Part shown: in pieces, positions 1-64,000 of the stretch
Layout: the number at the start of each line of letters is the position of its first letter
Numbering within the stretch: the stretch's first letter is position 1
Source: Isurus oxyrinchus
Lineage: Eukaryota
Direction: 5' to 3'
Assembly (NCBI GenBank): GCA_026770705.1
Contig: JANJGN010000039.1
Coordinates: 4,216,001-4,280,000, forward strand
Length of the DNA: 64,000 bases
Position numbers and translations under genes: made by a program
Notes under the pieces: model-generated
Told to the model about the DNA's origin: nothing
The model's input: the letters and a program-made list of their open reading frames with translations, nothing else
Databases searched by the model: none

Positions 1-1311
1 TCAGTCATTGGGTATGTTGAAGGCAGTGCAATGAACCAATTTCTAAATATTAACTGCGCCCAGAGATATGAGATAGTACAAGGGAATGACATGAAGGCAT
101 AATTACAGCCATAATATAGTTCAATAGTGGAGCAAGCGCGAGCGGCCACCTTTCTAACTTCTGCTCCCATTGCCTATGAATCTATGTCCTTTTGTCACTT
201 AGCAATGCGAGATTCACAAAGAGACAGGGGAGTCCGAAAATCGTTTAAACCAACTCAATTCAATTCTCCCTGTAAATCAGTTAGATTTGGAAGTTTCATC
301 TAGACCAGCAGGTAGTGGAGGGCGAGAAACTAAATGGGGCAGAATAATAAGAACCAGAAACTATTCGGGGTTCGTAGGTGTTTCAAAATCGGACCACTTA
401 TGGCTCAGTCAGTTGAAATCTCCGTGCTGAGATAGATGTTTAACGATTTAGTTCCGGCACCAGAAATTCAGAACAAAGTTCTCAGCTCATGGTCCAATCT
501 CTTAGTGAAATAATTCTGCACTATCGCAAGTAGAACCTTTAAGAACAGATTCACGATTGACGAGGAAAATGTAGAAGATTCAATTCCACTTATTCGAGGA
601 ACAACATTGTTATAGCCAGTTATGTCCTGACCGATATTTCTACCTCTGCTAAAATCACCAAATAAAAAATCCGGTCATTGTCAACATATTATCAATGGAA
701 GGTTCCTGAGCACAAATCGACGATCACGCTTACTTTAAGTAAATCCATCAATGTGGTCATGGACAAAGGCTGTTCAAATTCATGTCTATCAATATACAAG
801 TGAGTCAGACATCGGAATGTCTTAAGCGCAGACAACACTGTGTTTCAGCCAAGCTTACACATATCATCATTTCACACTGATTTGCAAAACTATCGCTATG
901 AAAAATTAGGTGATTTGAAAGGGAATTTGTTGCTTGCGATATTGGAAAACAGGTGAAAACCGTGAGCAAACACTTTCAATAAGTGCAACCGAATTCTGCA
1001 GAATGCGAATTTGCCCCTGCAATGATTTCCATACCTCCAATTACCTCCAATTTTAAACACGGTCTGAACTTGGTTATGACAATTATTGCAGAACCCCACC
1101 CAAATTCAAGAAATTCCCCAAAGAATGAAGACGGTCAACACTGTAGAAAGCTGCGTGACACATAAAGCAACCTTAAGAAGTCATGTAACGTGACACCTAA
1201 CCTTTGATAACTCTCCAACAGAAAACGAACTATTTCACGTTACCAGAAACGCCTTTTGAGTACAAAGTCAATATCCAGTTATACGTCCACTGATTGTATT
1301 TAGGCTCTTAC

Positions 1312-1381
1312 CTGGTACACCAACAGCTGCGAGAATAGGGTAGTAAATGGCCTTTATCTTGTGAAGTATCAGGTCTCCCAT
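1312..1381 (-). CDS. Coding exon 1 of a GPR139/GPR142-like GPCR gene (MGDLILHKIKAIYYPILAAVGVP + 1 nt); its exon 2 presumably lies left of the window
   Basis: Reverse complement reads ATG GGA GAC CTG ... GGT GTA CCA G|GTAAGA. It is 70 nt with a canonical phase-1 GT donor and a YYP..AAVGVP TM1-start motif. Paralogous exon at 37033-37102. Confidence 0.8.
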
Positions 1382-1659
1382 CTTTATGAGAATCTGTCTT
1401 TCCTCCTGAGATGGGTAAACAGGATGGAATGGCACGATGTGAGCTGGAAACTACAAACCCCCGTCACCTTTGAATTAATTTCAGAAACATAAAATAAATA
1501 AAGTAAAATCACTGTCGATACTCAGAAGGAGATACCACATTAATTAAACCCAAAATATCAGGGTAAAACTGGCAGCAAAGCATTTGTAACATGGAAGAGA
1601 GATAAGCTGCTATATTTTAGAGACATGAAGTCCTGTACATAAACTTCCAAACCCACTTC

Positions 1660-1925
1660 CGCTACTCCCTAGAAAGACAAGAGTAACATAGACTTGGGAA
1701 CGCCACCATCTAGTAGCTGCTCTCCGAACCACTCACCGCCCTGATTTGGAAAGATATCTCCGTTTCTTCACTGCTTCTGCGTCAATGTACTGGACCTCCC
1801 CGTTATAACACAGACTACAGCAGCTCAAAAATGCATCTCACTACCATCTTTTCAAGGGCAATTAGGGATGGGCAATAAATGCTGGCCTCGCCAGCGTCGC
1901 CCACATTCAATGAATGGATAGAATA
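1660..1925 (+). mobile_element. 3' end of a CR1/L2-superfamily LINE (paralog at ~37385-37650)
   Basis: Tail ...ctcactaccatcttttcaagggcaattagggatgggcaataaatgctggcctcgccagcg... recurs in degenerate form at 17150, 18700 and 51520. Confidence 0.7.
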
Positions 1926-2117
1926 AGAGAGATTATCATTTTTAGCCTGAGAGTATGTAAATAAACATACATTAGACAACGATAACTTCGAAAATGGGTT
2001 TGTAAGTGTCCCATATCTGACAAAGTGAAAAAACGCTATTCGCTGTGAGAAGCGCTAATTGAAGCAGAAACACTGAGTCTTTTGGAGAACATGAAATGAT
2101 CCGTTCAGAGAAACTCT

Positions 2118-2125
2118 TATTTATA
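2118..2125 (-). promoter_or_regulatory. Candidate TATA box (TATAAATA) ~740 nt upstream of the exon-1 ATG
   Basis: Gene-strand TATAAATA in a block well conserved between paralogs (same motif at 37841-37848). No transcript evidence. Confidence 0.35.
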
Positions 2126-3339
2126 CAACAGATAAATCCTCATTAGCTCATTCATGTTCCCTGAAGAAATAAATCAGTTTCAGTCATTGAACAAACAGGT
2201 TATGTCAGTCACTCCCTTGTGAAAGCAACCACTACAAAGTGAAACATCAAATTTTGGACTGATGTCTGTGGTCAAACCAATTGAAGGGGCTGCATGATAG
2301 CGATCAATGGATAAATATTATCGGAGATGGTCAGAGCGGGAAATGATTAAGCCACTAGGGGTTGTTGCGGGATTACTCGTCACTAATTTACACAAAATGA
2401 ATCTTAGCAACACAATGGTTCTGAACCTCCCTACGTAGGGGGCACATTTCTGATGTTCCCCACTGTTTTGTGTTTCTGGATCCATTCTATGTTCCAACAA
2501 GGCACGTGTGTGATCCTTGTCTTTGACATTCAAGCTCCCAGAGGGAAGACATACGCTGCCCAGATCGTTCCTGGATTACACTGGCACTGATACCTCCATC
2601 GGTGACTGGGCTTACATTCTATGGCGTTGCCCAGAAATTTGCACCATTCCGCCTGCAAATTAAAAATGCAACCAGAGGACATGGAGGGTTCGTGCTGGTG
2701 ATTACGTGAGGTGTAACACGATCTGTATGGAGAAGGCATTTATTTTCTCAACCAGAAAATTTCAAAATAATTCTTTCCAGACGTTTCCAAACCTATAAAT
2801 GGTCAATAACCATCCCCCCCCCCCCCCACCCGCCCCCGCCTCCCCCCCCCCGGACAGCAAATCAGTCTATTCCACCCACTCACATATTACGTCCAGAGAG
2901 ATGTTTGGGCTGATTGAAAAACAATGTTTTGAATAAAATAATAGGTTAATTCGAGTACAAAGCTGGGGGAATATTCCAAGCTAAACATTTAACTCCTGAC
3001 CCTCAGATGTCTTCTGCCAACAATCATTGGCCGATGGAATCACTCATTATAATGAAGCAGAATCTCCAGCTGTTGGTTTGCGCTGCATTTCATACAACAC
3101 CAAAATCACAAGAATTAAGGGCAGGGGTAGCTCATTCGGCCTCTTCAGTCCCTTCTGCAACTCGAAAAGAAAATGGTTTACCTGATCGTGGCCTCAGCTC
3201 CATTTTCCTGCCTGTACTTCTCCACCCTGCGTCGCGCACCCGCTCCTCCACACCCTCCACAAAACATACACATACGTCCTCATGACCTCAATATCCTTTA
3301 TTGGTCAATGAACTATCCAAACCAGTCTGGAATATGAAG

Positions 3340-4450
3340 CCGCGCTGAAAAAGATGAAAAAAATGATCAATGTCATTTGCTCTTTTGACGATGACCTGAT
3401 AATCAGAGTGATGCAAAGCAGTTCGATAGTGTGGACCCCTTTCATGTGACTTGCGTTGCCAAGTAAGTCTCTGTCATGGCTTCAGCTCTATTTGTCATAT
3501 ACTTGCCGGCCATTATCCAGTTTACACTCAAAGATTTTGGCACAGGCTTACATAACCATTTCAGGACAAACAGCAACGTTGGCAAACGGCCAAGAGTAAA
3601 ACCTTGCACATAGGTCACTGAACAGCGACTGAGTGAAGGCTTATTCGCAGACTACTGCGCTCGCATTGGGCAGAATCCGGACATATCCAGCTGCATGCTG
3701 AGCGCTTTGCTGTGGACTCAGAACACTTTCGATTAACAATATATCCACAGATAGAGAAGCTGTATCAAATCGCTGCTGGTCACCTGATCCAAGATGCCAC
3801 AGCGGCTGTGAACGAAAAACCCAACTGTTCAGTGCAGACGTTTGCTAATTTGGCAGCATGTTCTCCACGAGAACTACCTGAATGAGCAAATTAAACATCG
3901 CCTGACAAAAGCAAGTTCGGCATTTAGCAGGCTGCACTCACTGTCTTCTGAAAGAAAAACATGGAGCTCCTCTCAGATGGAAGATCAAAGACTGTCAGGC
4001 CGTGTTTTTGTTATCTCAATTCTATGTCAGTGCGAGATTTGCAACATTGATCAGCCTCATTGAAACCTTGTGAAAACATTCCAATTTCACTGTCTGTAAT
4101 CCATTTCCAACGGTAAGTGGCAGGACTGATTCCCACACACAAATATTCTTGCAAAGTGCAGCGTACTGAGCATCGATAACATGGTCATTAGAGCCTCGCT
4201 TCCCAAGGTCAGTCATGTGGTTCATATGGAGAATGCCGACATACCAAAGGCCGCATTAGGTGAACACAGGAAGCTGCACGACAGGATGTTTCAAATCTCA
4301 AAGAAAAACCCAGAGATTGGAAACTGGGTCCCAATGCATGGGCTCCTGATTCCCCCTTGCCAACACCCCTGTAGCGTACCAGAACCATATGAGGCCAACG
4401 CCAGGCGCAGATAAAGCTGCACAGGCTAATGGAAAAAATATAAATATAAA
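3340..4450 (+). mobile_element. Degenerate RTE-clade LINE reverse-transcriptase fragment
   Basis: Remnants of RTE RT motifs: VKQGCV-like ~3455, LFADYCA ~3640, EQIKHRLTKASSAFSRL (ORF 3842-4063). Many stops and frameshifts. Confidence 0.7.
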
Positions 4451-5065
4451 TCCAGAGCAGAATTAGAGAATCCGGCTCCTCCAGCCAGCCTCAACATTCA
4501 ATAACATTATGGCCAATTTGATTGTGGACGCAATTCAGCATTCCGCCCAACTCCAATAACATTTGACACCCTTGGTACCCAAGGATATATCTGTCTCTGC
4601 CTGAAACATATCCAATCAGCTTCCCTACGCAGCACTTGTGGGAAGAGAGTTCCAAAGCCCTTCAACCCTGTGACGGAAATAAATCGCTTCCACCTCCCCT
4701 TCAAACGGGAGACCCACAACTTGAAAACTTTTCTCCCTTTGCCCCAAACTCCACGACAAGGGAAACATTCTCATTGCAAATAATATGGTGAATCCCTCAG
4801 GATCCAACCTATTTCAATCAAAGCACCCCTCTTTTTCCAGACTCCAATTGAAAACGGTTATCCAATCTTTCCGAATTTGATAAAACCCAGACAACCACCA
4901 CCCTCCACCAACTCAGCCTCCCAGGTATCTGCAGAATGAACGCTATCTCAACTGATTCTAATTAATTGATATCCTTTCTTAAAGTTGCAGACCAAAACTG
5001 TGCACCGTTCTTTAGATGTGATATCGGCAACGTTCTGCTCAACTTTAATAAAACATCATTACTGC
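4450..5065 (-). mobile_element. CR1-like LINE 3' fragment (paralog ~42010-42620)
   Basis: Reverse strand gives RVEGLWNSLP (ORF 4625-4807), typical of the CR1 ORF2 C-terminus, followed by a CR1-type 3' UTR. Confidence 0.7.
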
Positions 5066-5459
5066 ATAACTTTAGACATCCTGCTAAATTAGGGTAATAG
5101 CAAATAAACTGAAGAGAATGTAAAGATTGGCATGCACACTTTGTCAGATTTACTGCTAGTAGTTGAACTGTAATTGATAATTAAAGCTTAATTGTAACTC
5201 CTTTTTTGGTATTGATCGTCATGTGCAATTTAACAATTAAGCATAACCATATTTAACTTTTTAAGAATACAAGTGAATCTCCTAACCCCTTTGCCTTACT
5301 TTCTTACAACTTCACATTAACAATGCCCTCCATCTGGTTCTGTAGCATTGCCATGAGCTTATTGACAGAGATGCTGAACAGACCTTGTAATTAAATCAGC
5401 GAATCTGGGAGAAGCTGCAGATCTCAGGTTGCAGCAGAATTATATTCAATTGCAATCCT

Positions 5460-6660
5460 TAAACTCATGCCGCGGCATATTCCTCATTCCACTGAAATGT
5501 CCACCGCGCGATTAACGCAGATAAAATGACGAGTGCAGGTAGCAGCAAAAGAGCAGCACCAAATATACCACACAGCGGAAGGTGGTGCATCTTCAACACA
5601 CCATTACCTGCATTTTAGACAACGGAAGAAAACTGCAACAATGCTAACACCTCACACAAACAGTGCACCGAATCAAACCTTGAGTTCCCGTCGAATCCAG
5701 CGGCTTTTAATAGTGCCAGAAAAACAACTTTCAGGAGGAGGAGGCTTCTAAAGTATTCCCACTGGCTATGTTGGGAGCCAAATGACCTCAGTACAATCGG
5801 CAAGGCTGAAACATTTGCAGCTCGTGTGTGTCAGGATTGTTAATGCTTCATCCTCCTAATGTCCCTGACATCACAGACGTCAGACTGAATATAAAAAACA
5901 AAATATTGTTCATAATGGAAATTTGAAATAAACACAAGTTAGGCTGGAAAACCTCAAAAGTTTTGGCAGATTCTGCGGAGAGAGTCCGCACTCAAAATGT
6001 TAATTCTGTTTCCATCAGGTTGTAGAATATTTGATTTACTTGATATGATGGCAGGAAATGGCTGAAAGGACTGGAAACAGCATAAGCTGTAGGGGTGACA
6101 CAATCCCGGCAATTTTACTGAACATTCGTGCTCTATAGCCAGACGAAACCGGAGGCCAAAAACTTCAGCGCAGTCATACCAAAAGCACATGCTACCGAAC
6201 ATGTGGAAAAAGTGCCCCAGTGTGTGCCCTACGCAAGTAGCATGAGAAATATAACCCTGGCAAATACCCGTCCATCAATCTGGCCTCGGACATAAGCAAT
6301 AAAATGGAACTTGTCATTTTGGTATTAAGCGGCAGTTACATAACACCACCAGTTCATTGATACACCGATGGAGGTCTGCCAGGGCCATTCGGCTAATGAC
6401 TTCATTACAGCTTTGTGTGTATCACATACAAAATGGCTGAACTCAGGAGCTGCGATGATAATGACGTGTCTTGATATCAAGGCAGCATTTGTCCATGAGC
6501 GACATGAAGGGAGCTCTGGTGTTACGATCACCGTACTGAATATTTGGATATTCATGATAGCAAAATAAATAATCCGAACGTCTTTAAAAAATAGTTGTAT
6601 TGCTGCGATCGACCCAAACTCAACATAATTCAAAAATTAATAGTTCAATGATACTTCAGG
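5460..6660 (+). mobile_element. Degenerate CR1/L2-type LINE ORF2 fragment, interrupted by a Penelope terminal remnant at ~5890-6045
   Basis: ORF 6368-6568 contains QGHSANDFITAL...CLDIKAAF (RT domain motif). Confidence 0.65.
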
Positions 6661-8321
6661 TGAGATGTAAATTTCAATGTTGGATAGTCACAAGAACACA
6701 AGAAATTGGAGAATGTGGTGGATAAAATGCCCCTTCGAGCCTGCGCCGCCGTTGCTTACTAGCGTGGCATATCATGGGGTTGAATTCCATTCCCTGTAAT
6801 TTCCAGGCACCCGTTTTGTGAACCTTCTCTCTACCACCTCCGAAGATAGCATTTCTTCTCTTCAATGTCAAGACAAAAACTGCGCACAAAAGTCGAGGTG
6901 TTGCTTCAACAAAACACTGTGCAGACCTTTCAAGGTTTCTTCATCCCTCTACTCCAATCCCGATGCAACAAATACACTCTCTGCTCTCAGTGTGTAAGAT
7001 AAAGTGTTTCACGTCAACCATCCGATTTCCAGCAGCAATCCAAATGCGCAATCCTCTTCTCAATTGTCACTGTCCTACGCAGAATCCACCTGGCTTGTTC
7101 TCCCTATCTGATTCTGTTATGAATTCTCACCTTGAATTATTTTAATCCACCGATTCAAAGTCCCTGTAGTGTTGTCACATAATTATACCCACGGTTTCAT
7201 GCTGAGATACCTGTTTGCGTTCTGGGACTGTATCCTTCTTCCAGCAGCAGCACACGAGATGCAATTAAAATAATAATTCGTTTAATTTGCTGTTTTATCT
7301 TCCACCACATTGCAACTTGAACTTGAGCTTCACATCTCAGAGCTGTAATAACATCATAATGTTGACTTCAATTGTTCTTCCTTCCAAAATTCTTTCTTAC
7401 TTTCACTTAGGAGTTAAAGTATTCTTTACAAACATAAAATGCACGTTTTGCAACAAAGCACCAAATTTTATTTCCAAATAGAGGCTTAGCCTGTGGGTGA
7501 GCCGGTCTGTTGTTCAATTGGATTAAGACCATAAACTCTCGGTTCTTTTGTGTATACTATTGTTGAGAAGTAAACAGAGGTAAAGTTGCATTTGCATGTA
7601 CTTGAATGGAGCATTCAAGAGGGGAGTGAAATCTTTCACCTAGCCAGGAGACACCAGACAATATTTATATTACTGAAAGAGTTGGTGCAATGATATGGGT
7701 TTTATTGTTGGAAGAGGTCATGCCCAAAGGGCGTGGTAATTCACTGAAAATTTACATTCAAAGAAAGCTTAGAAGGGAGCTTGTGTGTGAAAGGCTGAAG
7801 CATCTAACATCAAACAGCTGTAAGCCTCCAACAGTGTGCAAAGCAAAGAGATTGAAAGGAACCTTGTTTTGAATTTGTAAGGGGAAAATGCTTTGCCTGG
7901 TGTCTGGCTAAGTCTATTAAATATTGTTGCCTTGGTGGAGAATTACTTGGCATTTTTTTCAAAAATGTTACGATGATAGTAAATTCTAGCCACGTGTACA
8001 TGCTTAATTTATTGCAAACTAATAAATGTCTCATTTAGTCTGTTAGAGGACCTGTCGAGAACCAATGGTTTTACCCCTGAATTTAGAGCAAGAACTCAAA
8101 GCATACGATTTGAAAAGACAGGTTATGACATTTGTTTAAATTTGCCCTCTGTGTCTTTAACTAGCACAGCCTTTAATAATGTTGTGTCATAACACATGTT
8201 AAGTTTCCAGGCCTGACGTTCATATTCCGCTAATCTAAACTAAAAGGTTTGGTAGAATTGGGCAATGTGCTTGCTGTTGAAACTCTTTTAAAATTTGTTG
8301 CAGCTCGGGGAACAGGGAGAG

Positions 8322-9720
8322 CATAAGACCATAAGACAAAGGAGCATAAATTAGGCCATTCGGCCCATCGAGTCTTGTCCGCCATTCAATCATGGCTGAT
8401 TGGTTTCTCAACCCCATTCTCCCGCCTTCTCCCGGTAACCTTTGATCCCCTGAACAATCAAGAACTTATCTACCTCGATCTGAAATCCACCCAACGAGCT
8501 GGCCTCCACACCCTTCTGCGACAATGAATTCTTGGTTTGATATTACTGCAGACTATCCCCAGTATTTCGAGAAATTATTTAAGGACCTAAGTCTACTGTA
8601 ACACTTTGTTCTTTGTTACACTGAATTCCAAATAGCGCTGGCCCCCTGACAAATGAAGTTCCCCATATTCTCTGGTTTGGAAGGGAGCCTTTTTAACATG
8701 AAACATTTCCCCTAGTTATAGACTCCCCCACGAGATACGCATCCTCTCAACATCTAAACTGATAAAGTCGCCCCAGAACCATATAGGTTTCAAGAATATC
8801 TCTTCCCACCTTTCCAAATTCTCATGAGCAGTGGCCCAATGAACAGACCTTTCCTCATAAGACAAGCTTTTCATACCAGGAAGCAGTCGTGTGATCCATC
8901 TATGAAGTGTGCCTAACGCATTTGCAATGCCACTTAAATAAGGAAAGCTTAACCGCACAAGACACCACCAACGTTTTGCAGCAGCAAGGAATCCCTACTT
9001 GCATACATCACCCAGCATCCAGTGAAGGCTAATATTTTATATGCCTTACTTTTCACTTCCTGTACCGGTATGCTAACTCTTCATGATTCATGTTCGAGAA
9101 AATCTGGAGAAATTCTGCTGCAACAGACAGAATTCTTCTCTACCTTCAAATCTTCAGCCTCCATTATACCTACCAAAATGACAATCAGACAATTTCCTAT
9201 AGGTTCCTGCAACGTGTTTTTATTATTTTTGAACAAACACTTAACATTTATCTTTGCAGAGTCTTTGCAACGGTATCACAATTATTTTTTCAATGCACAT
9301 TAATATCGCCAGTAAAGTTGACCGCAGTGCACTCCATTTCTTTTTCCAAGTCAACATTATAAAACGGTTTGGGTAAAGTTGAGGCCACAGTACTGAATCC
9401 TATGGTACCCTCACCCGTCTAGATATAGTTCGTCAACTTAAAAACGAGCCAGTTATATCGACTCTGTTTCCTGTTAAGCCGCCCGATAGTCATGATGTTA
9501 AGTTACCCTAAACCCATGACGATGTAACATGTGTATTCATTTTTTTAAGTGGAAACGTATCTGATATATTTAGGTAATTTAAAATAAAACTGCATTTTAT
9601 CGTCCTTATTTCCTCATCGTCCTTGTTGCATCCTCAAATAACTAATAACTTGATAGACGATTGTCATTTCAGAAAATCATGTGCACTGCCTGATTGGAAC
9701 ATGAATTCCTACATTTTCTG
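8322..9720 (-). mobile_element. CR1-like LINE 3' portion with short tandem tail
   Basis: Minus-strand ITRLLPGMKSLSYEER (ORF 8716-8958). A tandem cataagac unit at 8322-8337 marks the 3' tail. Confidence 0.75.
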
Positions 9721-12149
9721 CTTTCAGTTCCTTAAAAAATACCTTCCTGCTGGCGTTTAGAGAAAGAGAATAAACAGAAAAAAAACTCATCAGCCTTGGA
9801 AACCTGCTCCATCTGGTCGCACAAGGATTTCTGTTGCTAGAATGAGAAGGCACCTTGCACTGAGGGGAAAAAGTCAAACGAAAAAGGTCAAGATTAATAA
9901 TAAATTAATTGTAAATATAACAAATAACATTTTATTTTAAAAGCACATGAACCCTTAAGACATTTAGAATTTCCTCGCTCTCAAAAGTCAAGAGTTCAGC
10001 AATTCTTTCGAATATGTGTTTTCGGCCGAGCAGACATCGGGGCCACTTTACCAGCGGACAGTGAAATGTTAATGGAATTGTTGCCGTCCCTGTGTTACAT
10101 ACCAGCTAGGCCTGTTAAATTCTTCCTTAATAATCGTCAGAGAACTGGATGCATTTATATAATTCATGATTATTTTAAAGTAAATAAACAACTTTCTACT
10201 TATTCCAGATATGTAACCTGAAAGGTAAAGGCAGGTTGACTTTTTGTATTCTTTTCCTCTGTATTTCAACGTTGGACCATCCAGGCCTGTGAAGGACAGA
10301 ACTCCTTAACGTTCTTTGCATTGTTTATGGTCAGTGTTACAATTTAGGCAGATTGAATGTTTCGCTCTACCACGTTGGTAATTATTTATTAAGACTGTGA
10401 GCTTCCGCAAGCTGGAGTAAAACAACGGTCAGCACTTTTGTTTTCGTGTTGGACCCCAGATGTGACTGAGGCTCGACGGCAGGGTTGGTTTAACTGCACT
10501 TTTCCCTCATCGTTCATCGGCGGTGACCATCACAGCCAAGACCTGCTTTTGCTGCTGATCTACGATTGCACTAGAGAAGCTGGTGCCGAGCAGTCCCTCG
10601 GTTCAAGCTGGATAGGCAGTACGATTTCATCCTTATTCTTCTTTTCTGCAGCGTCTTTATAAAACTGATTATTTTCTCGCCCATTTCTAAGGGCAGTTAA
10701 GAGTCAAGCACGTTACCGTGGGACTGGAATAACTTGTAGGTCGGGCAGTGTGAGGCCGAAATATGTCCTCCACCATATGGCATTACAAATCCAGATTTTT
10801 AGAGACAATCCAATTGTTCCATTGACACAATTAGTGGGAATATTATGCCAGGATTTCCGTTCCGGATTTCGTTTAATTGGAAGTTTGCTGGACTTATGTA
10901 AATGTTAATGTTTCTGAGAGTGTTCAAATGTGCGAGTTCTCTCCGAATCAACTCCACCGCTTTATTTATGAATAGTTACATGCATTTCGCTGCTTGGAGA
11001 ACGGTAAGGCCACACACCGTGCATCAGATCCCTGTGTCTGCATACCTTTCTGTGTTGCACACTCTAATCAGAGCCATAAATGCACGCATGGTATATTCCT
11101 TCAGTGTATTTATAAACAGTTCAGTTCCCAGGATTACAGTTTGTTTTATCCCGTATTTTTGAACTGACTACCTGGTCCAGGCCACTTTCCCTTTATGAAA
11201 GCTCCAGTCCCGAGAATACTGCGCAGGAAAGGTCGATGAGTTGGATTCGGGAACATGGAAAATCGTGAAGGCGATGTTATCACAGCGTAAACAAACGAGA
11301 TAAGACGATGGAGAGAATTGAGAGAAAGAGAGAGAAATGAGAGATGTGCGTGTGTGAGAGCGAGAGAAAGAAAGGGAGGCCGAGTGAGACAGAAGCTGCT
11401 GATTTTTTACCAGAATTCAATTAACCTGATTAAGTCTCTGCTAGGCAAACATCTGAAGAGTTATTGCGCCGCATTGTAACCAGAAGTTCAAACCTCTCTC
11501 CTGCCCTTTCCATTTCACCCTGCTTCAATGAAGATATGTGTTGGTGAGAGCAAAAATAATGATGGGATCAATGGTATCTGCCTAGATCAGTCCCTTCCTC
11601 GGGTTCTGACGCAGATTAATGTCCCCATGTGCGCTCCTTCTCTCTTTGTCAGAGCAGCAAGATTGAAATAATAACTAGGATTAAACAAAAATAAGCAGAG
11701 GGTAATGAGCATCTGTTGATATACAGCGCCTCCTGTCAGTTTCACTGGGGGAGGGGACAGGGTGAAATAATCACTGTTACCACTGAAGGCTAAATAAAGA
11801 TTCCACCCACAATGCTGTTCACATGAAACAAGATGGTGGAATAACGCATTTTTTTTACTTTTGAAGCAAAAACAAGCAAATTATGTTGGGAAAGCTTTTT
11901 ATTCTACGTGTTTAGTGATCCCTCTCATCTCTTTCTTTCTCTGAAAGGCGAGCATTCTTTTTAGAAAAAAAAAACATGGTGTTCTTATTCGGACTTTCTG
12001 TACTTTGTGCACTCACCTCGATCTGATAACCTGTGACACCCCCAATTATTTTTGAATTAAAAGTGAATATTTGAGCTTAAAAACAGGAGGCGAGGGAAAG
12101 CAACTCATCTGTGGTTGGTTGGTCATTTGCGAATAAATGTCACTATGAC

Positions 12150-12560
12150 GTCTGTGATGTCTCTTCGTTTTCCCTTCCTTATCTCTGTAATTTCCTCCTC
12201 CCCCCCCTAAGGCACCATGATAACTGTGGTAGTCTATTTCTGGCTGCATTATCCTCTGTGAATGTGATGTTTCCAACATTACTGAACTTGCCTTCAGTTG
12301 CCTAGAGTTCATGCTCTGGAATCCCCGCCACGCACAGCCCCACTCCCCCCCCCCCCCCCCCCAAACACCCTCACCCCCACCCCCAGCGCGGCTCCAGATC
12401 TCTGCTTCCCTTTTCTGCTTCAAGATAATTCTTAAGACCGACCCGTTTGACTATCCCTTTGATCAGTTGTCATGTTCTGTTATGTGGAGCTGATCTGAAG
12501 CAACTTGAGCCACGTGATTGTGTTAAATATGTCATATCAATATGATTTGTTGTTGTCACT
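12150..12560 (+). mobile_element. L2-like LINE/SINE 3' end with an internal poly-C tract
   Basis: gccttcagttgcctagag...ctctggaatccc...cttaagaccgacccgtttgac resembles an L2 3' terminus. Confidence 0.5.
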
Positions 12561-13059
12561 TTGCCATATAATGCTCGGTGCAGCATTATTGGTTGTTTTA
12601 CTATGTTTATATTCAATACTAATACGCGAGGGCTTCCATTGCTGCATTTAGGACTCTGTCTCATGTTACATCTGTAGTTGTCAGGATCACTGTATGAATC
12701 CCGTAATCCCCTGCTCCATCCGACAATATGACAGGCGGTCCTATGGCGATCTTGACAGAGGTAAAACAATGACGGGTCCTGAAATCTGACTGCTCCATGT
12801 ACGGTGCTCAGTGAGATGTTTTTTGTCCGAGTTCCATGAACAGTGAAACAGTTGTTTCAGAGTCCTGACCACATAGTGATTAAATAATCATCAAGGAGGC
12901 TTATAAATAATTTGTCAGTTGAGTTAGCCAATTGCTGAAATGCAGAAACAATAACCATTATTATAGGCATTAGACTTACTATTTAAGAGGTTGAACGTAT
13001 ATTTAAGAGAGAATGAGAGAGGGAGAGAGAGAGAGAATTTACTATGCCCATCACCAGCC

Positions 13060-14270
13060 ATGGTCTTGCCCTCCCCCTTTCATACCGCTCCCTCCAGTGA
13101 GATAAAATTTAATTCCCGATCATCCGGCGAAAATCTCATACTCCCCCACTGTGGCCGCGATATATTCCCCCCGTCGCTGCTTTCATTGGATACCACTTTA
13201 AGTTCATCTCATGGATCTTCTGCAGCTGCCCCTCCCCCGGTGTTCATGGTATATATCTTCTCCTCCCCGCTTTTCCTGTAATATATCCCCCAGGGCCCCA
13301 ATTGTATCTGATATGCATCCTCTTCGCGGATTTGCTTGGTATATTTCACCTATCTCAGTGTCAAGCTGAACAAATCACTCCCCGTCTATTGGTCCTGGCA
13401 TATCCCCACACTCCCCTGCCCCCAGCCCCCGCAGCGTAACTGGTATACACTCCTTCTGCCCTGGAAAATCCTGTTTCTCATTGCCTGCCCTGCAGCGTGT
13501 AATATATATTTACCCCTCTGCCAATTAACCTTTTATATCAACCCCCTCTTCTATTGCATTACGTATTGCTTATTCACCCTCTTTGTGCACGAATAAACAC
13601 TATGCCCCATGCCTAGTTTATCTCTGGATCTGTTCTGCAACCAGACTTATCCCAATGTATAGGAATATATCCACATCCCACTGTGCCCATTATACGACTC
13701 CCGGTGTTCTTTTTTCTCCTCCCTAGCCATACCTCCAACAGTATCCTGGCAAACCATCCCCCTCTCCTGGTGCTGCTGATATATATCACGATCCAATGAT
13801 TGTGCTTCATAATCTCCTTCATCTACGTCCATCTACCTGATATATCGCCCTATCTCACTAGTTTACGTGGCATATCAGTCCCTCCATCTGGAGAACCTCC
13901 TTATTTTGAGCATTCAACGCAGCATAACTTGTATCTCATTCACCCCTACATGCCTCGATATGTGCATCACCACAATTACACCAACGTTATTCTCTCCATC
14001 CTTTGCCCCTGGTAAATCATTCCCTAGTGAAACTGGTATGTCTCCCATGAACAAGCTTTGCGTCTGTTGTATCAACACTATTCCACTCTACAATAGAAAT
14101 CAAAAGCTTCATCTGGTCTATCAAGTTCATCAGCCATCAGCCAGAAAATCATGCTTTATCGCCTCAAGTTTGGTTGTCAGCCTTATGTATAACATCTGCC
14201 CCATTATATCATTAGCACATCGATGATCATCTCTTGTACCTGGTATATCAAAACCACCTCTGCCATCAAT
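13060..14270. repeat. Highly degenerate ~29-30 bp tandem array with core (C)TGGTATATC followed by C-rich tracts
   Basis: Core variants at ~13158, 13247, 13277, 13309, 13337, 13367, 13396, 13441, 13462, 13838, 13868, 14010, 14115 and 14240. Strong C-over-G skew. Confidence 0.6.
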
Positions 14271-14729
14271 GTAAGTTTTTTACTTCCTGCAGTGTATTGG
14301 CGCAATACTCAAACACAACCATTCCGCTGCGCCCGTTAGTCATGGAGGCAGCTTGTGGGTAGGCATCTGTTGTTGCAATGGATCAGCACGTTTGTGCCGG
14401 CCAGTGATATTCACAAATCAGTCAGGATCCGCTACTGCTGTCGAAGCAAGAGGACAAGCTAAAGTTTGGTCACTGTAGTGGCCGCTTGTCCCACCTGAAC
14501 TGTCATTATAGTTCCTTGCCCAGATCCTCAACTGATCTCCAAAAAGTCAGTCCCGCTCCCCTGTATCACCATTGCGAGGCAACCAACACCCACTGCATCA
14601 TCATTGTGACAGGTGCCTCCGAAGAACTTTTGCCAAAGTGCAAGAGCAAATCCCAAGCTAGAAATGTGGAATAAACTCAGAAAAACCGGGAAACACTCAG
14701 GGAGTCTGTCCTGTGCAGTGTTCTGTTCT

Positions 14730-15563
14730 TTTCAATTGTTTAGCAAACAGAACAATTAGAGGAAAGGGATGGTGGAACACATTCGTGAACTGAGCTCTGA
14801 ACCTAGCCTGGGTGATGGTAGGTGTCTGTGCAGGGAGTAAGATGCTGCAGCATTAAATCCAATTCCAGCACAAACACATCTGTCATTGGAGATCGATACC
14901 TCAAATATAACATCTTGTTCCTATAGAATAAAGCATTAGCACTGACCATACAGGAAGGAATTCGTTGAATGTACAATGAACATAATAATGGTTTTCTTTC
15001 AACTTTACATTCCTGGGTCTCTGGGTCTCTTCGTACTGTTGTGAGGCCTGAGTCTCTTCCTGGCTCAGCTGCTCACTAAAATGTGCCTGACAGTGTAAAC
15101 AATGAGCACCAGAATCAGGATAAACGGTACTCTACGGGGTTTAGAATTTCAGGTGTGAACTCAATTGCTGCCGGAACCGCGACAACCAAACACCCCCGCG
15201 TACCTAACAAAACCAGGGGACGTTGCCCAGCACATTCCTGTTACCATAAAATGCCACAACACGTTCTTTGTGCAGATCAGCACAGGCACTGTTTCCAGGA
15301 CGACAGTCGCAGTTTTTCCGGTGCAACATTTACATTTCAGTTTCGGACACTGGCTGCATAAATCAGAACGGTATGGATATTGAACACAGGAATCGACTTC
15401 AGGAAAAGAAGCTGCTTCTGGAAAACAATTGGAATGTGTGTTAATATCATGTCGAGGATGATGATGAGTCGATTCGCCCCTGTCATGGCCACCAGTTAAC
15501 GAGTGATACATTTCGAGAGCCCAGACTTACCCTGCGACAGAATTCCCGACGTCACCAAGTTAA
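14730..15563 (-). pseudogene. GPR139/142-like GPCR pseudogene, exon 2 of a divergent subfamily
   Basis: Acceptor ctctgccttgcag|TT AAC. Reads VNLVTSGILSQGKSGLSKCITR*LVAMTGANRLIIILDMILTHIPIV...IPVFNIHTVLIYAA, then a deletion of the DRF region, then KLKCKCCTGKTATVVL...NVPWFC*...VPFILILVLIVYTVRHILVSS*ARKRLR...TQARFRAQF. Multiple stops and frameshifts. Confidence 0.85.
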
Positions 15564-15869
15564 CTGCAAGGCAGAGAATCGGCAGAACAATTATAATCAG
15601 CCAGGAGGAGAGTCACCATTTTGCTTGATGACTTCATTATGATTTCCAATTGTGCTTCTGCATCCAGTAATACATTTGTAAATCACAAATGGTTGTTCCA
15701 GTTCCAACTTTATGTGTCTTAGGCAGCGATAACCTTACTATGAAATCGATTGTCAAATGGTAAATAATATTGAGGTGCAATAAAACATGAGGAGTGACAG
15801 TTTTTTGGGCGATTTGATAGATGCCAGCATTCTGTTGACAATTCATTTCTTAGCTACCTAGAAAGAGCA

Positions 15870-16760
15870 GCCTGGATGTTGGAGTATAGTCATGGCAGAG
15901 TGTGCCAAGCCCAGCAGTGAAAGAGCGGTATAATCTCCCCTTGATATCAAGGGCATTTACTCTTACCGCAGCTCTTGAGTTTACCGGATTTGCACATATG
16001 TGGCCCCGGTTTTAAAATTAGGTCAGGAGCTGAGGGATCCTTGCAGATTCCAAAGTGAGTATCATCCAACCATTTACTGCTGAAGGAATGTCAATTAGCA
16101 TTGTCAACGCCCCCACAAGTTTATTCTGATGATCGAGAGTACATTAATGGGGTCGCATTGTATCTACTTGGATTGTTTCCTAAATTTCTGGACAGAAAAG
16201 GCCACTGCACCTATCTACACTTCCAGGTAAATTCGCGTGTTTTAGCTGCTGGAAGCAGCTGGGCCAGCTCAGGAGCACACGAGCTCAGTAATACGCCAGC
16301 GTTTTTTCAGCGTCCTTACACTTAGCAGTATCCAATGCCTTCAGCATTCTCTTGATAGCACATCGAGTGACTTTATTAGGCTAAAGATTGGCATTTGTGA
16401 TACTGGGGACAAAAGGTGTTTCCTATTTGAATCATCGACGCACCACTTATAGTTGAAATTGTTGCAAATATTTCTGCCTTGTCGTAAGCCCTCGTGTGTT
16501 CAGCTCCCCCATCAATGAGGTTGTGGATGTTTGCACAGCCTCCGCCTTCAGTTACTTGTGTTTTGTTCACAGTCACTCATGTCTGGATGTGGAAAACATC
16601 TGATTTAACATCTGGTCCGTTTGTGGTGGGATCATTCTGATCTGCATACCGCATATTTCTTTGGATGTTTGTAATGGAAGTTTCCATTTGGTGCAGCTTT
16701 GCAACATGTATATGAAAGTATTTCATCTCACTTTTAGTAATGACTGGCAGTGTTCCCTCA
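15870..16760 (-). mobile_element. Degenerate CR1/L2-type LINE ORF2 fragments
   Basis: Reverse strand ~16250-16290 gives LSSCAPELAQLLPA, similar to the LINE VLKTCAPELAAPL motif. Confidence 0.55.
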
Positions 16761-17340
16761 TGCCAGCATCCCTCATCACACCCTCACCCCTCACCGCCAA
16801 TGCTCTTCTGACAACCAGAGTTTAGCTACAATTCGATATTAATTGCAACGTGAGGTGTGTGCAGGGCCAAGGGGTTATAGATTGTGGTTATATACAGTGC
16901 TGCTGCCGTTGTTCTCCCACGGCTCCTCATGGATGCCTATGTTCCAGTTGGTAGCATAGTACAAGTCTATTCCATTTAACACGCTCATAGAGCCATATTA
17001 TATGATGGAGGATATTGTATTGTGAACACGGGAGTTAATCCATAATGCAGTTGTGAGTTGCTCACTCTTACTCATGCTTTCATGTTTACATGCACCTAAA
17101 ACAGATAGAATGGTGAGGAGGAGGTAACGTAGAATTGTCGTCCTCCTGTATCCTGGAAGTCCATCACTATGTGCACTGTGGGTGTACAAATACACGAGGG
17201 ACTACTGCTGTACAAGAAGGCAACTCTCCACCATCTTCACAAGGGTAAGTACTGATTTCCAAGAAATGCTGTGCCAGCGATTGAAGCCAAAATCCCGTAA
17301 TTGAATAACAGAATCGTGGGGGAGTTCTGATTCTTCAATA

Positions 17341-20300
17341 ACCAGAGAACGTTTCAGTGTTTTCTCATTTTCTCGTGTTTTCCTGCCTTTTCTCCTCACC
17401 CGCGCAATATTTCACCCACTTGTTTCTCTCACTGCACGTGCTACTGATTGCATTCTAAATATGAATTTGGCCGCAGATTTATGTTAACTAATCAGACGCC
17501 CCCAATCTTACACAGAAAGGAAAGGTCACCCGCATTGAAAAGTCAGCACAGCGCTCCCCACAACCTGCCCCCAAAGTGCGGTGCCAAGCGTGTTTGCCAA
17601 AATTATCCATAGCCTAGGCATGGCTGTGACAACCACATTCAAATATCGAAGAATCTACAGCCTGGTCACTCTTTTCAGCCACATTCTTTACAACATTGAC
17701 ATTCTGCTTCCTTTGACCCTCTCTACCCCTTTTGCCAAAGTATATCATTTTGCCCTGCAATGCATTAAATTGCATCTGCTAATTCCTTGCCAATTCTGCT
17801 CTTTTCTCCATGTCCGATTGCAATGGATTCATATCATCCTGACTGATTATCACCCAACCCACCATATGTGTATCGTTAACACAGTTTGAGACGTTGTGCT
17901 ATATTCCAAGATCCAGCCGGTTTATAGAGAGCAAAACCAACACCCGTCCAACACAGATTATTGGGGAAAGCTAATAGGTACAATCATCCAGACTGTAACA
18001 AAACGATTACCAAAATTTTCCGATTTTGGTGCGTTACCGAATTGTATCCAATAGGATAGACACCCCCCGCTACTGCCTTCTATCATGAGCCTAAAGTTTC
18101 TTATCAGCGTTATCAGCGCTAAGTTGTCAATTAATACCTCAAATCTTTTTCAGCCAACAACCCCTGTATTATCTTCTTTGATTTTCCCTGCTATGATATC
18201 AGAACGCAAACTGTGTTTTCCAAGTATGTTCTTAGCTAAAGGCATGCCTTTTACCAATCCGTTATCATTCTCAATTAAACTCAGCCGTGTCCAATTCCGG
18301 GTTGGATGCTTCGCTGTAAGGTCAGATTTAGTTATATTTTTAGTACTGTAGCTGGACAGAGAGAGCATTGAATAGAGAGAGCGGGGAGTGCTGAGCACCA
18401 AAAGGTAGTATTTTTTTAAAAAAGAGGAGAGAGTTGCGATGCCGGGACTTAAATTGAGCGGGAGCTGAGCTGCCAGAAGAGAGATTTAAAAATTGCTGGA
18501 GCTAGATAATCAAAACAGAGACTGAAAAAGTAACTCTGGCTGTTCCCCCAGAGCAGAGATTTAATAAAAGAGCGGGAGCTAAGTAGCTAGAGCAGAGGTT
18601 TATAAGAAGCTGGAACATTGATGTGACTGTGGTAGAGCATCGTTCTCAGAGTGGACAAATGGAAAGTGCAGTAGTTGTGCAGCAACATAGACAACATTTT
18701 CGTTATTCAATTAGGGGATTTTGGCTTCAATCGCTGGCACAGAATTTCTTGCAAATCAGTACTTACCCTTGTGAAGATGGTGGAGAGCTGCCTTCTTGTA
18801 CAGCAGTAGGCCCTCGTGTACTTGTACACCCACAGTTCTCTTAGGGATGGATTTCCAGGATTTAGACCCAGCGACAGAGAAGGAACAGCAATACATTTCG
18901 AAATCAGGGTTGCAAGTAGTTTGGGGGGGTTGTGCGGTGGGAATCTTCGAGGTTTTTGTGCTCTCTGTAGCCTGCTGCCCCTTATCCTACTAGATGGTAG
19001 CGGTCGTGTGTTTGGAAAGTGTTGCCTAAGGAGTGTTGGGGAATTGCTGAAGTGCTTCTTGTAGATGGCACACACTGCTGCCATTGATCGTCAGCGGTGG
19101 AGGGACTCAATGTGTGTCGATGTGGTGTCAAACAACCAGTTGCTTTCTGCTTAATGCTGTCAAGCTTCTTGAGTTTTGTTGGAGCTGCAAGCATCTGGGC
19201 CTGTGGAGAGTAGAGCATCACAATCCTATATTTTGCCTTGAAGATGGTGGATAGGATTTGGGGAACCAGAAGGTGTGTTATTCTCCGCAGGATTCCTAGC
19301 CTCTGAAGTGGATTTGTAGACATCGTGTTTATATGCCTAATCCAATTCAGTTTCCAGTCAATGATAATCGCTGCTCGTGGGAAATTCGTTAATGCCATTG
19401 AACGTCAAAGGCGTTGGTTAAATTATCTGTTTTGTATACAGCGATTGCCTGGCACATGTATGGTGTGAATTATGTTTGCCAATTGTCAGCCAAAGCCTGT
19501 ATATTGTCCAGGACATGCTGAGTTTGGCCTAGGCTGCCTCACTATATCAGGAGTTGGGAATGCTGTTGAGCATTGTGCATCATCAGCGAACATCTCCATT
19601 ATTGACATTGCAATGGAGGAAAGATCTTTGAAGAGAGAACTAAACACTGTTGAGCGTCGGTCACTACCCTGAGAAAATCAGGTTCCCTCAGGAACTAAAA
19701 TGACTGGGAGCTCAGCAGCCGGGGTGTATATTTGGAAAGTGCAGGTGCCAGAAGGTCAGAGGAACTATTTAGAAAAGATTGCTAGCGTGGCCGACTTGTG
19801 GTTATTTAGTAATTCAGGCCAAAGGCATCGTCTGCGATGTATCACAATCACTGTAGCTGTTCGAAATGGTGGTTCACGTTCACTTTGCTGTAAGAACAAA
19901 GGGCGTTTGGCAATAAATGCTTTTCGTGCCAGCTATAACCCTCGTGCCATGACCGAATCTTTTTTTTTAAATGTTCATTTATTCCTTGACAGCAGGTGTA
20001 GGTTTCTATCTAACGGCACGTTCCATTTGCCCTTTTAATTGGCCGTTCTTGTGGCCAAACATTTCCCTGGATGATTAGACTGGTCAACTAGGAAAGGTTA
20101 AGGCGATTTTGTGTTAGTATCTGAGAAAACTGAATGACCCAGACAGCATGGTCAAGGAGTAGGAGTGGATGATCGATGCATATCCTCTTCAGGGAGCCAA
20201 TAAGGAAAGGGCATGTCAAATTCTGTGTTCCGTGCTGTAACCTGTATATGGTTGCATCTACGATCTGTGTTTAAGTGAATGGGAATAAATGATGTGAAGA

Positions 20301-21770
20301 GAAGAATTACATTATGTTTGTTCATGCGCAAAATACAAAGGAATACAAAGGAAGATGTTTATGGTCGGGCCATGAGCGAGTGGACGTTTCATAGCTGGGA
20401 ATTGGTGCGGATATCTGGTGGAAGCTTCACTCGTTGTTTTGATGAGTGGACTTCAAGTTAATAATTTTCAGACGCCACAACATCTGTGAATTGTGATAAC
20501 AAGCATTTGGTGGCCGTGTGTGTGAAAAGACCAGAAAACATGAAACATAGACTGTTGTGTATGAGCATGTGGGGAGGCGGCCGTCCCTGTCTTCGTGAAT
20601 AATTAAGTTTGAGTTTTGCAAGCTTGCAAAGGAATTGTAGGGAAATCCGAAATCAAGATATGGAACCGTCTCTAAGTCCGATAGATCGTGGGAATGAGTC
20701 TTGAATTTACCATATGATCAATTGCGCCAATGCCCAGTCTTTCACAAAGCACGTGATCACCAGGCAGTCTTTGTTTTAATCATGTGATTTATATGGAACT
20801 CTGAGTAGCAGCTCATTGTGCAACAGTCGGATATTTGGGGGGAGCCAGGTTTCATGAAACCTGTTCTGAAAACTGCCCCATATATTATTCGGCCCAGAAG
20901 AGACATTGAAGGGTATTTGTGCTGTTTTTCTATGTTACGCTTGTTCGAGTTATTTTGATCCAGCCTGTGATGTATGGGCTGTTGATCAGAGCATCTGCTC
21001 CAATGAGCTCTATGCGATCAGAGACTGGCATCACAATTCAAACTCTCAAACCCTGCAACTATAACCAGGGTTGTTCAGTAATTTTCTTTTTATTATTATC
21101 ATCATGCCTCAAGTCCACCATTTATTATAGAATAAAGTGAAAAGGAGTTCAATTTGAGACTACACCATGAAAGAGTATTTTCACCTGGGATGTAATTTTA
21201 TCCAGAGTCAGCAGACATCACTTCAAGTATTTTGCTAATGTGACTCCCTTCAGGCACAGTTTTTAAGTCCTCCTGCATATGTCAATTGGTTTTCAGCTGT
21301 AATTTGACTAATTTTACGCACCGTTTCAAAGAGTATTGCATTCCGTTCCTCAGCTCCTCCCTAAACCTAGACTGTGTCAGCACATAAATGAATGTATTTG
21401 TGCAGCAGCTGAGGACCGCAAGCATGATTGCAACTGACCCAAGTTCATTAGTGCCAGAATATGAAATGATTGTTGTATGCAGAGAGAAAACATATGCGAC
21501 TGGAGTAGTCCAGAGCAATATAAAGCTGCCGGTTATACTGAAGAGTAAAATTATGGACTTTCTTCGTCTTTCTATCTCTGGATCATTGTGATGCTCTCCA
21601 TTGCAGCAACCGTTGAGACCCCTGCGAACTCTACTGGCGGCTAAAATACGTCTCACCGTCAAAACATTTAGCAACAAAATTAAAATGAATGGAACAAGTG
21701 GGGTCAAAGTTAGCACAAAGAAATCAAATGCAGCCCATTCAGCAGAACTGAAAAATGTCTGTTTTAGTTT
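17341..21770 (+). repeat. Segment duplicated in inverted orientation at ~48655-53103 (3' half of exon 2 plus downstream flank)
   Basis: Colinear reverse-complement similarity, e.g. 17341-17470 vs 52970-53103, 19700-20050 vs 50350-50720, 20400-21200 vs 49250-50050. Confidence 0.85.
18702..19690 (-). mobile_element. CR1/L2-type LINE 3' kilobase (inverted paralog ~50750-51680)
   Basis: ORF 18982-19398 (KLNWIRHINT...QRLGILRRITHLL...KLKKLDSIKQKA) resembles a LINE ORF2 C-terminus, followed by the 3' tail. Confidence 0.75.
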
Positions 21771-24700
21771 GCAACCGCGAGGTACATTGCCAATTATATA
21801 TGCAGGTTCATAAGCAAAATACCAGGGAATGTTTGTCAAACAACTCAAAACACTCACTACTGATATGACAGCTGCGCCTGTTTTCTCTGTGCAATATTTT
21901 TTTCTCAGTTCCAGACAACATATCGCCACAAAACGATCGAAGGTGAACACCAATGTCAACCAGACAGAGGCTGAAGTGACTACATAAATCAATGTCTCAG
22001 TTAGCTGGCATACCGTGCTCATGGTCAAGAATGAATCCGGAAAATAAATATTCAGCATTTCCTTCAGTATGACTTCAGTACAAATAAACAGGAGATCAGC
22101 CGCTGCCATTGCAATCATATAACATGTAATGCATTTGGAGAGACCACACTTTCTTCTGGAAAGGATGACAATCGCAACAACATTACCTGTAAGTGAGGAA
22201 GAGAGAAGGAGATAGAAGTCACAGATGAACAAGGCAACTTCTCTTGCAGTTGCAGCAAAGGCTCATGCATTTCACCCAAACATGCAGGACCTGCTTCCCG
22301 AGATGAGCATATACTAAATGTGGATTGGACTTAGTAAATGTGGACAGGGAAATGATCATTCCTCTTTTGATAGGAACATCATCAGTTTAAACTGGGCAAC
22401 TAGTGTGCAATAACGATTGAGCTTCTTGAGCGAGAATGTGATGTGGACAATTTGAAGGTACAAAAACGGCTCGGCATGTTGAACTTTAGATAGTAAGTAG
22501 GAGGTGTAAAGAGACAACTAATGTGTGAAGGTGCAATATCATTTGGGAAATAAAGACGCAAAATGGAATCTTGGGAAAGCAGAGTTAGACTCTGGAAGAG
22601 GTAGTCGTGCAATGTGCGCTGCGTGGTTTATGGATGCGGTAAGTATTTGAAAGGGTTGCTGTGACACAGGACTCACAGCTCGTACGTAAATTGTTGCCCA
22701 GCAGCATTGGCATACTCTCAACGCTTGGGAGTGTAAAGATGGAATATTAACTGCACAGGATATGTTAGAATGGTCACTGGGCTACAAAGAAACACTAGCA
22801 TTGACGAGGCTGAACAAGGGTTTACCCAGGAGACTTCACAGATCCGGTCCAATGAGAATCAAAACATGGTGACATTTTTATGCAGATTCTCATTGAAACG
22901 TTGTGGTAGGAGATGAGGGCAGATGAGTCAGGTTTTTTTTTAAGGCAAACTCAGTAATGGAAGATTAATATGCATGCTGGGCATTGTGAAGGTTTAGGTC
23001 AGGTGAATGCATCGCAAATTCATTGCAGAAAAAAAGTGAAGCAATATTTCTTTGCCGACTGTGTATATTTGGTGCTGATCAAGCGGGTAGTTTAATGGCC
23101 GAATGGGAACAGTGACATAGGTATCAGATTAAGTGTGAAATATTTATTGGCCAACGGCAAGGCAGAGTGGGAATTGTGCAGGACCACGCTTCTTTCTGGA
23201 CGGACTAGTTTAAATTGCAGTGAATGGATATCGCAAAAAACAGGGACAATAGGACTCGCAGCGATACAGGACACATTGTTAAAGTGTAGTAAGCAATTCG
23301 AAGATGGGATTCCAGTGTGTTTAAAATCAACTATCTATTCTGGGGAGACAGGGGTACGTTCCCATTGATTGATGAGCTGTATATCAAAGCACTTTTTTTT
23401 TCCGAAAGGGCATAAGGGAGTCACTTGCATGTCATTCACAATATCTGTGAGAAATGATTTGAAATGTGAAGCTGAACACTGACACTTGCAGGACACCAAG
23501 GGCAAAAGTTCCAAGTCGACATGGACCGTGACGGGCCCATCGATTTGAGTAGATAGATTTTTTTAGGTCTAATATATGATTAGAAGAGCAAAACAATGAA
23601 GTGTCGATTACTTGATGATAATGATCTAACTCCTAACATACGCATGGTTAAATTATCATACGTTGCAGCTATTTTCATTTTAGATTGTTTCGGATCATAC
23701 CATCCTTCAATTTTAGCAATATTTGGTAAAATGCATATTTATTTTTCAAAATGCAAGAACATTTTTGTGAATTAGCTATCTAAATCAATGATCTGTTACT
23801 ATACAGAAGACTAAACTGAAAGATTTCTACTAATTACTGATTAAATCCAATAAGCTTTATAAATCAAGCGAAATTGACGTGAGCCTCAGATACTAGTGCC
23901 TGCATCAACGTTTCTGTTGTTTAACTAATAAAACTCCGTAGAATTTTTGAAGAATGGAGTTCCTCACTGAATCTCAATGAACCTATTTGTTGCTGCCATA
24001 CATTTACTAAGTTCATGCACATGTTCATTTATTTATTATCTGCATTTCAAAGCAAGTTAAATAACTCTAATAATTAATATCCAAAGTAAGTAATTGTTCG
24101 CTTCCTAAATTGTGTTTGTGGTTCGGATGCCTATGGTGTAGGATAGGATTTCATGGCTCTTGCAAGGGTACAGAATAGATTTTCGTATGAAATCTCCGGT
24201 TAGACTCAGGATGCCCAAATTCAGGATTATAAAATGCACATTCTCACAAGGAAGGGATGAGTTCAATGAAGTACTAAGTGCTTTGAAGGCTTTGCAACCT
24301 GGAGCAGACAGAAAGTGTAGCTTCCGCAAACTTGTATTTGGGAAAACATCAATGCAATGGAGCAATGTCTATAAACGGGGTGTTGAATTAACATTTTGGA
24401 TCATATTAATTCCTGAGGATGTTCATTATTTTTTTACATGAGCTTTGGAAAAAGAAAGTGGTATTAGTCAGATAAAGATAAACAGAATTTTACATTTTTG
24501 TATCAGCTTGTAAGTTAGATTTATGTTCATTTATCATAAACAAATTATTCCCTGAACAAATCTAGTATTGATATCCTTACAATGGCATGAATTTTCACTC
24601 AGAGTCATAAATATCAATTCGCTTTTTTGAATTAAACAGAGATGGTTAACCAGATTATTAGCACTTGAACCTGTACTTGACAGAACTGTAAATAAGGAAA

Positions 24701-26320
24701 CAGTTAAAAATAGGAAAAAGACAGTAATTTTAACAATTATATACTGAAGCAGCAAATGTTGGAACAAATTAATTATCAAAACTAATATCCAATAAATTAT
24801 CCACATGTTTCTAGAAGTTTCTTCTACATTAAACATTGAAATGCCCCAGGAATGAACCACAGAATTTCTAACGAATTCAACGGTGAATTATCCAAACCAT
24901 TATACATCATTTTATCTGTGAAATTAAGTGTACAGATATCAAGTATATTATCCACATAAGCCCCTGATCAAATAACTCGAGAATTGAACATTTATATAGG
25001 CTGCACAATTGCTATCTGAAAATGCAATCTGCTTCTCTTATTGATTTGCTATTTGTGAAAAGAAACATAGAGCAGGTTCAATGCACATTGACCTATATGC
25101 CTCTTGGAGTGGTTTCTGTAAATACCCCAGTCTGATGAACTACAGAGCGATTTAGTTTCTGCCACTTTCCTAAGTCTATGTCACTTCAAGAGCGTTGTTT
25201 GCTTCGTAATGTAAGCACAAATTAACATTTATCTGTGGCATCATTTGTATGCAATGCAGATCCTAAAGTTCAAATTCATTTTAGGGACGTTGTGAATGCT
25301 CTGGCTAAAGCAAAACAGAGTGAGATCCACTGAACAGTGTTTTTGGTTATGACACATTGCTGCAGACTCGGTAGCAACACTAACAGTAGAAAGACAGGCC
25401 AAGACACCCGGTGCAGGTTAAAAACGCTGAACGTGATTTACGTTCATAAAGCAACGTTACATCAAGTAGGCATCAGACTGGATTTCACGTTTTTCGGCGT
25501 TGTGATATTGGGTAAATGCAAAATGAGTGGCCTACTCCCTCTTGTCCCACTCATCCTCCCTTAGGCGGCCTCCATCTCGTCAATCCATCCAATTCCGGGG
25601 AAGAGGCAATGAAAGGTGCAAAATTGTGTCCGCATCCAATCGGCAGTGAACGCCTGGACCTCATGCAGCAGAGTGTAATGCTGCGAACAGAGAGTTGCTA
25701 TGGCTATAAGCTCAAAACAACCTATACTCAGACATTTTTTTGAAAAATACTTTTCATTCAATGCTCAGGCAAGAAACGAAAAAGTGAGAAAAAAAGCATG
25801 AAGATGATGCATCTTCTCCAGCACAATCTGCTGCTACATTCGATCATGCTCCTGGAGGCAGGAGTTCCCCACCGCTCTTTGCCCGTCTCACAATAGCTGC
25901 ACAAAAACACTTATTTTTCTCATCCGAGCCACAGCAAATGCAATGCACCAAACAGCACAACATACGATTGGTTTACTGACAAGCTCAATAACCTGTTAAT
26001 AAGTAACTTGAGAATGGTTGACCCGCCCATTCTCCATCTGCAATTGGGGAGAACTAAGTACACGACACCATTATACTCGATGCAGGTATCTGATATTTGT
26101 GCCGATTCAACGTTTTCGATGGGGGTGGGTGATGCTGGGGAGTGAGGGTGGTAAGCGGGGTGGGTGCGAGGGGTGAAGGGGAGTGTGAGTGTGTAGGTTT
26201 GAGCTGCAATTTGAGGAGAAATGTCCAGCCCATCGTTTCGGCTACAGATTTAGGTATTCAGGAACGAATTGAAGATATACATCCTCAGTTGGGAACCAGA
26301 CTACTGCGAAAGGATTTGAA
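20421..26320 (+). repeat. Tandem duplication unit A (~5.9 kb)
   Basis: About 99% identical to 26330-32231 (offset 5909 at the start). Begins gaagcttcactcg and ends aaggatttgaa. Confidence 0.95.
21282..22186 (-). CDS. Intact coding exon 2 (copy A) of a GPR139/GPR142-like class A orphan GPCR (rest of TM1 through TM7 and C-tail)
   Basis: Acceptor ctcttcctcacttacag|GTAAT (phase 1) and an open frame to TGA. Motifs GN..AIVILSRRKCGLSKCIT, MAAADLL, FTFDRFVAICC, PWYF, PFILILLLN, LLWTTP, CCTNTFIY, FREEL. AATAAA at 21121-21126. The 5' end of track ORF 21282-22232 is intronic read-through. Confidence 0.9.
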
Positions 26321-26329
26321 CTGTTGTGT

Positions 26330-29300
26330 GAAGCTTCACTCGTTGTTTTGATGAGTGGACTTCAAATTAATAGTTTTCAGACGCCACAACATCTGTGAAT
26401 TGTGATAACAAGCATTCGGTGGCCGTGTGTGTGAAAAGACCAGAAAACATGAAACATAGACTGTTGTGTATGAGCATGTGGGGAGGAGGCCATCCCTGTC
26501 TTCGTGAATAATTAAGTTTGAGTTTTGCAAGGTTGCAAAGGAATTGTAGGGAAATCCGAAATCAAGATATGGAACCGTCTCTAAGTCCGATAGATCGTTG
26601 GAATGAGTCTTGAATTTACCATATGATCAATTGCGCCAATGCCCAGTCTTTCACAAAGCACGTGATCACCAGGCATTCTTTGTTTTAATCATGTGATTTA
26701 TATGGAACTCTGAGTAGCAGCTCATTGTGCAACAGTCGGATATTTGGGGGGAGCCAGGTTTCATGAAACCTGTTCTGAAAACTGCCCCATATATTATTCG
26801 GCCCAGAAGAGACATTGAAGGTTATCTGTGCTGTTTTTCTATGTTACGTTTGTTCGAGTTATTTTGATCCAGCCTGTGATGTATGGGCTGTTGATCAGAG
26901 CATCTGCTCCAATGAGCTCTATGCGATCAGAGACTGGCATCACAATTCAAACTCTCAAACCCTGCAACTATAACCAGGGTTGTTCAGTAATTTTCTTTTT
27001 ATTATTATCATCATGCCTCAAGTCCACCATTTATTATAGAATAAAGTGAAAAGGAGTTCAATTTGAGACTACACCATGAAAGAGTATTTTCACCTGGGAT
27101 GTAATTTTATCCAGAGTCAGCATACATCACTTCAAGTATTTTGCTAATATGACTCCCTTCAGGCACAGTTTTTAAGTCCTCCTGCATATGTCAATTGGTT
27201 TTCAGCTGTAATTTGACTAATTTTACGCACCGTTTCAAAGAGTATTGCATTCCGTTCCTCAGCTCCTCCCTAAACCTAGACTGTGTCAGCACATAAATGA
27301 ATGTATTTGTGCAGCAGCTGAGGGCCCCAAGCATGATTGCAACTGACCCAAGTTCATTAGTGCCAGAATATGAAATGATTGTTGTATGCAGAGAGAAAAC
27401 ATATGCGACTGGAGTTGTCCAAAGCAATATAAAGCTGCCGGTTATACTGAAGAGTAAAATTATGGACTTTCTTCGTCTTTCTATCTCTGGATCATTGTGA
27501 TGCTCTCCATTGCAGCAACCGCGGAGACCCCTGCGAACTCTACTGGCAGCTAAAATACGTCTCACCGTCAAAACATTTAGCAACAAAATTAAAATGAATG
27601 GAACAAGTGGGGTCAAAGTTAGCACAAAGAAATCAAATGCAGCCCATTCAGCAGAACTGAAAAATGTCTGTTTTAGTTTGCAACCGCGAGGTACATTGCC
27701 AATTATATATGCAGGTTCATAAGCAAAATACCAGGGAATGTTTGTCAAACAACTCAAAACACTCACTACTGATATGACAGCTACACCTGTTTTCTCTGTG
27801 CAATATTTTTTTCTCAGTTCCAGACAACATATCGCCACAAAACGATCGAAGGTGAACACCAATGTCAACCAGACAGAGGCTGAAGTGACTACATAAATCA
27901 ATGTCTCCGTTAGATGGCATACCGTGCTCATGGTCAAGAATGAACCCGGAAAATAAATATTCAGCATCTCCTTCAGTATGACTTCAGTACAAATAAACAG
28001 GAGATCAGCCGCTGCCATTGCAATCATATAACATGTAATGCATTTGGAGAGACCACACTTTCTTCTGGAAAGGATGACAATCGCAACAACATTACCTGTA
28101 AGTGAGGAAGAGAGAGAAGGAGATAGAAGTCACAGATGAACAAGGCAACTTCTCTTGCAGTTGCAGCAAAGGCTCATGCATTTCACCTAAACATGCAGGA
28201 CCTGCTTCCCGAGATGAGCATATACTAAATGTGGATTGGACTTAGTAAATGTGGACAGGGAAATGATCATTCCTCTTTTGATAGGAACATCATCAGTTTA
28301 AACTGGGCAACTACTGTGCAATAACGATTGAGCTTCTTGAGCGAGAATGTGATGTGGACAATTTGAAGGTACAAAAACGGCTCGGCATGTTGAACTTTAG
28401 ATAGTAAGTAGGAGGTGTAAAGAGACAACTAATGTGTGAAGGTGCAATATCATTTGGGAAATAAAGACGCAAAATGGAATCTTGGGAAAGCAGAGTTAGA
28501 CTCTGGAAGAGGTAGTCGTGCAATGTGCGCTGCGTGGTTTATGGATGCGGTAAGTATTTGAAATGGTTGCTGTGACACAGGACTCACAGCTCGTACGTAA
28601 ATTGTTGCCCAGCAGCATTGGCATACTCTAAACGCTTGGGAGTGTAAAGATGGAATATTAACTGCACAGGATATGTTAGAATGGTCACTGGGCTACAAAG
28701 AAACACTAGCATAGACGAGGCCGAACAAGGGTTTACCCAGGAGACTTCACAGATCCGGTCCAATGAGAATCAAAACATGGTGACATTTTTATGCAGATTC
28801 TCATTGAAACGTTGTGGTAGGAGATGAGGGCAGATGAGTCAGGTTTTTTTTTAAGGCAAACTCAGTAATGGAAGATTAATATGCAGGCTGGGCATTGTGA
28901 AGGTTTAGGTCAGGTGAATGCATCGCAAATTCATTGCAGAAAAAAAGTGAAGCAATATTTCTTTGCCGACTGTGTATATTTGGTGCTGATCAAGCGGGTA
29001 GTTTAATGGCCGAATGGGAACAGTGACATAGGTATCAGATTAAGTGTGAAATATTTATTGGCCAACGGCAAGGCAGAGTGGGAATTGTGCAGGACCACGC
29101 TTCTTTCTGGACGGACTAGTTTAAATTGCAGTGAATGGATATCGCAAAAAACAGGGACAATAGGACTCGCAGCGATACAGGACACATTGTTAAAGTGTAG
29201 CAAGCAATTCGAAGATGGGATTCCAGTGTGTTTAAAATCAACTATCTATTCTGGGGAGACAGGGGTACGTTCCCATTGATTGCTGAGCTGTATATCAAAG

Positions 29301-32231
29301 CACTTTTTTTTCCGAAAGGGCATAAGGGAGTCACTTGCATGTCATTCACAATATCTGTGAGAAATGATTTGAAATGTGAAGCTGAACACTGACACTTGCA
29401 GGACACCAAGGGCAAAAGTTCCAAGTCGACATGGACCGTGACGGGCCCATCGATTTGAGTAGATAGATCTTTTTAGGTCTAATATATGATTAGAAGAGCA
29501 AAACAATGAAGTGTCGAAAAATTGATGATAATGATCTAACTCCTAACATATGCATGGTTAAATTATCATACGTTGCAGCTATTTTCATTTTAGATTGTTT
29601 CGGATCATACCATCCTTCAATTTTAGCAATATTTGGTAAAATGCATATTTATTTTTCAAAATGCAAGAACATTTTTGTGAATTAGCTATCTAATTCAATG
29701 ATCTGTTACTATACAGAAGACTAAACTGAAAGATTTCTACTAATTACTGATTAAATCCAATAAGCTTTGTAAATCAAGCGAAATTGATGTGAGCCTCAGA
29801 AAATAGTGCCTGCATCAACGTTTCTGTTGTTTAACTAATAAAACTCCGTTGAATTTTTGAAGAATGGAGTTTCTCAGTGAATCTCAATGAACCTATTTGT
29901 TGCTGCCATACATTTACTAAGTTCATGCACATGTTCATTTATTTATTATCTGCATTTCAAAGCAAGTTAAATAACTCTAATAATTAATATCCAAAGTAAG
30001 TAATTGTTCGCTTCCTAAATTGTGTTTGTGGTTCTGATGCCTATGGTGTAGGATAGGATTTCATGGCTTTTGCAAGGGTACAGAATAGATTTTCGTATGA
30101 AATCTCTGGTTAGACTCAGGATGCCCAAATTCAGGAATATAAAATGCACATTCTCACAAGGAAGGGATGAGTTCAATGAAGTACTAAGTGCTTTGAAGGC
30201 TTTGCAACCTGGAGCAGACAGAAAGTGTAGCTTCTGCAAACTTGTATTTGGGAAAACATCAATGCAATGGAGCAATGTCTATAAACGGGGTGTTGAATTA
30301 ACATTTTGGATCATATTAATTCCTGAGGATGTTCATTAATTTTTTACATGAGCTTTGAAAAAAGAAAGTGGTATTAGTCAGATAAAGATAAACAGAATTT
30401 TACATTTCTGTATCAGCTTGTAAGTTAGATTTATGTTCATTTATCATAAACAAATTATTCCCTGAACAAATCTAGTATTGATATCCTTACAATGGCATGA
30501 ATTTTCACTCAGAGTCATAAATATCAATTCGCTTTTTTGAATTAAACAGAGATGGTTAACCAGATTATTAGCACTTGAACCTGTACTTGACAGAACTGTA
30601 AATAAGAAAACAGTTAAAAGTAGGAAAAAGACAGTAATTTTAACAATTATATATTGAAGCAGCAAATGTTTGAACAAATTAATTATCAAAACTAATATCC
30701 AATAAATTATCCACATGTTTCTAGAAGTTTCTTCTACATTAAACATTGAAATGCCCCAGGAATGAACCACAGAATTTTCTAACGAATTCAACGGTGAATT
30801 ATCCAAACCATTGTACATCATTTTATCTGTGAAATTAAGTGTACAGATATCAAGTATATTATCCACATAAGCCCCTGATCAAATAACTCGAGAATTGAAC
30901 ATTTATATAGGCTGCACAATTGCTATCTGAAAATGCAATCTGCTTCTCTTATTGATTTGCTATTTGTGAAAAGAAACATAGAGCAGGTTCAATGCACATT
31001 GACCTGTATGCCTTTTGGAGTGGTTTCCGTAAATACCCCAGTCTGATGAACTACAGAGCGATTTAGTTTCTGCCACTTTCCTAACTCTATGTCACTTCAG
31101 GAGCGTTGTTTGCTTCGTAATGTAAGCACAAATTAACATTTATCTGTGGCATCATTTGTATGCAATGCAGATCCTAAAGTTCAAATTCATTTTAGGGACG
31201 TTGTGAATGTTCTGGCTAAAGCAACACTGAGTGAGATCCACTGAACAGTGTTTTTGGTTATGACACATTTCTGCAGACTCGGTAGCAACACTAACAGTAG
31301 AAAGACAGGCCAAGACACCCGGTGCAGGTTAAAAACACTGAAAATGATTTACGTTCATAAAGCAACGTTACATCAAGTAGGCATCAGACTGGATTTCACG
31401 TTTTTCGGCGTTGTGATATTGGGTAAATGCAAAATGAGTGGCCTACTCCCTCTTGTCCCACTCATCCTCCCTTAGGCGGCCTCCACCTCGTCAATCCATC
31501 CAATTCCGGGGAAGAGGCAATGAAAGGTGCAAAATTGTGTCCGCATCCAATCGGCAGTGAACGCCTGGACGTCATGCAGCAGAGTGTAATGCTGTGAACA
31601 GACAGTCGCTATGGCTACAAGCTCAAAACAACCTATACTCAGACATTTTTTTGAAAAATACTTTTCATTCAATGCTCAGGCAAGAAACGAAAAAGTGAGA
31701 AAAAAAGCATGAAGATGATGCATCTTCTCCAGCACAATCTGCTGCTGCATTCGATCATGCTCCTGGAGGCAGGAGTTCCCCACCGCTCTTTGCCCGTCTC
31801 ACAATAGCTGCACAAAAACACTTATTTTTCTCATCCGAGCCACAGCAAATGCAATGCACCAAACAGGACAACATACGATTGGTTTACTGACAAGCTCAAT
31901 AACCTGTTAATAAGTAACTTGAGAATGGTTGACCCGCCCATTCTCCATCTGCAATTGGGGAGAACTAACTACACGACACCATTATACTCGATGCAGGTAT
32001 CTGATATTTGTGCCGATTCAACATTTTCGATGGGGGTGGGTGATGCTGGGGAGTGAGGGTGGTAAGCGGGGTGGGTGCGAGGGGTGATGGGGAGTGTGAG
32101 TGTGTAGGTTTGAGCTGCAATTTGAGGAGAAATGTCCAGCCCATCGTTTCGGCTACAGATTTAGGTATTCAGGAACGAATTGAAGATATACATCCTCAGT
32201 TGGGAACCAGACTACTGCGAAAGGATTTGAA
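26330..32231 (+). repeat. Tandem duplication unit B (~5.9 kb)
   Basis: Near-identical to 20421-26320. A 9-nt filler ctgttgtgt (26321-26329) lies between the units. Confidence 0.95.
27191..28095 (-). CDS. Intact coding exon 2 (copy B) of a GPR139/GPR142-like GPCR; joined to exon 1 at 37033-37102 it gives a 324-aa 7TM receptor
   Basis: Same acceptor (cttacag|GTAAT). 905 nt + 70 nt = 975 nt in frame, junction codon G|GT = Gly. Same motifs as copy A. AATAAA at 27030-27035. Confidence 0.9.
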
Positions 32232-32399
32232 TTAAAACATGCATGTTGCAGTCTGTCTTAGTTTAGTGCTACAAAGTAAACATACAGGAACGTCCTTTCG
32301 TATCAAATGACAAACACATTCATAGATCCGGCATTATGCAGCACTTTCTTTTTGGGAAATCATTGGTAGGATCAGCATTTTTCCGAGAGCAGATATTAT

Positions 32400-35330
32400 T
32401 CTTCTTGCTGTCCATGTGATGCGGTTGCACACACAGTGTTACGAGTGATGGATTTACAGGTGTTTGATCCAGTGGCATTCAGGGAACGCTGATGTGTCTC
32501 GGAGTCAGTATGGGGTGTGACTTGGAAACGATTTTGCAATAAGAGTGTTCCCATGCCACTTCTGCTCGTATCCTTCCAGGCTTTCGAAGTGAAGTGCTCG
32601 AAAGGATTACTTTTGCCGACACCTGTCATATATCAGGAGTTGCTGCAATCATACCTAACAACGGGGCTTTGACCTGGTGAATTGTGAGACAGGACGACTT
32701 GCATGCAGAGCAGTGGATGCAGAATGTGATTGACAGGGTTAATTGATCCAACCAGCAAATAACGTTAACTTAGCTCTGAAGTTCTGCTCATGCCATCTTG
32801 AATGATGTTGGACAGAGCAGCGAATCAAGGGTGGTGGACACCCCACCAACATCCACATCGACAATGATTGTGGGGCGCAGCACATCAGTGCATACACATG
32901 GCTCAAGAACTTGCTGCCATATTCAGACTGACATGAAGGGAGGGTGAATCATCCCGTCCGCCTTCTGAGGATGAGAGCGTCACAGATGCCAATTTTGAGC
33001 TAATGTGATTCACTGCCCTTCATCTAAAGGAATGACTGAAGGAACGGGATGATGCAGAGATTATGGGTCCTGTCAGATACCGGCAATCGTCCGGGTGATC
33101 AGTGCTCCCGAATAAATCTTCCTAGATAACCTGGTATAGGACAGCTAAAACACTGGCATCTAAGCGAAAATGTAAGCAGTCACACAGCTGGGTCTATCCA
33201 CAAAAACAAAACTCGTCAAATCGGACCAATAATTACCCCCTTATCCCCTATTCTTCATCATGAACATATTGATGGAATCGGTCACGGGCATTGCTTTCAA
33301 ACGCCACGTACTAGCGAGCAACATGCTCACTGACGACCATTTTCTGCTTCGTATGAGCTCCAACTCTCGGTTCGGCCTTAAACCGAACATGGTCAAAAGT
33401 GCTGAATTCACGAGGGGAGTGGAGAGCGGATGTTATTTACATCAAGACAACATTTGACATTCTGTGGTAAGAAGGAGATATATCAGGATTCAGGTCAATA
33501 AACATAATGGGGAAGCATCTCCATTGATTGCTGTCATACCTATCACAAAGAAGACTTTTTTTGTTTTGTTTCTCAGGTGAATCATCTCATCCCGATGAAA
33601 GCACTGCACGAGATCCTATGGGCAGTGTCCTGAGTCAAACCACCTTAATCTGCTTCATCAATTAACTTCTTTGCAACATATGCCCAGAGGAAGTCTTATG
33701 GTAGCAGAGTGAGTGGCAGGAGTGTCCGCTGATGATTGTTTAAATTTCAAAACCATTCGCGACTCAACAGATGCTGAAGAAATCTTGCCCGTGTCCACCA
33801 AGACCTGGGCAATATCGAGGATTCTGCTGAAAACTGACAAGTCATATTAGACACACAACCGACAGGAAATGACCACCTACGAAAAAAAAAGTGTTCAACA
33901 ATTTCTCACAGATACTTAATGGTATCACCATCGTTTAATTCTCCATTTTGAAGATCCACGGAAAAAACATTGACTAGAAACTGTGACTAGAAGCGCAAGT
34001 CAGGACTGGGAATTCCGTGGCGAGGACATACCCGCCTGACTCTGCAAAACCTTCACTCCATCTATAATGTACAATTCAGGAAACTACTGGAATAAACAAC
34101 AGTTTTCTGGATGAGTTCTGCTTCAATAATATTCAACAATATTGAACTAATCCACGGCAAATCAGGCTGCTTGTTTGACAACTAATGCTTAGCTTTAATG
34201 ATTCAAGCTGTTTATCTCTAGCGAATAGCTATTCTTACTGGTTTTAAAGTTCATCTAAACCATCAGCCAACACCTGAGGAAAATAACTTCATCGAAAACG
34301 GGAATTTAGGCTTCTCCCAATTCCATTGTTGCTTTCCTAAATATCATTTGGCCACGCCTCTCCGTTCACTGATCACCATTTTTCAGAGCACTAAGAGCAC
34401 GGGAAACTTATATTCAACCTCATGGCATTATGTAAAACACGGGCACTGAATATTCCCTTATGTTGACCACCTCCCGTTCCCCTCAGATGATGAATGAATG
34501 AGCATCCATGGACGAATCATAGAATCACAGAATCACAGTGCACAAGAGGCACTTCAGCCCTTCGAGTCTGCACTGGCATGTGCAAAACACCTGTCCTGAC
34601 TACTTAATTACATTTACCAGAAATTGACACATAGCCTTGAAGGTATTGATGTGCCAAGTGCTCATCCAGTTACTTTTTAAAGGATGTGTGGCAATTTGTC
34701 TCTACCACCCTGCCAGGCAGCGCATTAGAGACATTCAACAAACTCAGGGGAAAAAGGTTTTTCCTCCGATCCCTCCTAAATTACCTGCACCTCACGCTTA
34801 ACCTATGCACTCTTGTGGGGCATAAAACGAAGTTTTGGTGAGTGGCAAGAAACAAAAACTATTGTATGCAGGTGCTGTCATCGTCTATGACCAAGACAGG
34901 TTCGGTAGCACCACTAACGGCCGATCAGGCCGAGTCAGACATATAACCGCTGGATTGGGTCTTTGGAAGGTGATCAGGGAACCAACAAGGTGCAAAGACC
35001 GAAATGAACACGCCTCACCAAAAGTCAAGCAACATATGCACCTGCCCATTACAGGAATGATAGGATAGGCCACCGCATGCTCCTTGTGCAGACGTAGTCG
35101 GCCTTCACATTGGAAAGTTCCTCCATCGTATAATGTGACACCACCTTTGTGCGATATGGGGTAGTTTTCAATCTGATCAGCAACATAAAAGTGGGCATTC
35201 ATTAGGCAATTTGTGCCATATGCTAGACCAGGGATGTGCACAACCATAATTTGCAATTCCAAACCCAATCTATCTCCAACTCCTCAATTTTCATGTGGCA
35301 TTATTATGGTGATGGTTGTGGTGCAGGACA
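32400..35330. mobile_element. Nested, degenerate CR1/L2-type LINE fragments in intron 1 (paralogous blocks at ~45760-48400 inverted and ~59870-62460)
   Basis: Endonuclease-like GSTTNGRSGRVRHITAGLGLWKVIREPTR (ORF 34835-35068) and RT remnants at 33260-33840. A CR1-type (ATTCTRTG)n tail is read as aatcatagaatcacagaatcacag at ~34516. Confidence 0.7.
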
Positions 35331-37032
35331 GGCATTCCAAATTCTCCTTTTGGCGTGAGATTTTGCGCTGTTGTTATAGCTGTGCTACAATGATTGTTAA
35401 CCAGATAAGTCCTTGAATTACTGGGAGTTAGCTGGGATATTCCAATGTGGTGACATTGACGAGACTGAACCTATGCTTTCTGGAGCTTTGCCAAATGAGA
35501 AATGATCTCACTGAATCATAGACCGTTCTTACAGGGTTCGATGTTATAGATGTTGGAGGGATGTGCCCCTGGCTGATGTGTCTAATATCATGAGAATCAG
35601 TATCAGAATAACAGGTGTGCATTTAGGGCCGATATGAGGGGGAATTTCTTCACTCAGAGAGCAGCGAATGTTTGAAATTATGTCTCCCAACAGCGGCAGA
35701 GGCTCAGTCATTGGGAATGTTGAAGGCAGAGCGATGAACCATTTTCTAAATGTTAAATGCGTCCAGAGATATGCGATAGTGCAAGGAAATGAATTGAATG
35801 CATGTTTACAGCCATGATATAATTGAGTAGTTGAACAAGCTCAAGTGGCCAAATTGTTAACTTGTGCTCCCACTGCCTCTGCCTCTATGCTCTTTTGTCA
35901 GAACCTGCATGTCACTTAGCAATGCGAGATTCAAAAAGAGACAGGGGAGTCCGAAAATGCTTTAATCCAACTAATTTCAATCCTCAATACAAATCAATTG
36001 TACTTGCAAGTTTGATTTACATCAGCAGGTAGTGGAGGACGAGAAATTGAATGGAGCAGAATATGCAGAACCAAATAACTACTTGCGGTGTGTAGATGTT
36101 TCAAAATCGGGCCACTTATGGCTCAGTCAGTTGAAATCTCCGTGCTGAGATAGATGTTTAACGATTTGCTTCCGGCACCAGGACTTCAGAACAAAGTTCT
36201 CGGCTAATGTTCCAATGTCTTAGTAAATTAATTCTGCACTTCCACAAGCAGAACCTTTAAGAAAAGATGTCAAATTGATTCACGAGGAAAACGTAAAAAG
36301 ATTCAATTCCACTTTTTCCAGGAGCAACATTGTTGTAGCCCCCTGTGTCCTGAACGAAATTTATACCTCAGCTAAAATCCACAAAATAATACAATCCGGT
36401 CATTGTTAACATTATGTCTATGGAAGCTTAAAGAGCACAAATCACGCTTACTTTAAGTAATTCCATCAATGTGTTCGTGAACAAAGGCTGTTGAAAATCA
36501 TTTGTATCAATATACAAGTGAGTAAGACTTCAGAATGTCTTAATCACACACAGCATCGTGATTCAGCCAAGTTTTCAGATTTCGTAACTTCACACTGATT
36601 TGTAAAAATATCGCTGTTAAAAAGTACGTGATTTGACAGGGATCCTGTTGCTTGCGATATTGGAAAACAGGGGAAAACCGTGAGCAAACACTTTCAAATA
36701 GTTCAAGCTGAATTCTGCAGAATGCGAATTTGCCCTTGCATTGATTTTCATAGACACGTCTTATCTCCAAGTTTAAAGACGGTCTGCACTTGGTCATGAC
36801 AATTATTGCAGAGCGCACCCAAATTCAAGAAATTCCCCAAAGAATAAATACGGTGTCAACACTCTAGAATGATGCATGAAAGATGAAGCAATAGTAAGAA
36901 AACAGTTAACGTGACACCTAAACTTTGATAACTCTCCAACAGAAAAGGAACGGTTTCACGTTACCAGCAACACCATTTGAGAAGAAAGTCAATATTCATT
37001 TATACGTCCACTGATTGTGTTTAGGCTCTTAC

Positions 37033-37102
37033 CAGGTACACCAACAGCTGCGAGAATCGGGTAGTAAATGGCTTCTATCTTGAGAAGTATCAGTTCTCCC
37101 AT
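37033..37102 (-). CDS. Coding exon 1 of a GPR139/GPR142-like GPCR gene (MGELILLKIEAIYYPILAAVGVP + 1 nt)
   Basis: ATG GGA GAA CTG ... GGT GTA CCT G|GTAAGA. Its phase-1 donor matches the phase-1 acceptors at 28095 and 22186. Confidence 0.85.
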
Positions 37103-39049
37103 TTTTATGAGAAGCTGTCTTTCCTCCTGAGATGGGTAAAAAAGGATGGAATGGAACGATGTGAGCTGGAACTTACAAACATACCCTTCTCCTTTGAATT
37201 AATATCAGAAACTTAAAATAAACAATTTAACATCACTGCCGAGACTCGGAAGGAGATATCACATTAATTAACCCCAGAATATAAGGGGAAAACTCTCACC
37301 AAAGCATTCGTAACAGGGAAGAGAGAAAACCTGCTACATTTTACAGACATGAAGCCCTGTACATAAACACCCAAACCCACGTCCGCTACCACCTAGAAAG
37401 ACAAAGGTAACATAGACATGAGAAAGCCACCACCAGTAGCTCCTCTCCAAACCCCTCACCGACGGATTTGGAAATATATCACTGTTCCTTCACTGCCTCT
37501 GTGTCAAAGTACTGGACCTCCCCCTTATAACACAGACTACAGCAGCTCAAAAACGCATCTCACTACCATCTTTTCAAGGACAAATAGGGATGGACAATAA
37601 AAGCTGGCCTCGCCAGCTTCGCCCACATTCAATGAATGGATAGAATAAGAGAAATTCCTATTGTTAGCCTGGGTTTGTGAAAATAAACGTACATTAGACA
37701 ACGAGAACTTCGACAATTGGTTTGTAAATGTCCCGTATCTGACAAATTGCAATAAAGGCTATTTGCTGTGAGAAGCGCTAATTGAAGCAGAATCACTGAG
37801 TCTTTTGGAGAACATGAAATGATCCGTTCAGAGAAACTGTTATTTATACAACAGTTAAATCCCCATTAGCTCATTCATGTTCCCTGAAGAAATAAATCAA
37901 TTTCAGTCATTGAAGAAGCAGGTTACGTCAGTCTCTCTCCTTGTGAAAGCAACCACTTCAAAGTGAAACGTCCAATATTGGACCGATGTCTGTGGTCAAA
38001 CCAGTGGAAGGGGCTGCATGTTTTGATCAATGGGTAAATATTATCGGAGGTGGTCAGGGCAGGAAAAGATTAAACCACGAGTCGCTGTTGCGGGGAAAGT
38101 CATCACTAATTTACATCAAAATGAAGCTTAGCAACTCAATGTTCCTGATCCTCCAGACCTAATGGGGAAATTTCAGATGTTCCCCATTGTTTTGAGTTTC
38201 TGGTCTCATTCTATGTTCCAACAAGGCACTGTGTGATCCTTGTCATTGACTTTCAAGCTCCCAGATGGAAGACGTACGCTGCACTGATCATTCCATGGAT
38301 TACGCTGGCACTGACAACTCCATCGGTTACTAGGCCTACAATCCATGGCGTTGCATAGAAATTTGCGCCCTTCCACCTGGAAGTTATAAATACACGCGGA
38401 GGACGTGGAGGGTTTGTCTTGGTTAATTATGTGATGTGTAACACAAGCTGTATGGAGAAGGAGTTTCTTTTCTCAACCAGAATACTTCAAAATAAAGTGT
38501 TCAAGATGATTCCGATCCCATAAATGCTCAATATCCATTCCTGAAGCAGCCAATCATGCTACAGCACCCACTCACATATTCCATCCAGAGAGATGTTTGG
38601 GCTGATTGAAAAACGATTTTTTCTATAAAATTGTATGATAACGAGAGTACAACGCTGGGAGAATATTTCACGTTGAACATTGAACCCTTGGCCCTCAAAT
38701 GTCTTCTGCCGACTGTCATTGTCCTATTGAGTCACTCATTACAATGAACCCGAAATGTCGTCGCCTCCAGCTGTTGGTTCATGCTGCATTTCATACATGG
38801 CCAACAACACAAGAATTAAGGGCAGGAGTAGGGCATTCGCTCCCTTGAGTCTGTGCTGCAGCTCGGAAAGAAAATGATTTTACCTGATCGTGGCCTCAGC
38901 TCCATTTTCCTGCCTGCACTCCTCCAACTAGCATCACACACCCTACCCCTCCACTGCCCCCTGAAAACACACACATACATCCTCATGACCCCAATATCCA
39001 TTATTCGTCAATAAGCTATCCAAATCACTCTTGAATGTGAGGCCTCCCT

Positions 39050-40450
39050 GAAAAGTTGAAAAAGAGGATCTGTGTCATTTGTGCTTTTGATGATGACCTG
39101 ATAAACAGAGTGATGCAAAGTGGTTCGTCAGTGTGGACCCCTTTCAAGTGACCTGCGGCGCTAAGTAAGACGCTGTTCATGGCTTCAGCTCTCTTTGTCA
39201 TATACTTGGAAGCCATTCTCCACTATGCACTCAAGGAGCTTGACATAGGTTTGTATTTTCATTTCAGGACAAACGCCAAAGTTTGCAAAGAGCCAAGAGC
39301 AAAACCTTGTAATTGGTGACTGAACAGCGACTGAGTGAAGTCTTATTCGTGGACCACTGTGCTTTCATAGGGCAGAATACGGAGACATCCAGCTGCGTGT
39401 TGACTCAGAACACTTTCGATTAACAGTATACCTGCAGATAGAGAAGCTGTATCAAATCACCGCTGGTCACTTGATCCAAGAAGCCACAGCTGCTCTGAAC
39501 AAAACACCCCTCTGTTCTGTGAGGAAGTTTGCTAACTCGGCAGCATGCTCTCCAAGAGAACTAACAATGAGCAAATAAAAAATCACCTGACATAAATGAG
39601 TTCGGCATTGGTCAGGCTGCACTTCAGTCTGGAAGAAAAACATGGAGCTTCCCTCAGATGGAAGATCAAAGCCTATCAAACGCTGTTTTTTTTATTGTGT
39701 TTTTTTATTTGCAACACCATTGGACTCATGTGGAGAATGCCAACATTCCACAGGCCTCAATAGGTTAACACAGGAAGCTGCACGACGGGTTGTCTCAAAT
39801 CTAAAAGGCAAACCCAGAGATTGGAAGCTGCGTCACAGTGAATGGGGTCATAATACTCCCTTGCTAACAGCCCTGTGGCTCACCTGCACCATATGAACCG
39901 TCCGCCCGGCACACTGGAATCCTGATGCTAAACTACACGGTGCACAGGCCTCCTTCAGGCGACAGGCACTGTGCGGATGGAGGATTGTCGACAGGTGCAA
40001 GGCTGTGATATCTGGATACCTTTGATACCAGCTAAAATTCTGCATAAATGCGGCAGATGTATGGCGGTCGCCGGACACATGTTTCGGGAAAGGGGTAACT
40101 ACCGGCAGCTGCATCTGCCACTGAGCAGTCCTTGTCCAAAGGGTGGACAAATATAAAGTTATCAGTGCACGCTCAATGTCGCCGTAAAGCACGGAGGCAT
40201 TAACACCAGTGAGCAGGTTGAGAATGCTGCCGATCTCTCGGCCTGGCACCATCTGGTCCAGCAAGGCTAAAACCAGTTTGCAGCTCAGCGACTCGACAGA
40301 GAATTGGAAGGGCAGAGGCACAGGAAGCAGAAGAAACCCAAAATGGGCCAAAAGCGAGCCCTACGGCGGATGGACATGTAGGTCCAGAATTGGGCTTCTC
40401 AGTCATCTGAATTCTCCATGAGCCTGAAGGAGCTGGATTACAAGGAACGG
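39050..40450 (+). mobile_element. Degenerate RTE-clade LINE fragment including its 3' region
   Basis: Paralog of 3340-4450. The 3' part encodes CRSRIGLLSH (ORF 40209-40421), typical of an RTE C-terminus. Confidence 0.7.
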
Positions 40451-40824
40451 CCACTGACAACCTTCTCAAAGGCAACTTGGGAAGAGCAGTATCTTCTGGC
40501 CCATTTATACACAACCCCACCTCATGAAAATATGTATTTTAAAATATAATTGTGAACATAAAAAAAACCTTTGGCAACCCCAAATTGAAAATTCATTCAG
40601 TGATTTCTACATTTGTGGAGAACAGGTTCAAGTGTGTTAAAGACAAGGAAAGGCGGGCAAAGTTAATTTATCCCGCCTGAACAAACGTTGTAAAGAAAAC
40701 ATGGTAATCGATTGTCCAGTTTAGACTTGGTATAACTTCACAAATGATATCACCTTGATTTTTTTTGAGTGCACACCTGTCGAAGCGCCGGGGGAATCAA
40801 TCATCAAGATAGTTCAATAGACAA

Positions 40825-41000
40825 ACTGATAGCCAGATAGACAGAGAGATAAGTGGACAGAGATTGACATGTGGAAAGAGTGATAGGAAGAGAGAGATAA
40901 CATGCGAGAGAGAGAGAACAAGACAGTGTGTGCTAGAAAGAGAGTGAGTGTGTGAAAGAGCAAGATATATAAATAGATTGATAGATATATAGATAGATAA
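40825..41000. repeat. Low-complexity (GA)n/(GATA)n microsatellite region
   Basis: gagagagagagaac...tagattgatagatatatagatagata. Confidence 0.7.
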
Positions 41001-43548
41001 AAAGCAATATTATTTGTAAGAATATACTTCTGTAGCTATGAACATGATGGGGTGTAAGACATTTGCTTCATGCAACAAATAGCCACTGAAGGATAGTAGG
41101 TAATTTCAACTGTGAGGCAGAAAGAGTTTTTTGTGATAATTTGAAAAAAAGAACAGTAACGAAATGAATTTCCACATGCGAGTATTGTGCTCGCATAGAA
41201 CTGGAAATCTCTCCTGACAAATCCTCTTTAATATGGGATCAGAGATAACGGCCTAGAATTCGGACCCTGACATTCGCTCCAGGTAGCAAATGATACATTT
41301 GAGATGCAATAGTTTCCTCGCAACAGGAACAAAAACGTCACCAAGTTACCTGGAAGAGAGAATAAAGAGGAAGAAACAGAAGTGTTTCACCAGACGTGGA
41401 GCCAAGGGAACAGTTTGCCTTGAAATGTCCTAAAACCCTCCGTTCTTTGCGGCATTTAACATATAAACTGATAATTGGCCTGGGAAACATATTCAGTCAC
41501 AAAAATGTATCTAAATCCCATTATTAAAAACTGCTCGGACAATCACAAACATAAAGTGAACAATCTTTGCACACAATCCACAGAAAGTGCTAAGTGAGGG
41601 AACTGTGTTCAATAAACGCATTCAAGTGAAAGCGAATATATGGATGAAAATGAGACTTAGCTCCACACTCAGTATTTGTTTGTAACAAGGCAGTCGGAGG
41701 TGCAGGTCGTTTGTTCCTATGCGTCACAAGGATCAACAGTGGGCTTTAGAAAACGGGAACAGCCTGAGAGCCACGGCTGGGAGCTTCAGTTTCTGGAAGG
41801 AGTTCGATGTGGAAGCTGGAGGTCGAGCCTGTGAGAGATCCAAACTGGGGGCAGGCAATGAACACTGCTTTCAAGACCTTGAGGCAGATGCACTGTTGGA
41901 ACAGGAGGACATGGTTTAGGGACGAGGGGAAACTGAAGTAATGGTGGATTGAAAGAGCAAGTGATTTCCTCTTTCAAAAGGAGATTAAGCTGCACAGGGT
42001 AATGGAATACGAATTTAGAGTAGAAGTAGAGAAACCGGCTCCTCAAGCCAGCCCCGCCATTCAATAACATTATGGTTCATATGATTGTGGACGCAATTCC
42101 ACATTCCCTCCACCTCCAATAACATTTGATACCCTTGGGACGCAAGAGAATATCTGTCTCTGCCTGAATAGATATCCAATCAGCCTCCCTACACAGCACT
42201 TGCGGGACGAGAGTTCCAAAGCCCTTGAACACTATGACTGAAAAAAATCGCTTCCACCTCCCTTTCAGCGGGAGACCCACAACTTGAAAACTGTTCTCCC
42301 TTTGCTCCAAACTCCACGACAAGGGAAACTTTCTCTTTGCATCCAATATGGACGATGTCTCAGGATCTAACCTATTTCAAAGCACCTCTCATTTTCCAGA
42401 CTCCAATAACAAATGTTGACAAAGTTTCTGAGTAAGTTAACACCCAAACCACCAAAACCCTCCACCAACCCAGCATCACAAGTATCTGCAGACTGAATGT
42501 TATATCAACTGATTCTAATTAGTTGATATCCTTTCTTAAATTTGGAGACCAAAACTGTGCACAGTACCTTAGATGTGATATCGGCAACGTTCTACACAAC
42601 TGCAGTAAGACATCACTACTTCAATAATCAATTTCCTTTGCAATTAACAAAGTACAGAATTCTATTTGCCTTGCTGTACTTGCATATTAACATCGTGTGT
42701 CATGAGAAATCTATGAATTGCAATAACACAACTGATGTGACTTTGAACTGTGAGCCTGTGTGGCTCTTGTCCAGAGAGAGAGAGAGAGAAACTTCTGAAT
42801 AAGCAGTTTCATGTAAATATATACATAGTATTTTGACAACATTTCGATTAATGAAGATGACTGATAAACACATTGTCCTTCATTGAATTTTGCAGGCACA
42901 TATTGCTAACCCATTGTGCTAATAGTGAGACACCATCATTGAATATTGTTTCTATTTAATCCGTTCTAAAAAATAATGGCAAATGAGCATCCATTACAGC
43001 AGGTTTCGAATTCGAAAGTGATAAACACATATCGGGAATGATGAAACTCATCTGACCTGGAAGATCCGCACCATGTCTTCAAATCTCAATATTTCACGGT
43101 GTCTTCTTTTTCACTGGTGATGGTGCCATCCCTGGAAATTTCGGAAGTGAGAGGCAGAATTTCATTTGTCGTTGATAGAACGGCGAGACATGTATTCTAC
43201 AAACACGTTGAATTTATTTAATACGTTCGCAGATGGATGTGTTTTTGAGTATTTAGTGAATTTAGGAATATGGTCACAGTACGGGAAGATCGATTTGAGA
43301 TAGAAGATCACTTGATTGGCGGAGGAGACTCGAAAGGCCAATGCCTTTCTCCAGCTCATGTTTTATATGTTCTCCCAATGTACATGTCGTACTGGTTCTT
43401 ATCCGTCGTGAAGATTGCTCGTTTGAAATGTTCTATCAAGCTTTTAGCCACCAGTGTATTGCATCCTGTTGATCGTAGAGACGAGCAGCTATGTGCCCCG
43501 ATTTTGCAGAGGGTCGTTTTTATTGCTGGTGGTTTGGGTGCCAGATGA

Positions 43549-45757
43549 ATCTCCTCTGGGGATCTCCCTCCCACAGCTTCCAACCTGATAGTCGCCCAAC
43601 CTCGGACGGCCTGCTTCTATCTCCTACCCAAAATCCACAAACAGAACTGCCCAGGTAGACCAATCGTCTCAGCTTGCTCCTGCCCCACAGAACTCATTTC
43701 TCGTTATCTTGACTCCCTTCTCTCTCACCTTGTCCAGTCCCTTCCCACCTACATCCGTGGTTCCTCTGACACCTTACGTGACATCAACAATTTTCAGTTC
43801 CCTGGCTCCAACCGCGTCCTCTTCACCATGGACATCCAATCCCTCTACACCTCCATCCCCCACCAGGATGGTCTGAGGGCTCTTAGCTTCTTCCTCGAAC
43901 AGAGGCCCGAACAATCCCCATCCACCACTACTCTCCTCCGTCTGGCTAAACTTGATCTCACGCTGAACAATTTCTCCTTCAACTCCTCTCACTTCCTCCA
44001 AATAAAAGGTGTGGCTATGGGTACCCGCATGGGCCCCAGCTATGCCTGTCTCTTTATGGGGTATGTGGAACATTCCTTGTTCCAGTCCTACTCCGGCCCC
44101 CTTCCACAACTCTTTTTCCGGTACATCGAAGATTACTTCGGTGCCGCTTCATGCTCTCGTCGGGACTTGGAAAAATTTATTGATTTTGCTTCCAATCTCC
44201 ACCCCTCAATCATTTTCACGTCGTCCATCTCTTTCACTTCCCTTCCCTTCCTTGAGCTCTCTGTCTCAATCTCTGGTGACAGACTGTCCATCAATATCCA
44301 TTACAAACCCACTGACTCCCACAGCTATCTTGACTACAGCTCCTCACACCCCGCTTCCTGTAAGGACTCCATCCCATTCTCTCAGTTCCTTCGCCTCCGT
44401 GGCATCTGTTCCGATGATGCTACCTTCAAAAACAGTTCCTCTGACATGTCCTCCTTCTTCCTTAACCGAGGTTTTCCACACACGGTCATTGACAGGCCCA
44501 CAACCATGTCCAGCCCATCCCCCACACATCTTCCCTCACGCCTTCTCCTCCCTCCCAGAAACATGATATTGTCCCCCTTGTCCTCACTTATCACCCCACC
44601 AGCCTCCGCATTCAAAGGATCATCCTCCGCCATTTCCGCCAACTCCAGCATGATGACACCGCCAAACACAACTTCCCTTCACCCCCCCTTTCAGCATTCC
44701 GTAGGGATCGCTCCCTCCGGGACACCCTGTTCCACTCCTCCATCACCCCCTACTCCTCAACCCCCTCCTATGGCACCACCACTTGCCCACGCAAAAGATG
44801 CAACGCCTGCCCCTTCACTTCCTCTCTTCTCACTGTCCAAGGGCCCAAACACTCCTTTCAAGTGAAGCAGCATTTCACTTGCATTTCCCCCAACTTAGTC
44901 TACTGCATTCGTTGCTCCCAATGTGGTCTCCTCTACATTGGAGAGACCAAACGAAAACTGGGCGACCGCTTTGCAGAACTCCTGCGGTCTGTCCACAAGA
45001 ATGAGCCAAACCTCCCTGTCGCTTGCCATTTTAACACTCCACCCTGCTCTCTTGCCCACATGTCTCTTCTTGGCTTCCTGGATTGTTCCAGTGAAGCCCA
45101 ACGCAAACTGGAGGAACAACACCTCATCTTCCGACTAGGCACCTTACAGCCTTCCGGACTGAATATTGAGTTCAACAACTTTAGGTCGTGAGCTCCCTCC
45201 CCCATCCCTGCCCCCTTTCTGTTTCCCCCTTCCTTTTCTTTTTTTTTTCCAATAAATTATATAGATTTTCCTTTTCCCAGCTGTTTCCATTATGAAAAAA
45301 ATATATATTTTTTTACATCTTTTATGCTCTCCCCAGCCCAACTAGAGCTATACCTTGAGTGCCCTACCATCCATTCTTAATTAGCACATTCGTTTAGATA
45401 ATATCACCATCTTTAACTTTAACACCTATGTGTTCTTTTGTACTATTGTTGTTGACATCTTTTGATGATCTGCTTCTATCACTGCTTGTTTGTCCATACA
45501 ACCACACTCCCACTCCACCTCTCTCTCTCTCTCTCTCCGCCCCCCCCCCCCGCCCCCCCTCCCCACACACACACCTTAAACCAGCTTATATTTCAACTCT
45601 TTCTTGGACTCCAACTCAAGTTCTGTCAAAGGGTCATGAGGTCTCTAAAAGTCAACTCTTTTTTTCTCCGCTGATGCTGCCAGACCTGCTGAGTTTTTCC
45701 AGGTAATTCTGTTTTTGTTTTGGATTCCCAGCATCCGCAGTTTTTCTGTTTTTATAT
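43549..45757 (+). mobile_element. 5'-truncated Penelope-like retroelement: reverse transcriptase + GIY-YIG endonuclease + terminal repeat; inactivated
   Basis: FYLLPKIHK..PGRPIVS, MDIQSLYTSI, GVAMGTRMGPSYA, FRYIED (catalytic YIDD changed to YIED), HYKPTD. Frameshift near 44497. GIY-YIG NLVYCIRC..CGLLYIGETKR..LGDRF (44862-45191). Terminal ...gatgctgccagacctgctgag...gcatccgcagttttt. Confidence 0.92.
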
Positions 45758-48654
45758 TAAAGTAGAATGCTTGACTGGCATCAGAAACATCACCATAAAC
45801 AGTCCAGATGAAAATTGCAGATTTGGGGATAGACTGAGCTTGGGGTTACTAATTATGGTTCTGCACAAATCAGCTGCAGCTAATGGTCCACAATGCCTCG
45901 TGAATGCCCACTTTTGATTTGTTAATCAAGGTGAAACCTACCCCATTTAGGACAATGGTTGTCTCACACCATACGATGGAGAGAAGCCCCAATGTGAAGG
46001 CGGAATGCATCTGTACAAGGACGTGCAGTGGTCTATCCTATCAATTCTTAAATGGACAGCTGCACCTGTGGTGGTTAGGTTTGTGGAGCGAATTCACTTA
46101 GAGGTTTGCACCTGATTGGTTCCCTGACCACCTGCCAAAGACCTAATCTAGCATTTATCTTTATGACTCTGCCAGCTCGGACATTATTGATGCTATTGAT
46201 TTGCTCTTGCTCACAGACTTCAAGGTCTCCGATGGAAAGCATTTTTTTCTTCTCTCTCCCTGAAACTTCGGCCATTGATGATCATTGATTCATCTGCTGA
46301 GGTGAACGGGACCTGGTCAGCAGAAGGGTACATTCATTGCCCATGTGTTACGTGATGTCATGAGATGTCACTTAAGTGCCACGTGTACTGAAGGATATGA
46401 AAAATGGTGCACGCTGGAAGTGTTGCAAAATGGTATTTAGGAAAGCAGTAATAGAATTGAGCATACCGACTAATTCGGTGGATATATTACGTTTTGGATA
46501 AGATAATTTCACTCAGATGTTTGCTCATGATTCGTATGAACTTTCAAAGCAGGAAGATGGATTATTCAGTTAAGGGTAAACAGCTTGAATCATTAAATTT
46601 ATGGAATGATTGCAAATCAAGCAATCAGCTTTGTCCTGGGTAAAGTCAATATCCTTGAATTCTACTGGAGCATACATCATCTAGACAGGTGTAGCGTATC
46701 TCATCACATTCCTGATTTGTGCATTTTAGATGGAGGTAAGGTTTTGGAGAGTCAGTGGGTGTGTTGCTCACCACAACATTTTCAGATTCTGACCTGCCCT
46801 TCGAGTCACAGATTCCAGTCAATGGTTTGTCCAAGGATGTTGAAAACGGGGGCTTAAGCGATGGTAATGCCAATAAATGTCAAGGCTAATTTGTTGGATG
46901 TTCATTTGGTGCAGATGGACATTTCTTGTCAATTTTGCGGGGCGAATATTACCGATCATTCTTCATGACAAGTCTGGCTGTTGCCCAGGACTTGATGCAC
47001 ATGGGCACAGATTTCATCAGCATCTGTTGAGTCGTGAATGGTGCGGAACTTTTAACAATTCTCAGCGGATATAACCTCCCCCCACTTTCCCACACCCTCC
47101 CCACCACACCAGCGTCCTACTGTGTTTCAAATGGAGAGAACATAATTGATGCAGCAGCTTAAGATGGGAGGTCTCAGGACACTGCCCTCAGTCTGTCGTC
47201 CAGTTATGTCATGGGGCTGAGATGATGCACCTGCAAAAGAAAATAAAAGTGAAAAAATAAATTATTTTTGCTTGGTATGAGTTCACTCAATAGGGAAGTT
47301 TCTCCTTATTCTTATTGACCACAATTCTTATACCCCTCCTTGATACCACATTCTGATAACTGATGCATTAATATAGTTCACATCCACTCTCTCCTTATCT
47401 TATAAGTACGGCACCTGTGTACATGTTTGGAGGCAGGCCGAACCAGGAGTTCAGCTCACACGAAGCAAAAAGTGAGCGTCAGTGAGCAGTTTGCTGCCGA
47501 GTATTTGGCGATTGAAAGCATTTTCTATGATACTTTTCATCACATTGATCTTGATTAAATGTCGGCTGATGGGGCTGTACTTAGATTGGTTGGATTTGTC
47601 GTGATTATTTGTGCATAGGCATACCTGTGAAAATTCTCAAAGTTTCGCATAGTTGCCAAAAGTTTAGATGCACCATACCAGCATGGATAGGAAGGCTGAT
47701 TCAGGAGCAGTGATGTCCCGTACTATTGGCATTATCTAAATGGACCCATAACCTCTTCATCATCCAGTTCCTTCAGTCATTCCTGAAATCCGAGTGCTGA
47801 GAATCACATTGTATGAAGACTGGCATCTGTGATGCTTGTCATCCATAGGTGGAGGCCGGATGGTTCATGTACCCGTCACTTCAGGGTGAATGTGGATGCA
47901 AATTCTTCTGCCATGTATATGCACGGGTGTGCTGCGCTCCACATTCATTTCTAATGGGGATATTGCTGGAGAGCAAGTGAGGTGCAGAATTTTACATCAC
48001 CATTAAAGGTGACTGTGACAGGACTTCAGAGCTGAGCTATCGTTATTTGGTTGGGGGATCAATGAGCCCTGTCTTTCTCATGTTGAATACGCTTTTTTGC
48101 TTGCAAGTAGCCCCGGGCTTGAAATTCACCAGGTTAAGCCTTGTTGTTAGCTTTGCATGCTGCTGTTTTGGACATAGGGCAGATGTCGCCAATGTTCCTT
48201 CGTTTGTGCAATTGACCTCAAAATCGTGGAAGGGAAACAGCAGAAGAGTGATGGGAACACTCTTAATTACAAAATCCTTTCTGAGTCACGCATCAAGCTG
48301 ACTTGCAGATACATCAACGTTCATTTACTGTCACTGGATCAAAAACCTGGAAATCAATCGCTCCCAGCAAATAATGCTAAGAGTCATGGGTTTTACGAGT
48401 CTGGCCAATTTGTAGTGAATTAAGCTGTAGAGGATATTAATTTAAACATCGGTGTATTAGGAGTTAGATCTTTATCGTCAGGTAATTGGCAATTCGTAAT
48501 TCTACTTTTCTGAACACAGATTAGTCTACAGACTCAAATCTTTTTGCCCAACATGGTCAACCTTTATCGCAATTTTATGCACTTGGTACCCAGAAAAAAA
48601 ATCAATTTTAAGCTTCACCTTCAAATCACAGATGTTGTCATTGAGACACAAGCG

Positions 48655-49148
48655 ATTGTGTCCTAAAACATACATTTTTCATTTCTGCTGAGTGGGCCAC
48701 ACTTGAATTTATTACCCTTACCTTGACCCCATGTGTCCCATTCATTCTAATCTTGTTGCTAAATGTTTTGACAGCTAGGCGTATTTTGGCAGCCAGTAAA
48801 GTTCGCAGGGGTCTCCATAGTTGCAGTAATGGAGAACATCACAAGGACTCTGAAATAAAAAGCCGAAGAAAGTCCATTGTTTTACTCTTCAGTATTACCG
48901 GCAGCTATATATTGCTCTGGACAACACCTGTTATATATATTATCTCTCTGCATGTAACAATTACTTCAAATTCTGAGGCAAATGATCTTAAGTCAGTTGG
49001 ATTCATGCTAGGGGACCTCACTTGCTGCACAAATGCATTCATTTATGTGCTGACACAGGCTAGGTTTAGGGAGGAGCTGACGAGCGGAATGCAGTACTTT
49101 GTGAAACTGAGCGCAAAACTATGCAAATTACAGTGGATAACCCATTGA
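48655..49148 (+). pseudogene. 5'-deleted GPR139/142-like GPCR pseudogene (ECL2 to TM7 only), inverted relative to the other copies
   Basis: CVLKHTFFISAEWATLEFITLTLTPCVPFILILLLN...LLWTTP...CCTNAFIY..FREEL, stop at 49146-49148. The sequence immediately upstream matches intron 1 (reverse complement of ~23420-23680), so the acceptor and TM1-TM4 are deleted. Confidence 0.85.
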
Positions 49149-52100
49149 CCTGTACAGGCGGACATAAACATTATGCCCTCATAACTCATGTTAGAATAAC
49201 GCTTGTAACAACGTTTAATATCCTACTAAAAAAGGTTTCCTACTTAACATGCTCTGTTACAATATAATGAACTATTATTCACAGTATACAGTAATCAGTG
49301 GTGAATTGTAAGTTGTGATAATAGTAATAAATAATAATTATAATAATACTGAACAGCTCCTGTTAGTGTTGCAGAGTTTGAAAGGATGAATTGTGATGCC
49401 AGGTTTTGACAGCTTTGTGTTCATTGGAACAGTTGTTCTGATCAACAAGAGAAGACCCAAACATCACCAGCTGGATCATGACAACTCGACAAATGTAACA
49501 TAGACAAACTTGGCAAATTTCCTACGACGTCTATTCTGGGGCAATTAGTACATAGGGGGAATTTTCAGAACATGTTTCACGAAGTCTGGTACCTTTCAAA
49601 TATCGAACAGTTGCGCAATGATCTCCATCTCAGATTTCCATTTTCCGCACATGATTAAAACAAGGAAGGCCTGGTCATCACGTGTTTTGTGAAAGGACGG
49701 GCAGTGGCCCATCTGATCACTCATTACCATGATTTATCGGACTGCGAGACGACTCCATATATTGGATTCTGTACATTTAAAGCCGATTTCCCTCCGATTC
49801 ATTTGAATACGCAAATGGCTCATACTTGTTTTTTCACGATTAATGAGGCTACTTCCTCTCCACATGCTCATTCACAACACTCTCTGTTTCATGTTATCCA
49901 GTCCTTTCACATACACACAGCCACCAAATGGCTGTTATCATAATTCTCGAATATTTTCATATGTATGACTTGAAATCCACTCGTCAATGTAGCGAGTGAT
50001 GCTTCAGCCAGGTATCTGCACAAATTCCCAGCCAAGAAACGTCTGATCACACATGGCCCTACCATTCATTTCCTTTCCTGTATACCTACGCATATTGAAT
50101 GTGAAAAATTGTAATGTAATTCTTCTCGTCGCATATTCTTATCATTTACTTAACTTAAAAGCCGTTCGTAGAATGCAACCATAGAAGGTCTACAGCACAG
50201 AAGCAGATCATTTGGCCCCTCCTTTCCTTATTGTCTCACTTAAGGAAGATGCAGCCGGCAGTCACTCTGCCAGCTTCTCCCTGTTATGTGGGTCATTCGC
50301 TTTTCTCAGATATTAATCCAAAATTGTCTTGACGATTCCTGATTAGCCACCCTAATCACCCGGGAAAATGATTGTCCAGAACACCTGCCAATTAACGTTG
50401 CATTAAATAGAAAACTAGAAACGCTTTCCTTGAATAAATGAACATTAAAAACACGACAAGTTCGGTCATGGCATGAGGGGCATAGCTGGCAAGAAAAACA
50501 ATTATTGTCAATCTTTAACTGCTCTTACAGAAAAGCATACGTGATCCGTCTTTTCCAGCAGCTACAGTGTTTCTGATATCTTCACACTGGCTGCTTAGGG
50601 CCCGAATTACTAAATGCCCACACCGCCGGCTCAGCTACCACTCTTTTCTAAATGTTAGCTCTGGCTTTTCGCCATGTACACTTTCTAAATATACATCTCG
50701 ACTGCTCAGCTCCCAGTCCTTTTAGTTCCTGAGGGAACATCAGTTCTTCAGGGTAATGTCCAAGGCTCAACGATGTTTAGCTCCATCATCAATGACCTTC
50801 TCTCCATCTTAAGGTCGGAATTGGAGATGTTCGCTGATGATTACGCAATGCTCAACACAATACGTGACTCCTAAAATCATGAGGTTGTCCAAGGCCAAAT
50901 GCAGCATGTTCAGACTTTGGCTGAGGAGTGGCAAAGGACATTGAAGCCATACAAGTACCAGGCAATGAATATCTCCAAAGAGAAAATCAAACCATCGACA
51001 GCCAACATTCAATGGCATTACCATCGCTGAATGTCGCACTATCAGCATTGTAATGCTTATCATTGACCAGAAACAGAACTGGATTGGCCATATAAACAGA
51101 ACGTCCACAATTGCAGTTCAGAGGCATGGAATCCTGCGGCGACTCCCCAATTCCATTCCACCATCTACAAGCCAGACGATAGTACTGTGATGATATACTC
51201 CCCACTTGCTTGGGTGTGTGCAGGTCCAAAACAGCCAAGAAGCACGACAGCATCTGGGACAAATCAGTCGTAGATTGACACCACATCAATAAACATTGAC
51301 TCCCTCCACAACCGACGAAAAATAGCAGCAGTGTGTACTATCTGAAAGGTGCCACTGCCTGAATTTCCGAAGTCACCTTTGACATTACAGTCCAAACCCA
51401 CGACCGGAGCATCTAGAAGAATAATGGGCAGCAGATTCATGGGAGCTCAACGATTTGGATGTTCCCCTCCAAGCTACTCACCAGTCTGTTTGAAAAGATA
51501 TCCCTGTTCCATCATTGTAATTGGGTCAAATTCCAGGAACTCCCTCCCTAAGAGCACTATGGCTGCGATTCAAGAAGGGAGCTCACCACCATATTCTCAA
51601 GGGTACCTACGTCTGGGCAATAAATGCTGTGCGAGTGATTGACGCCAAAATCCCCTTAATCAATAATAATAAATTATCATTGTCTCTGTGGCTGCACAGC
51701 TACTGCGCTTCCTGTTTCTCCAGTCTGACAGCTCTCTTCTACTATAGCAAAATCAATGTTCTAGACAATACATCCTGCTTCTTATAAAACTATGCTCTAC
51801 CTCATTAGCTTCCTTACTTTTATTAACTTCTGCTTTGGGAGAAGAGTGTCTTTTACTTTCCTATCTGTGTTTTGATTATCTAGCTCCAATTATTTTTAAA
51901 TCTATTTTGGGGGGGTGGGGCAGCCACTTTCTAATCCTTGCTTTGAATACCTCGCTGTAGCTTTTTTTAAAACTCTCCTCTGGCAGCTCAGCTACCGCTC
52001 TTTTAGCTTTCTGCCCTGGCAACTCATCTACTTCTCTTCTAAAAAAAATGTCACCTGTTCGTGATCAGCTCCCCACTCTCTCTAAATCACTGCTCTGACT

Positions 52101-53099
52101 GTTCAACTGCCGCATTAAAAGAATAATTTAACCTGCACTGACTACCAAGAGTCTAGCCAGCAATTGGAGACGGTTGAGTTTAATTAAGAATGGCCATTGG
52201 TTTGTATCACCTTGACTTAAAATAAGAATATGCTTGTATAACCTACTAGCATTTTGATATCACAACAGAGAAAATTAATGAATTAATATATGGCGAAGTG
52301 GATTTTGAGATATTAATTGACAACTAATCGCAGATAAGGCTGCTTAAGAACATTTACGCTCATTAAAAAGGACAGAGGCGCGGATTGTGGGAGGGGGAGG
52401 AGTCGCTTTCCAATTGCATCAATTGTGGTAATGCACAGAAAACAGAAACTATTTATTATCGTTTTCATTTAGTTTGGATGATGGTAGCCGGTGCCATTCC
52501 CCAGGAATCCGGGTTTGTTTTATTTTTGGTCGACATAGACCAGTTGAACCTTGGATTACAGCACAGTGTCTCAAAAAGTGTTAGTGGTGCAGACATGGTG
52601 GGAGTTTACCAGTGAGGATGATACGAATCGGACATCGAGAGACCAGCAGAATATGCAGGGGATTAGCAGATGCAATTTGTTGTATTGCAATGTAAAATAA
52701 TACAATTTGGCAGAAGGGGTAATGAAGGGAAATAGAGATGGACTGTCACTGTCCTAAAGCATGTGATAGAATGGAGGGATCAAGGTGCATGTGCTTCGAT
52801 TTTAGAGTATGGCAGACAGAGCCATGCCTCGGGTATGGAAAATTGTGGCGACCGGGCCTGGCACCGCACATTGAGGGTGGGTGTGGACTGCGCTGCGGTG
52901 ACCTGTGAATGCGGGCGACAATTCCTACCTGGGTAAGTTTGAAGGTGACTGTTTAAGTGACACAAATGTGCCAGCCTATTCGTATTTAGGATTCAATGGC
53001 TAGCACGTGCAGAGACAAAGGAAATGGGGACAATATTGCTTGGAAGCAAAGAAAAGTCAGAGAAAATAACGAGAGAATGATAAGACCTTGAAATGTTCT

Positions 53100-54300
53100 C
53101 TGGAAAATATCTGACATGTTCTGTGATTTCTGCTCTGGCTAGCACGTGACAAAAGTAGTAATCCTCAGATCAATCATTTGAGGTCCTACTTTTCAACATA
53201 CTTCCTAACTCCTTGCATCCTGCTATTAGAAGCTAATCCCGGCATTGACCTATGTCGTTTGTAAAAACGAGTACCACGGCCATTGTATGTTCACCCTCTC
53301 ACTTCAGGATGTCTTTTAGCCGCTCTGAGACATCCTTCACCCCAGCATCAGGGAGGCTACATAGCATACTAGAGCCTCGTTTGCAACCACATAAACGTCT
53401 GTCTATTCCCCTTACAATTGAATCACATTTTACAAGTTCATCCCTATAATGTTCACTCATCCCCTGGGCAACAAAACCAGCCGTGGGGCAACGGCTTTGA
53501 CTGCTGTTGCTTTCTCCTGAGAGGCCACTACCTCCAAATGTTTCCATAGCAGCATATCTGTTTTTCAGTGGAATAGCCACAGGAGATTGCTGCAATCTCT
53601 GTCTCGTCTTCTTGCTCTGACTGGTGGTTACCCCTTCCCTTCCTGTGTGAGGACTCTAAGCCTGTGGTATGACCACGTGCCATCCAAGATACACTGCGCC
53701 TCATGGATGCACCACAGTGTCCCTACACGCCGCTCCAGCTGCGAAACCCGGGCTTCTAATATATGCAGCTGGCGACACTTTGTGCACACATGCTGGACCC
53801 GGGCACTGGAAGTGTTCCAGGCTGCCCACAGAGAGCAGGAGGAACACACCATGGCTTTGAGCCCTCCTGCCAGACTTACCCACTTAATTTAAATTAAACC
53901 TTTAGGAATATATTTAATATCACATAAAATCAATTAATTTAAGGCTCCTCTTTGTTATAGAGTAAAACCCTGACAATCGATGAGTCACAAAATAAAACTT
54001 CAATAAGTATATGCTTTAAAAGTAGCAAATCGTTGCCCTTACCATACTCACAGGAAGATCCCGTTCCCTCGTCGCTGAAATCCATTAGTCGCTACTGCTC
54101 TCCCAACCCTTTTACAACCCACGACTCCTCTCGGGCTTCTCTTCAACTCCCAGCTCCTCTCGTGCTTCTTCTCAACTCCCGAATACTGCCGCGCTTCTCT
54201 CCTCTTAGTTAAGCCCTTGGTTAAACACTTTTTAGTAGTGGAGCACGCACAGAAACAATATTTAACATAGAAAATCATCTTTCAAACCACTTTTTAAAAT
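53100..54300 (-). mobile_element. CR1 LINE 5' portion: ORF1 remnants (zinc finger/leucine zipper + SGNH esterase) and probable 5' UTR
   Basis: ORF 53628-53852 (CSSC..W...VCTKCRQLHILEARVSQLE) and ORF 53299-53595 (DSIVRGIDRRLCG...CSLPDAGVKDVSERL). Confidence 0.8.
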
Positions 54301-55062
54301 CAGCTTCTCTGGATGTGCCAGATGCGACAGTGATATTTGTTCCGAAATGATTTTGCATTAATCAGGAGGATTTTGACTGATTGTGCTTAACCTCCCCCTC
54401 AGATCTGCCTCCACGTCTAATCAACCATCTCTCCCAAAATCATTTTATAAAATGTGATCTTGCACGAATTCATCTGCTGGCTGGATAATTGAGAATATGT
54501 AGTCGCAGAATAACTGACAGCAATTTAGGTGCAACATATAATGAAATTTCTTCAGTTAAAAGGTTGCGAATCTTTGACATTCTCAACCACAGAGAGCTAC
54601 TGATGCTAGGACGTTGAGTTTTTACAATATGGTACAATATGGTACAAACTGGATTAAAGGTGTTGGGATTTTTTATTACAATTGGAGCGAAGTTTCTTTT
54701 TCTTGTTAAATGTTTTCATGTCATGGGTGAAACAGCTGGTGATGTTTGATGTGGTGTCTTACAGAAATGAACAACTGTTCCAAATATACGGTCAGAGCCA
54801 GGAGCGTCAATTCACTCTTTCCAGCACTGCAATAATATTTGGCACTGTTTAGAATGTTTTATTAATATTATTACACATCACATTCACCTTTGACTACATA
54901 CTATGGTGCAAAAGAGTACAATTTGAGCTTATATTATAAAAAAGTAGGTAAACAATTTTATCCAGAGAGTATAAGCATCATCTAAAGCACTTTGCCAATA
55001 TGAGTTGCTTCAAGGTTCACGTGTGTGTTCTCCTGAGTTTGTCAATGCATTTTCAGCTGTAA

Positions 55063-55951
55063 TTATGAATTGAATAATTTTACGCACAATTTCCTAAGGT
55101 ACAACATCCCATTCTTCAGCTCCTTCCTAAACTTAGCCTGTGTCAAAACGTAAATGAATGTACTTATGCAGCAACTGAGAAGTACAAGCATATATGCAAC
55201 TGATTCAAGCTTATTAAGACCAGAATATGAAATAATTGTTGTATGCAAAGAGACAAAATATACAACCAGAGTGGCCCATAAGAATATAAAACTGCTGGAT
55301 ATACTGAACAGTAAATTCATGGATTTTCTTCGCTTTCTATCTCTGAATCCTTGTGATGCTCGCCATTGCTGCAAACATGGAGGCCCTTGCGGACTTTATT
55401 GACCACTAAAATACGCCTAAACATCAACATATTTAGCAACAAAATTAGAATGAATGGAACACATGGGGTTAAGGTAAGGGTAAACAAGTCAAATGCGGCC
55501 CATCCAGCAGAAATGATAAATGTCTGTTTTAGGACACAACCGTGATTTACATTGTCCACTATATTTTCAGGTTCATCTGCAAAATACCAGGGAATGTTTA
55601 TCAAGCAGCTCAACACAGTTACCACTGTTATGATAGCTGTTGCCGTTTTCTCTGTGCAATGTTTTTTATTATGCTTCTCACAACATATGGCCACAAAACG
55701 ATCGAATGTGAACATCACTGTTAGCCAGACACAGGCTGATGTGACTACATAACTCAGTGTTAGTGTTAGACAGCACACAGGGGGCATTGAGAAGAATGAA
55801 CTGGGGCAATAAATATCTACTGTACTCGTAAGTATTACGTCAGTACAAACAACCAGGAGGTCAGTTGTTGCCTTGGCTATCATATAACATGTAACACATT
55901 TCGAGAGACCACACTTTCCACGGGAAAGAATCATAATTGCAACAGCATTCA
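55063..55951 (-). pseudogene. GPR139/142-like GPCR exon 2 with a 1-bp frameshift in ICL3 (probable pseudogene)
   Basis: Acceptor tctctgacag|TGAAT. ORF 55317-56033 carries TM1-TM5 and ORF 55063-55374 carries TM6-TM7. cttcg-ctttct at ~55333 vs cttcgtctttct in the intact paralogs. No exon 1 found in the window. Confidence 0.85.
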
Positions 55952-56808
55952 CTGTCAGAGATGTAGAGACAAAACATGAAATATTTGACAAAGGTGAAAC
56001 GGTTTTTTTCTGATGGCAGCAAAGGGTGCTCAATACATATTTGGTTTATTTTTGCATCATTTCATGTATTTCATCCAAGCATGTGTTGCATGCTTCCTGA
56101 GAAAAACGTGTGTTAAACACGGACTGAACCTTATACAAGTGCACACGGATGGGAAACGTTCATTGATTTTTCGTTTTCTGGTAGAAAAATCCTCCATTAA
56201 GACTGGGCAGCTGTTGGGCCTGTTGAGCAAGAATGTGAAGAATTTGAAGTCACAAAAATGCCTTAGCATGGTAATTTTTCAGTGTGATATAGGACATGGT
56301 AAAGAGCCAATTCATGTGTAAAGGTGCAACGCGATCTGGGCAGAGGACGCAATGTAGAGTCTTGCAATAAGTTCTGGGAATGGGTATTGTGCAACAAGGC
56401 TGACAGCTTGAATGCAAAATGTTGCCCAGATGCACGAATGTACTCAGAACAGTTGGGAGGGTAAAGTTGAGATTGAACAGGACAAGGTGTAATAGTGAGT
56501 AGACTACAAAGAGGGACCAACATCTGCGAGGCTGAGTGAACGTTCACTGGGACATCCTAACGGTGGTGGTGAAAGACAATCAAAATAAGGTAAGATGCTT
56601 ATTCAGATCGCAGGGTGAAGTATTTCTGCGAGCTTAGGGCCGCTCAGTCAGGTCGTTTAAGGCAATTTGAGTGTTGCAAGATTGATATGCAGGCTGAGCA
56701 TTATAAAGTTCTGGTTCAGGCGGAATGTATCGCTGCTTCATAGCAGCAAGACTGAATTAAAGTTGCTACACAGGCTGGGCAGGCTGGATGGGGCAGTTTA
56801 ATATCCAA

Positions 56809-57041
56809 CTAGGATAAAGTTATAAAAACAAAGAAAACTGCGGATGCTGGAAATCCAAAACAAAAACAGAATTACCTGGAAAAACTCAGCAGGTCTGGCA
56901 GCATCGGCGGAGAAGAAAAGAGTTGACGTTTCGAGTCCTCATGACCCTCCAGTCGAAGGGTCATGAGGACTCGAAACGTCAACTCTTTTCTTCTCTGCCG
57001 ATGCTGCCAGACCTGCTGAGTTTTTCTAGGATAAAGTTATA
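56809..57041. mobile_element. Short Penelope-terminal-repeat insertion forming an inverted repeat, flanked by a 16-bp target-site duplication
   Basis: TSD ctaggataaagttata at 56809-56824 and 57026-57041. Arms 56875-56948 and 56957-57030 are 72/74 complementary. Sequence matches 45625-45755 and 63115-63205. Confidence 0.9.
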
Positions 57042-60000
57042 TTGCTATACCGACTGCTCAGATTGAGTGAGGAACATATATTGGCCAACATGAGGTGCTG
57101 TGCGGGGCAACGTTTTTTTCTGGGCAGGCTAGTTTTTATGTGCATTGCATCGATATCGTAAAATGGAGAGGCAATGAGAATCAGAATGATTCCCAGCATA
57201 TGGCAAATGAGCAAATCAAAATTGTTATTCAAACGTGGTGTAAGTCTGCTTTTCGCTACTCAGGAGTCAGCAGAGATGTTCCCTTCTTTGATCGGATGAA
57301 GAACAAAACTCCTGGTTGCTGAAAAGTCAGAAAATATTACTATTCATCTCAAGAACCGCATCAGTGTGAACTGTTTCGATACATGAAGCTGAACACAGAT
57401 TCCTGTTGGACACCAAGTGCAGAAGATACAGAGAGATATTGACAGTGATGAACAAATTGACTTGAGTCAGTAACGCATTTGGAAAACTAAGATATGATTA
57501 GAAGTGTGAATTTGTGAATTGTTGATGATCTTATATTATCGAAGTAACTCTTAACAAAACTATATTTATAATAAAACCCTCTGTAGCTAATTTCATTTTA
57601 GATTGACCGGCTCAGAACAGCCGCGAATTTTAAAAGGATTTAGGAACATTCATGTTTATTTTTCAAAATTCAGGAAACTTTTCATAAATTAGTGAATTAA
57701 TTTAACGAATAGTTATTACATGGGAGATTACAGTTAAATCATTTCGTCTAATTACTGATTACAATCAATAATGAATATAAATCAAATGAGTTTGCTGTGA
57801 GCCTTAGCTAGTCAGGGCTGCATGTTATAATTCATGTTGCTTACTTAATTAACCACCGTATGCTTTTCGAATTATAACATTTTCAGTTAAACTGATTGAA
57901 CCACTGGAAATGTTTTTTTTTATTGCATACGTTCGTCAAATTATTATGTACAATTTTTAAAAAAGCATAGAACACGTGCTTTCATTAATATCCAAAGTAA
58001 GTAATTGAAAATTTCTGAATTTGAATTGAATTGAAATTTTGCGTGGAGCCCTGGTGGCTGTGTTGTAAGATCGGAAATCATCGATCTGGTAATCGTGCAG
58101 AATATTGTTTAGACTGAAATCTTTGGTGAATCACAGGGGCACAGTTTACGGAATGGAAAATTCACATTTTCACAATGGAAGGAAGAATGAATAAGGAGTT
58201 CATTTAAGTACCAAGTGCTTTTTAAGGCTATACAAAATGGTGCAGAATGATGTAATGTTTTTGACATTTAGGATAGCAACAATGCAATGGAGCAAGACTG
58301 TCGATGGGTTGACGAAGCAACGTTTTGAATAAGATTATTTAATTCAGTTGCTGATTAATGCTTTAAATTATTTTTTAAAGCAACAAGTAGAATTATTCGG
58401 GGAAAGGTAAACAGATTTTTATATTTCTGTAATGAATGTTGATAAGCTTTGACCACCCAAATAAAAAGCCGTCTCTTCATGTTGCATTCGCAGCTTATGT
58501 GGCAGCTGCTGCCTCTCATTCAAAGTTTTCAAACTCGAAAACCAGCATTAAACTTCATTGACTTGATGAGAACTGCAACAACTAATTATAAGCAGACTTG
58601 CGAAGACTGGCTGATGGGCATAAATTGAAAATGCAATTCCTGATGCCAGTGTAGGCTGTACTGGAAAGGAGGGAAGCATTGGAAAATCAAAGCCAGTTTG
58701 GTTAAACTACAATCTGAGAGAAATGTTGACAAAAATAAAGGTTGACATCAGTTGCTCTATACATATCAATGTTTCAGCTGAGCAAAATCAATATTTTTTA
58801 TCAGTACAACACCATGAATTTACAATGAGAGAATTAAGTTGTATTTTGGATTCTAGGATTTCACTGTTTTGATTTATATAACGATGTTTCACCAATATAT
58901 CATCACCCAAATTGTCCTGGCCAGCACTGTCAAAATGCAACCCTTTACCCAAACCAGTAATGTACACAACTATGTACTTAACGAGCCAAAATGAGAATAC
59001 AACTAATTACAAAAAAAAATAAATTGTCAATGCACTTCTTGAATGTTCCTCCAAATATAACGTTGAAATATACATTGAATGAAGCACTCAATTATCTACC
59101 AAATTGAATAGTAAACTAGCAAATACATTATTCATTATGTTAGCTATCAAATTACCTGCACCAATAGCAAACAAATTATCATGGAATGTCCTGCTGAATT
59201 AAAAAGGTATAAGTATATATATATATATGTTGTGGAATTATCCATTTAGGTATGCATCTGCAATTTGTGCTTGACCCGTTATTGATTTGTAATTTGGAAA
59301 AGAAACATAGATCAGGTGCACTGCACTTTGGATTATGTTCCTCTGGTGTGGTTACTGCAAAGACCCAATCGGATAAGCCACAATCCGACGGGGTTTCTTC
59401 CAATTTCCTTATCAGTTTAACAGCAATGTGCGCTTCACAAGAGGGAGGAGGCAATGAGAGATGCAAAGTGGGGTCCACGTCCAATCGGCAGTTTGAACCA
59501 GGACCGCAGGCGGCAGATTATGAAGCTGTTAATACAGTTCGATAGGGAGCGGGGGGCGGCGATTTGTGGTCAAAAAATTCGGCCAATTTATTTGGTTACA
59601 GACTTAGATTTTCACGAGCGATTGAACATACAGGTCCTCACTTAGGGACGAGAATACAGGGAAAAATTAAAGCAACATAAGAATGTTATATTTAATCTTA
59701 GTTTACCCTACATGAAAGAAGCAGAAAGGGCTGTCATTTCAATGCACAGAGGCGCAATAAGCATAGGTTCAGCATGATGCATCATTTTCCTTTCAATCGA
59801 TTAATTGATAAGATCAGCGTTTATTCGTTTTCACTAATTCTCCTTGAAAGGGATTTTTTTTATAGTTTTGCAGTGCATATGATGCAGATGGACACACTGT
59901 GCTACGAGCTAGGGAGTTCCAGCTGTTGATCCAGTGTCAGTCGGGAAATAAAAAGGTAATGTATTTCCAAGTCATGTTGATGTGTGACTTGGAAAGGAAT

Positions 60001-63000
60001 TTGCAAGTAATTGTGCTTCCATGTGGATTCTGCCCTTGTACATCTAATTGTTCAAGGTCACCTGCTCAGAGGTATTGAGGAAGGACCTTTGTCGACATAT
60101 GTCATACGCGTAGAGTTGAACGAGAAATAACAGATAATGCTTACCCGATGAAGCTCCAAGGCAGGACAACTTGCAAGTAAAATAGGGGAAGCAGGGCGCA
60201 ATTGACAGGGCAAATCAATAACCAAATCTCAGCTCTGAAGGGCTGTTACATATTGTTTTGAATGGTGATGGGCAATTGAAGAAATCACTGCCTGAGGACT
60301 CTCGATCAGCATCTTCCTCAGCAATGATTGTTGAGCCCAGGTCATTACTGCAAAGATATGGCTAAAAAGTTTGCAGCCACATTCATCCTGAAGTAACCAG
60401 TGGATGAAACGTTCCGGCCTCCTCCTGAGGATGACAGCATCTGAGTTAACAGCCTTCAACCAATATGATGCACAGTACGTTATATTATGAAACGATTGAT
60501 GGGACTAGATTATGCAGAGGCTACGGTTCCTGTAAGTTTCTACCGGTAAGGCGGGAGACCAGTGCCCCTCAACAAGCCATCCGAGCCAAGCTGGTGCAGT
60601 ACAGCTAAAATATTGGCATTTTAGCGAACATGGGAAACAAAAAGCACAGGTATGTCGTGCCCCAAAAGCAAGGCATACACAAAAATCTAATTTCCAGACC
60701 ACCCACTTACTCTTGATCATTAGCAAAGCGATTTAAAGTGTAATGTATAGTGTTGAAATTGCCATTTACTGGACAGTGAGCTACCCAGTGAAGGAAATTT
60801 TGTGTTTTGTATGATCCCCAGCTATTAGTTCAGTCTTGATTCAAACATGGAGAACTCATGACGTGATGGGAGATAGCCTGCGCTGCATATCGAGACAATT
60901 GACAGAGTATGATCTCAAAGACCCCAAACAATTTCGGAGTTGATAAGAATAAGCAGGAAAGGCCTCCATTAAATGGAATAATACCTAGCACAATTAAATA
61001 TGTTTATTTGCAGGTGGTACCTCTCAGCCTCATTACATCATTGCACGAGATCCTGGGACCAGAGTCCTGTTCCAAACAATTTTCATCTTCTTTATCGTTG
61101 AAAGTCTATCCATCAATAGCACAGAAGGGGGATTATTGTGGTGAAGGTGTCTAGGGAGTGGTAGGCATGTGCAGAACTGGGGTGGATTAGTGCCCGCTGA
61201 TGAATGCTCAAACTTCAGCACCATTCTCAACTTAACAGAATTCCAAGCCCATGTGTAACAAGGCCTCCGCAATATCCAGTCTGGTGCTGAAAACCAATCA
61301 GTAATATTCGCTCCACATAATTGACAGACAGTGGCCAGCGAAGCCATCAGAGTTTCCATGAAAATATCCTTAAACGTTAATGCCATTACCATCGCTTAAT
61401 CCCCCATCTCCAGCATCCTCGGTCCCCCATCTCCAACATCCTCGGAAATATCATTGACCAGAAACTGTGACTAGACGGGCAAGTCAGGACCTGAGAAACC
61501 TGCAGGGAGGAAATCACCCTCTCAATCTGCAAAACCTTAATTTCAAGGCGCAAATCAGGAGTGTGATAGAATACATTACATTGTCTTGATGAGTTCTGCT
61601 CCAACAACATTCACGAACATTGAATTAATCCAGGAAAAAGCAGCCTGTGGTGCTGAGATGCATTCTGTCACCATCATTATTCAACCTATTTACCTTTATC
61701 GGAATAATTGTTCTTATTGCTTACAAAGTTCATCTCAATCATCAGCCAAAATCTGAGTAAGTAACCTTTGCAAAATGAGAATTTTCCACCCATTTTCTGG
61801 GCATCACCCAATAGACTTTTTGCTTCCCTAAGTGCCATTGCTTCAAAGTATTTACGTTAAATGTGAAGAATTGGTTTTAGCATTAAAACGACTTGGTAAT
61901 TCAATGAAATCTCATGGCATCAGCTAAAATATGGGCATGGAATACACCCTGGTTTATGCTACCTACCGTTCTCTTCAGCTGATGATCATCAGTAGAGGGA
62001 GATTTGGGGTTCCAAGTAAAAGCTATACTCTACATGGGGGATTTCGATGTTTATGACCAAGAGAGTTTCAGTAGCACAACTAATGCTGAGCTGCTCTAGA
62101 CGTGAGGATAACTGCTAGGCTGGGTCTTTGGCAAGTGCTCAGGGAACAAACAAGGTGGAAAACCCTTACTGAACTGGCTCCACCAACCTACACGACGCAG
62201 GTCCATGTGCCCATAACGTTTTTGATTGGATTGACTACCAACAGTTCTTGTTCAGAGGAAATCCACCTTCACATTGGGGATTCCCTCCATCGCGTTGTAT
62301 GGCACTATCATTGTGCTAAATGGCGTACATTTCAGCCAGAGCTGCAACTTCAAACTGGGTTTTCATGACGCACTGAGCAGAGATGTGCACAAACAGAATG
62401 TGTAACCTAAAGCCTGATGTATCCCCAACACCGTGTAGAATTTTTATGGTGACTGTTGTGGTGCTGATCAAGCAGTACACGTTGTTCAAATTGTTACAGA
62501 GTTTATTGGTTGTTCTCAAATCATCCGGGCAATCTCAAAGTGTCACACAAATCTCCGGATGATCAGTTGATGGTGGTCAGATTCTGAGGAGTTAAGAGTT
62601 GAGATGCTTCCCGCAGAATTTGAAAGGTCTAATCTACAATTCTAGGCTCGGTTTTACACGGCCGGCACGATTAATTTAACCACGATGCTGAGATGCTGAA
62701 TGTAGCGGATAGTGCAATGGCAAACCCCTTCAAGAGCAATTGGAGATTTCCATTTTCGTTGTGGATAGTTATTCACAGACGCTAAGGCTGAGAACATGCT
62801 ACTTTCCGTCAAATTTCCTCATGTGGGCAACCCCACGTTCAGGGTGTGAGGACGTGTGAATGTTAGTTCTGCAACCATCAACGGGGATCCCCACTACTTT
62901 CCAAAGTATCGATGAAACCACATTGATATAGCAATTGAATATTGACGACCAAACAGTGTGACTTATGGGCATTAGCGCAAATGAAGTGTCACGTACACTG

Positions 63001-63114
63001 TTGGTCTTTATAACAAAGTAAAAAAAAATTGCCACGGGCTGTCAGTGGGGAAGTGTGTGGGGAGGTAAAAGGCGACGTCATGTGGCAAGCAGAGTTCACC
63101 AAACTAATGCCTTG

Positions 63115-64000
63115 TAATAAAAACAGAATTACCTGGAAAATCTCAGCGGGTCTGGCAGCATCGTTGGCCAAGAAGAGTTGACGTTTCGAGTCCTCATGAT
63201 CCTGCGACAGAACTAGGTGAATCCAAGCAAGNNNNNNNNNNNNNNNNNNNNNNNNNNNNNNNNNNNNNNNNNNNNNNNNNNNNNNNNNNNNNNNNNNNNN
63301 NNNNNNNNNNNNNNNNNNNNNNNNNNNNNNNNNNNNNNNNNNNNNNNNNNNNNNNNNNNNNCAAACAAGCAGTGATAGAAGCAGATCATCAAAAGATGTT
63401 ACAGACAACAGAACAAAAGAAAACATGGGGGTTGAAGTTGGTGATATATATCTAAACGAATGTGCTAATTAAGAATGGATGGTAGGGCACTCAAGGTATT
63501 GCTCTAGTCGGGGTGAGGGGAGCATAAAAGATTTTAAAATATTTAAAAATCATGGAAACAGGTGGGAAAAAGAAAAAATCTATATAATTTATTGGAAAAA
63601 AACAACAGGAAGGGGGAAGAAACAGAAAGGGGCTGGGGATGGAGGAGGGGGATCAAGATCTAAAGTTGTTCAGTTCAATATTCAGTCCAGAAGGCTGTAA
63701 AGTGCCTAGTCGGAAGATGAGGTATTGTTCCTCCAGTTTGCGTTGGGTTTCACTGGAACAATGCAGCATGCCAAAGACAGACATATGGGCAAGAGAGCAG
63801 GGTGGAGTGTTAAAATGGCAAGCGACAAGGAGGTTTGGGTCATTCTTGCGGACAGACCGCAGGTGTTCTGCAAAGCGGTCGCCCAGTTTACGTTTGGTCT
63901 CTCCAATGTAGAGGAGACCACATTGGGAGCAACGAATGCAGTAGACTAAGTTGGGGCAAATGCAAGTGAAATGTTGCTTCAATTGAAAGGAGTGTTTGGG
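63115..64000 (-). mobile_element. Penelope-like retroelement 3' part (GIY-YIG domain + terminal repeat), running off the window
   Basis: ORF 63653-63982 (NLVYCIRCSQCGLLYIGETKRKLGDRFAEH) is nearly identical to 44862-45191 and has the same 3' UTR and terminus. Confidence 0.92.
63232..63361. other. Assembly gap (130 N)
   Basis: Run of N inside the Penelope 3' region, where the other copy has CT/poly-C/CA microsatellites. Confidence 0.99.

Follow-up and report, generated by a model that had tools for sequence, protein, structure and literature searches.

The window analysed here, a 64-kb stretch of the Isurus oxyrinchus genome, is part of a tandem cluster in which fresh duplicates lie beside decayed copies. 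It contains two first exons, two intact second exons and four broken second-exon copies, arranged as follows (positions are those of the window):

1..5066, no strand assigned: direct segmental duplicate, copy of 35704-42623 (exon 1 plus flanks) at 80-85% identity
1312..1381, minus strand: first coding exon a, Met plus the first half of TM1; 70 coding nt, GT donor, phase 1
14730..15563, minus strand: relic E, exon 2 of an old pseudogene from a different subfamily; many stops and frameshifts, AG acceptor kept
20421..32231, no strand assigned: tandem duplication of a 5.9-kb unit, exon 2 included, exon 1 absent
21282..22186, minus strand: exon 2A, intact, 905 nt, AG acceptor, distal duplicate
27191..28095, minus strand: exon 2B, intact, 905 nt, AG acceptor; predicted partner of exon 1b
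37033..37102, minus strand: first coding exon b, 70 coding nt, GT donor, phase 1
41066..41349, minus strand: relic F, heavily decayed 5' part of exon 2
45765..53103, plus strand: inverted paralogous unit C, intron homologue (45765-48524) followed by the 3' half of exon 2 and downstream flank
48657..49148, plus strand: coding remnant of pseudogene C, TM5 to C-terminus, 3' half only, open frame
55042..55951, minus strand: pseudogene D exon 2, with one 1-nt deletion near 55333
56062..62479, minus strand: intron homologue of gene D, 61-68% identical to the B intron

The original prediction had counted two first exons, two intact second exons and three pseudogenes, built by direct, tandem and inverted duplication. 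All three kinds of duplication were observed, the two second exons are intact, and a profile of first-exon peptides picked exactly two sites in the window (E 7e-12 and 3e-12, the next match being at 1.1). Pseudogenes C, D and E were also recovered, but relic F raises their count to four; the family profile matched it at E 8.5e-6, against 0.029 for the best match in the reversed window used as control. The profile matches of relic E were at E 3.7e-21 and 1.4e-15. No flanking genes were found within the window, ten other window ORFs had no Pfam match above the cut-off, tRNA and Rfam searches gave no matches, and short tandem repeats numbered only four.

There is one complete gene in the window and not two, since the 5.9-kb tandem unit carries no exon 1 and the second exon belonging to exon 1a would lie to the left of the window. 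The surroundings of exon 1a share 140 of 151 nt with copy b, compared with 85% identity over the whole 4-kb block (p=0.004). Searches by blastn, tblastn and profile found neither a third first exon nor a cryptic copy within the tandem unit, and the possibility of an intronless exon 2 was discarded because A, B and D have no in-frame Met upstream. Joined to either 2A or 2B, exon 1b gives 324 aa, with an intron of 14,846 nt in the first case and 8,937 nt in the second. Exons 1b and 2B, presumably spliced together at this locus, are predicted to be the sole complete 324-aa class A GPCR gene in the window. The intact second exons have an AATAAA signal at +155/+187. Exon 2A, most probably an orphan copy of recent origin, could serve as an alternative last exon. 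Its intact frame has a 60% chance under neutrality, 7 of the 13 A/B coding changes are non-synonymous (p=0.09) and divergence is equal in coding sequence and flank (13/900 versus 71/5000). Derived changes seem commoner on A, in numbers too small to polarise them, and A has lost an Arg that 105 of 120 relatives keep.

The halves of the tandem duplication (20421-26320 and 26330-32231) are 98.5% identical, with 84 evenly spread mismatches and 3 small indels. This pattern, like the missing exon 1, could be produced by an assembly that had set two haplotypes in tandem, but we consider such an artefact improbable. The junction has no N gap (the single one in the window is at 63232-63361) and carries a 9-nt filler that is present at neither copy edge, and doubled exon-2 motifs also occur in Heptranchias gene models (5 of 200 models in all).

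Among the broken copies, unit C has an internal deletion that joins the intron homologue to the 3' half of exon 2, and no exon 1 was found in this inverted unit. Exon 1 of gene D would lie to the right of the window. The frame break of D is unlikely to be a sequencing error because D is also off consensus at 8 of the 61 family-conserved sites, N7.49 among them, versus 3 in B and 2-3 in two lamniform relatives. The dN/dS ratio between B and D or C is 0.38-0.44, a value that, on codon comparisons, shows long purifying selection before the loss of the copies.

Protein class and relatives

The window proteins match the Pfam domain 7tm_1 at 82.8-83.5 bits (curated cut-off 30.5), and this domain alone was detected at E<=0.01 (E<=0.1 for P0001), those of OR, V1R, V2R and T2R being absent. 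The structure model of exon 2 (pLDDT 92, pTM 0.86) has seven helices plus helix 8 and an ECL2 hairpin; the N-terminus of the receptor is only about 10 residues long. The class A motifs N1.50, D2.50, C3.25, D/E-R-Y/F, P5.50, N7.49 and Y7.53 are all found in B and in 92-100% of the family rows. The model superposes on class A structures with Z about 26-27 and rmsd about 3 A over about 265 residues, tying among peptide receptors. Since the top 50 rows fall within 1.4 Z units and GPR139 appears low (39th and 43rd in Foldseek, outside the VIA top 50), the fold search picks no family and provides no argument against kinship. The ESM Atlas neighbours were generic 7tm_1/Srw-type proteins and one "probable GPR139" chordate cluster. 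TAAR and aminergic receptors carry an amine-binding Asp at 3.32; this position is Ile in B and highly variable in the family (3.46 bits), and such an identity was rejected on that ground.

The closest relatives of the window protein are from lamniform sharks, and the 120 best hits are all chondrichthyan, including at least 46 Heptranchias and at least 42 Heterodontus clusters at 90% identity, together with 2 from Cetorhinus and 1 from Carcharodon. Members were also found in rays and a chimaera, and many divergent intact subfamilies exist across these groups, while the amphibian relative shows one cluster per species. Judged by these homologues, the family is a chondrichthyan expansion that has reached dozens of copies per genome in certain sharks. 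This agrees with the lineage expansion originally proposed; copies are not few, and among the clades tested, in trees without a true GPR139/142 row, the family fell in none already characterised. Consecutive accessions in catshark and bamboo shark are nearly identical, which suggests tandem arrays there. In the two trees, support was not strong either for chondrichthyan monophyly (90/65 and 86/78) or for the link to a conserved amphibian/sturgeon gene (93/62 and 85/62), whose position as sister of the expansion is weakly supported. The literature searched gave no description of the family. A whale-shark orthogroup, OG0000365 (157 proteins from 12 taxa, 7tm_1, no human gene listed), may correspond to it.

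The amphibian/sturgeon gene, annotated as "probable GPR139" (e.g. Pleurodeles XP_069092602.1), is the nearest non-chondrichthyan relative (32% over 294 aa) and has ICL3 motifs in common with the family, but it keeps WxP in TM6. A second, conserved paralogue group (that of XP_005988539.1, with coelacanth, teleost, amphibian, reptile and shark members) belongs to the same superclade and is 31% identical to the window protein. It has its own conserved shark member, 66% identical to the coelacanth one and separate from the expansion, and is possibly the GPR210A/B of PMC6504862.

By sequence, GPR139 is the nearest characterised receptor (E 3e-10, 43 bits) and the top match among solved structures (profile E 2.4e-28, the sole receptor at E<=1e-20). 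GPR139/142 and the family have in common the lack of Pro at 7.50, a short N-terminus and two coding exons, the latter reported for GPR139 in the consulted part of PMC7318219. However, structural alignment gives only 21-22% identity between human GPR139 and the window protein, versus 70% between human and zebrafish GPR139 (same part of PMC7318219). The Trp/Phe site of GPR139 is made up of F3x33, H5x43, W6x48, R6x51 and N7x38 (PMC5430874); B has Y, V, W, P and I at these positions, keeping one of five, and among 179 family rows none has all five residues and seven have four, with His at 5.42 in 40%. GPR139 lacks the TM3-ECL2 disulfide cysteines (PMC5430874), whereas the family has both (C3.25 in 97% of rows, the ECL2 Cys in 175 of 177). 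Furthermore, Pro 6.50 is mostly Thr in the family, which also differs by its dozens of copies, and amphibian, coelacanth and lancelet proteins match at 130, 108 and 87 bits against the 43 of GPR139. Homologue searches retrieved no true shark GPR139/142 sequence. Identity, pocket residues and the disulfide difference all support the earlier suggestion that these are not true GPR139 orthologues; from these comparisons, the database label "GPR139" covers a separate family, related to but distinct from GPR139/GPR142.

Variability of the predicted ligand pocket

Pocket variability was scored on 179 of 204 shark-family rows at 30 positions, a list that we take from generic numbering, so that the pocket is a predicted one and not measured on the model. 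Mean entropy at these positions was 2.47 bits, versus 0.92 in the intracellular half (p=3e-11) and 1.67 at the other extracellular helix sites (p=1e-4). In the control groups, where orthologues stand against the paralogues of the shark family, the pattern was reversed: 0.73 (pocket) versus 0.91 (intracellular) in the equally diverged conserved paralogue group (115 of 120 rows), and 0.14, near-invariant, versus 0.57 in the amphibian/sturgeon gene (21 of 21 rows). The excess was also found within single species (1.78 versus 0.46 and 2.00 versus 0.60) and in close pairs, which differ at 40% of pocket sites versus 10% in the comparison set (control, 12% versus 15%). An unbiased ranking of 188 positions placed 17 of its top 20 in the pocket list (p=2e-13), and signatures of 8 pocket sites were distinct in 42 cases in each of Heptranchias and Heterodontus, among the 120 best hits. 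Within the window, D differs from B at 13/30 pocket sites versus 25/107 in the comparison set (p=0.029), and C from B at 7/17 versus 6/51 (p=0.013). As a sequence pattern, all this fits a repertoire that has diversified for ligands while its G-protein face stayed fixed. The proposed sensing system thus gains support from pocket hypervariability and is still an inference.

A candidate chemosensory repertoire

Since variation among the copies peaks in the predicted ligand pocket, we favour, with a probability of about 60%, the view that orphan class A GPCRs expanded in cartilaginous fishes into a repertoire sensing many different external ligands. The family would have descended from a jawed-vertebrate gene of low copy number, retained by amphibians and sturgeon, an origin with weak tree support. 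Each paralogue would bind its own ligand, probably peptidic or derived from an amino acid, in the helix bundle and ECL2/ECL3 because the N-terminus is so short, and all would signal through the same G protein via the conserved face, perhaps Gq/Gi to judge from the kinship to GPR139. The putative expressing cells are chemosensory cells or sensory cells of barrier epithelia. Counting against this reading, the top-50 "brain and olfactory epithelium" list in the consulted part of PMC11979771 contains no GPCR gene of any family for catshark.

Less probably, the ligands could be peptides made by the shark itself (reproductive, pheromonal or immune-mediator) that diversify together with the receptors. 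This would be in line with kinship to invertebrate MIP, sex-peptide and FMRFamide receptors, given the common origin of GPR139/142 with MIP, RGWa, FMRFa, proctolin and myosuppressin receptors described in the consulted part of PMC8514136, and with the peptide-receptor-type ECL2 hairpin and the two retained disulfide cysteines. However, receptors for endogenous peptides usually conserve the pocket, as both control groups do. We know of no matching expansion of peptide genes.

Slightly less likely still, the expansion could be due mainly to drift of copy number in a genome rich in repeats and prone to duplication, with the pocket freed from constraint by redundancy or ligand-free signalling. Of the six second exons in the window, four are broken and one more has no exon 1 of its own, and in batoids tandem duplication scales with genome size (bioRxiv 2025.06.08.657570, consulted part). 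In the two window pairs compared, pocket pN (0.25 for B-D, 0.24 for B-C) does not exceed overall pS (0.37 and 0.30), so relaxed constraint stays compatible with the data. Against drift, variability is higher at pocket sites than at nearby extracellular helix sites off the list, 61 family sites are conserved at >=90% with dN/dS about 0.4, and the divergent intact subfamilies of sharks, rays and a chimaera are many. True GPR139/GPR142 co-orthology, with sensing of tryptophan and phenylalanine, is very improbable in view of the identity, site residues and closer relatives given above, although database names, the top sequence match among solved structures, the two coding exons and His at 5.42 speak for it.

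If the repertoire reading is right, it is a tentative further step, which we would not yet bet on, that cartilaginous fishes have an unrecognised fifth large chemosensory GPCR family, independent in origin from the GPR139/peptide-receptor clade, at least as large as the V2R repertoire, sparse in olfactory or other chemosensory cells and filling the gap left by tiny OR, TAAR and V1R sets. Papers portray sharks as having few GPCRs and chemoreceptors: 2 canonical ORs, 6 OR-like, 3 ORA, 3 TAAR and about 34 V2R genes are given for catshark (consulted parts of PMC11979771 and PMC10116579), and a "relative paucity" of GPCRs, with no MAS1/MRGPR group, was described in sharks (PMC8455134). Those surveys do not cover this class A family, of which two sharks have at least 42-46 distinct members and whose pocket is hypervariable. 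It is masked by the automatic label "probable GPR139", which is just as misleading on two orphan relatives conserved in fish, amphibians and reptiles. Be it in olfaction, in chemosensing by the skin or gut or in immune surveillance, the role of the family would change the account of chemical detection in sharks.

Many paralogues, tandem clusters, pseudogenes and a pocket more variable than the scaffold are features of chemosensory repertoires that are found here too. The OR, TAAR, V1R, V2R and MRGPR families and the lophotrochozoan class A expansions (PMC11886862) likewise combine tandem clusters, pseudogenes and lineage-specific growth with a variable pocket on a conserved scaffold, but they are not homologous to the shark family at the family level, the latter having probably arisen independently from a peptide-receptor-related clade.

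Gene structure and history of the cluster

The receptor cluster of the original prediction is real, and its two first exons and two intact second exons stand; its three pseudogenes become four. The window contains six second-exon copies, of which A and B are intact and the other four (C, D, E, F) are broken. In a family profile search the weakest real copy, F, had an E-value of 8.5e-6 versus 0.029 for the best match on the reversed window. The first coding exon has 70 nt and a phase-1 GT donor at its end, immediately before N1.50, and the second exon of the gene has 905 nt:

1381-1312, minus strand: first coding exon a
37102-37033, minus strand: first coding exon b
22186-21282, minus strand: exon 2A, intact
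28095-27191, minus strand: exon 2B, intact

The only complete gene is exon 1b plus exon 2B, coding for 324 aa, and the gene count originally implied has to be corrected to this one and exon 2A.

Gene-sized paralogous units could be traced in the window through their introns. The unit around copy D is in direct orientation (intron 61-68% identical to the B intron) and the one around copy C is inverted (66-73%), while exon 1a and 5 kb of its flank are 80-85% identical to exon 1b. When D and C were compared with B, exon identity (78.5% and 81.4%) was above intron identity and dN/dS was 0.38 and 0.44; since the exons outlast the introns at these ratios, C and D functioned through most of their history. 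Copy D was inactivated by a 1-nt deletion, and copy C is missing its first exon and the 5' half of the second. Copies E and F are far older, and E is nearer to a different subfamily (50-54% with Heptranchias models vs 31-40% with A). The youngest event is a 5.9-kb tandem duplication (84 mismatches, 3 indels, a 9-nt junction filler and no gap) that carried exon 2, its acceptor and poly(A) signals, without exon 1. Exon 2A is usable only when splicing skips 2B and the 2B poly(A) site. The filler (26321-26329) would fit end-joining or template switching better than homologous crossover. In public models of the family, exon-2 motifs are doubled in 5 of 200 (P0002, P0004, P0012, P0018 and P0191) and the first exon is missing in 16 of 200, which start at the TM2 Met, suggesting either recurrent exon-2-only duplicates or a 70-nt exon 1 that is often overlooked.

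About 2 kb of unit b (39914-42005), containing relic F, is missing from its paralogue between 4409 and 4443. A frameshifted Penelope-type retroelement (43549-45492, plus strand) occupies the expected place of unit C exon 1, and a second copy, 88% identical (63362-64000, minus strand), is inside the presumed D intron; the reverse transcriptase (E 2.4e-6) and GIY-YIG (E 0.0097) domains are both under the Pfam cut-off. The sole assembly gap is at 63232-63361 (130 N). An inverted pair of 160 nt (17150-17309 and 18702-18861, 93% identity), probably a short interspersed repeat, recurs more weakly near 37371-37606 and 51563-51666. A match (E 9e-6) to the extra N-terminal stretch of shark model P0075 lies at 53221-53412 (minus strand), probably a repeat-derived piece trapped in a gene model.

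Range and relatives of the family

The family is lineage-expanded, as had been proposed. In a protein search, 2308 clusters among 4210 candidates reached E<=0.001. Among the best 120, for which taxonomy was obtained, all belong to cartilaginous fishes, the closest being from basking shark (75%) and white shark (73%). At least 46 clusters come from Heptranchias perlo and at least 42 from Heterodontus francisci, lower bounds that cover just the closest subfamilies. A search of the 50% representatives returned 105 matches at E<=1e-30. Sixteen of the proteins P0121-P0200 were looked up (14 named sharks, rays or Callorhinchus, 2 without species name), and the remainder were taken as chondrichthyan on similarity. 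In both catshark and bamboo shark, near-identical proteins carry consecutive accessions, which suggests tandem arrays there as well. Copies B, C and D group with the basking and white shark (lamniform) proteins in one clade (support 100/100), so that a lamniform shark is the most likely source of the window.

Against the window exon 2, the scores were salamander 130 bits, coelacanth 108 and lancelet 87; human GPR139 gave 43 bits in a different library. Two trees, both built without true GPR139/142 sequences, placed the chondrichthyan rows on one side of a branch (90/65 with 41 rows, 86/78 with 18 rows) and the amphibian/sturgeon group as their sister (93/62 and 85/62), neither fork being strongly supported. 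The salamander protein marks this conserved group, seen as a single cluster per species (21 of 25 matches). It is an orphan receptor (P0218, P0276-P0295) of salamanders, frogs, a caecilian and sturgeon that carries the label 'probable GPR139' yet is distinct. Its pocket is near-invariant, and it has Ser at 1.50 and Asn at 2.50; its 25 matches in a word-limited search included no teleost or amniote. The coelacanth protein marks a second mislabelled conserved orphan (P0231, P0245, P0300-P0417), found in sharks (own members, 60-66%), coelacanth, ray-finned fish, amphibians, turtles and squamates, which may be GPR210A or GPR210B as named in PMC6504862. It is without W6.48, keeps R6.51 and clusters with lancelet proteins (94/94 in the second tree); the best 120 of its 145 matches included no mammal or bird.

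Full-text searches of the open literature found no description of this expansion. The four papers naming both 'GPR139' and 'shark' have titles on other subjects. A term search of PMC8455134, PMC11886862, PMC11979771, PMC13113109 and PMC10620051 did not find GPR139 in the main text of any, nor in the readable supplements of PMC8455134 and PMC10115646. Tandem clusters in rays were surveyed in bioRxiv 2025.06.08.657570, the text of which names SUCNR1 and V2R. Public annotations already list family genes, labelled as GPR139. The family is an apparently undescribed repertoire of class A receptors that evolved independently in cartilaginous fishes.

Distinction from GPR139

By sequence the nearest characterised receptor is GPR139 (profile E 2.4e-28), but these genes are not its true orthologues, in agreement with the original prediction. 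Human and zebrafish GPR139 share 70% identity according to PMC7318219; the exon-2 model aligned structurally to GPR139 at 21-22%. PMC5430874 derives the Trp/Phe site from mutagenesis and modelling (F3x33, H5x43, W6x48, N7x38 and R6x51) and describes GPR139 as missing the TM3-ECL2 cysteines. At these positions copy B carries Y, V, W, I and P, and none of the 179 family rows keeps all five residues (none in 4 rows, one in 61, two in 76, three in 31, four in 7). Unlike GPR139, this family has both cysteines (97% of rows and 175 of 177 rows).

The exon-2 model (pLDDT 92.1, 93-row alignment) covers TM2-7 and the latter half of TM1, and shows a hairpin in ECL2 and a long helix 8. In structure it most resembles peptide receptors (CCK1, galanin, orexin, neuropeptide Y, opioid and neurotensin), almost all tied at Z ~26-27 and rmsd ~3 A over ~265 residues. 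The family retains D2.50, DRF, P5.50, W6.48, N7.49 and Y7.53, while Thr predominates at 6.50 and 7.50.

Pocket variation and proposed function

We have compared variability at 30 positions taken, by generic numbering, as the class A ligand pocket. Rows with TM1-7 coverage below 90% (sharks) or 85% (controls) were removed, retaining 179 of 204 shark rows, 21 of 21 of the amphibian group and 115 of 120 of the coelacanth-type control.

Mean entropy at pocket, other extracellular helix sites and intracellular half
Sharks: 2.47, 1.67, 0.92
Coelacanth-type control: 0.73, 1.01, 0.91
Amphibian group: 0.14, 0.60, 0.57

The coelacanth-type control is about as diverged overall as the sharks (mean identity 63% vs 56%), and the effect persists in Heptranchias alone (46 rows) and Heterodontus alone (42 rows). 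Ranked by shark-minus-control entropy, 17 of the top 20 among 188 helix positions are in the pocket list. In close shark pairs (n=668, not independent) 40% of pocket sites differed vs 10% of intracellular ones; in close control pairs (n=1198, not independent) these values were 12% and 15%. Against a reading as diversification, pocket pN did not exceed pS in two DNA comparisons, which therefore do not demonstrate positive selection.

Duplication and loss have been repeated, the intracellular half is conserved and the pocket is variable. Each paralogue would bind a different ligand and all of them would drive a single G-protein pathway. Peptides or amino-acid derivatives would be the likeliest ligands, given the hairpin fold and the kinship to the MIP/FMRFamide receptor clade indicated in PMC8514136. 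Candidate tissues would be olfactory or solitary chemosensory cells and, since the MAS1/MRGPR group is missing in sharks according to PMC8455134, barrier or immune cells.

An expanded sensing-type family, as first interpreted, is supported; that these receptors sense external ligands is a reading from sequence to which we give a probability of roughly 0.6. The OR, TAAR and MRGPR families are repertoires that read many external chemicals with a variable pocket and a conserved intracellular half, and this family has the same layout. PMC11886862 makes the case for a similar arrangement in class A expansions of lophotrochozoans.

Follow-up and report, generated by a model that had tools for sequence, protein, structure and literature searches.

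At the UGT1A locus, alternative promoters and variable first exons are combined with shared 3' exons. The clustered protocadherins are described as organized in the same way (PMC8373072). In LAMP2, TPM1, TPM3, GNAO1, and NECTIN2, it is the 5' part that is shared, and the terminal exon is duplicated together with an acceptor, a stop, and a poly(A) signal (PMC8373072); these cases are transcript-supported and mostly ancient (PMC9741552). Alternative last-exon use is, in other words, an already known mechanism. Olfactory receptor genes offer a parallel among receptors, as an intron interrupts their N-terminus or helix 1 and a 5' exon can be spliced to a neighboring receptor body (10.1101/774612).

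We analyzed a 64,000-nucleotide stretch of the Isurus oxyrinchus genome (the window) in which a single coding exon 1 precedes two intact copies, B and A, of the exon that encodes the receptor body. The parts of this gene are as follows.

37033..37102, (-) strand: coding exon 1, 70 nt (23 codons plus 1 nt)
28096..37032, (-) strand: 8.9-kb intron between exon 1 and copy B
27191..28095, (-) strand: coding part of exon 2 copy B, proximal and intact, with a 7tm_1 match (E 3.6e-23)
26998..27035, (-) strand: two AATAAA hexamers past the B stop
21282..22186, (-) strand: coding part of exon 2 copy A, distal and intact, without an exon 1 of its own
21089..21126, (-) strand: two AATAAA hexamers past the A stop

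Exon 1 ends in a phase 1 donor (G/GTAAG), and the acceptors lie at 28095 for B and 22186 for A. Translation of both splices bore out the original prediction that the two exon 2 copies are open and in phase with exon 1: each gives a 324-aa protein, with stops ending at 27191 (B) and 21282 (A). The coding parts of A and B are separated by six amino-acid and six silent codon differences. The poly(A) hexamers of the two copies are identical, the acceptors differ only in a pyrimidine tract that is 2 nt longer in B, and no feature of the acceptors and hexamers compared puts A ahead of B. Copy B is likely the main receptor body.

The locus has the geometry of alternative last exons: its terminal exon is duplicated, and each copy carries an acceptor, a stop, and a poly(A) signal and is phase-compatible with exon 1. 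Unlike LAMP2, TPM1, TPM3, GNAO1, and NECTIN2, the shark copies are only 1.4% apart and are known from DNA alone, and the swapped part would amount to 93% of the protein. As in the clustered protocadherins and UGT1A, one shared part is combined with several variable parts in tandem, but the polarity is reversed, with one promoter and one exon 1 ahead of two 3' bodies. The original prediction called this the mirror image of protocadherin/UGT1 organization, which overstates a two-copy event at 1.4% divergence. The olfactory receptor genes differ in that they belong to another GPCR family, their shared exons are untranslated, and most of their chimeric transcripts are not intact (10.1101/774612).

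A protein search returned 2297 matches at E ≤ 0.001, the best being P0001 from Cetorhinus (75%) and P0002 from Carcharodon (74%). A, B, these two proteins, and two further paralogs in the window (C and D) form one well-supported clade. The gene has the features of the cartilaginous-fish family, in which a short first exon, with GVP at its end, is followed by an N-x-x-x-I-V-I-L body, about 324 aa in all. The 7tm_1 Pfam score of 82.8 bits, against a cut-off of 30.5, assigns the receptor to class A (rhodopsin-like) GPCRs. We took the structure model of P0001, which is 75% identical, to stand in for A and B. This model has seven helices plus helix 8 (pLDDT 79, pTM 0.77), and its fold matches are class A receptors (TMq 0.67-0.79). 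By this model, A and B are predicted to have the seven-helix fold of class A GPCRs. RefSeq labels the cartilaginous-fish matches "probable G-protein coupled receptor 139". Human GPR139/GPR142 is the second-best solved-structure match (E 3.9e-9) and shares with the shark receptor Trp 6x48, Tyr 7x53, and a non-Pro residue at 7x50. However, the Arg 6x51 that defines GPR139/GPR142 is replaced by Pro252 in A, B, and P0001 and is present in 9 of 58 other relatives, and the GPR139 chain 7vui ranks only 38th among class A receptors in the fold search, at 15-21% identity. Judged by these comparisons, "probable GPR139" is a best-hit name only. A literature search with most subscription journals outside its coverage found no paper on this shark family, and the available portions of PMC6504862 and PMC12208981 do not treat it. 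The lineage has been described as GPCR-poor (PMC8455134).

Exon 1 encodes the N-terminus and about two-thirds of helix 1, which spans residues 2-34 in the P0001 model. We built a profile from 74 family N-termini and scanned the whole window with it. Only two matches were found, at 37102-37034 (30 bits) and 1381-1313 (26 bits), with the next best at 4 bits. Between 22187 and 27190 the best score was -2.5 bits, in agreement with the earlier report of no exon 1 in that interval. Being downstream of A, the exon 1 at 1381 is unable to serve it. The window contains the following other members of the family.

1312..1381, (-) strand: exon 1 belonging to another paralog, E, downstream of A, with its body outside the window
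14739..15561, (-) strand: relic F, a decayed, distant exon 2 with stops and frameshifts; exon 1 not found
41060..41300, (-) strand: fragment G, a faint piece of exon 2 (best piece 11 bits)
48648..49148, (+) strand: paralog D, 3' half of exon 2 only; exon 1 not found
55045..55951, (-) strand: paralog C exon 2, with a frameshift near 55330; exon 1 expected just outside the window

Of the six family bodies found here, only A and B are intact; the other four are broken. Paralogs C and D are flanked by stretches homologous to the intron between exon 1 and B. The window has no Rfam match, and its four short tandem arrays (Tandem Repeats Finder) all lie away from the breakpoints of the duplication described below.

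Could copy A be a gene in its own right, with an unseen 5' exon or promoter, or with translation from an internal Met? Relatives lend this some plausibility, as a single body can carry alternative N-termini (isoform X2, P0079, and isoform X1, P0121) and 7 of 120 relatives' models have no N-terminus ahead of the body. However, the interval from A to the B stop consists throughout of a copy of the B intron and B 3' flank plus 9 nt, it holds no match to the exon 1 profile, and the first Met in the open frame of A is residue 49, past helix 1. We consider an independent A highly improbable. Taking the P0001 model to hold for A, the position of this Met past helix 1 means that exon 1 is needed.

The two copies of exon 2 lie within a 5.9-kb tandem duplication.

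20421..26320, no strand: duplication unit A (similarity to unit B, 98.5%)
26330..32231, no strand: duplication unit B, comprising 3' flank, exon 2, and 4.1 kb of intron
26321..26329, (+) strand: junction filler of 9 nt, without N; identical to 26460-26469 when the A before it is included
26460..26469, (+) strand: probable source from which the filler was copied, lying about 131 bp in from the breakpoint, with a second occurrence at 20551-20560 in unit A

The units differ by 84 substitutions and three small indel events. As originally proposed, the duplication copied exon 2 with its acceptor, stop, and AATAAA, and left exon 1 uncopied. The filler matches neither flank, and the 10-mer copy about 131 bp away is expected by chance at 0.3% (1.1% for 9-mers). 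Templated insertions copied from nearby flank are a mark of break repair (PMC7368036), and an insertion of this kind, as in template-switch end joining of the polymerase theta type, is what we find at the A/B junction. Differences between A and B are evenly spread (variance/mean 0.83), and the longest identical run is ordinary (P = 0.53). Gene conversion between A and B was considered and rejected, as there is no long identical tract.

An assembly could also place two alleles of one locus in tandem, and same-scaffold false exon gains of this sort are a known error (PMC9516828). This assembly is scaffolded, with a gap of 130 N at 63232-63361. Contigs from sample S1, which may be the source of the window, mix A-type (11 of the 40 rows shown) and B-type letters, and four S1 runs hold 0.51-0.58 of the words, against 0.76-0.92 expected if both copies had been randomly collapsed. 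This S1 pattern is, however, also compatible with a relative or a haplotype older than the duplication. The gap at 63232-63361 is the sole N run in the window, and the A/B junction is gapless, whereas the false duplications described in the available part of PMC9516828 had assembly gaps between the copies. The templated filler fits repair (PMC7368036) rather than misjoining, and the differences are even, not patchy. Mis-assembly of haplotypes, named at the outset as a way in which the proposal could fail, looks distinctly unlikely in view of the gapless junction and the filler, and the duplication looks, from its sequence, like a real event.

Four DNA runs were compared over 26250-37300, three of them read to 50-76% only. 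Among the pieces listed, none extends over the filler (4187 pieces were outside the list), and among the joints listed, none leads back from 32231 to 26330 (3 joints and 391 loose ends were outside the list). As the junction lies in no listed read piece, the case for the duplication is built on the assembled sequence. Contig depth was not taken as copy number, and run X13 (share 0.20) contributed a single contig near B, too thin for use. The 24 runs listed for 26250-28150 include none of RNA and say nothing on expression. Three contigs of a related organism (organism B) inside the unit show 53 differences in 1178 positions (4.5%), compared with 1.4% between the copies. Divergence between the copies is thus smaller than divergence from organism B, which by this comparison makes the duplication young.

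Divergence between A and B is the same in the coding part (13/905, 1.44%) as in the flank (71/4995, 1.42%). The ratio of replacement to silent changes (7:6) is lower than the neutral expectation of 9.4:3.4, a difference that is not significant (P = 0.11). With omega set to an assumed value of 0.3, the chance of seven replacement changes is 0.14 if one copy is constrained, 0.11 if neither is, and 0.017 if both are; the last model is the least likely of the three, on 13 coding changes only. The substitution pattern thus fits at most one constrained copy. A neutral copy would be expected to keep its open frame in 62% of cases, falling to 39% if A took all of the change. Because phase is inherited and a neutral copy is so often open, the finding that A and B are both open and in phase is no more than chance would provide.

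On the protein tree, the terminal branches are 0.022 for A and 0.002 for B. With P0001 and P0002 as reference, three of the six changed residues are derived in A and one in B, with two ambiguous. By this reconstruction, protein change is mostly on A. At residue 215, A has Asn, whereas 108 of 120 relatives have Arg; paralogs C and D in the window suggest one change per copy in this codon rather than two in A. The longer A branch also fits positive selection.

These results bear on whether A and B are functional alternative last exons, such that one promoter and exon 1 yield B, or A when B and its poly(A) site are skipped, giving two receptors that differ at six residues. Every cis signal of A is intact, and residue 281 aligns with L275 (7x42), a pocket residue of GPR139. 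The mechanism is known: C-terminal regions are swapped in 77 of 236 human tandem-exon substitutions (PMC9741552), such swaps arise by duplication of 3' coding sequence with alternative poly(A) use (PMC8373072), and 5' exons can be common to neighboring olfactory receptor genes (10.1101/774612). However, nothing in the sequence prefers A over B, constraint on both copies is the least likely of the three models at omega 0.3, and no other family body in the window is intact. The human functional cases are mostly ancient (PMC9741552). Chimeric olfactory receptor transcripts are described from 11 human and 11 mouse loci, and an intact coding sequence is predicted for only one of them (10.1101/774612). 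We regard functional alternative last exons as unlikely. From the original prediction that one promoter and exon 1 choose between two receptors, the geometry stands, whereas regulated use is unsupported, given that the openness of A is expected by chance, at most one copy appears constrained, B comes first with equal signals, and the other bodies are broken.

The better supported of the two readings first offered is that A is a promoterless exon that has not yet decayed. Copy A is probably a young spare from a partial duplication, rarely spliced if at all, and drifting to decay. A single break-repair event with a template switch would have produced the duplication with its 9-10 nt of filler. 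Transcripts from the single promoter would reach the B acceptor and B poly(A) signals first and terminate there, and A would be used by leaky skipping at most. Since most of helix 1 comes from exon 1, a whole receptor could be made from A only if the B acceptor were skipped. A would still be open because too little time has passed for it to break. The sequence comparisons made gave no sign that A is used or selected, and we infer that it is silent. If A is such a spare, the locus cleanly captures one moment in the birth-and-death evolution of an extensive family of shark GPCRs, and counts of open exon 2 frames overestimate gene number. Among the observations that run counter to a spare exon, the acceptor, frame, stop, and poly(A) signals of A are all intact, and relatives' models often lack the canonical exon 1 (39 of 120). 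The 13 coding letters that separate A from B make the locus a natural experiment on whether a last exon comes into use as soon as it has been duplicated.

We examined seven multi-member clusters of relatives for an exon 1 per member. Most of the chondrichthyan "probable GPR139" clusters checked have an exon 1 for each body, whereas in the present locus two intact bodies follow a single exon 1. Four of the seven point to whole-gene duplication, with exon 1 in 11/12, 7/7, 5/7, and 7/7 members; the remaining three have it in 1/10, 0/5, and 0/2. The first of these three is a Heptranchias contig (XP_067835359-XP_067835421) with 10 intact bodies, 93-100% alike, and one canonical exon 1 model, an arrangement that also favors alternative last exons. 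Where exon 1 is absent from database models, however, prediction may have failed to find a 70-nt exon far upstream.

A broader proposal is that exon 2 has been amplified behind one promoter and exon 1 across the family, with last-exon splicing picking among near-complete receptors; on this view, we would be seeing the birth of a two-body cassette here and a larger version of it in the Heptranchias array. If true, receptor diversity would come from one promoter, the reverse of the protocadherins. We think this very unlikely, and the Heptranchias array is the one lead that keeps it alive. N-termini shared among the 120 relatives were considered as exon 1 sharing and are explained by whole-gene paralogs. 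The Hemitrygon "isoform X1/X2" models were likewise rejected as cases of a shared exon 1, as their N-termini differ on one body. Ten of 48 long gene models contain a duplicated piece of the body, which indicates that partial duplication is common.

The original prediction placed one coding exon 1 ahead of two open, phase-compatible copies of exon 2, and our in-silico splicing bore this out: exon 1 joined to either the proximal copy (B, 27191-28095) or the distal copy (A, 21282-22186) encodes an open 324-aa protein. The features are as follows.

37102-37033, minus strand: coding exon 1, 70 nt, ending in a phase-1 donor
28095, minus strand: acceptor of copy B, joined in silico to exon 1
22186, minus strand: acceptor of copy A, joined in silico to exon 1
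20421-26320 and 26330-32231: head-to-tail duplication units, 5.9 kb each

The two acceptors are alike except for a pyrimidine tract that is 2 nt longer in B, and both copies carry an identical pair of AATAAA hexamers. A profile of 74 family N-termini gave just two exon-1 matches in the window, at 37102 and at 1381; the second lies downstream of copy A. As predicted, exon 2 was duplicated with its acceptor, stop and AATAAA but without exon 1. We also found no private exon 1 for copy A between its acceptor and the copy B stop; because this interval consists entirely of copied B intron and 3′ flanking sequence and a further 9 nt, none is hidden there. Lying about 600 bp ahead of the start codon, a 250-bp block (37704-37953) shows 93% similarity between the two exon-1 paralogs (background about 84%) and is a candidate promoter or untranslated exon. 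Within the intron, 34630-34700 is a very high-copy short repeat, with a summed contig depth of >60,000 in three runs.

Mis-assembly had been raised as an objection to the tandem duplication, which, judging from the gapless junction and templated filler, is probably real. The units differ by 84 substitutions and three small indel events over 5.9 kb. That A and B are instead two alleles of one locus assembled in tandem is distinctly doubtful: the differences are evenly distributed over the unit, and the single N run in the window (63232-63361) lies away from the junction, whereas the examples of false duplication described in one part of PMC9516828 have assembly gaps between copies. The junction holds a 9-nt filler unlike either flank. 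Together with the preceding A, the filler is identical to 26460-26469, which lies about 131 bp in from the breakpoint; for random words from the window, chance matches within 300 bp of either breakpoint occurred for 0.3% of 10-mers and 1.1% of 9-mers. An excerpt of PMC7368036 names templated insertion as a signature of end joining by polymerase theta. A single repair event in which the template switched would have duplicated intron, exon 2 and 3′ flank.

Part of 26250-28150 was present in 20 of the 24 sequencing runs among those listed, with a word share of 0.51-0.58 in four runs of one sample (S1) and about 0.2 in runs of a related organism (organism B). We aligned contigs of four runs to the stretch containing exon 1 and copy B. 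Inside the unit, three organism B contigs differed from copy B at 53 of 1,178 bases, so the duplication (1.4%) is younger than the split from that organism; they carried the A-type letter at at least seven sites among those listed, and copy B is therefore derived there. In 11 of the 40 rows listed (817 further rows), S1 contigs had A-type letters, though four of the 11 may come from paralogs, and two long S1 contigs agreed with copy B at four further sites that tell the copies apart. Among near-identical X1 contigs, the seven longest differed from copy B at 25 of 2,580 bases; copy A differs from B at 37. This mix of letters in S1 speaks somewhat for the two-allele artefact, and fits either collapsed copies or sequence predating the duplication. 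Random collapse of both copies would give a word share of 0.76-0.92, and the lower S1 value is a weak hint of the latter. We gave the S1 contigs little weight because S1 may be the source of the window and contigs show presence, not absence.

The exon-2 body belongs to the class A GPCRs (7tm_1, E 3.6e-23). A protein search returned 2,297 relatives at E ≤ 0.001, predominantly chondrichthyan; the best 120 are all from sharks and rays, most labelled 'probable GPR139', and the closest among the matches listed are lamniform proteins (75% and 74%). By sequence and fold comparison, the label is loose for this shark family, because a GPR139 chain ranked only 38th in a fold search and 6x51 is Pro in this receptor; Arg at this position, highly variable across the family, is described in a portion of PMC8807744 as a mark of GPR139 and GPR142. 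A literature search of titles and abstract openings found no description of this chondrichthyan expansion. The model of the 75% identical Cetorhinus protein (P0001) shows a seven-helix fold in which helix 1 spans residues 2-34, so the intron after codon 23 is predicted to cut helix 1. Since the first internal Met of copy A also falls after this helix, copy A without exon 1 would give no whole receptor. This, and the copied upstream interval without an exon-1 match, make a private start for copy A very improbable.

We rather favor the reading that copy A is a young, promoterless spare exon, the not-yet-decayed copy that had been offered as an alternative in the original prediction. As a general rule, proximal sites prevail when signals are equal. 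Polymerase from the single promoter would reach the acceptor and poly(A) signals of B before those of A, and for that reason most transcripts would end in B; to reach copy A, splicing would have to span 14.8 kb and bypass an equally good acceptor. A donor-like site at 27096 (minus strand), in the B 3′ UTR, could splice B transcripts onto the A acceptor. Such a splice would leave A untranslated, and a transcript of this kind would probably trigger decay.

Divergence was equal in coding (13/905) and flanking (71/4,995) sequence, and in simulations at flank rates a neutral copy remained open in 62% of cases (39% if all change fell on that copy). There are seven replacement and six silent changes, where neutrality of both copies would predict 9.4 and 3.4 (P 0.11). 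With an assumed omega of 0.3 for constraint, seven replacements have a probability of 0.14 if constraint acts on one copy, 0.11 if it acts on neither and 0.017 if it acts on both. Across these comparisons, which rest on 13 coding changes and call for caution because the counts are small, we saw no sign that selection keeps copy A. In a tree of 28 rows (four from the window and 24 relatives picked from 163), the end branch of A was 0.022 and that of B 0.002. Relative to the two closest relatives, residues 128, 215 and 280 are derived in A and 281 in B; 74 and 84 are ambiguous. Two points count against a lack of selection on A: paralogs C and D, other family bodies in the window, suggest that codon 215 changed once per copy, and residue 281 aligns with a GPR139 pocket residue.

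Useful alternative last exons, with B or A chosen from the single exon 1, are consistent with the shared acceptor type, the AATAAA hexamers and the two open frames. The proposed mechanism is, by analogy, of a known kind: in the sections of the sources concerned, 77 of 236 human tandem-exon substitutions exchange C-termini (PMC9741552), C-terminus swaps arise from duplicated 3′ sequence and alternative polyadenylation (PMC8373072), and olfactory receptor genes have 5′ exons in common with neighbours (10.1101/774612). However, the B signals equal those of A and are met first, and the model with both copies constrained fits the replacements least, so we regard this use as unlikely. What would be unusual at this locus is the size of the swapped exon, 93% of the receptor. 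The suggested mirror image of protocadherin/UGT1 organisation fails on polarity and scale. On present evidence, the locus represents a young partial duplication within a cluster under birth-and-death evolution.

Six family bodies lie in the window, of which only A and B are intact. The other four are listed here.

55045-55951, minus strand: paralog C, frameshifted
48648-49148, plus strand: paralog D, 3′ half of exon 2 left, no exon 1
14739-15561, minus strand: relic F, decayed
41060-41300, minus strand: body G, a faint fragment

Canonical exon 1 was present in 81 of the models of the best 120 of 2,297 relatives. We examined 10 clusters, picked by isoform names, size or closeness, of which seven were multi-member. 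Exon 1 was found in 11/12, 7/7, 5/7 and 7/7 members of four clusters, so duplication there usually takes in the whole gene; in the other three it was found in 1/10, 0/5 and 0/2. The 1/10 cluster is a Heptranchias array (P0084, P0133-P0141) on one contig of 12,247,937 bases, with ten intact bodies 93-100% alike and canonical exon 1 in P0136 only. Seven of its models have in common an odd upstream piece, which we take to resemble a LINE esterase fragment. From sequence, the array could be orphan bodies or a failure of exon-1 prediction, and it offers the best test case for the cassette idea. A family-wide system of one exon 1 serving several exon-2 bodies is improbable. A duplicated piece of the body occurs inside 10 of 48 long gene models, so partial duplications are common in this family.

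Six long models (P0179, P0189, P0190, P0193, P0194 and P0195) join the GPCR to Ig, MHC class I, NLR or integrin alpha-X domains; these are probably prediction fusions, and suggest that members of the family are often neighbours of immune genes. Paralog D lies in an inverted copy (45765-53103), about 70% alike, from which a single deletion removed about 4.3 kb of intron together with the 5′ half of exon 2. Near the expected position of its exon 1 sits a Penelope-like retroelement in two frames (43549-45191, plus strand; RVT_1 E 2.4e-6, GIY-YIG-like tail E 0.0097). A second Penelope-like piece, 88% alike, occupies 63362-64000 and adjoins the N gap.
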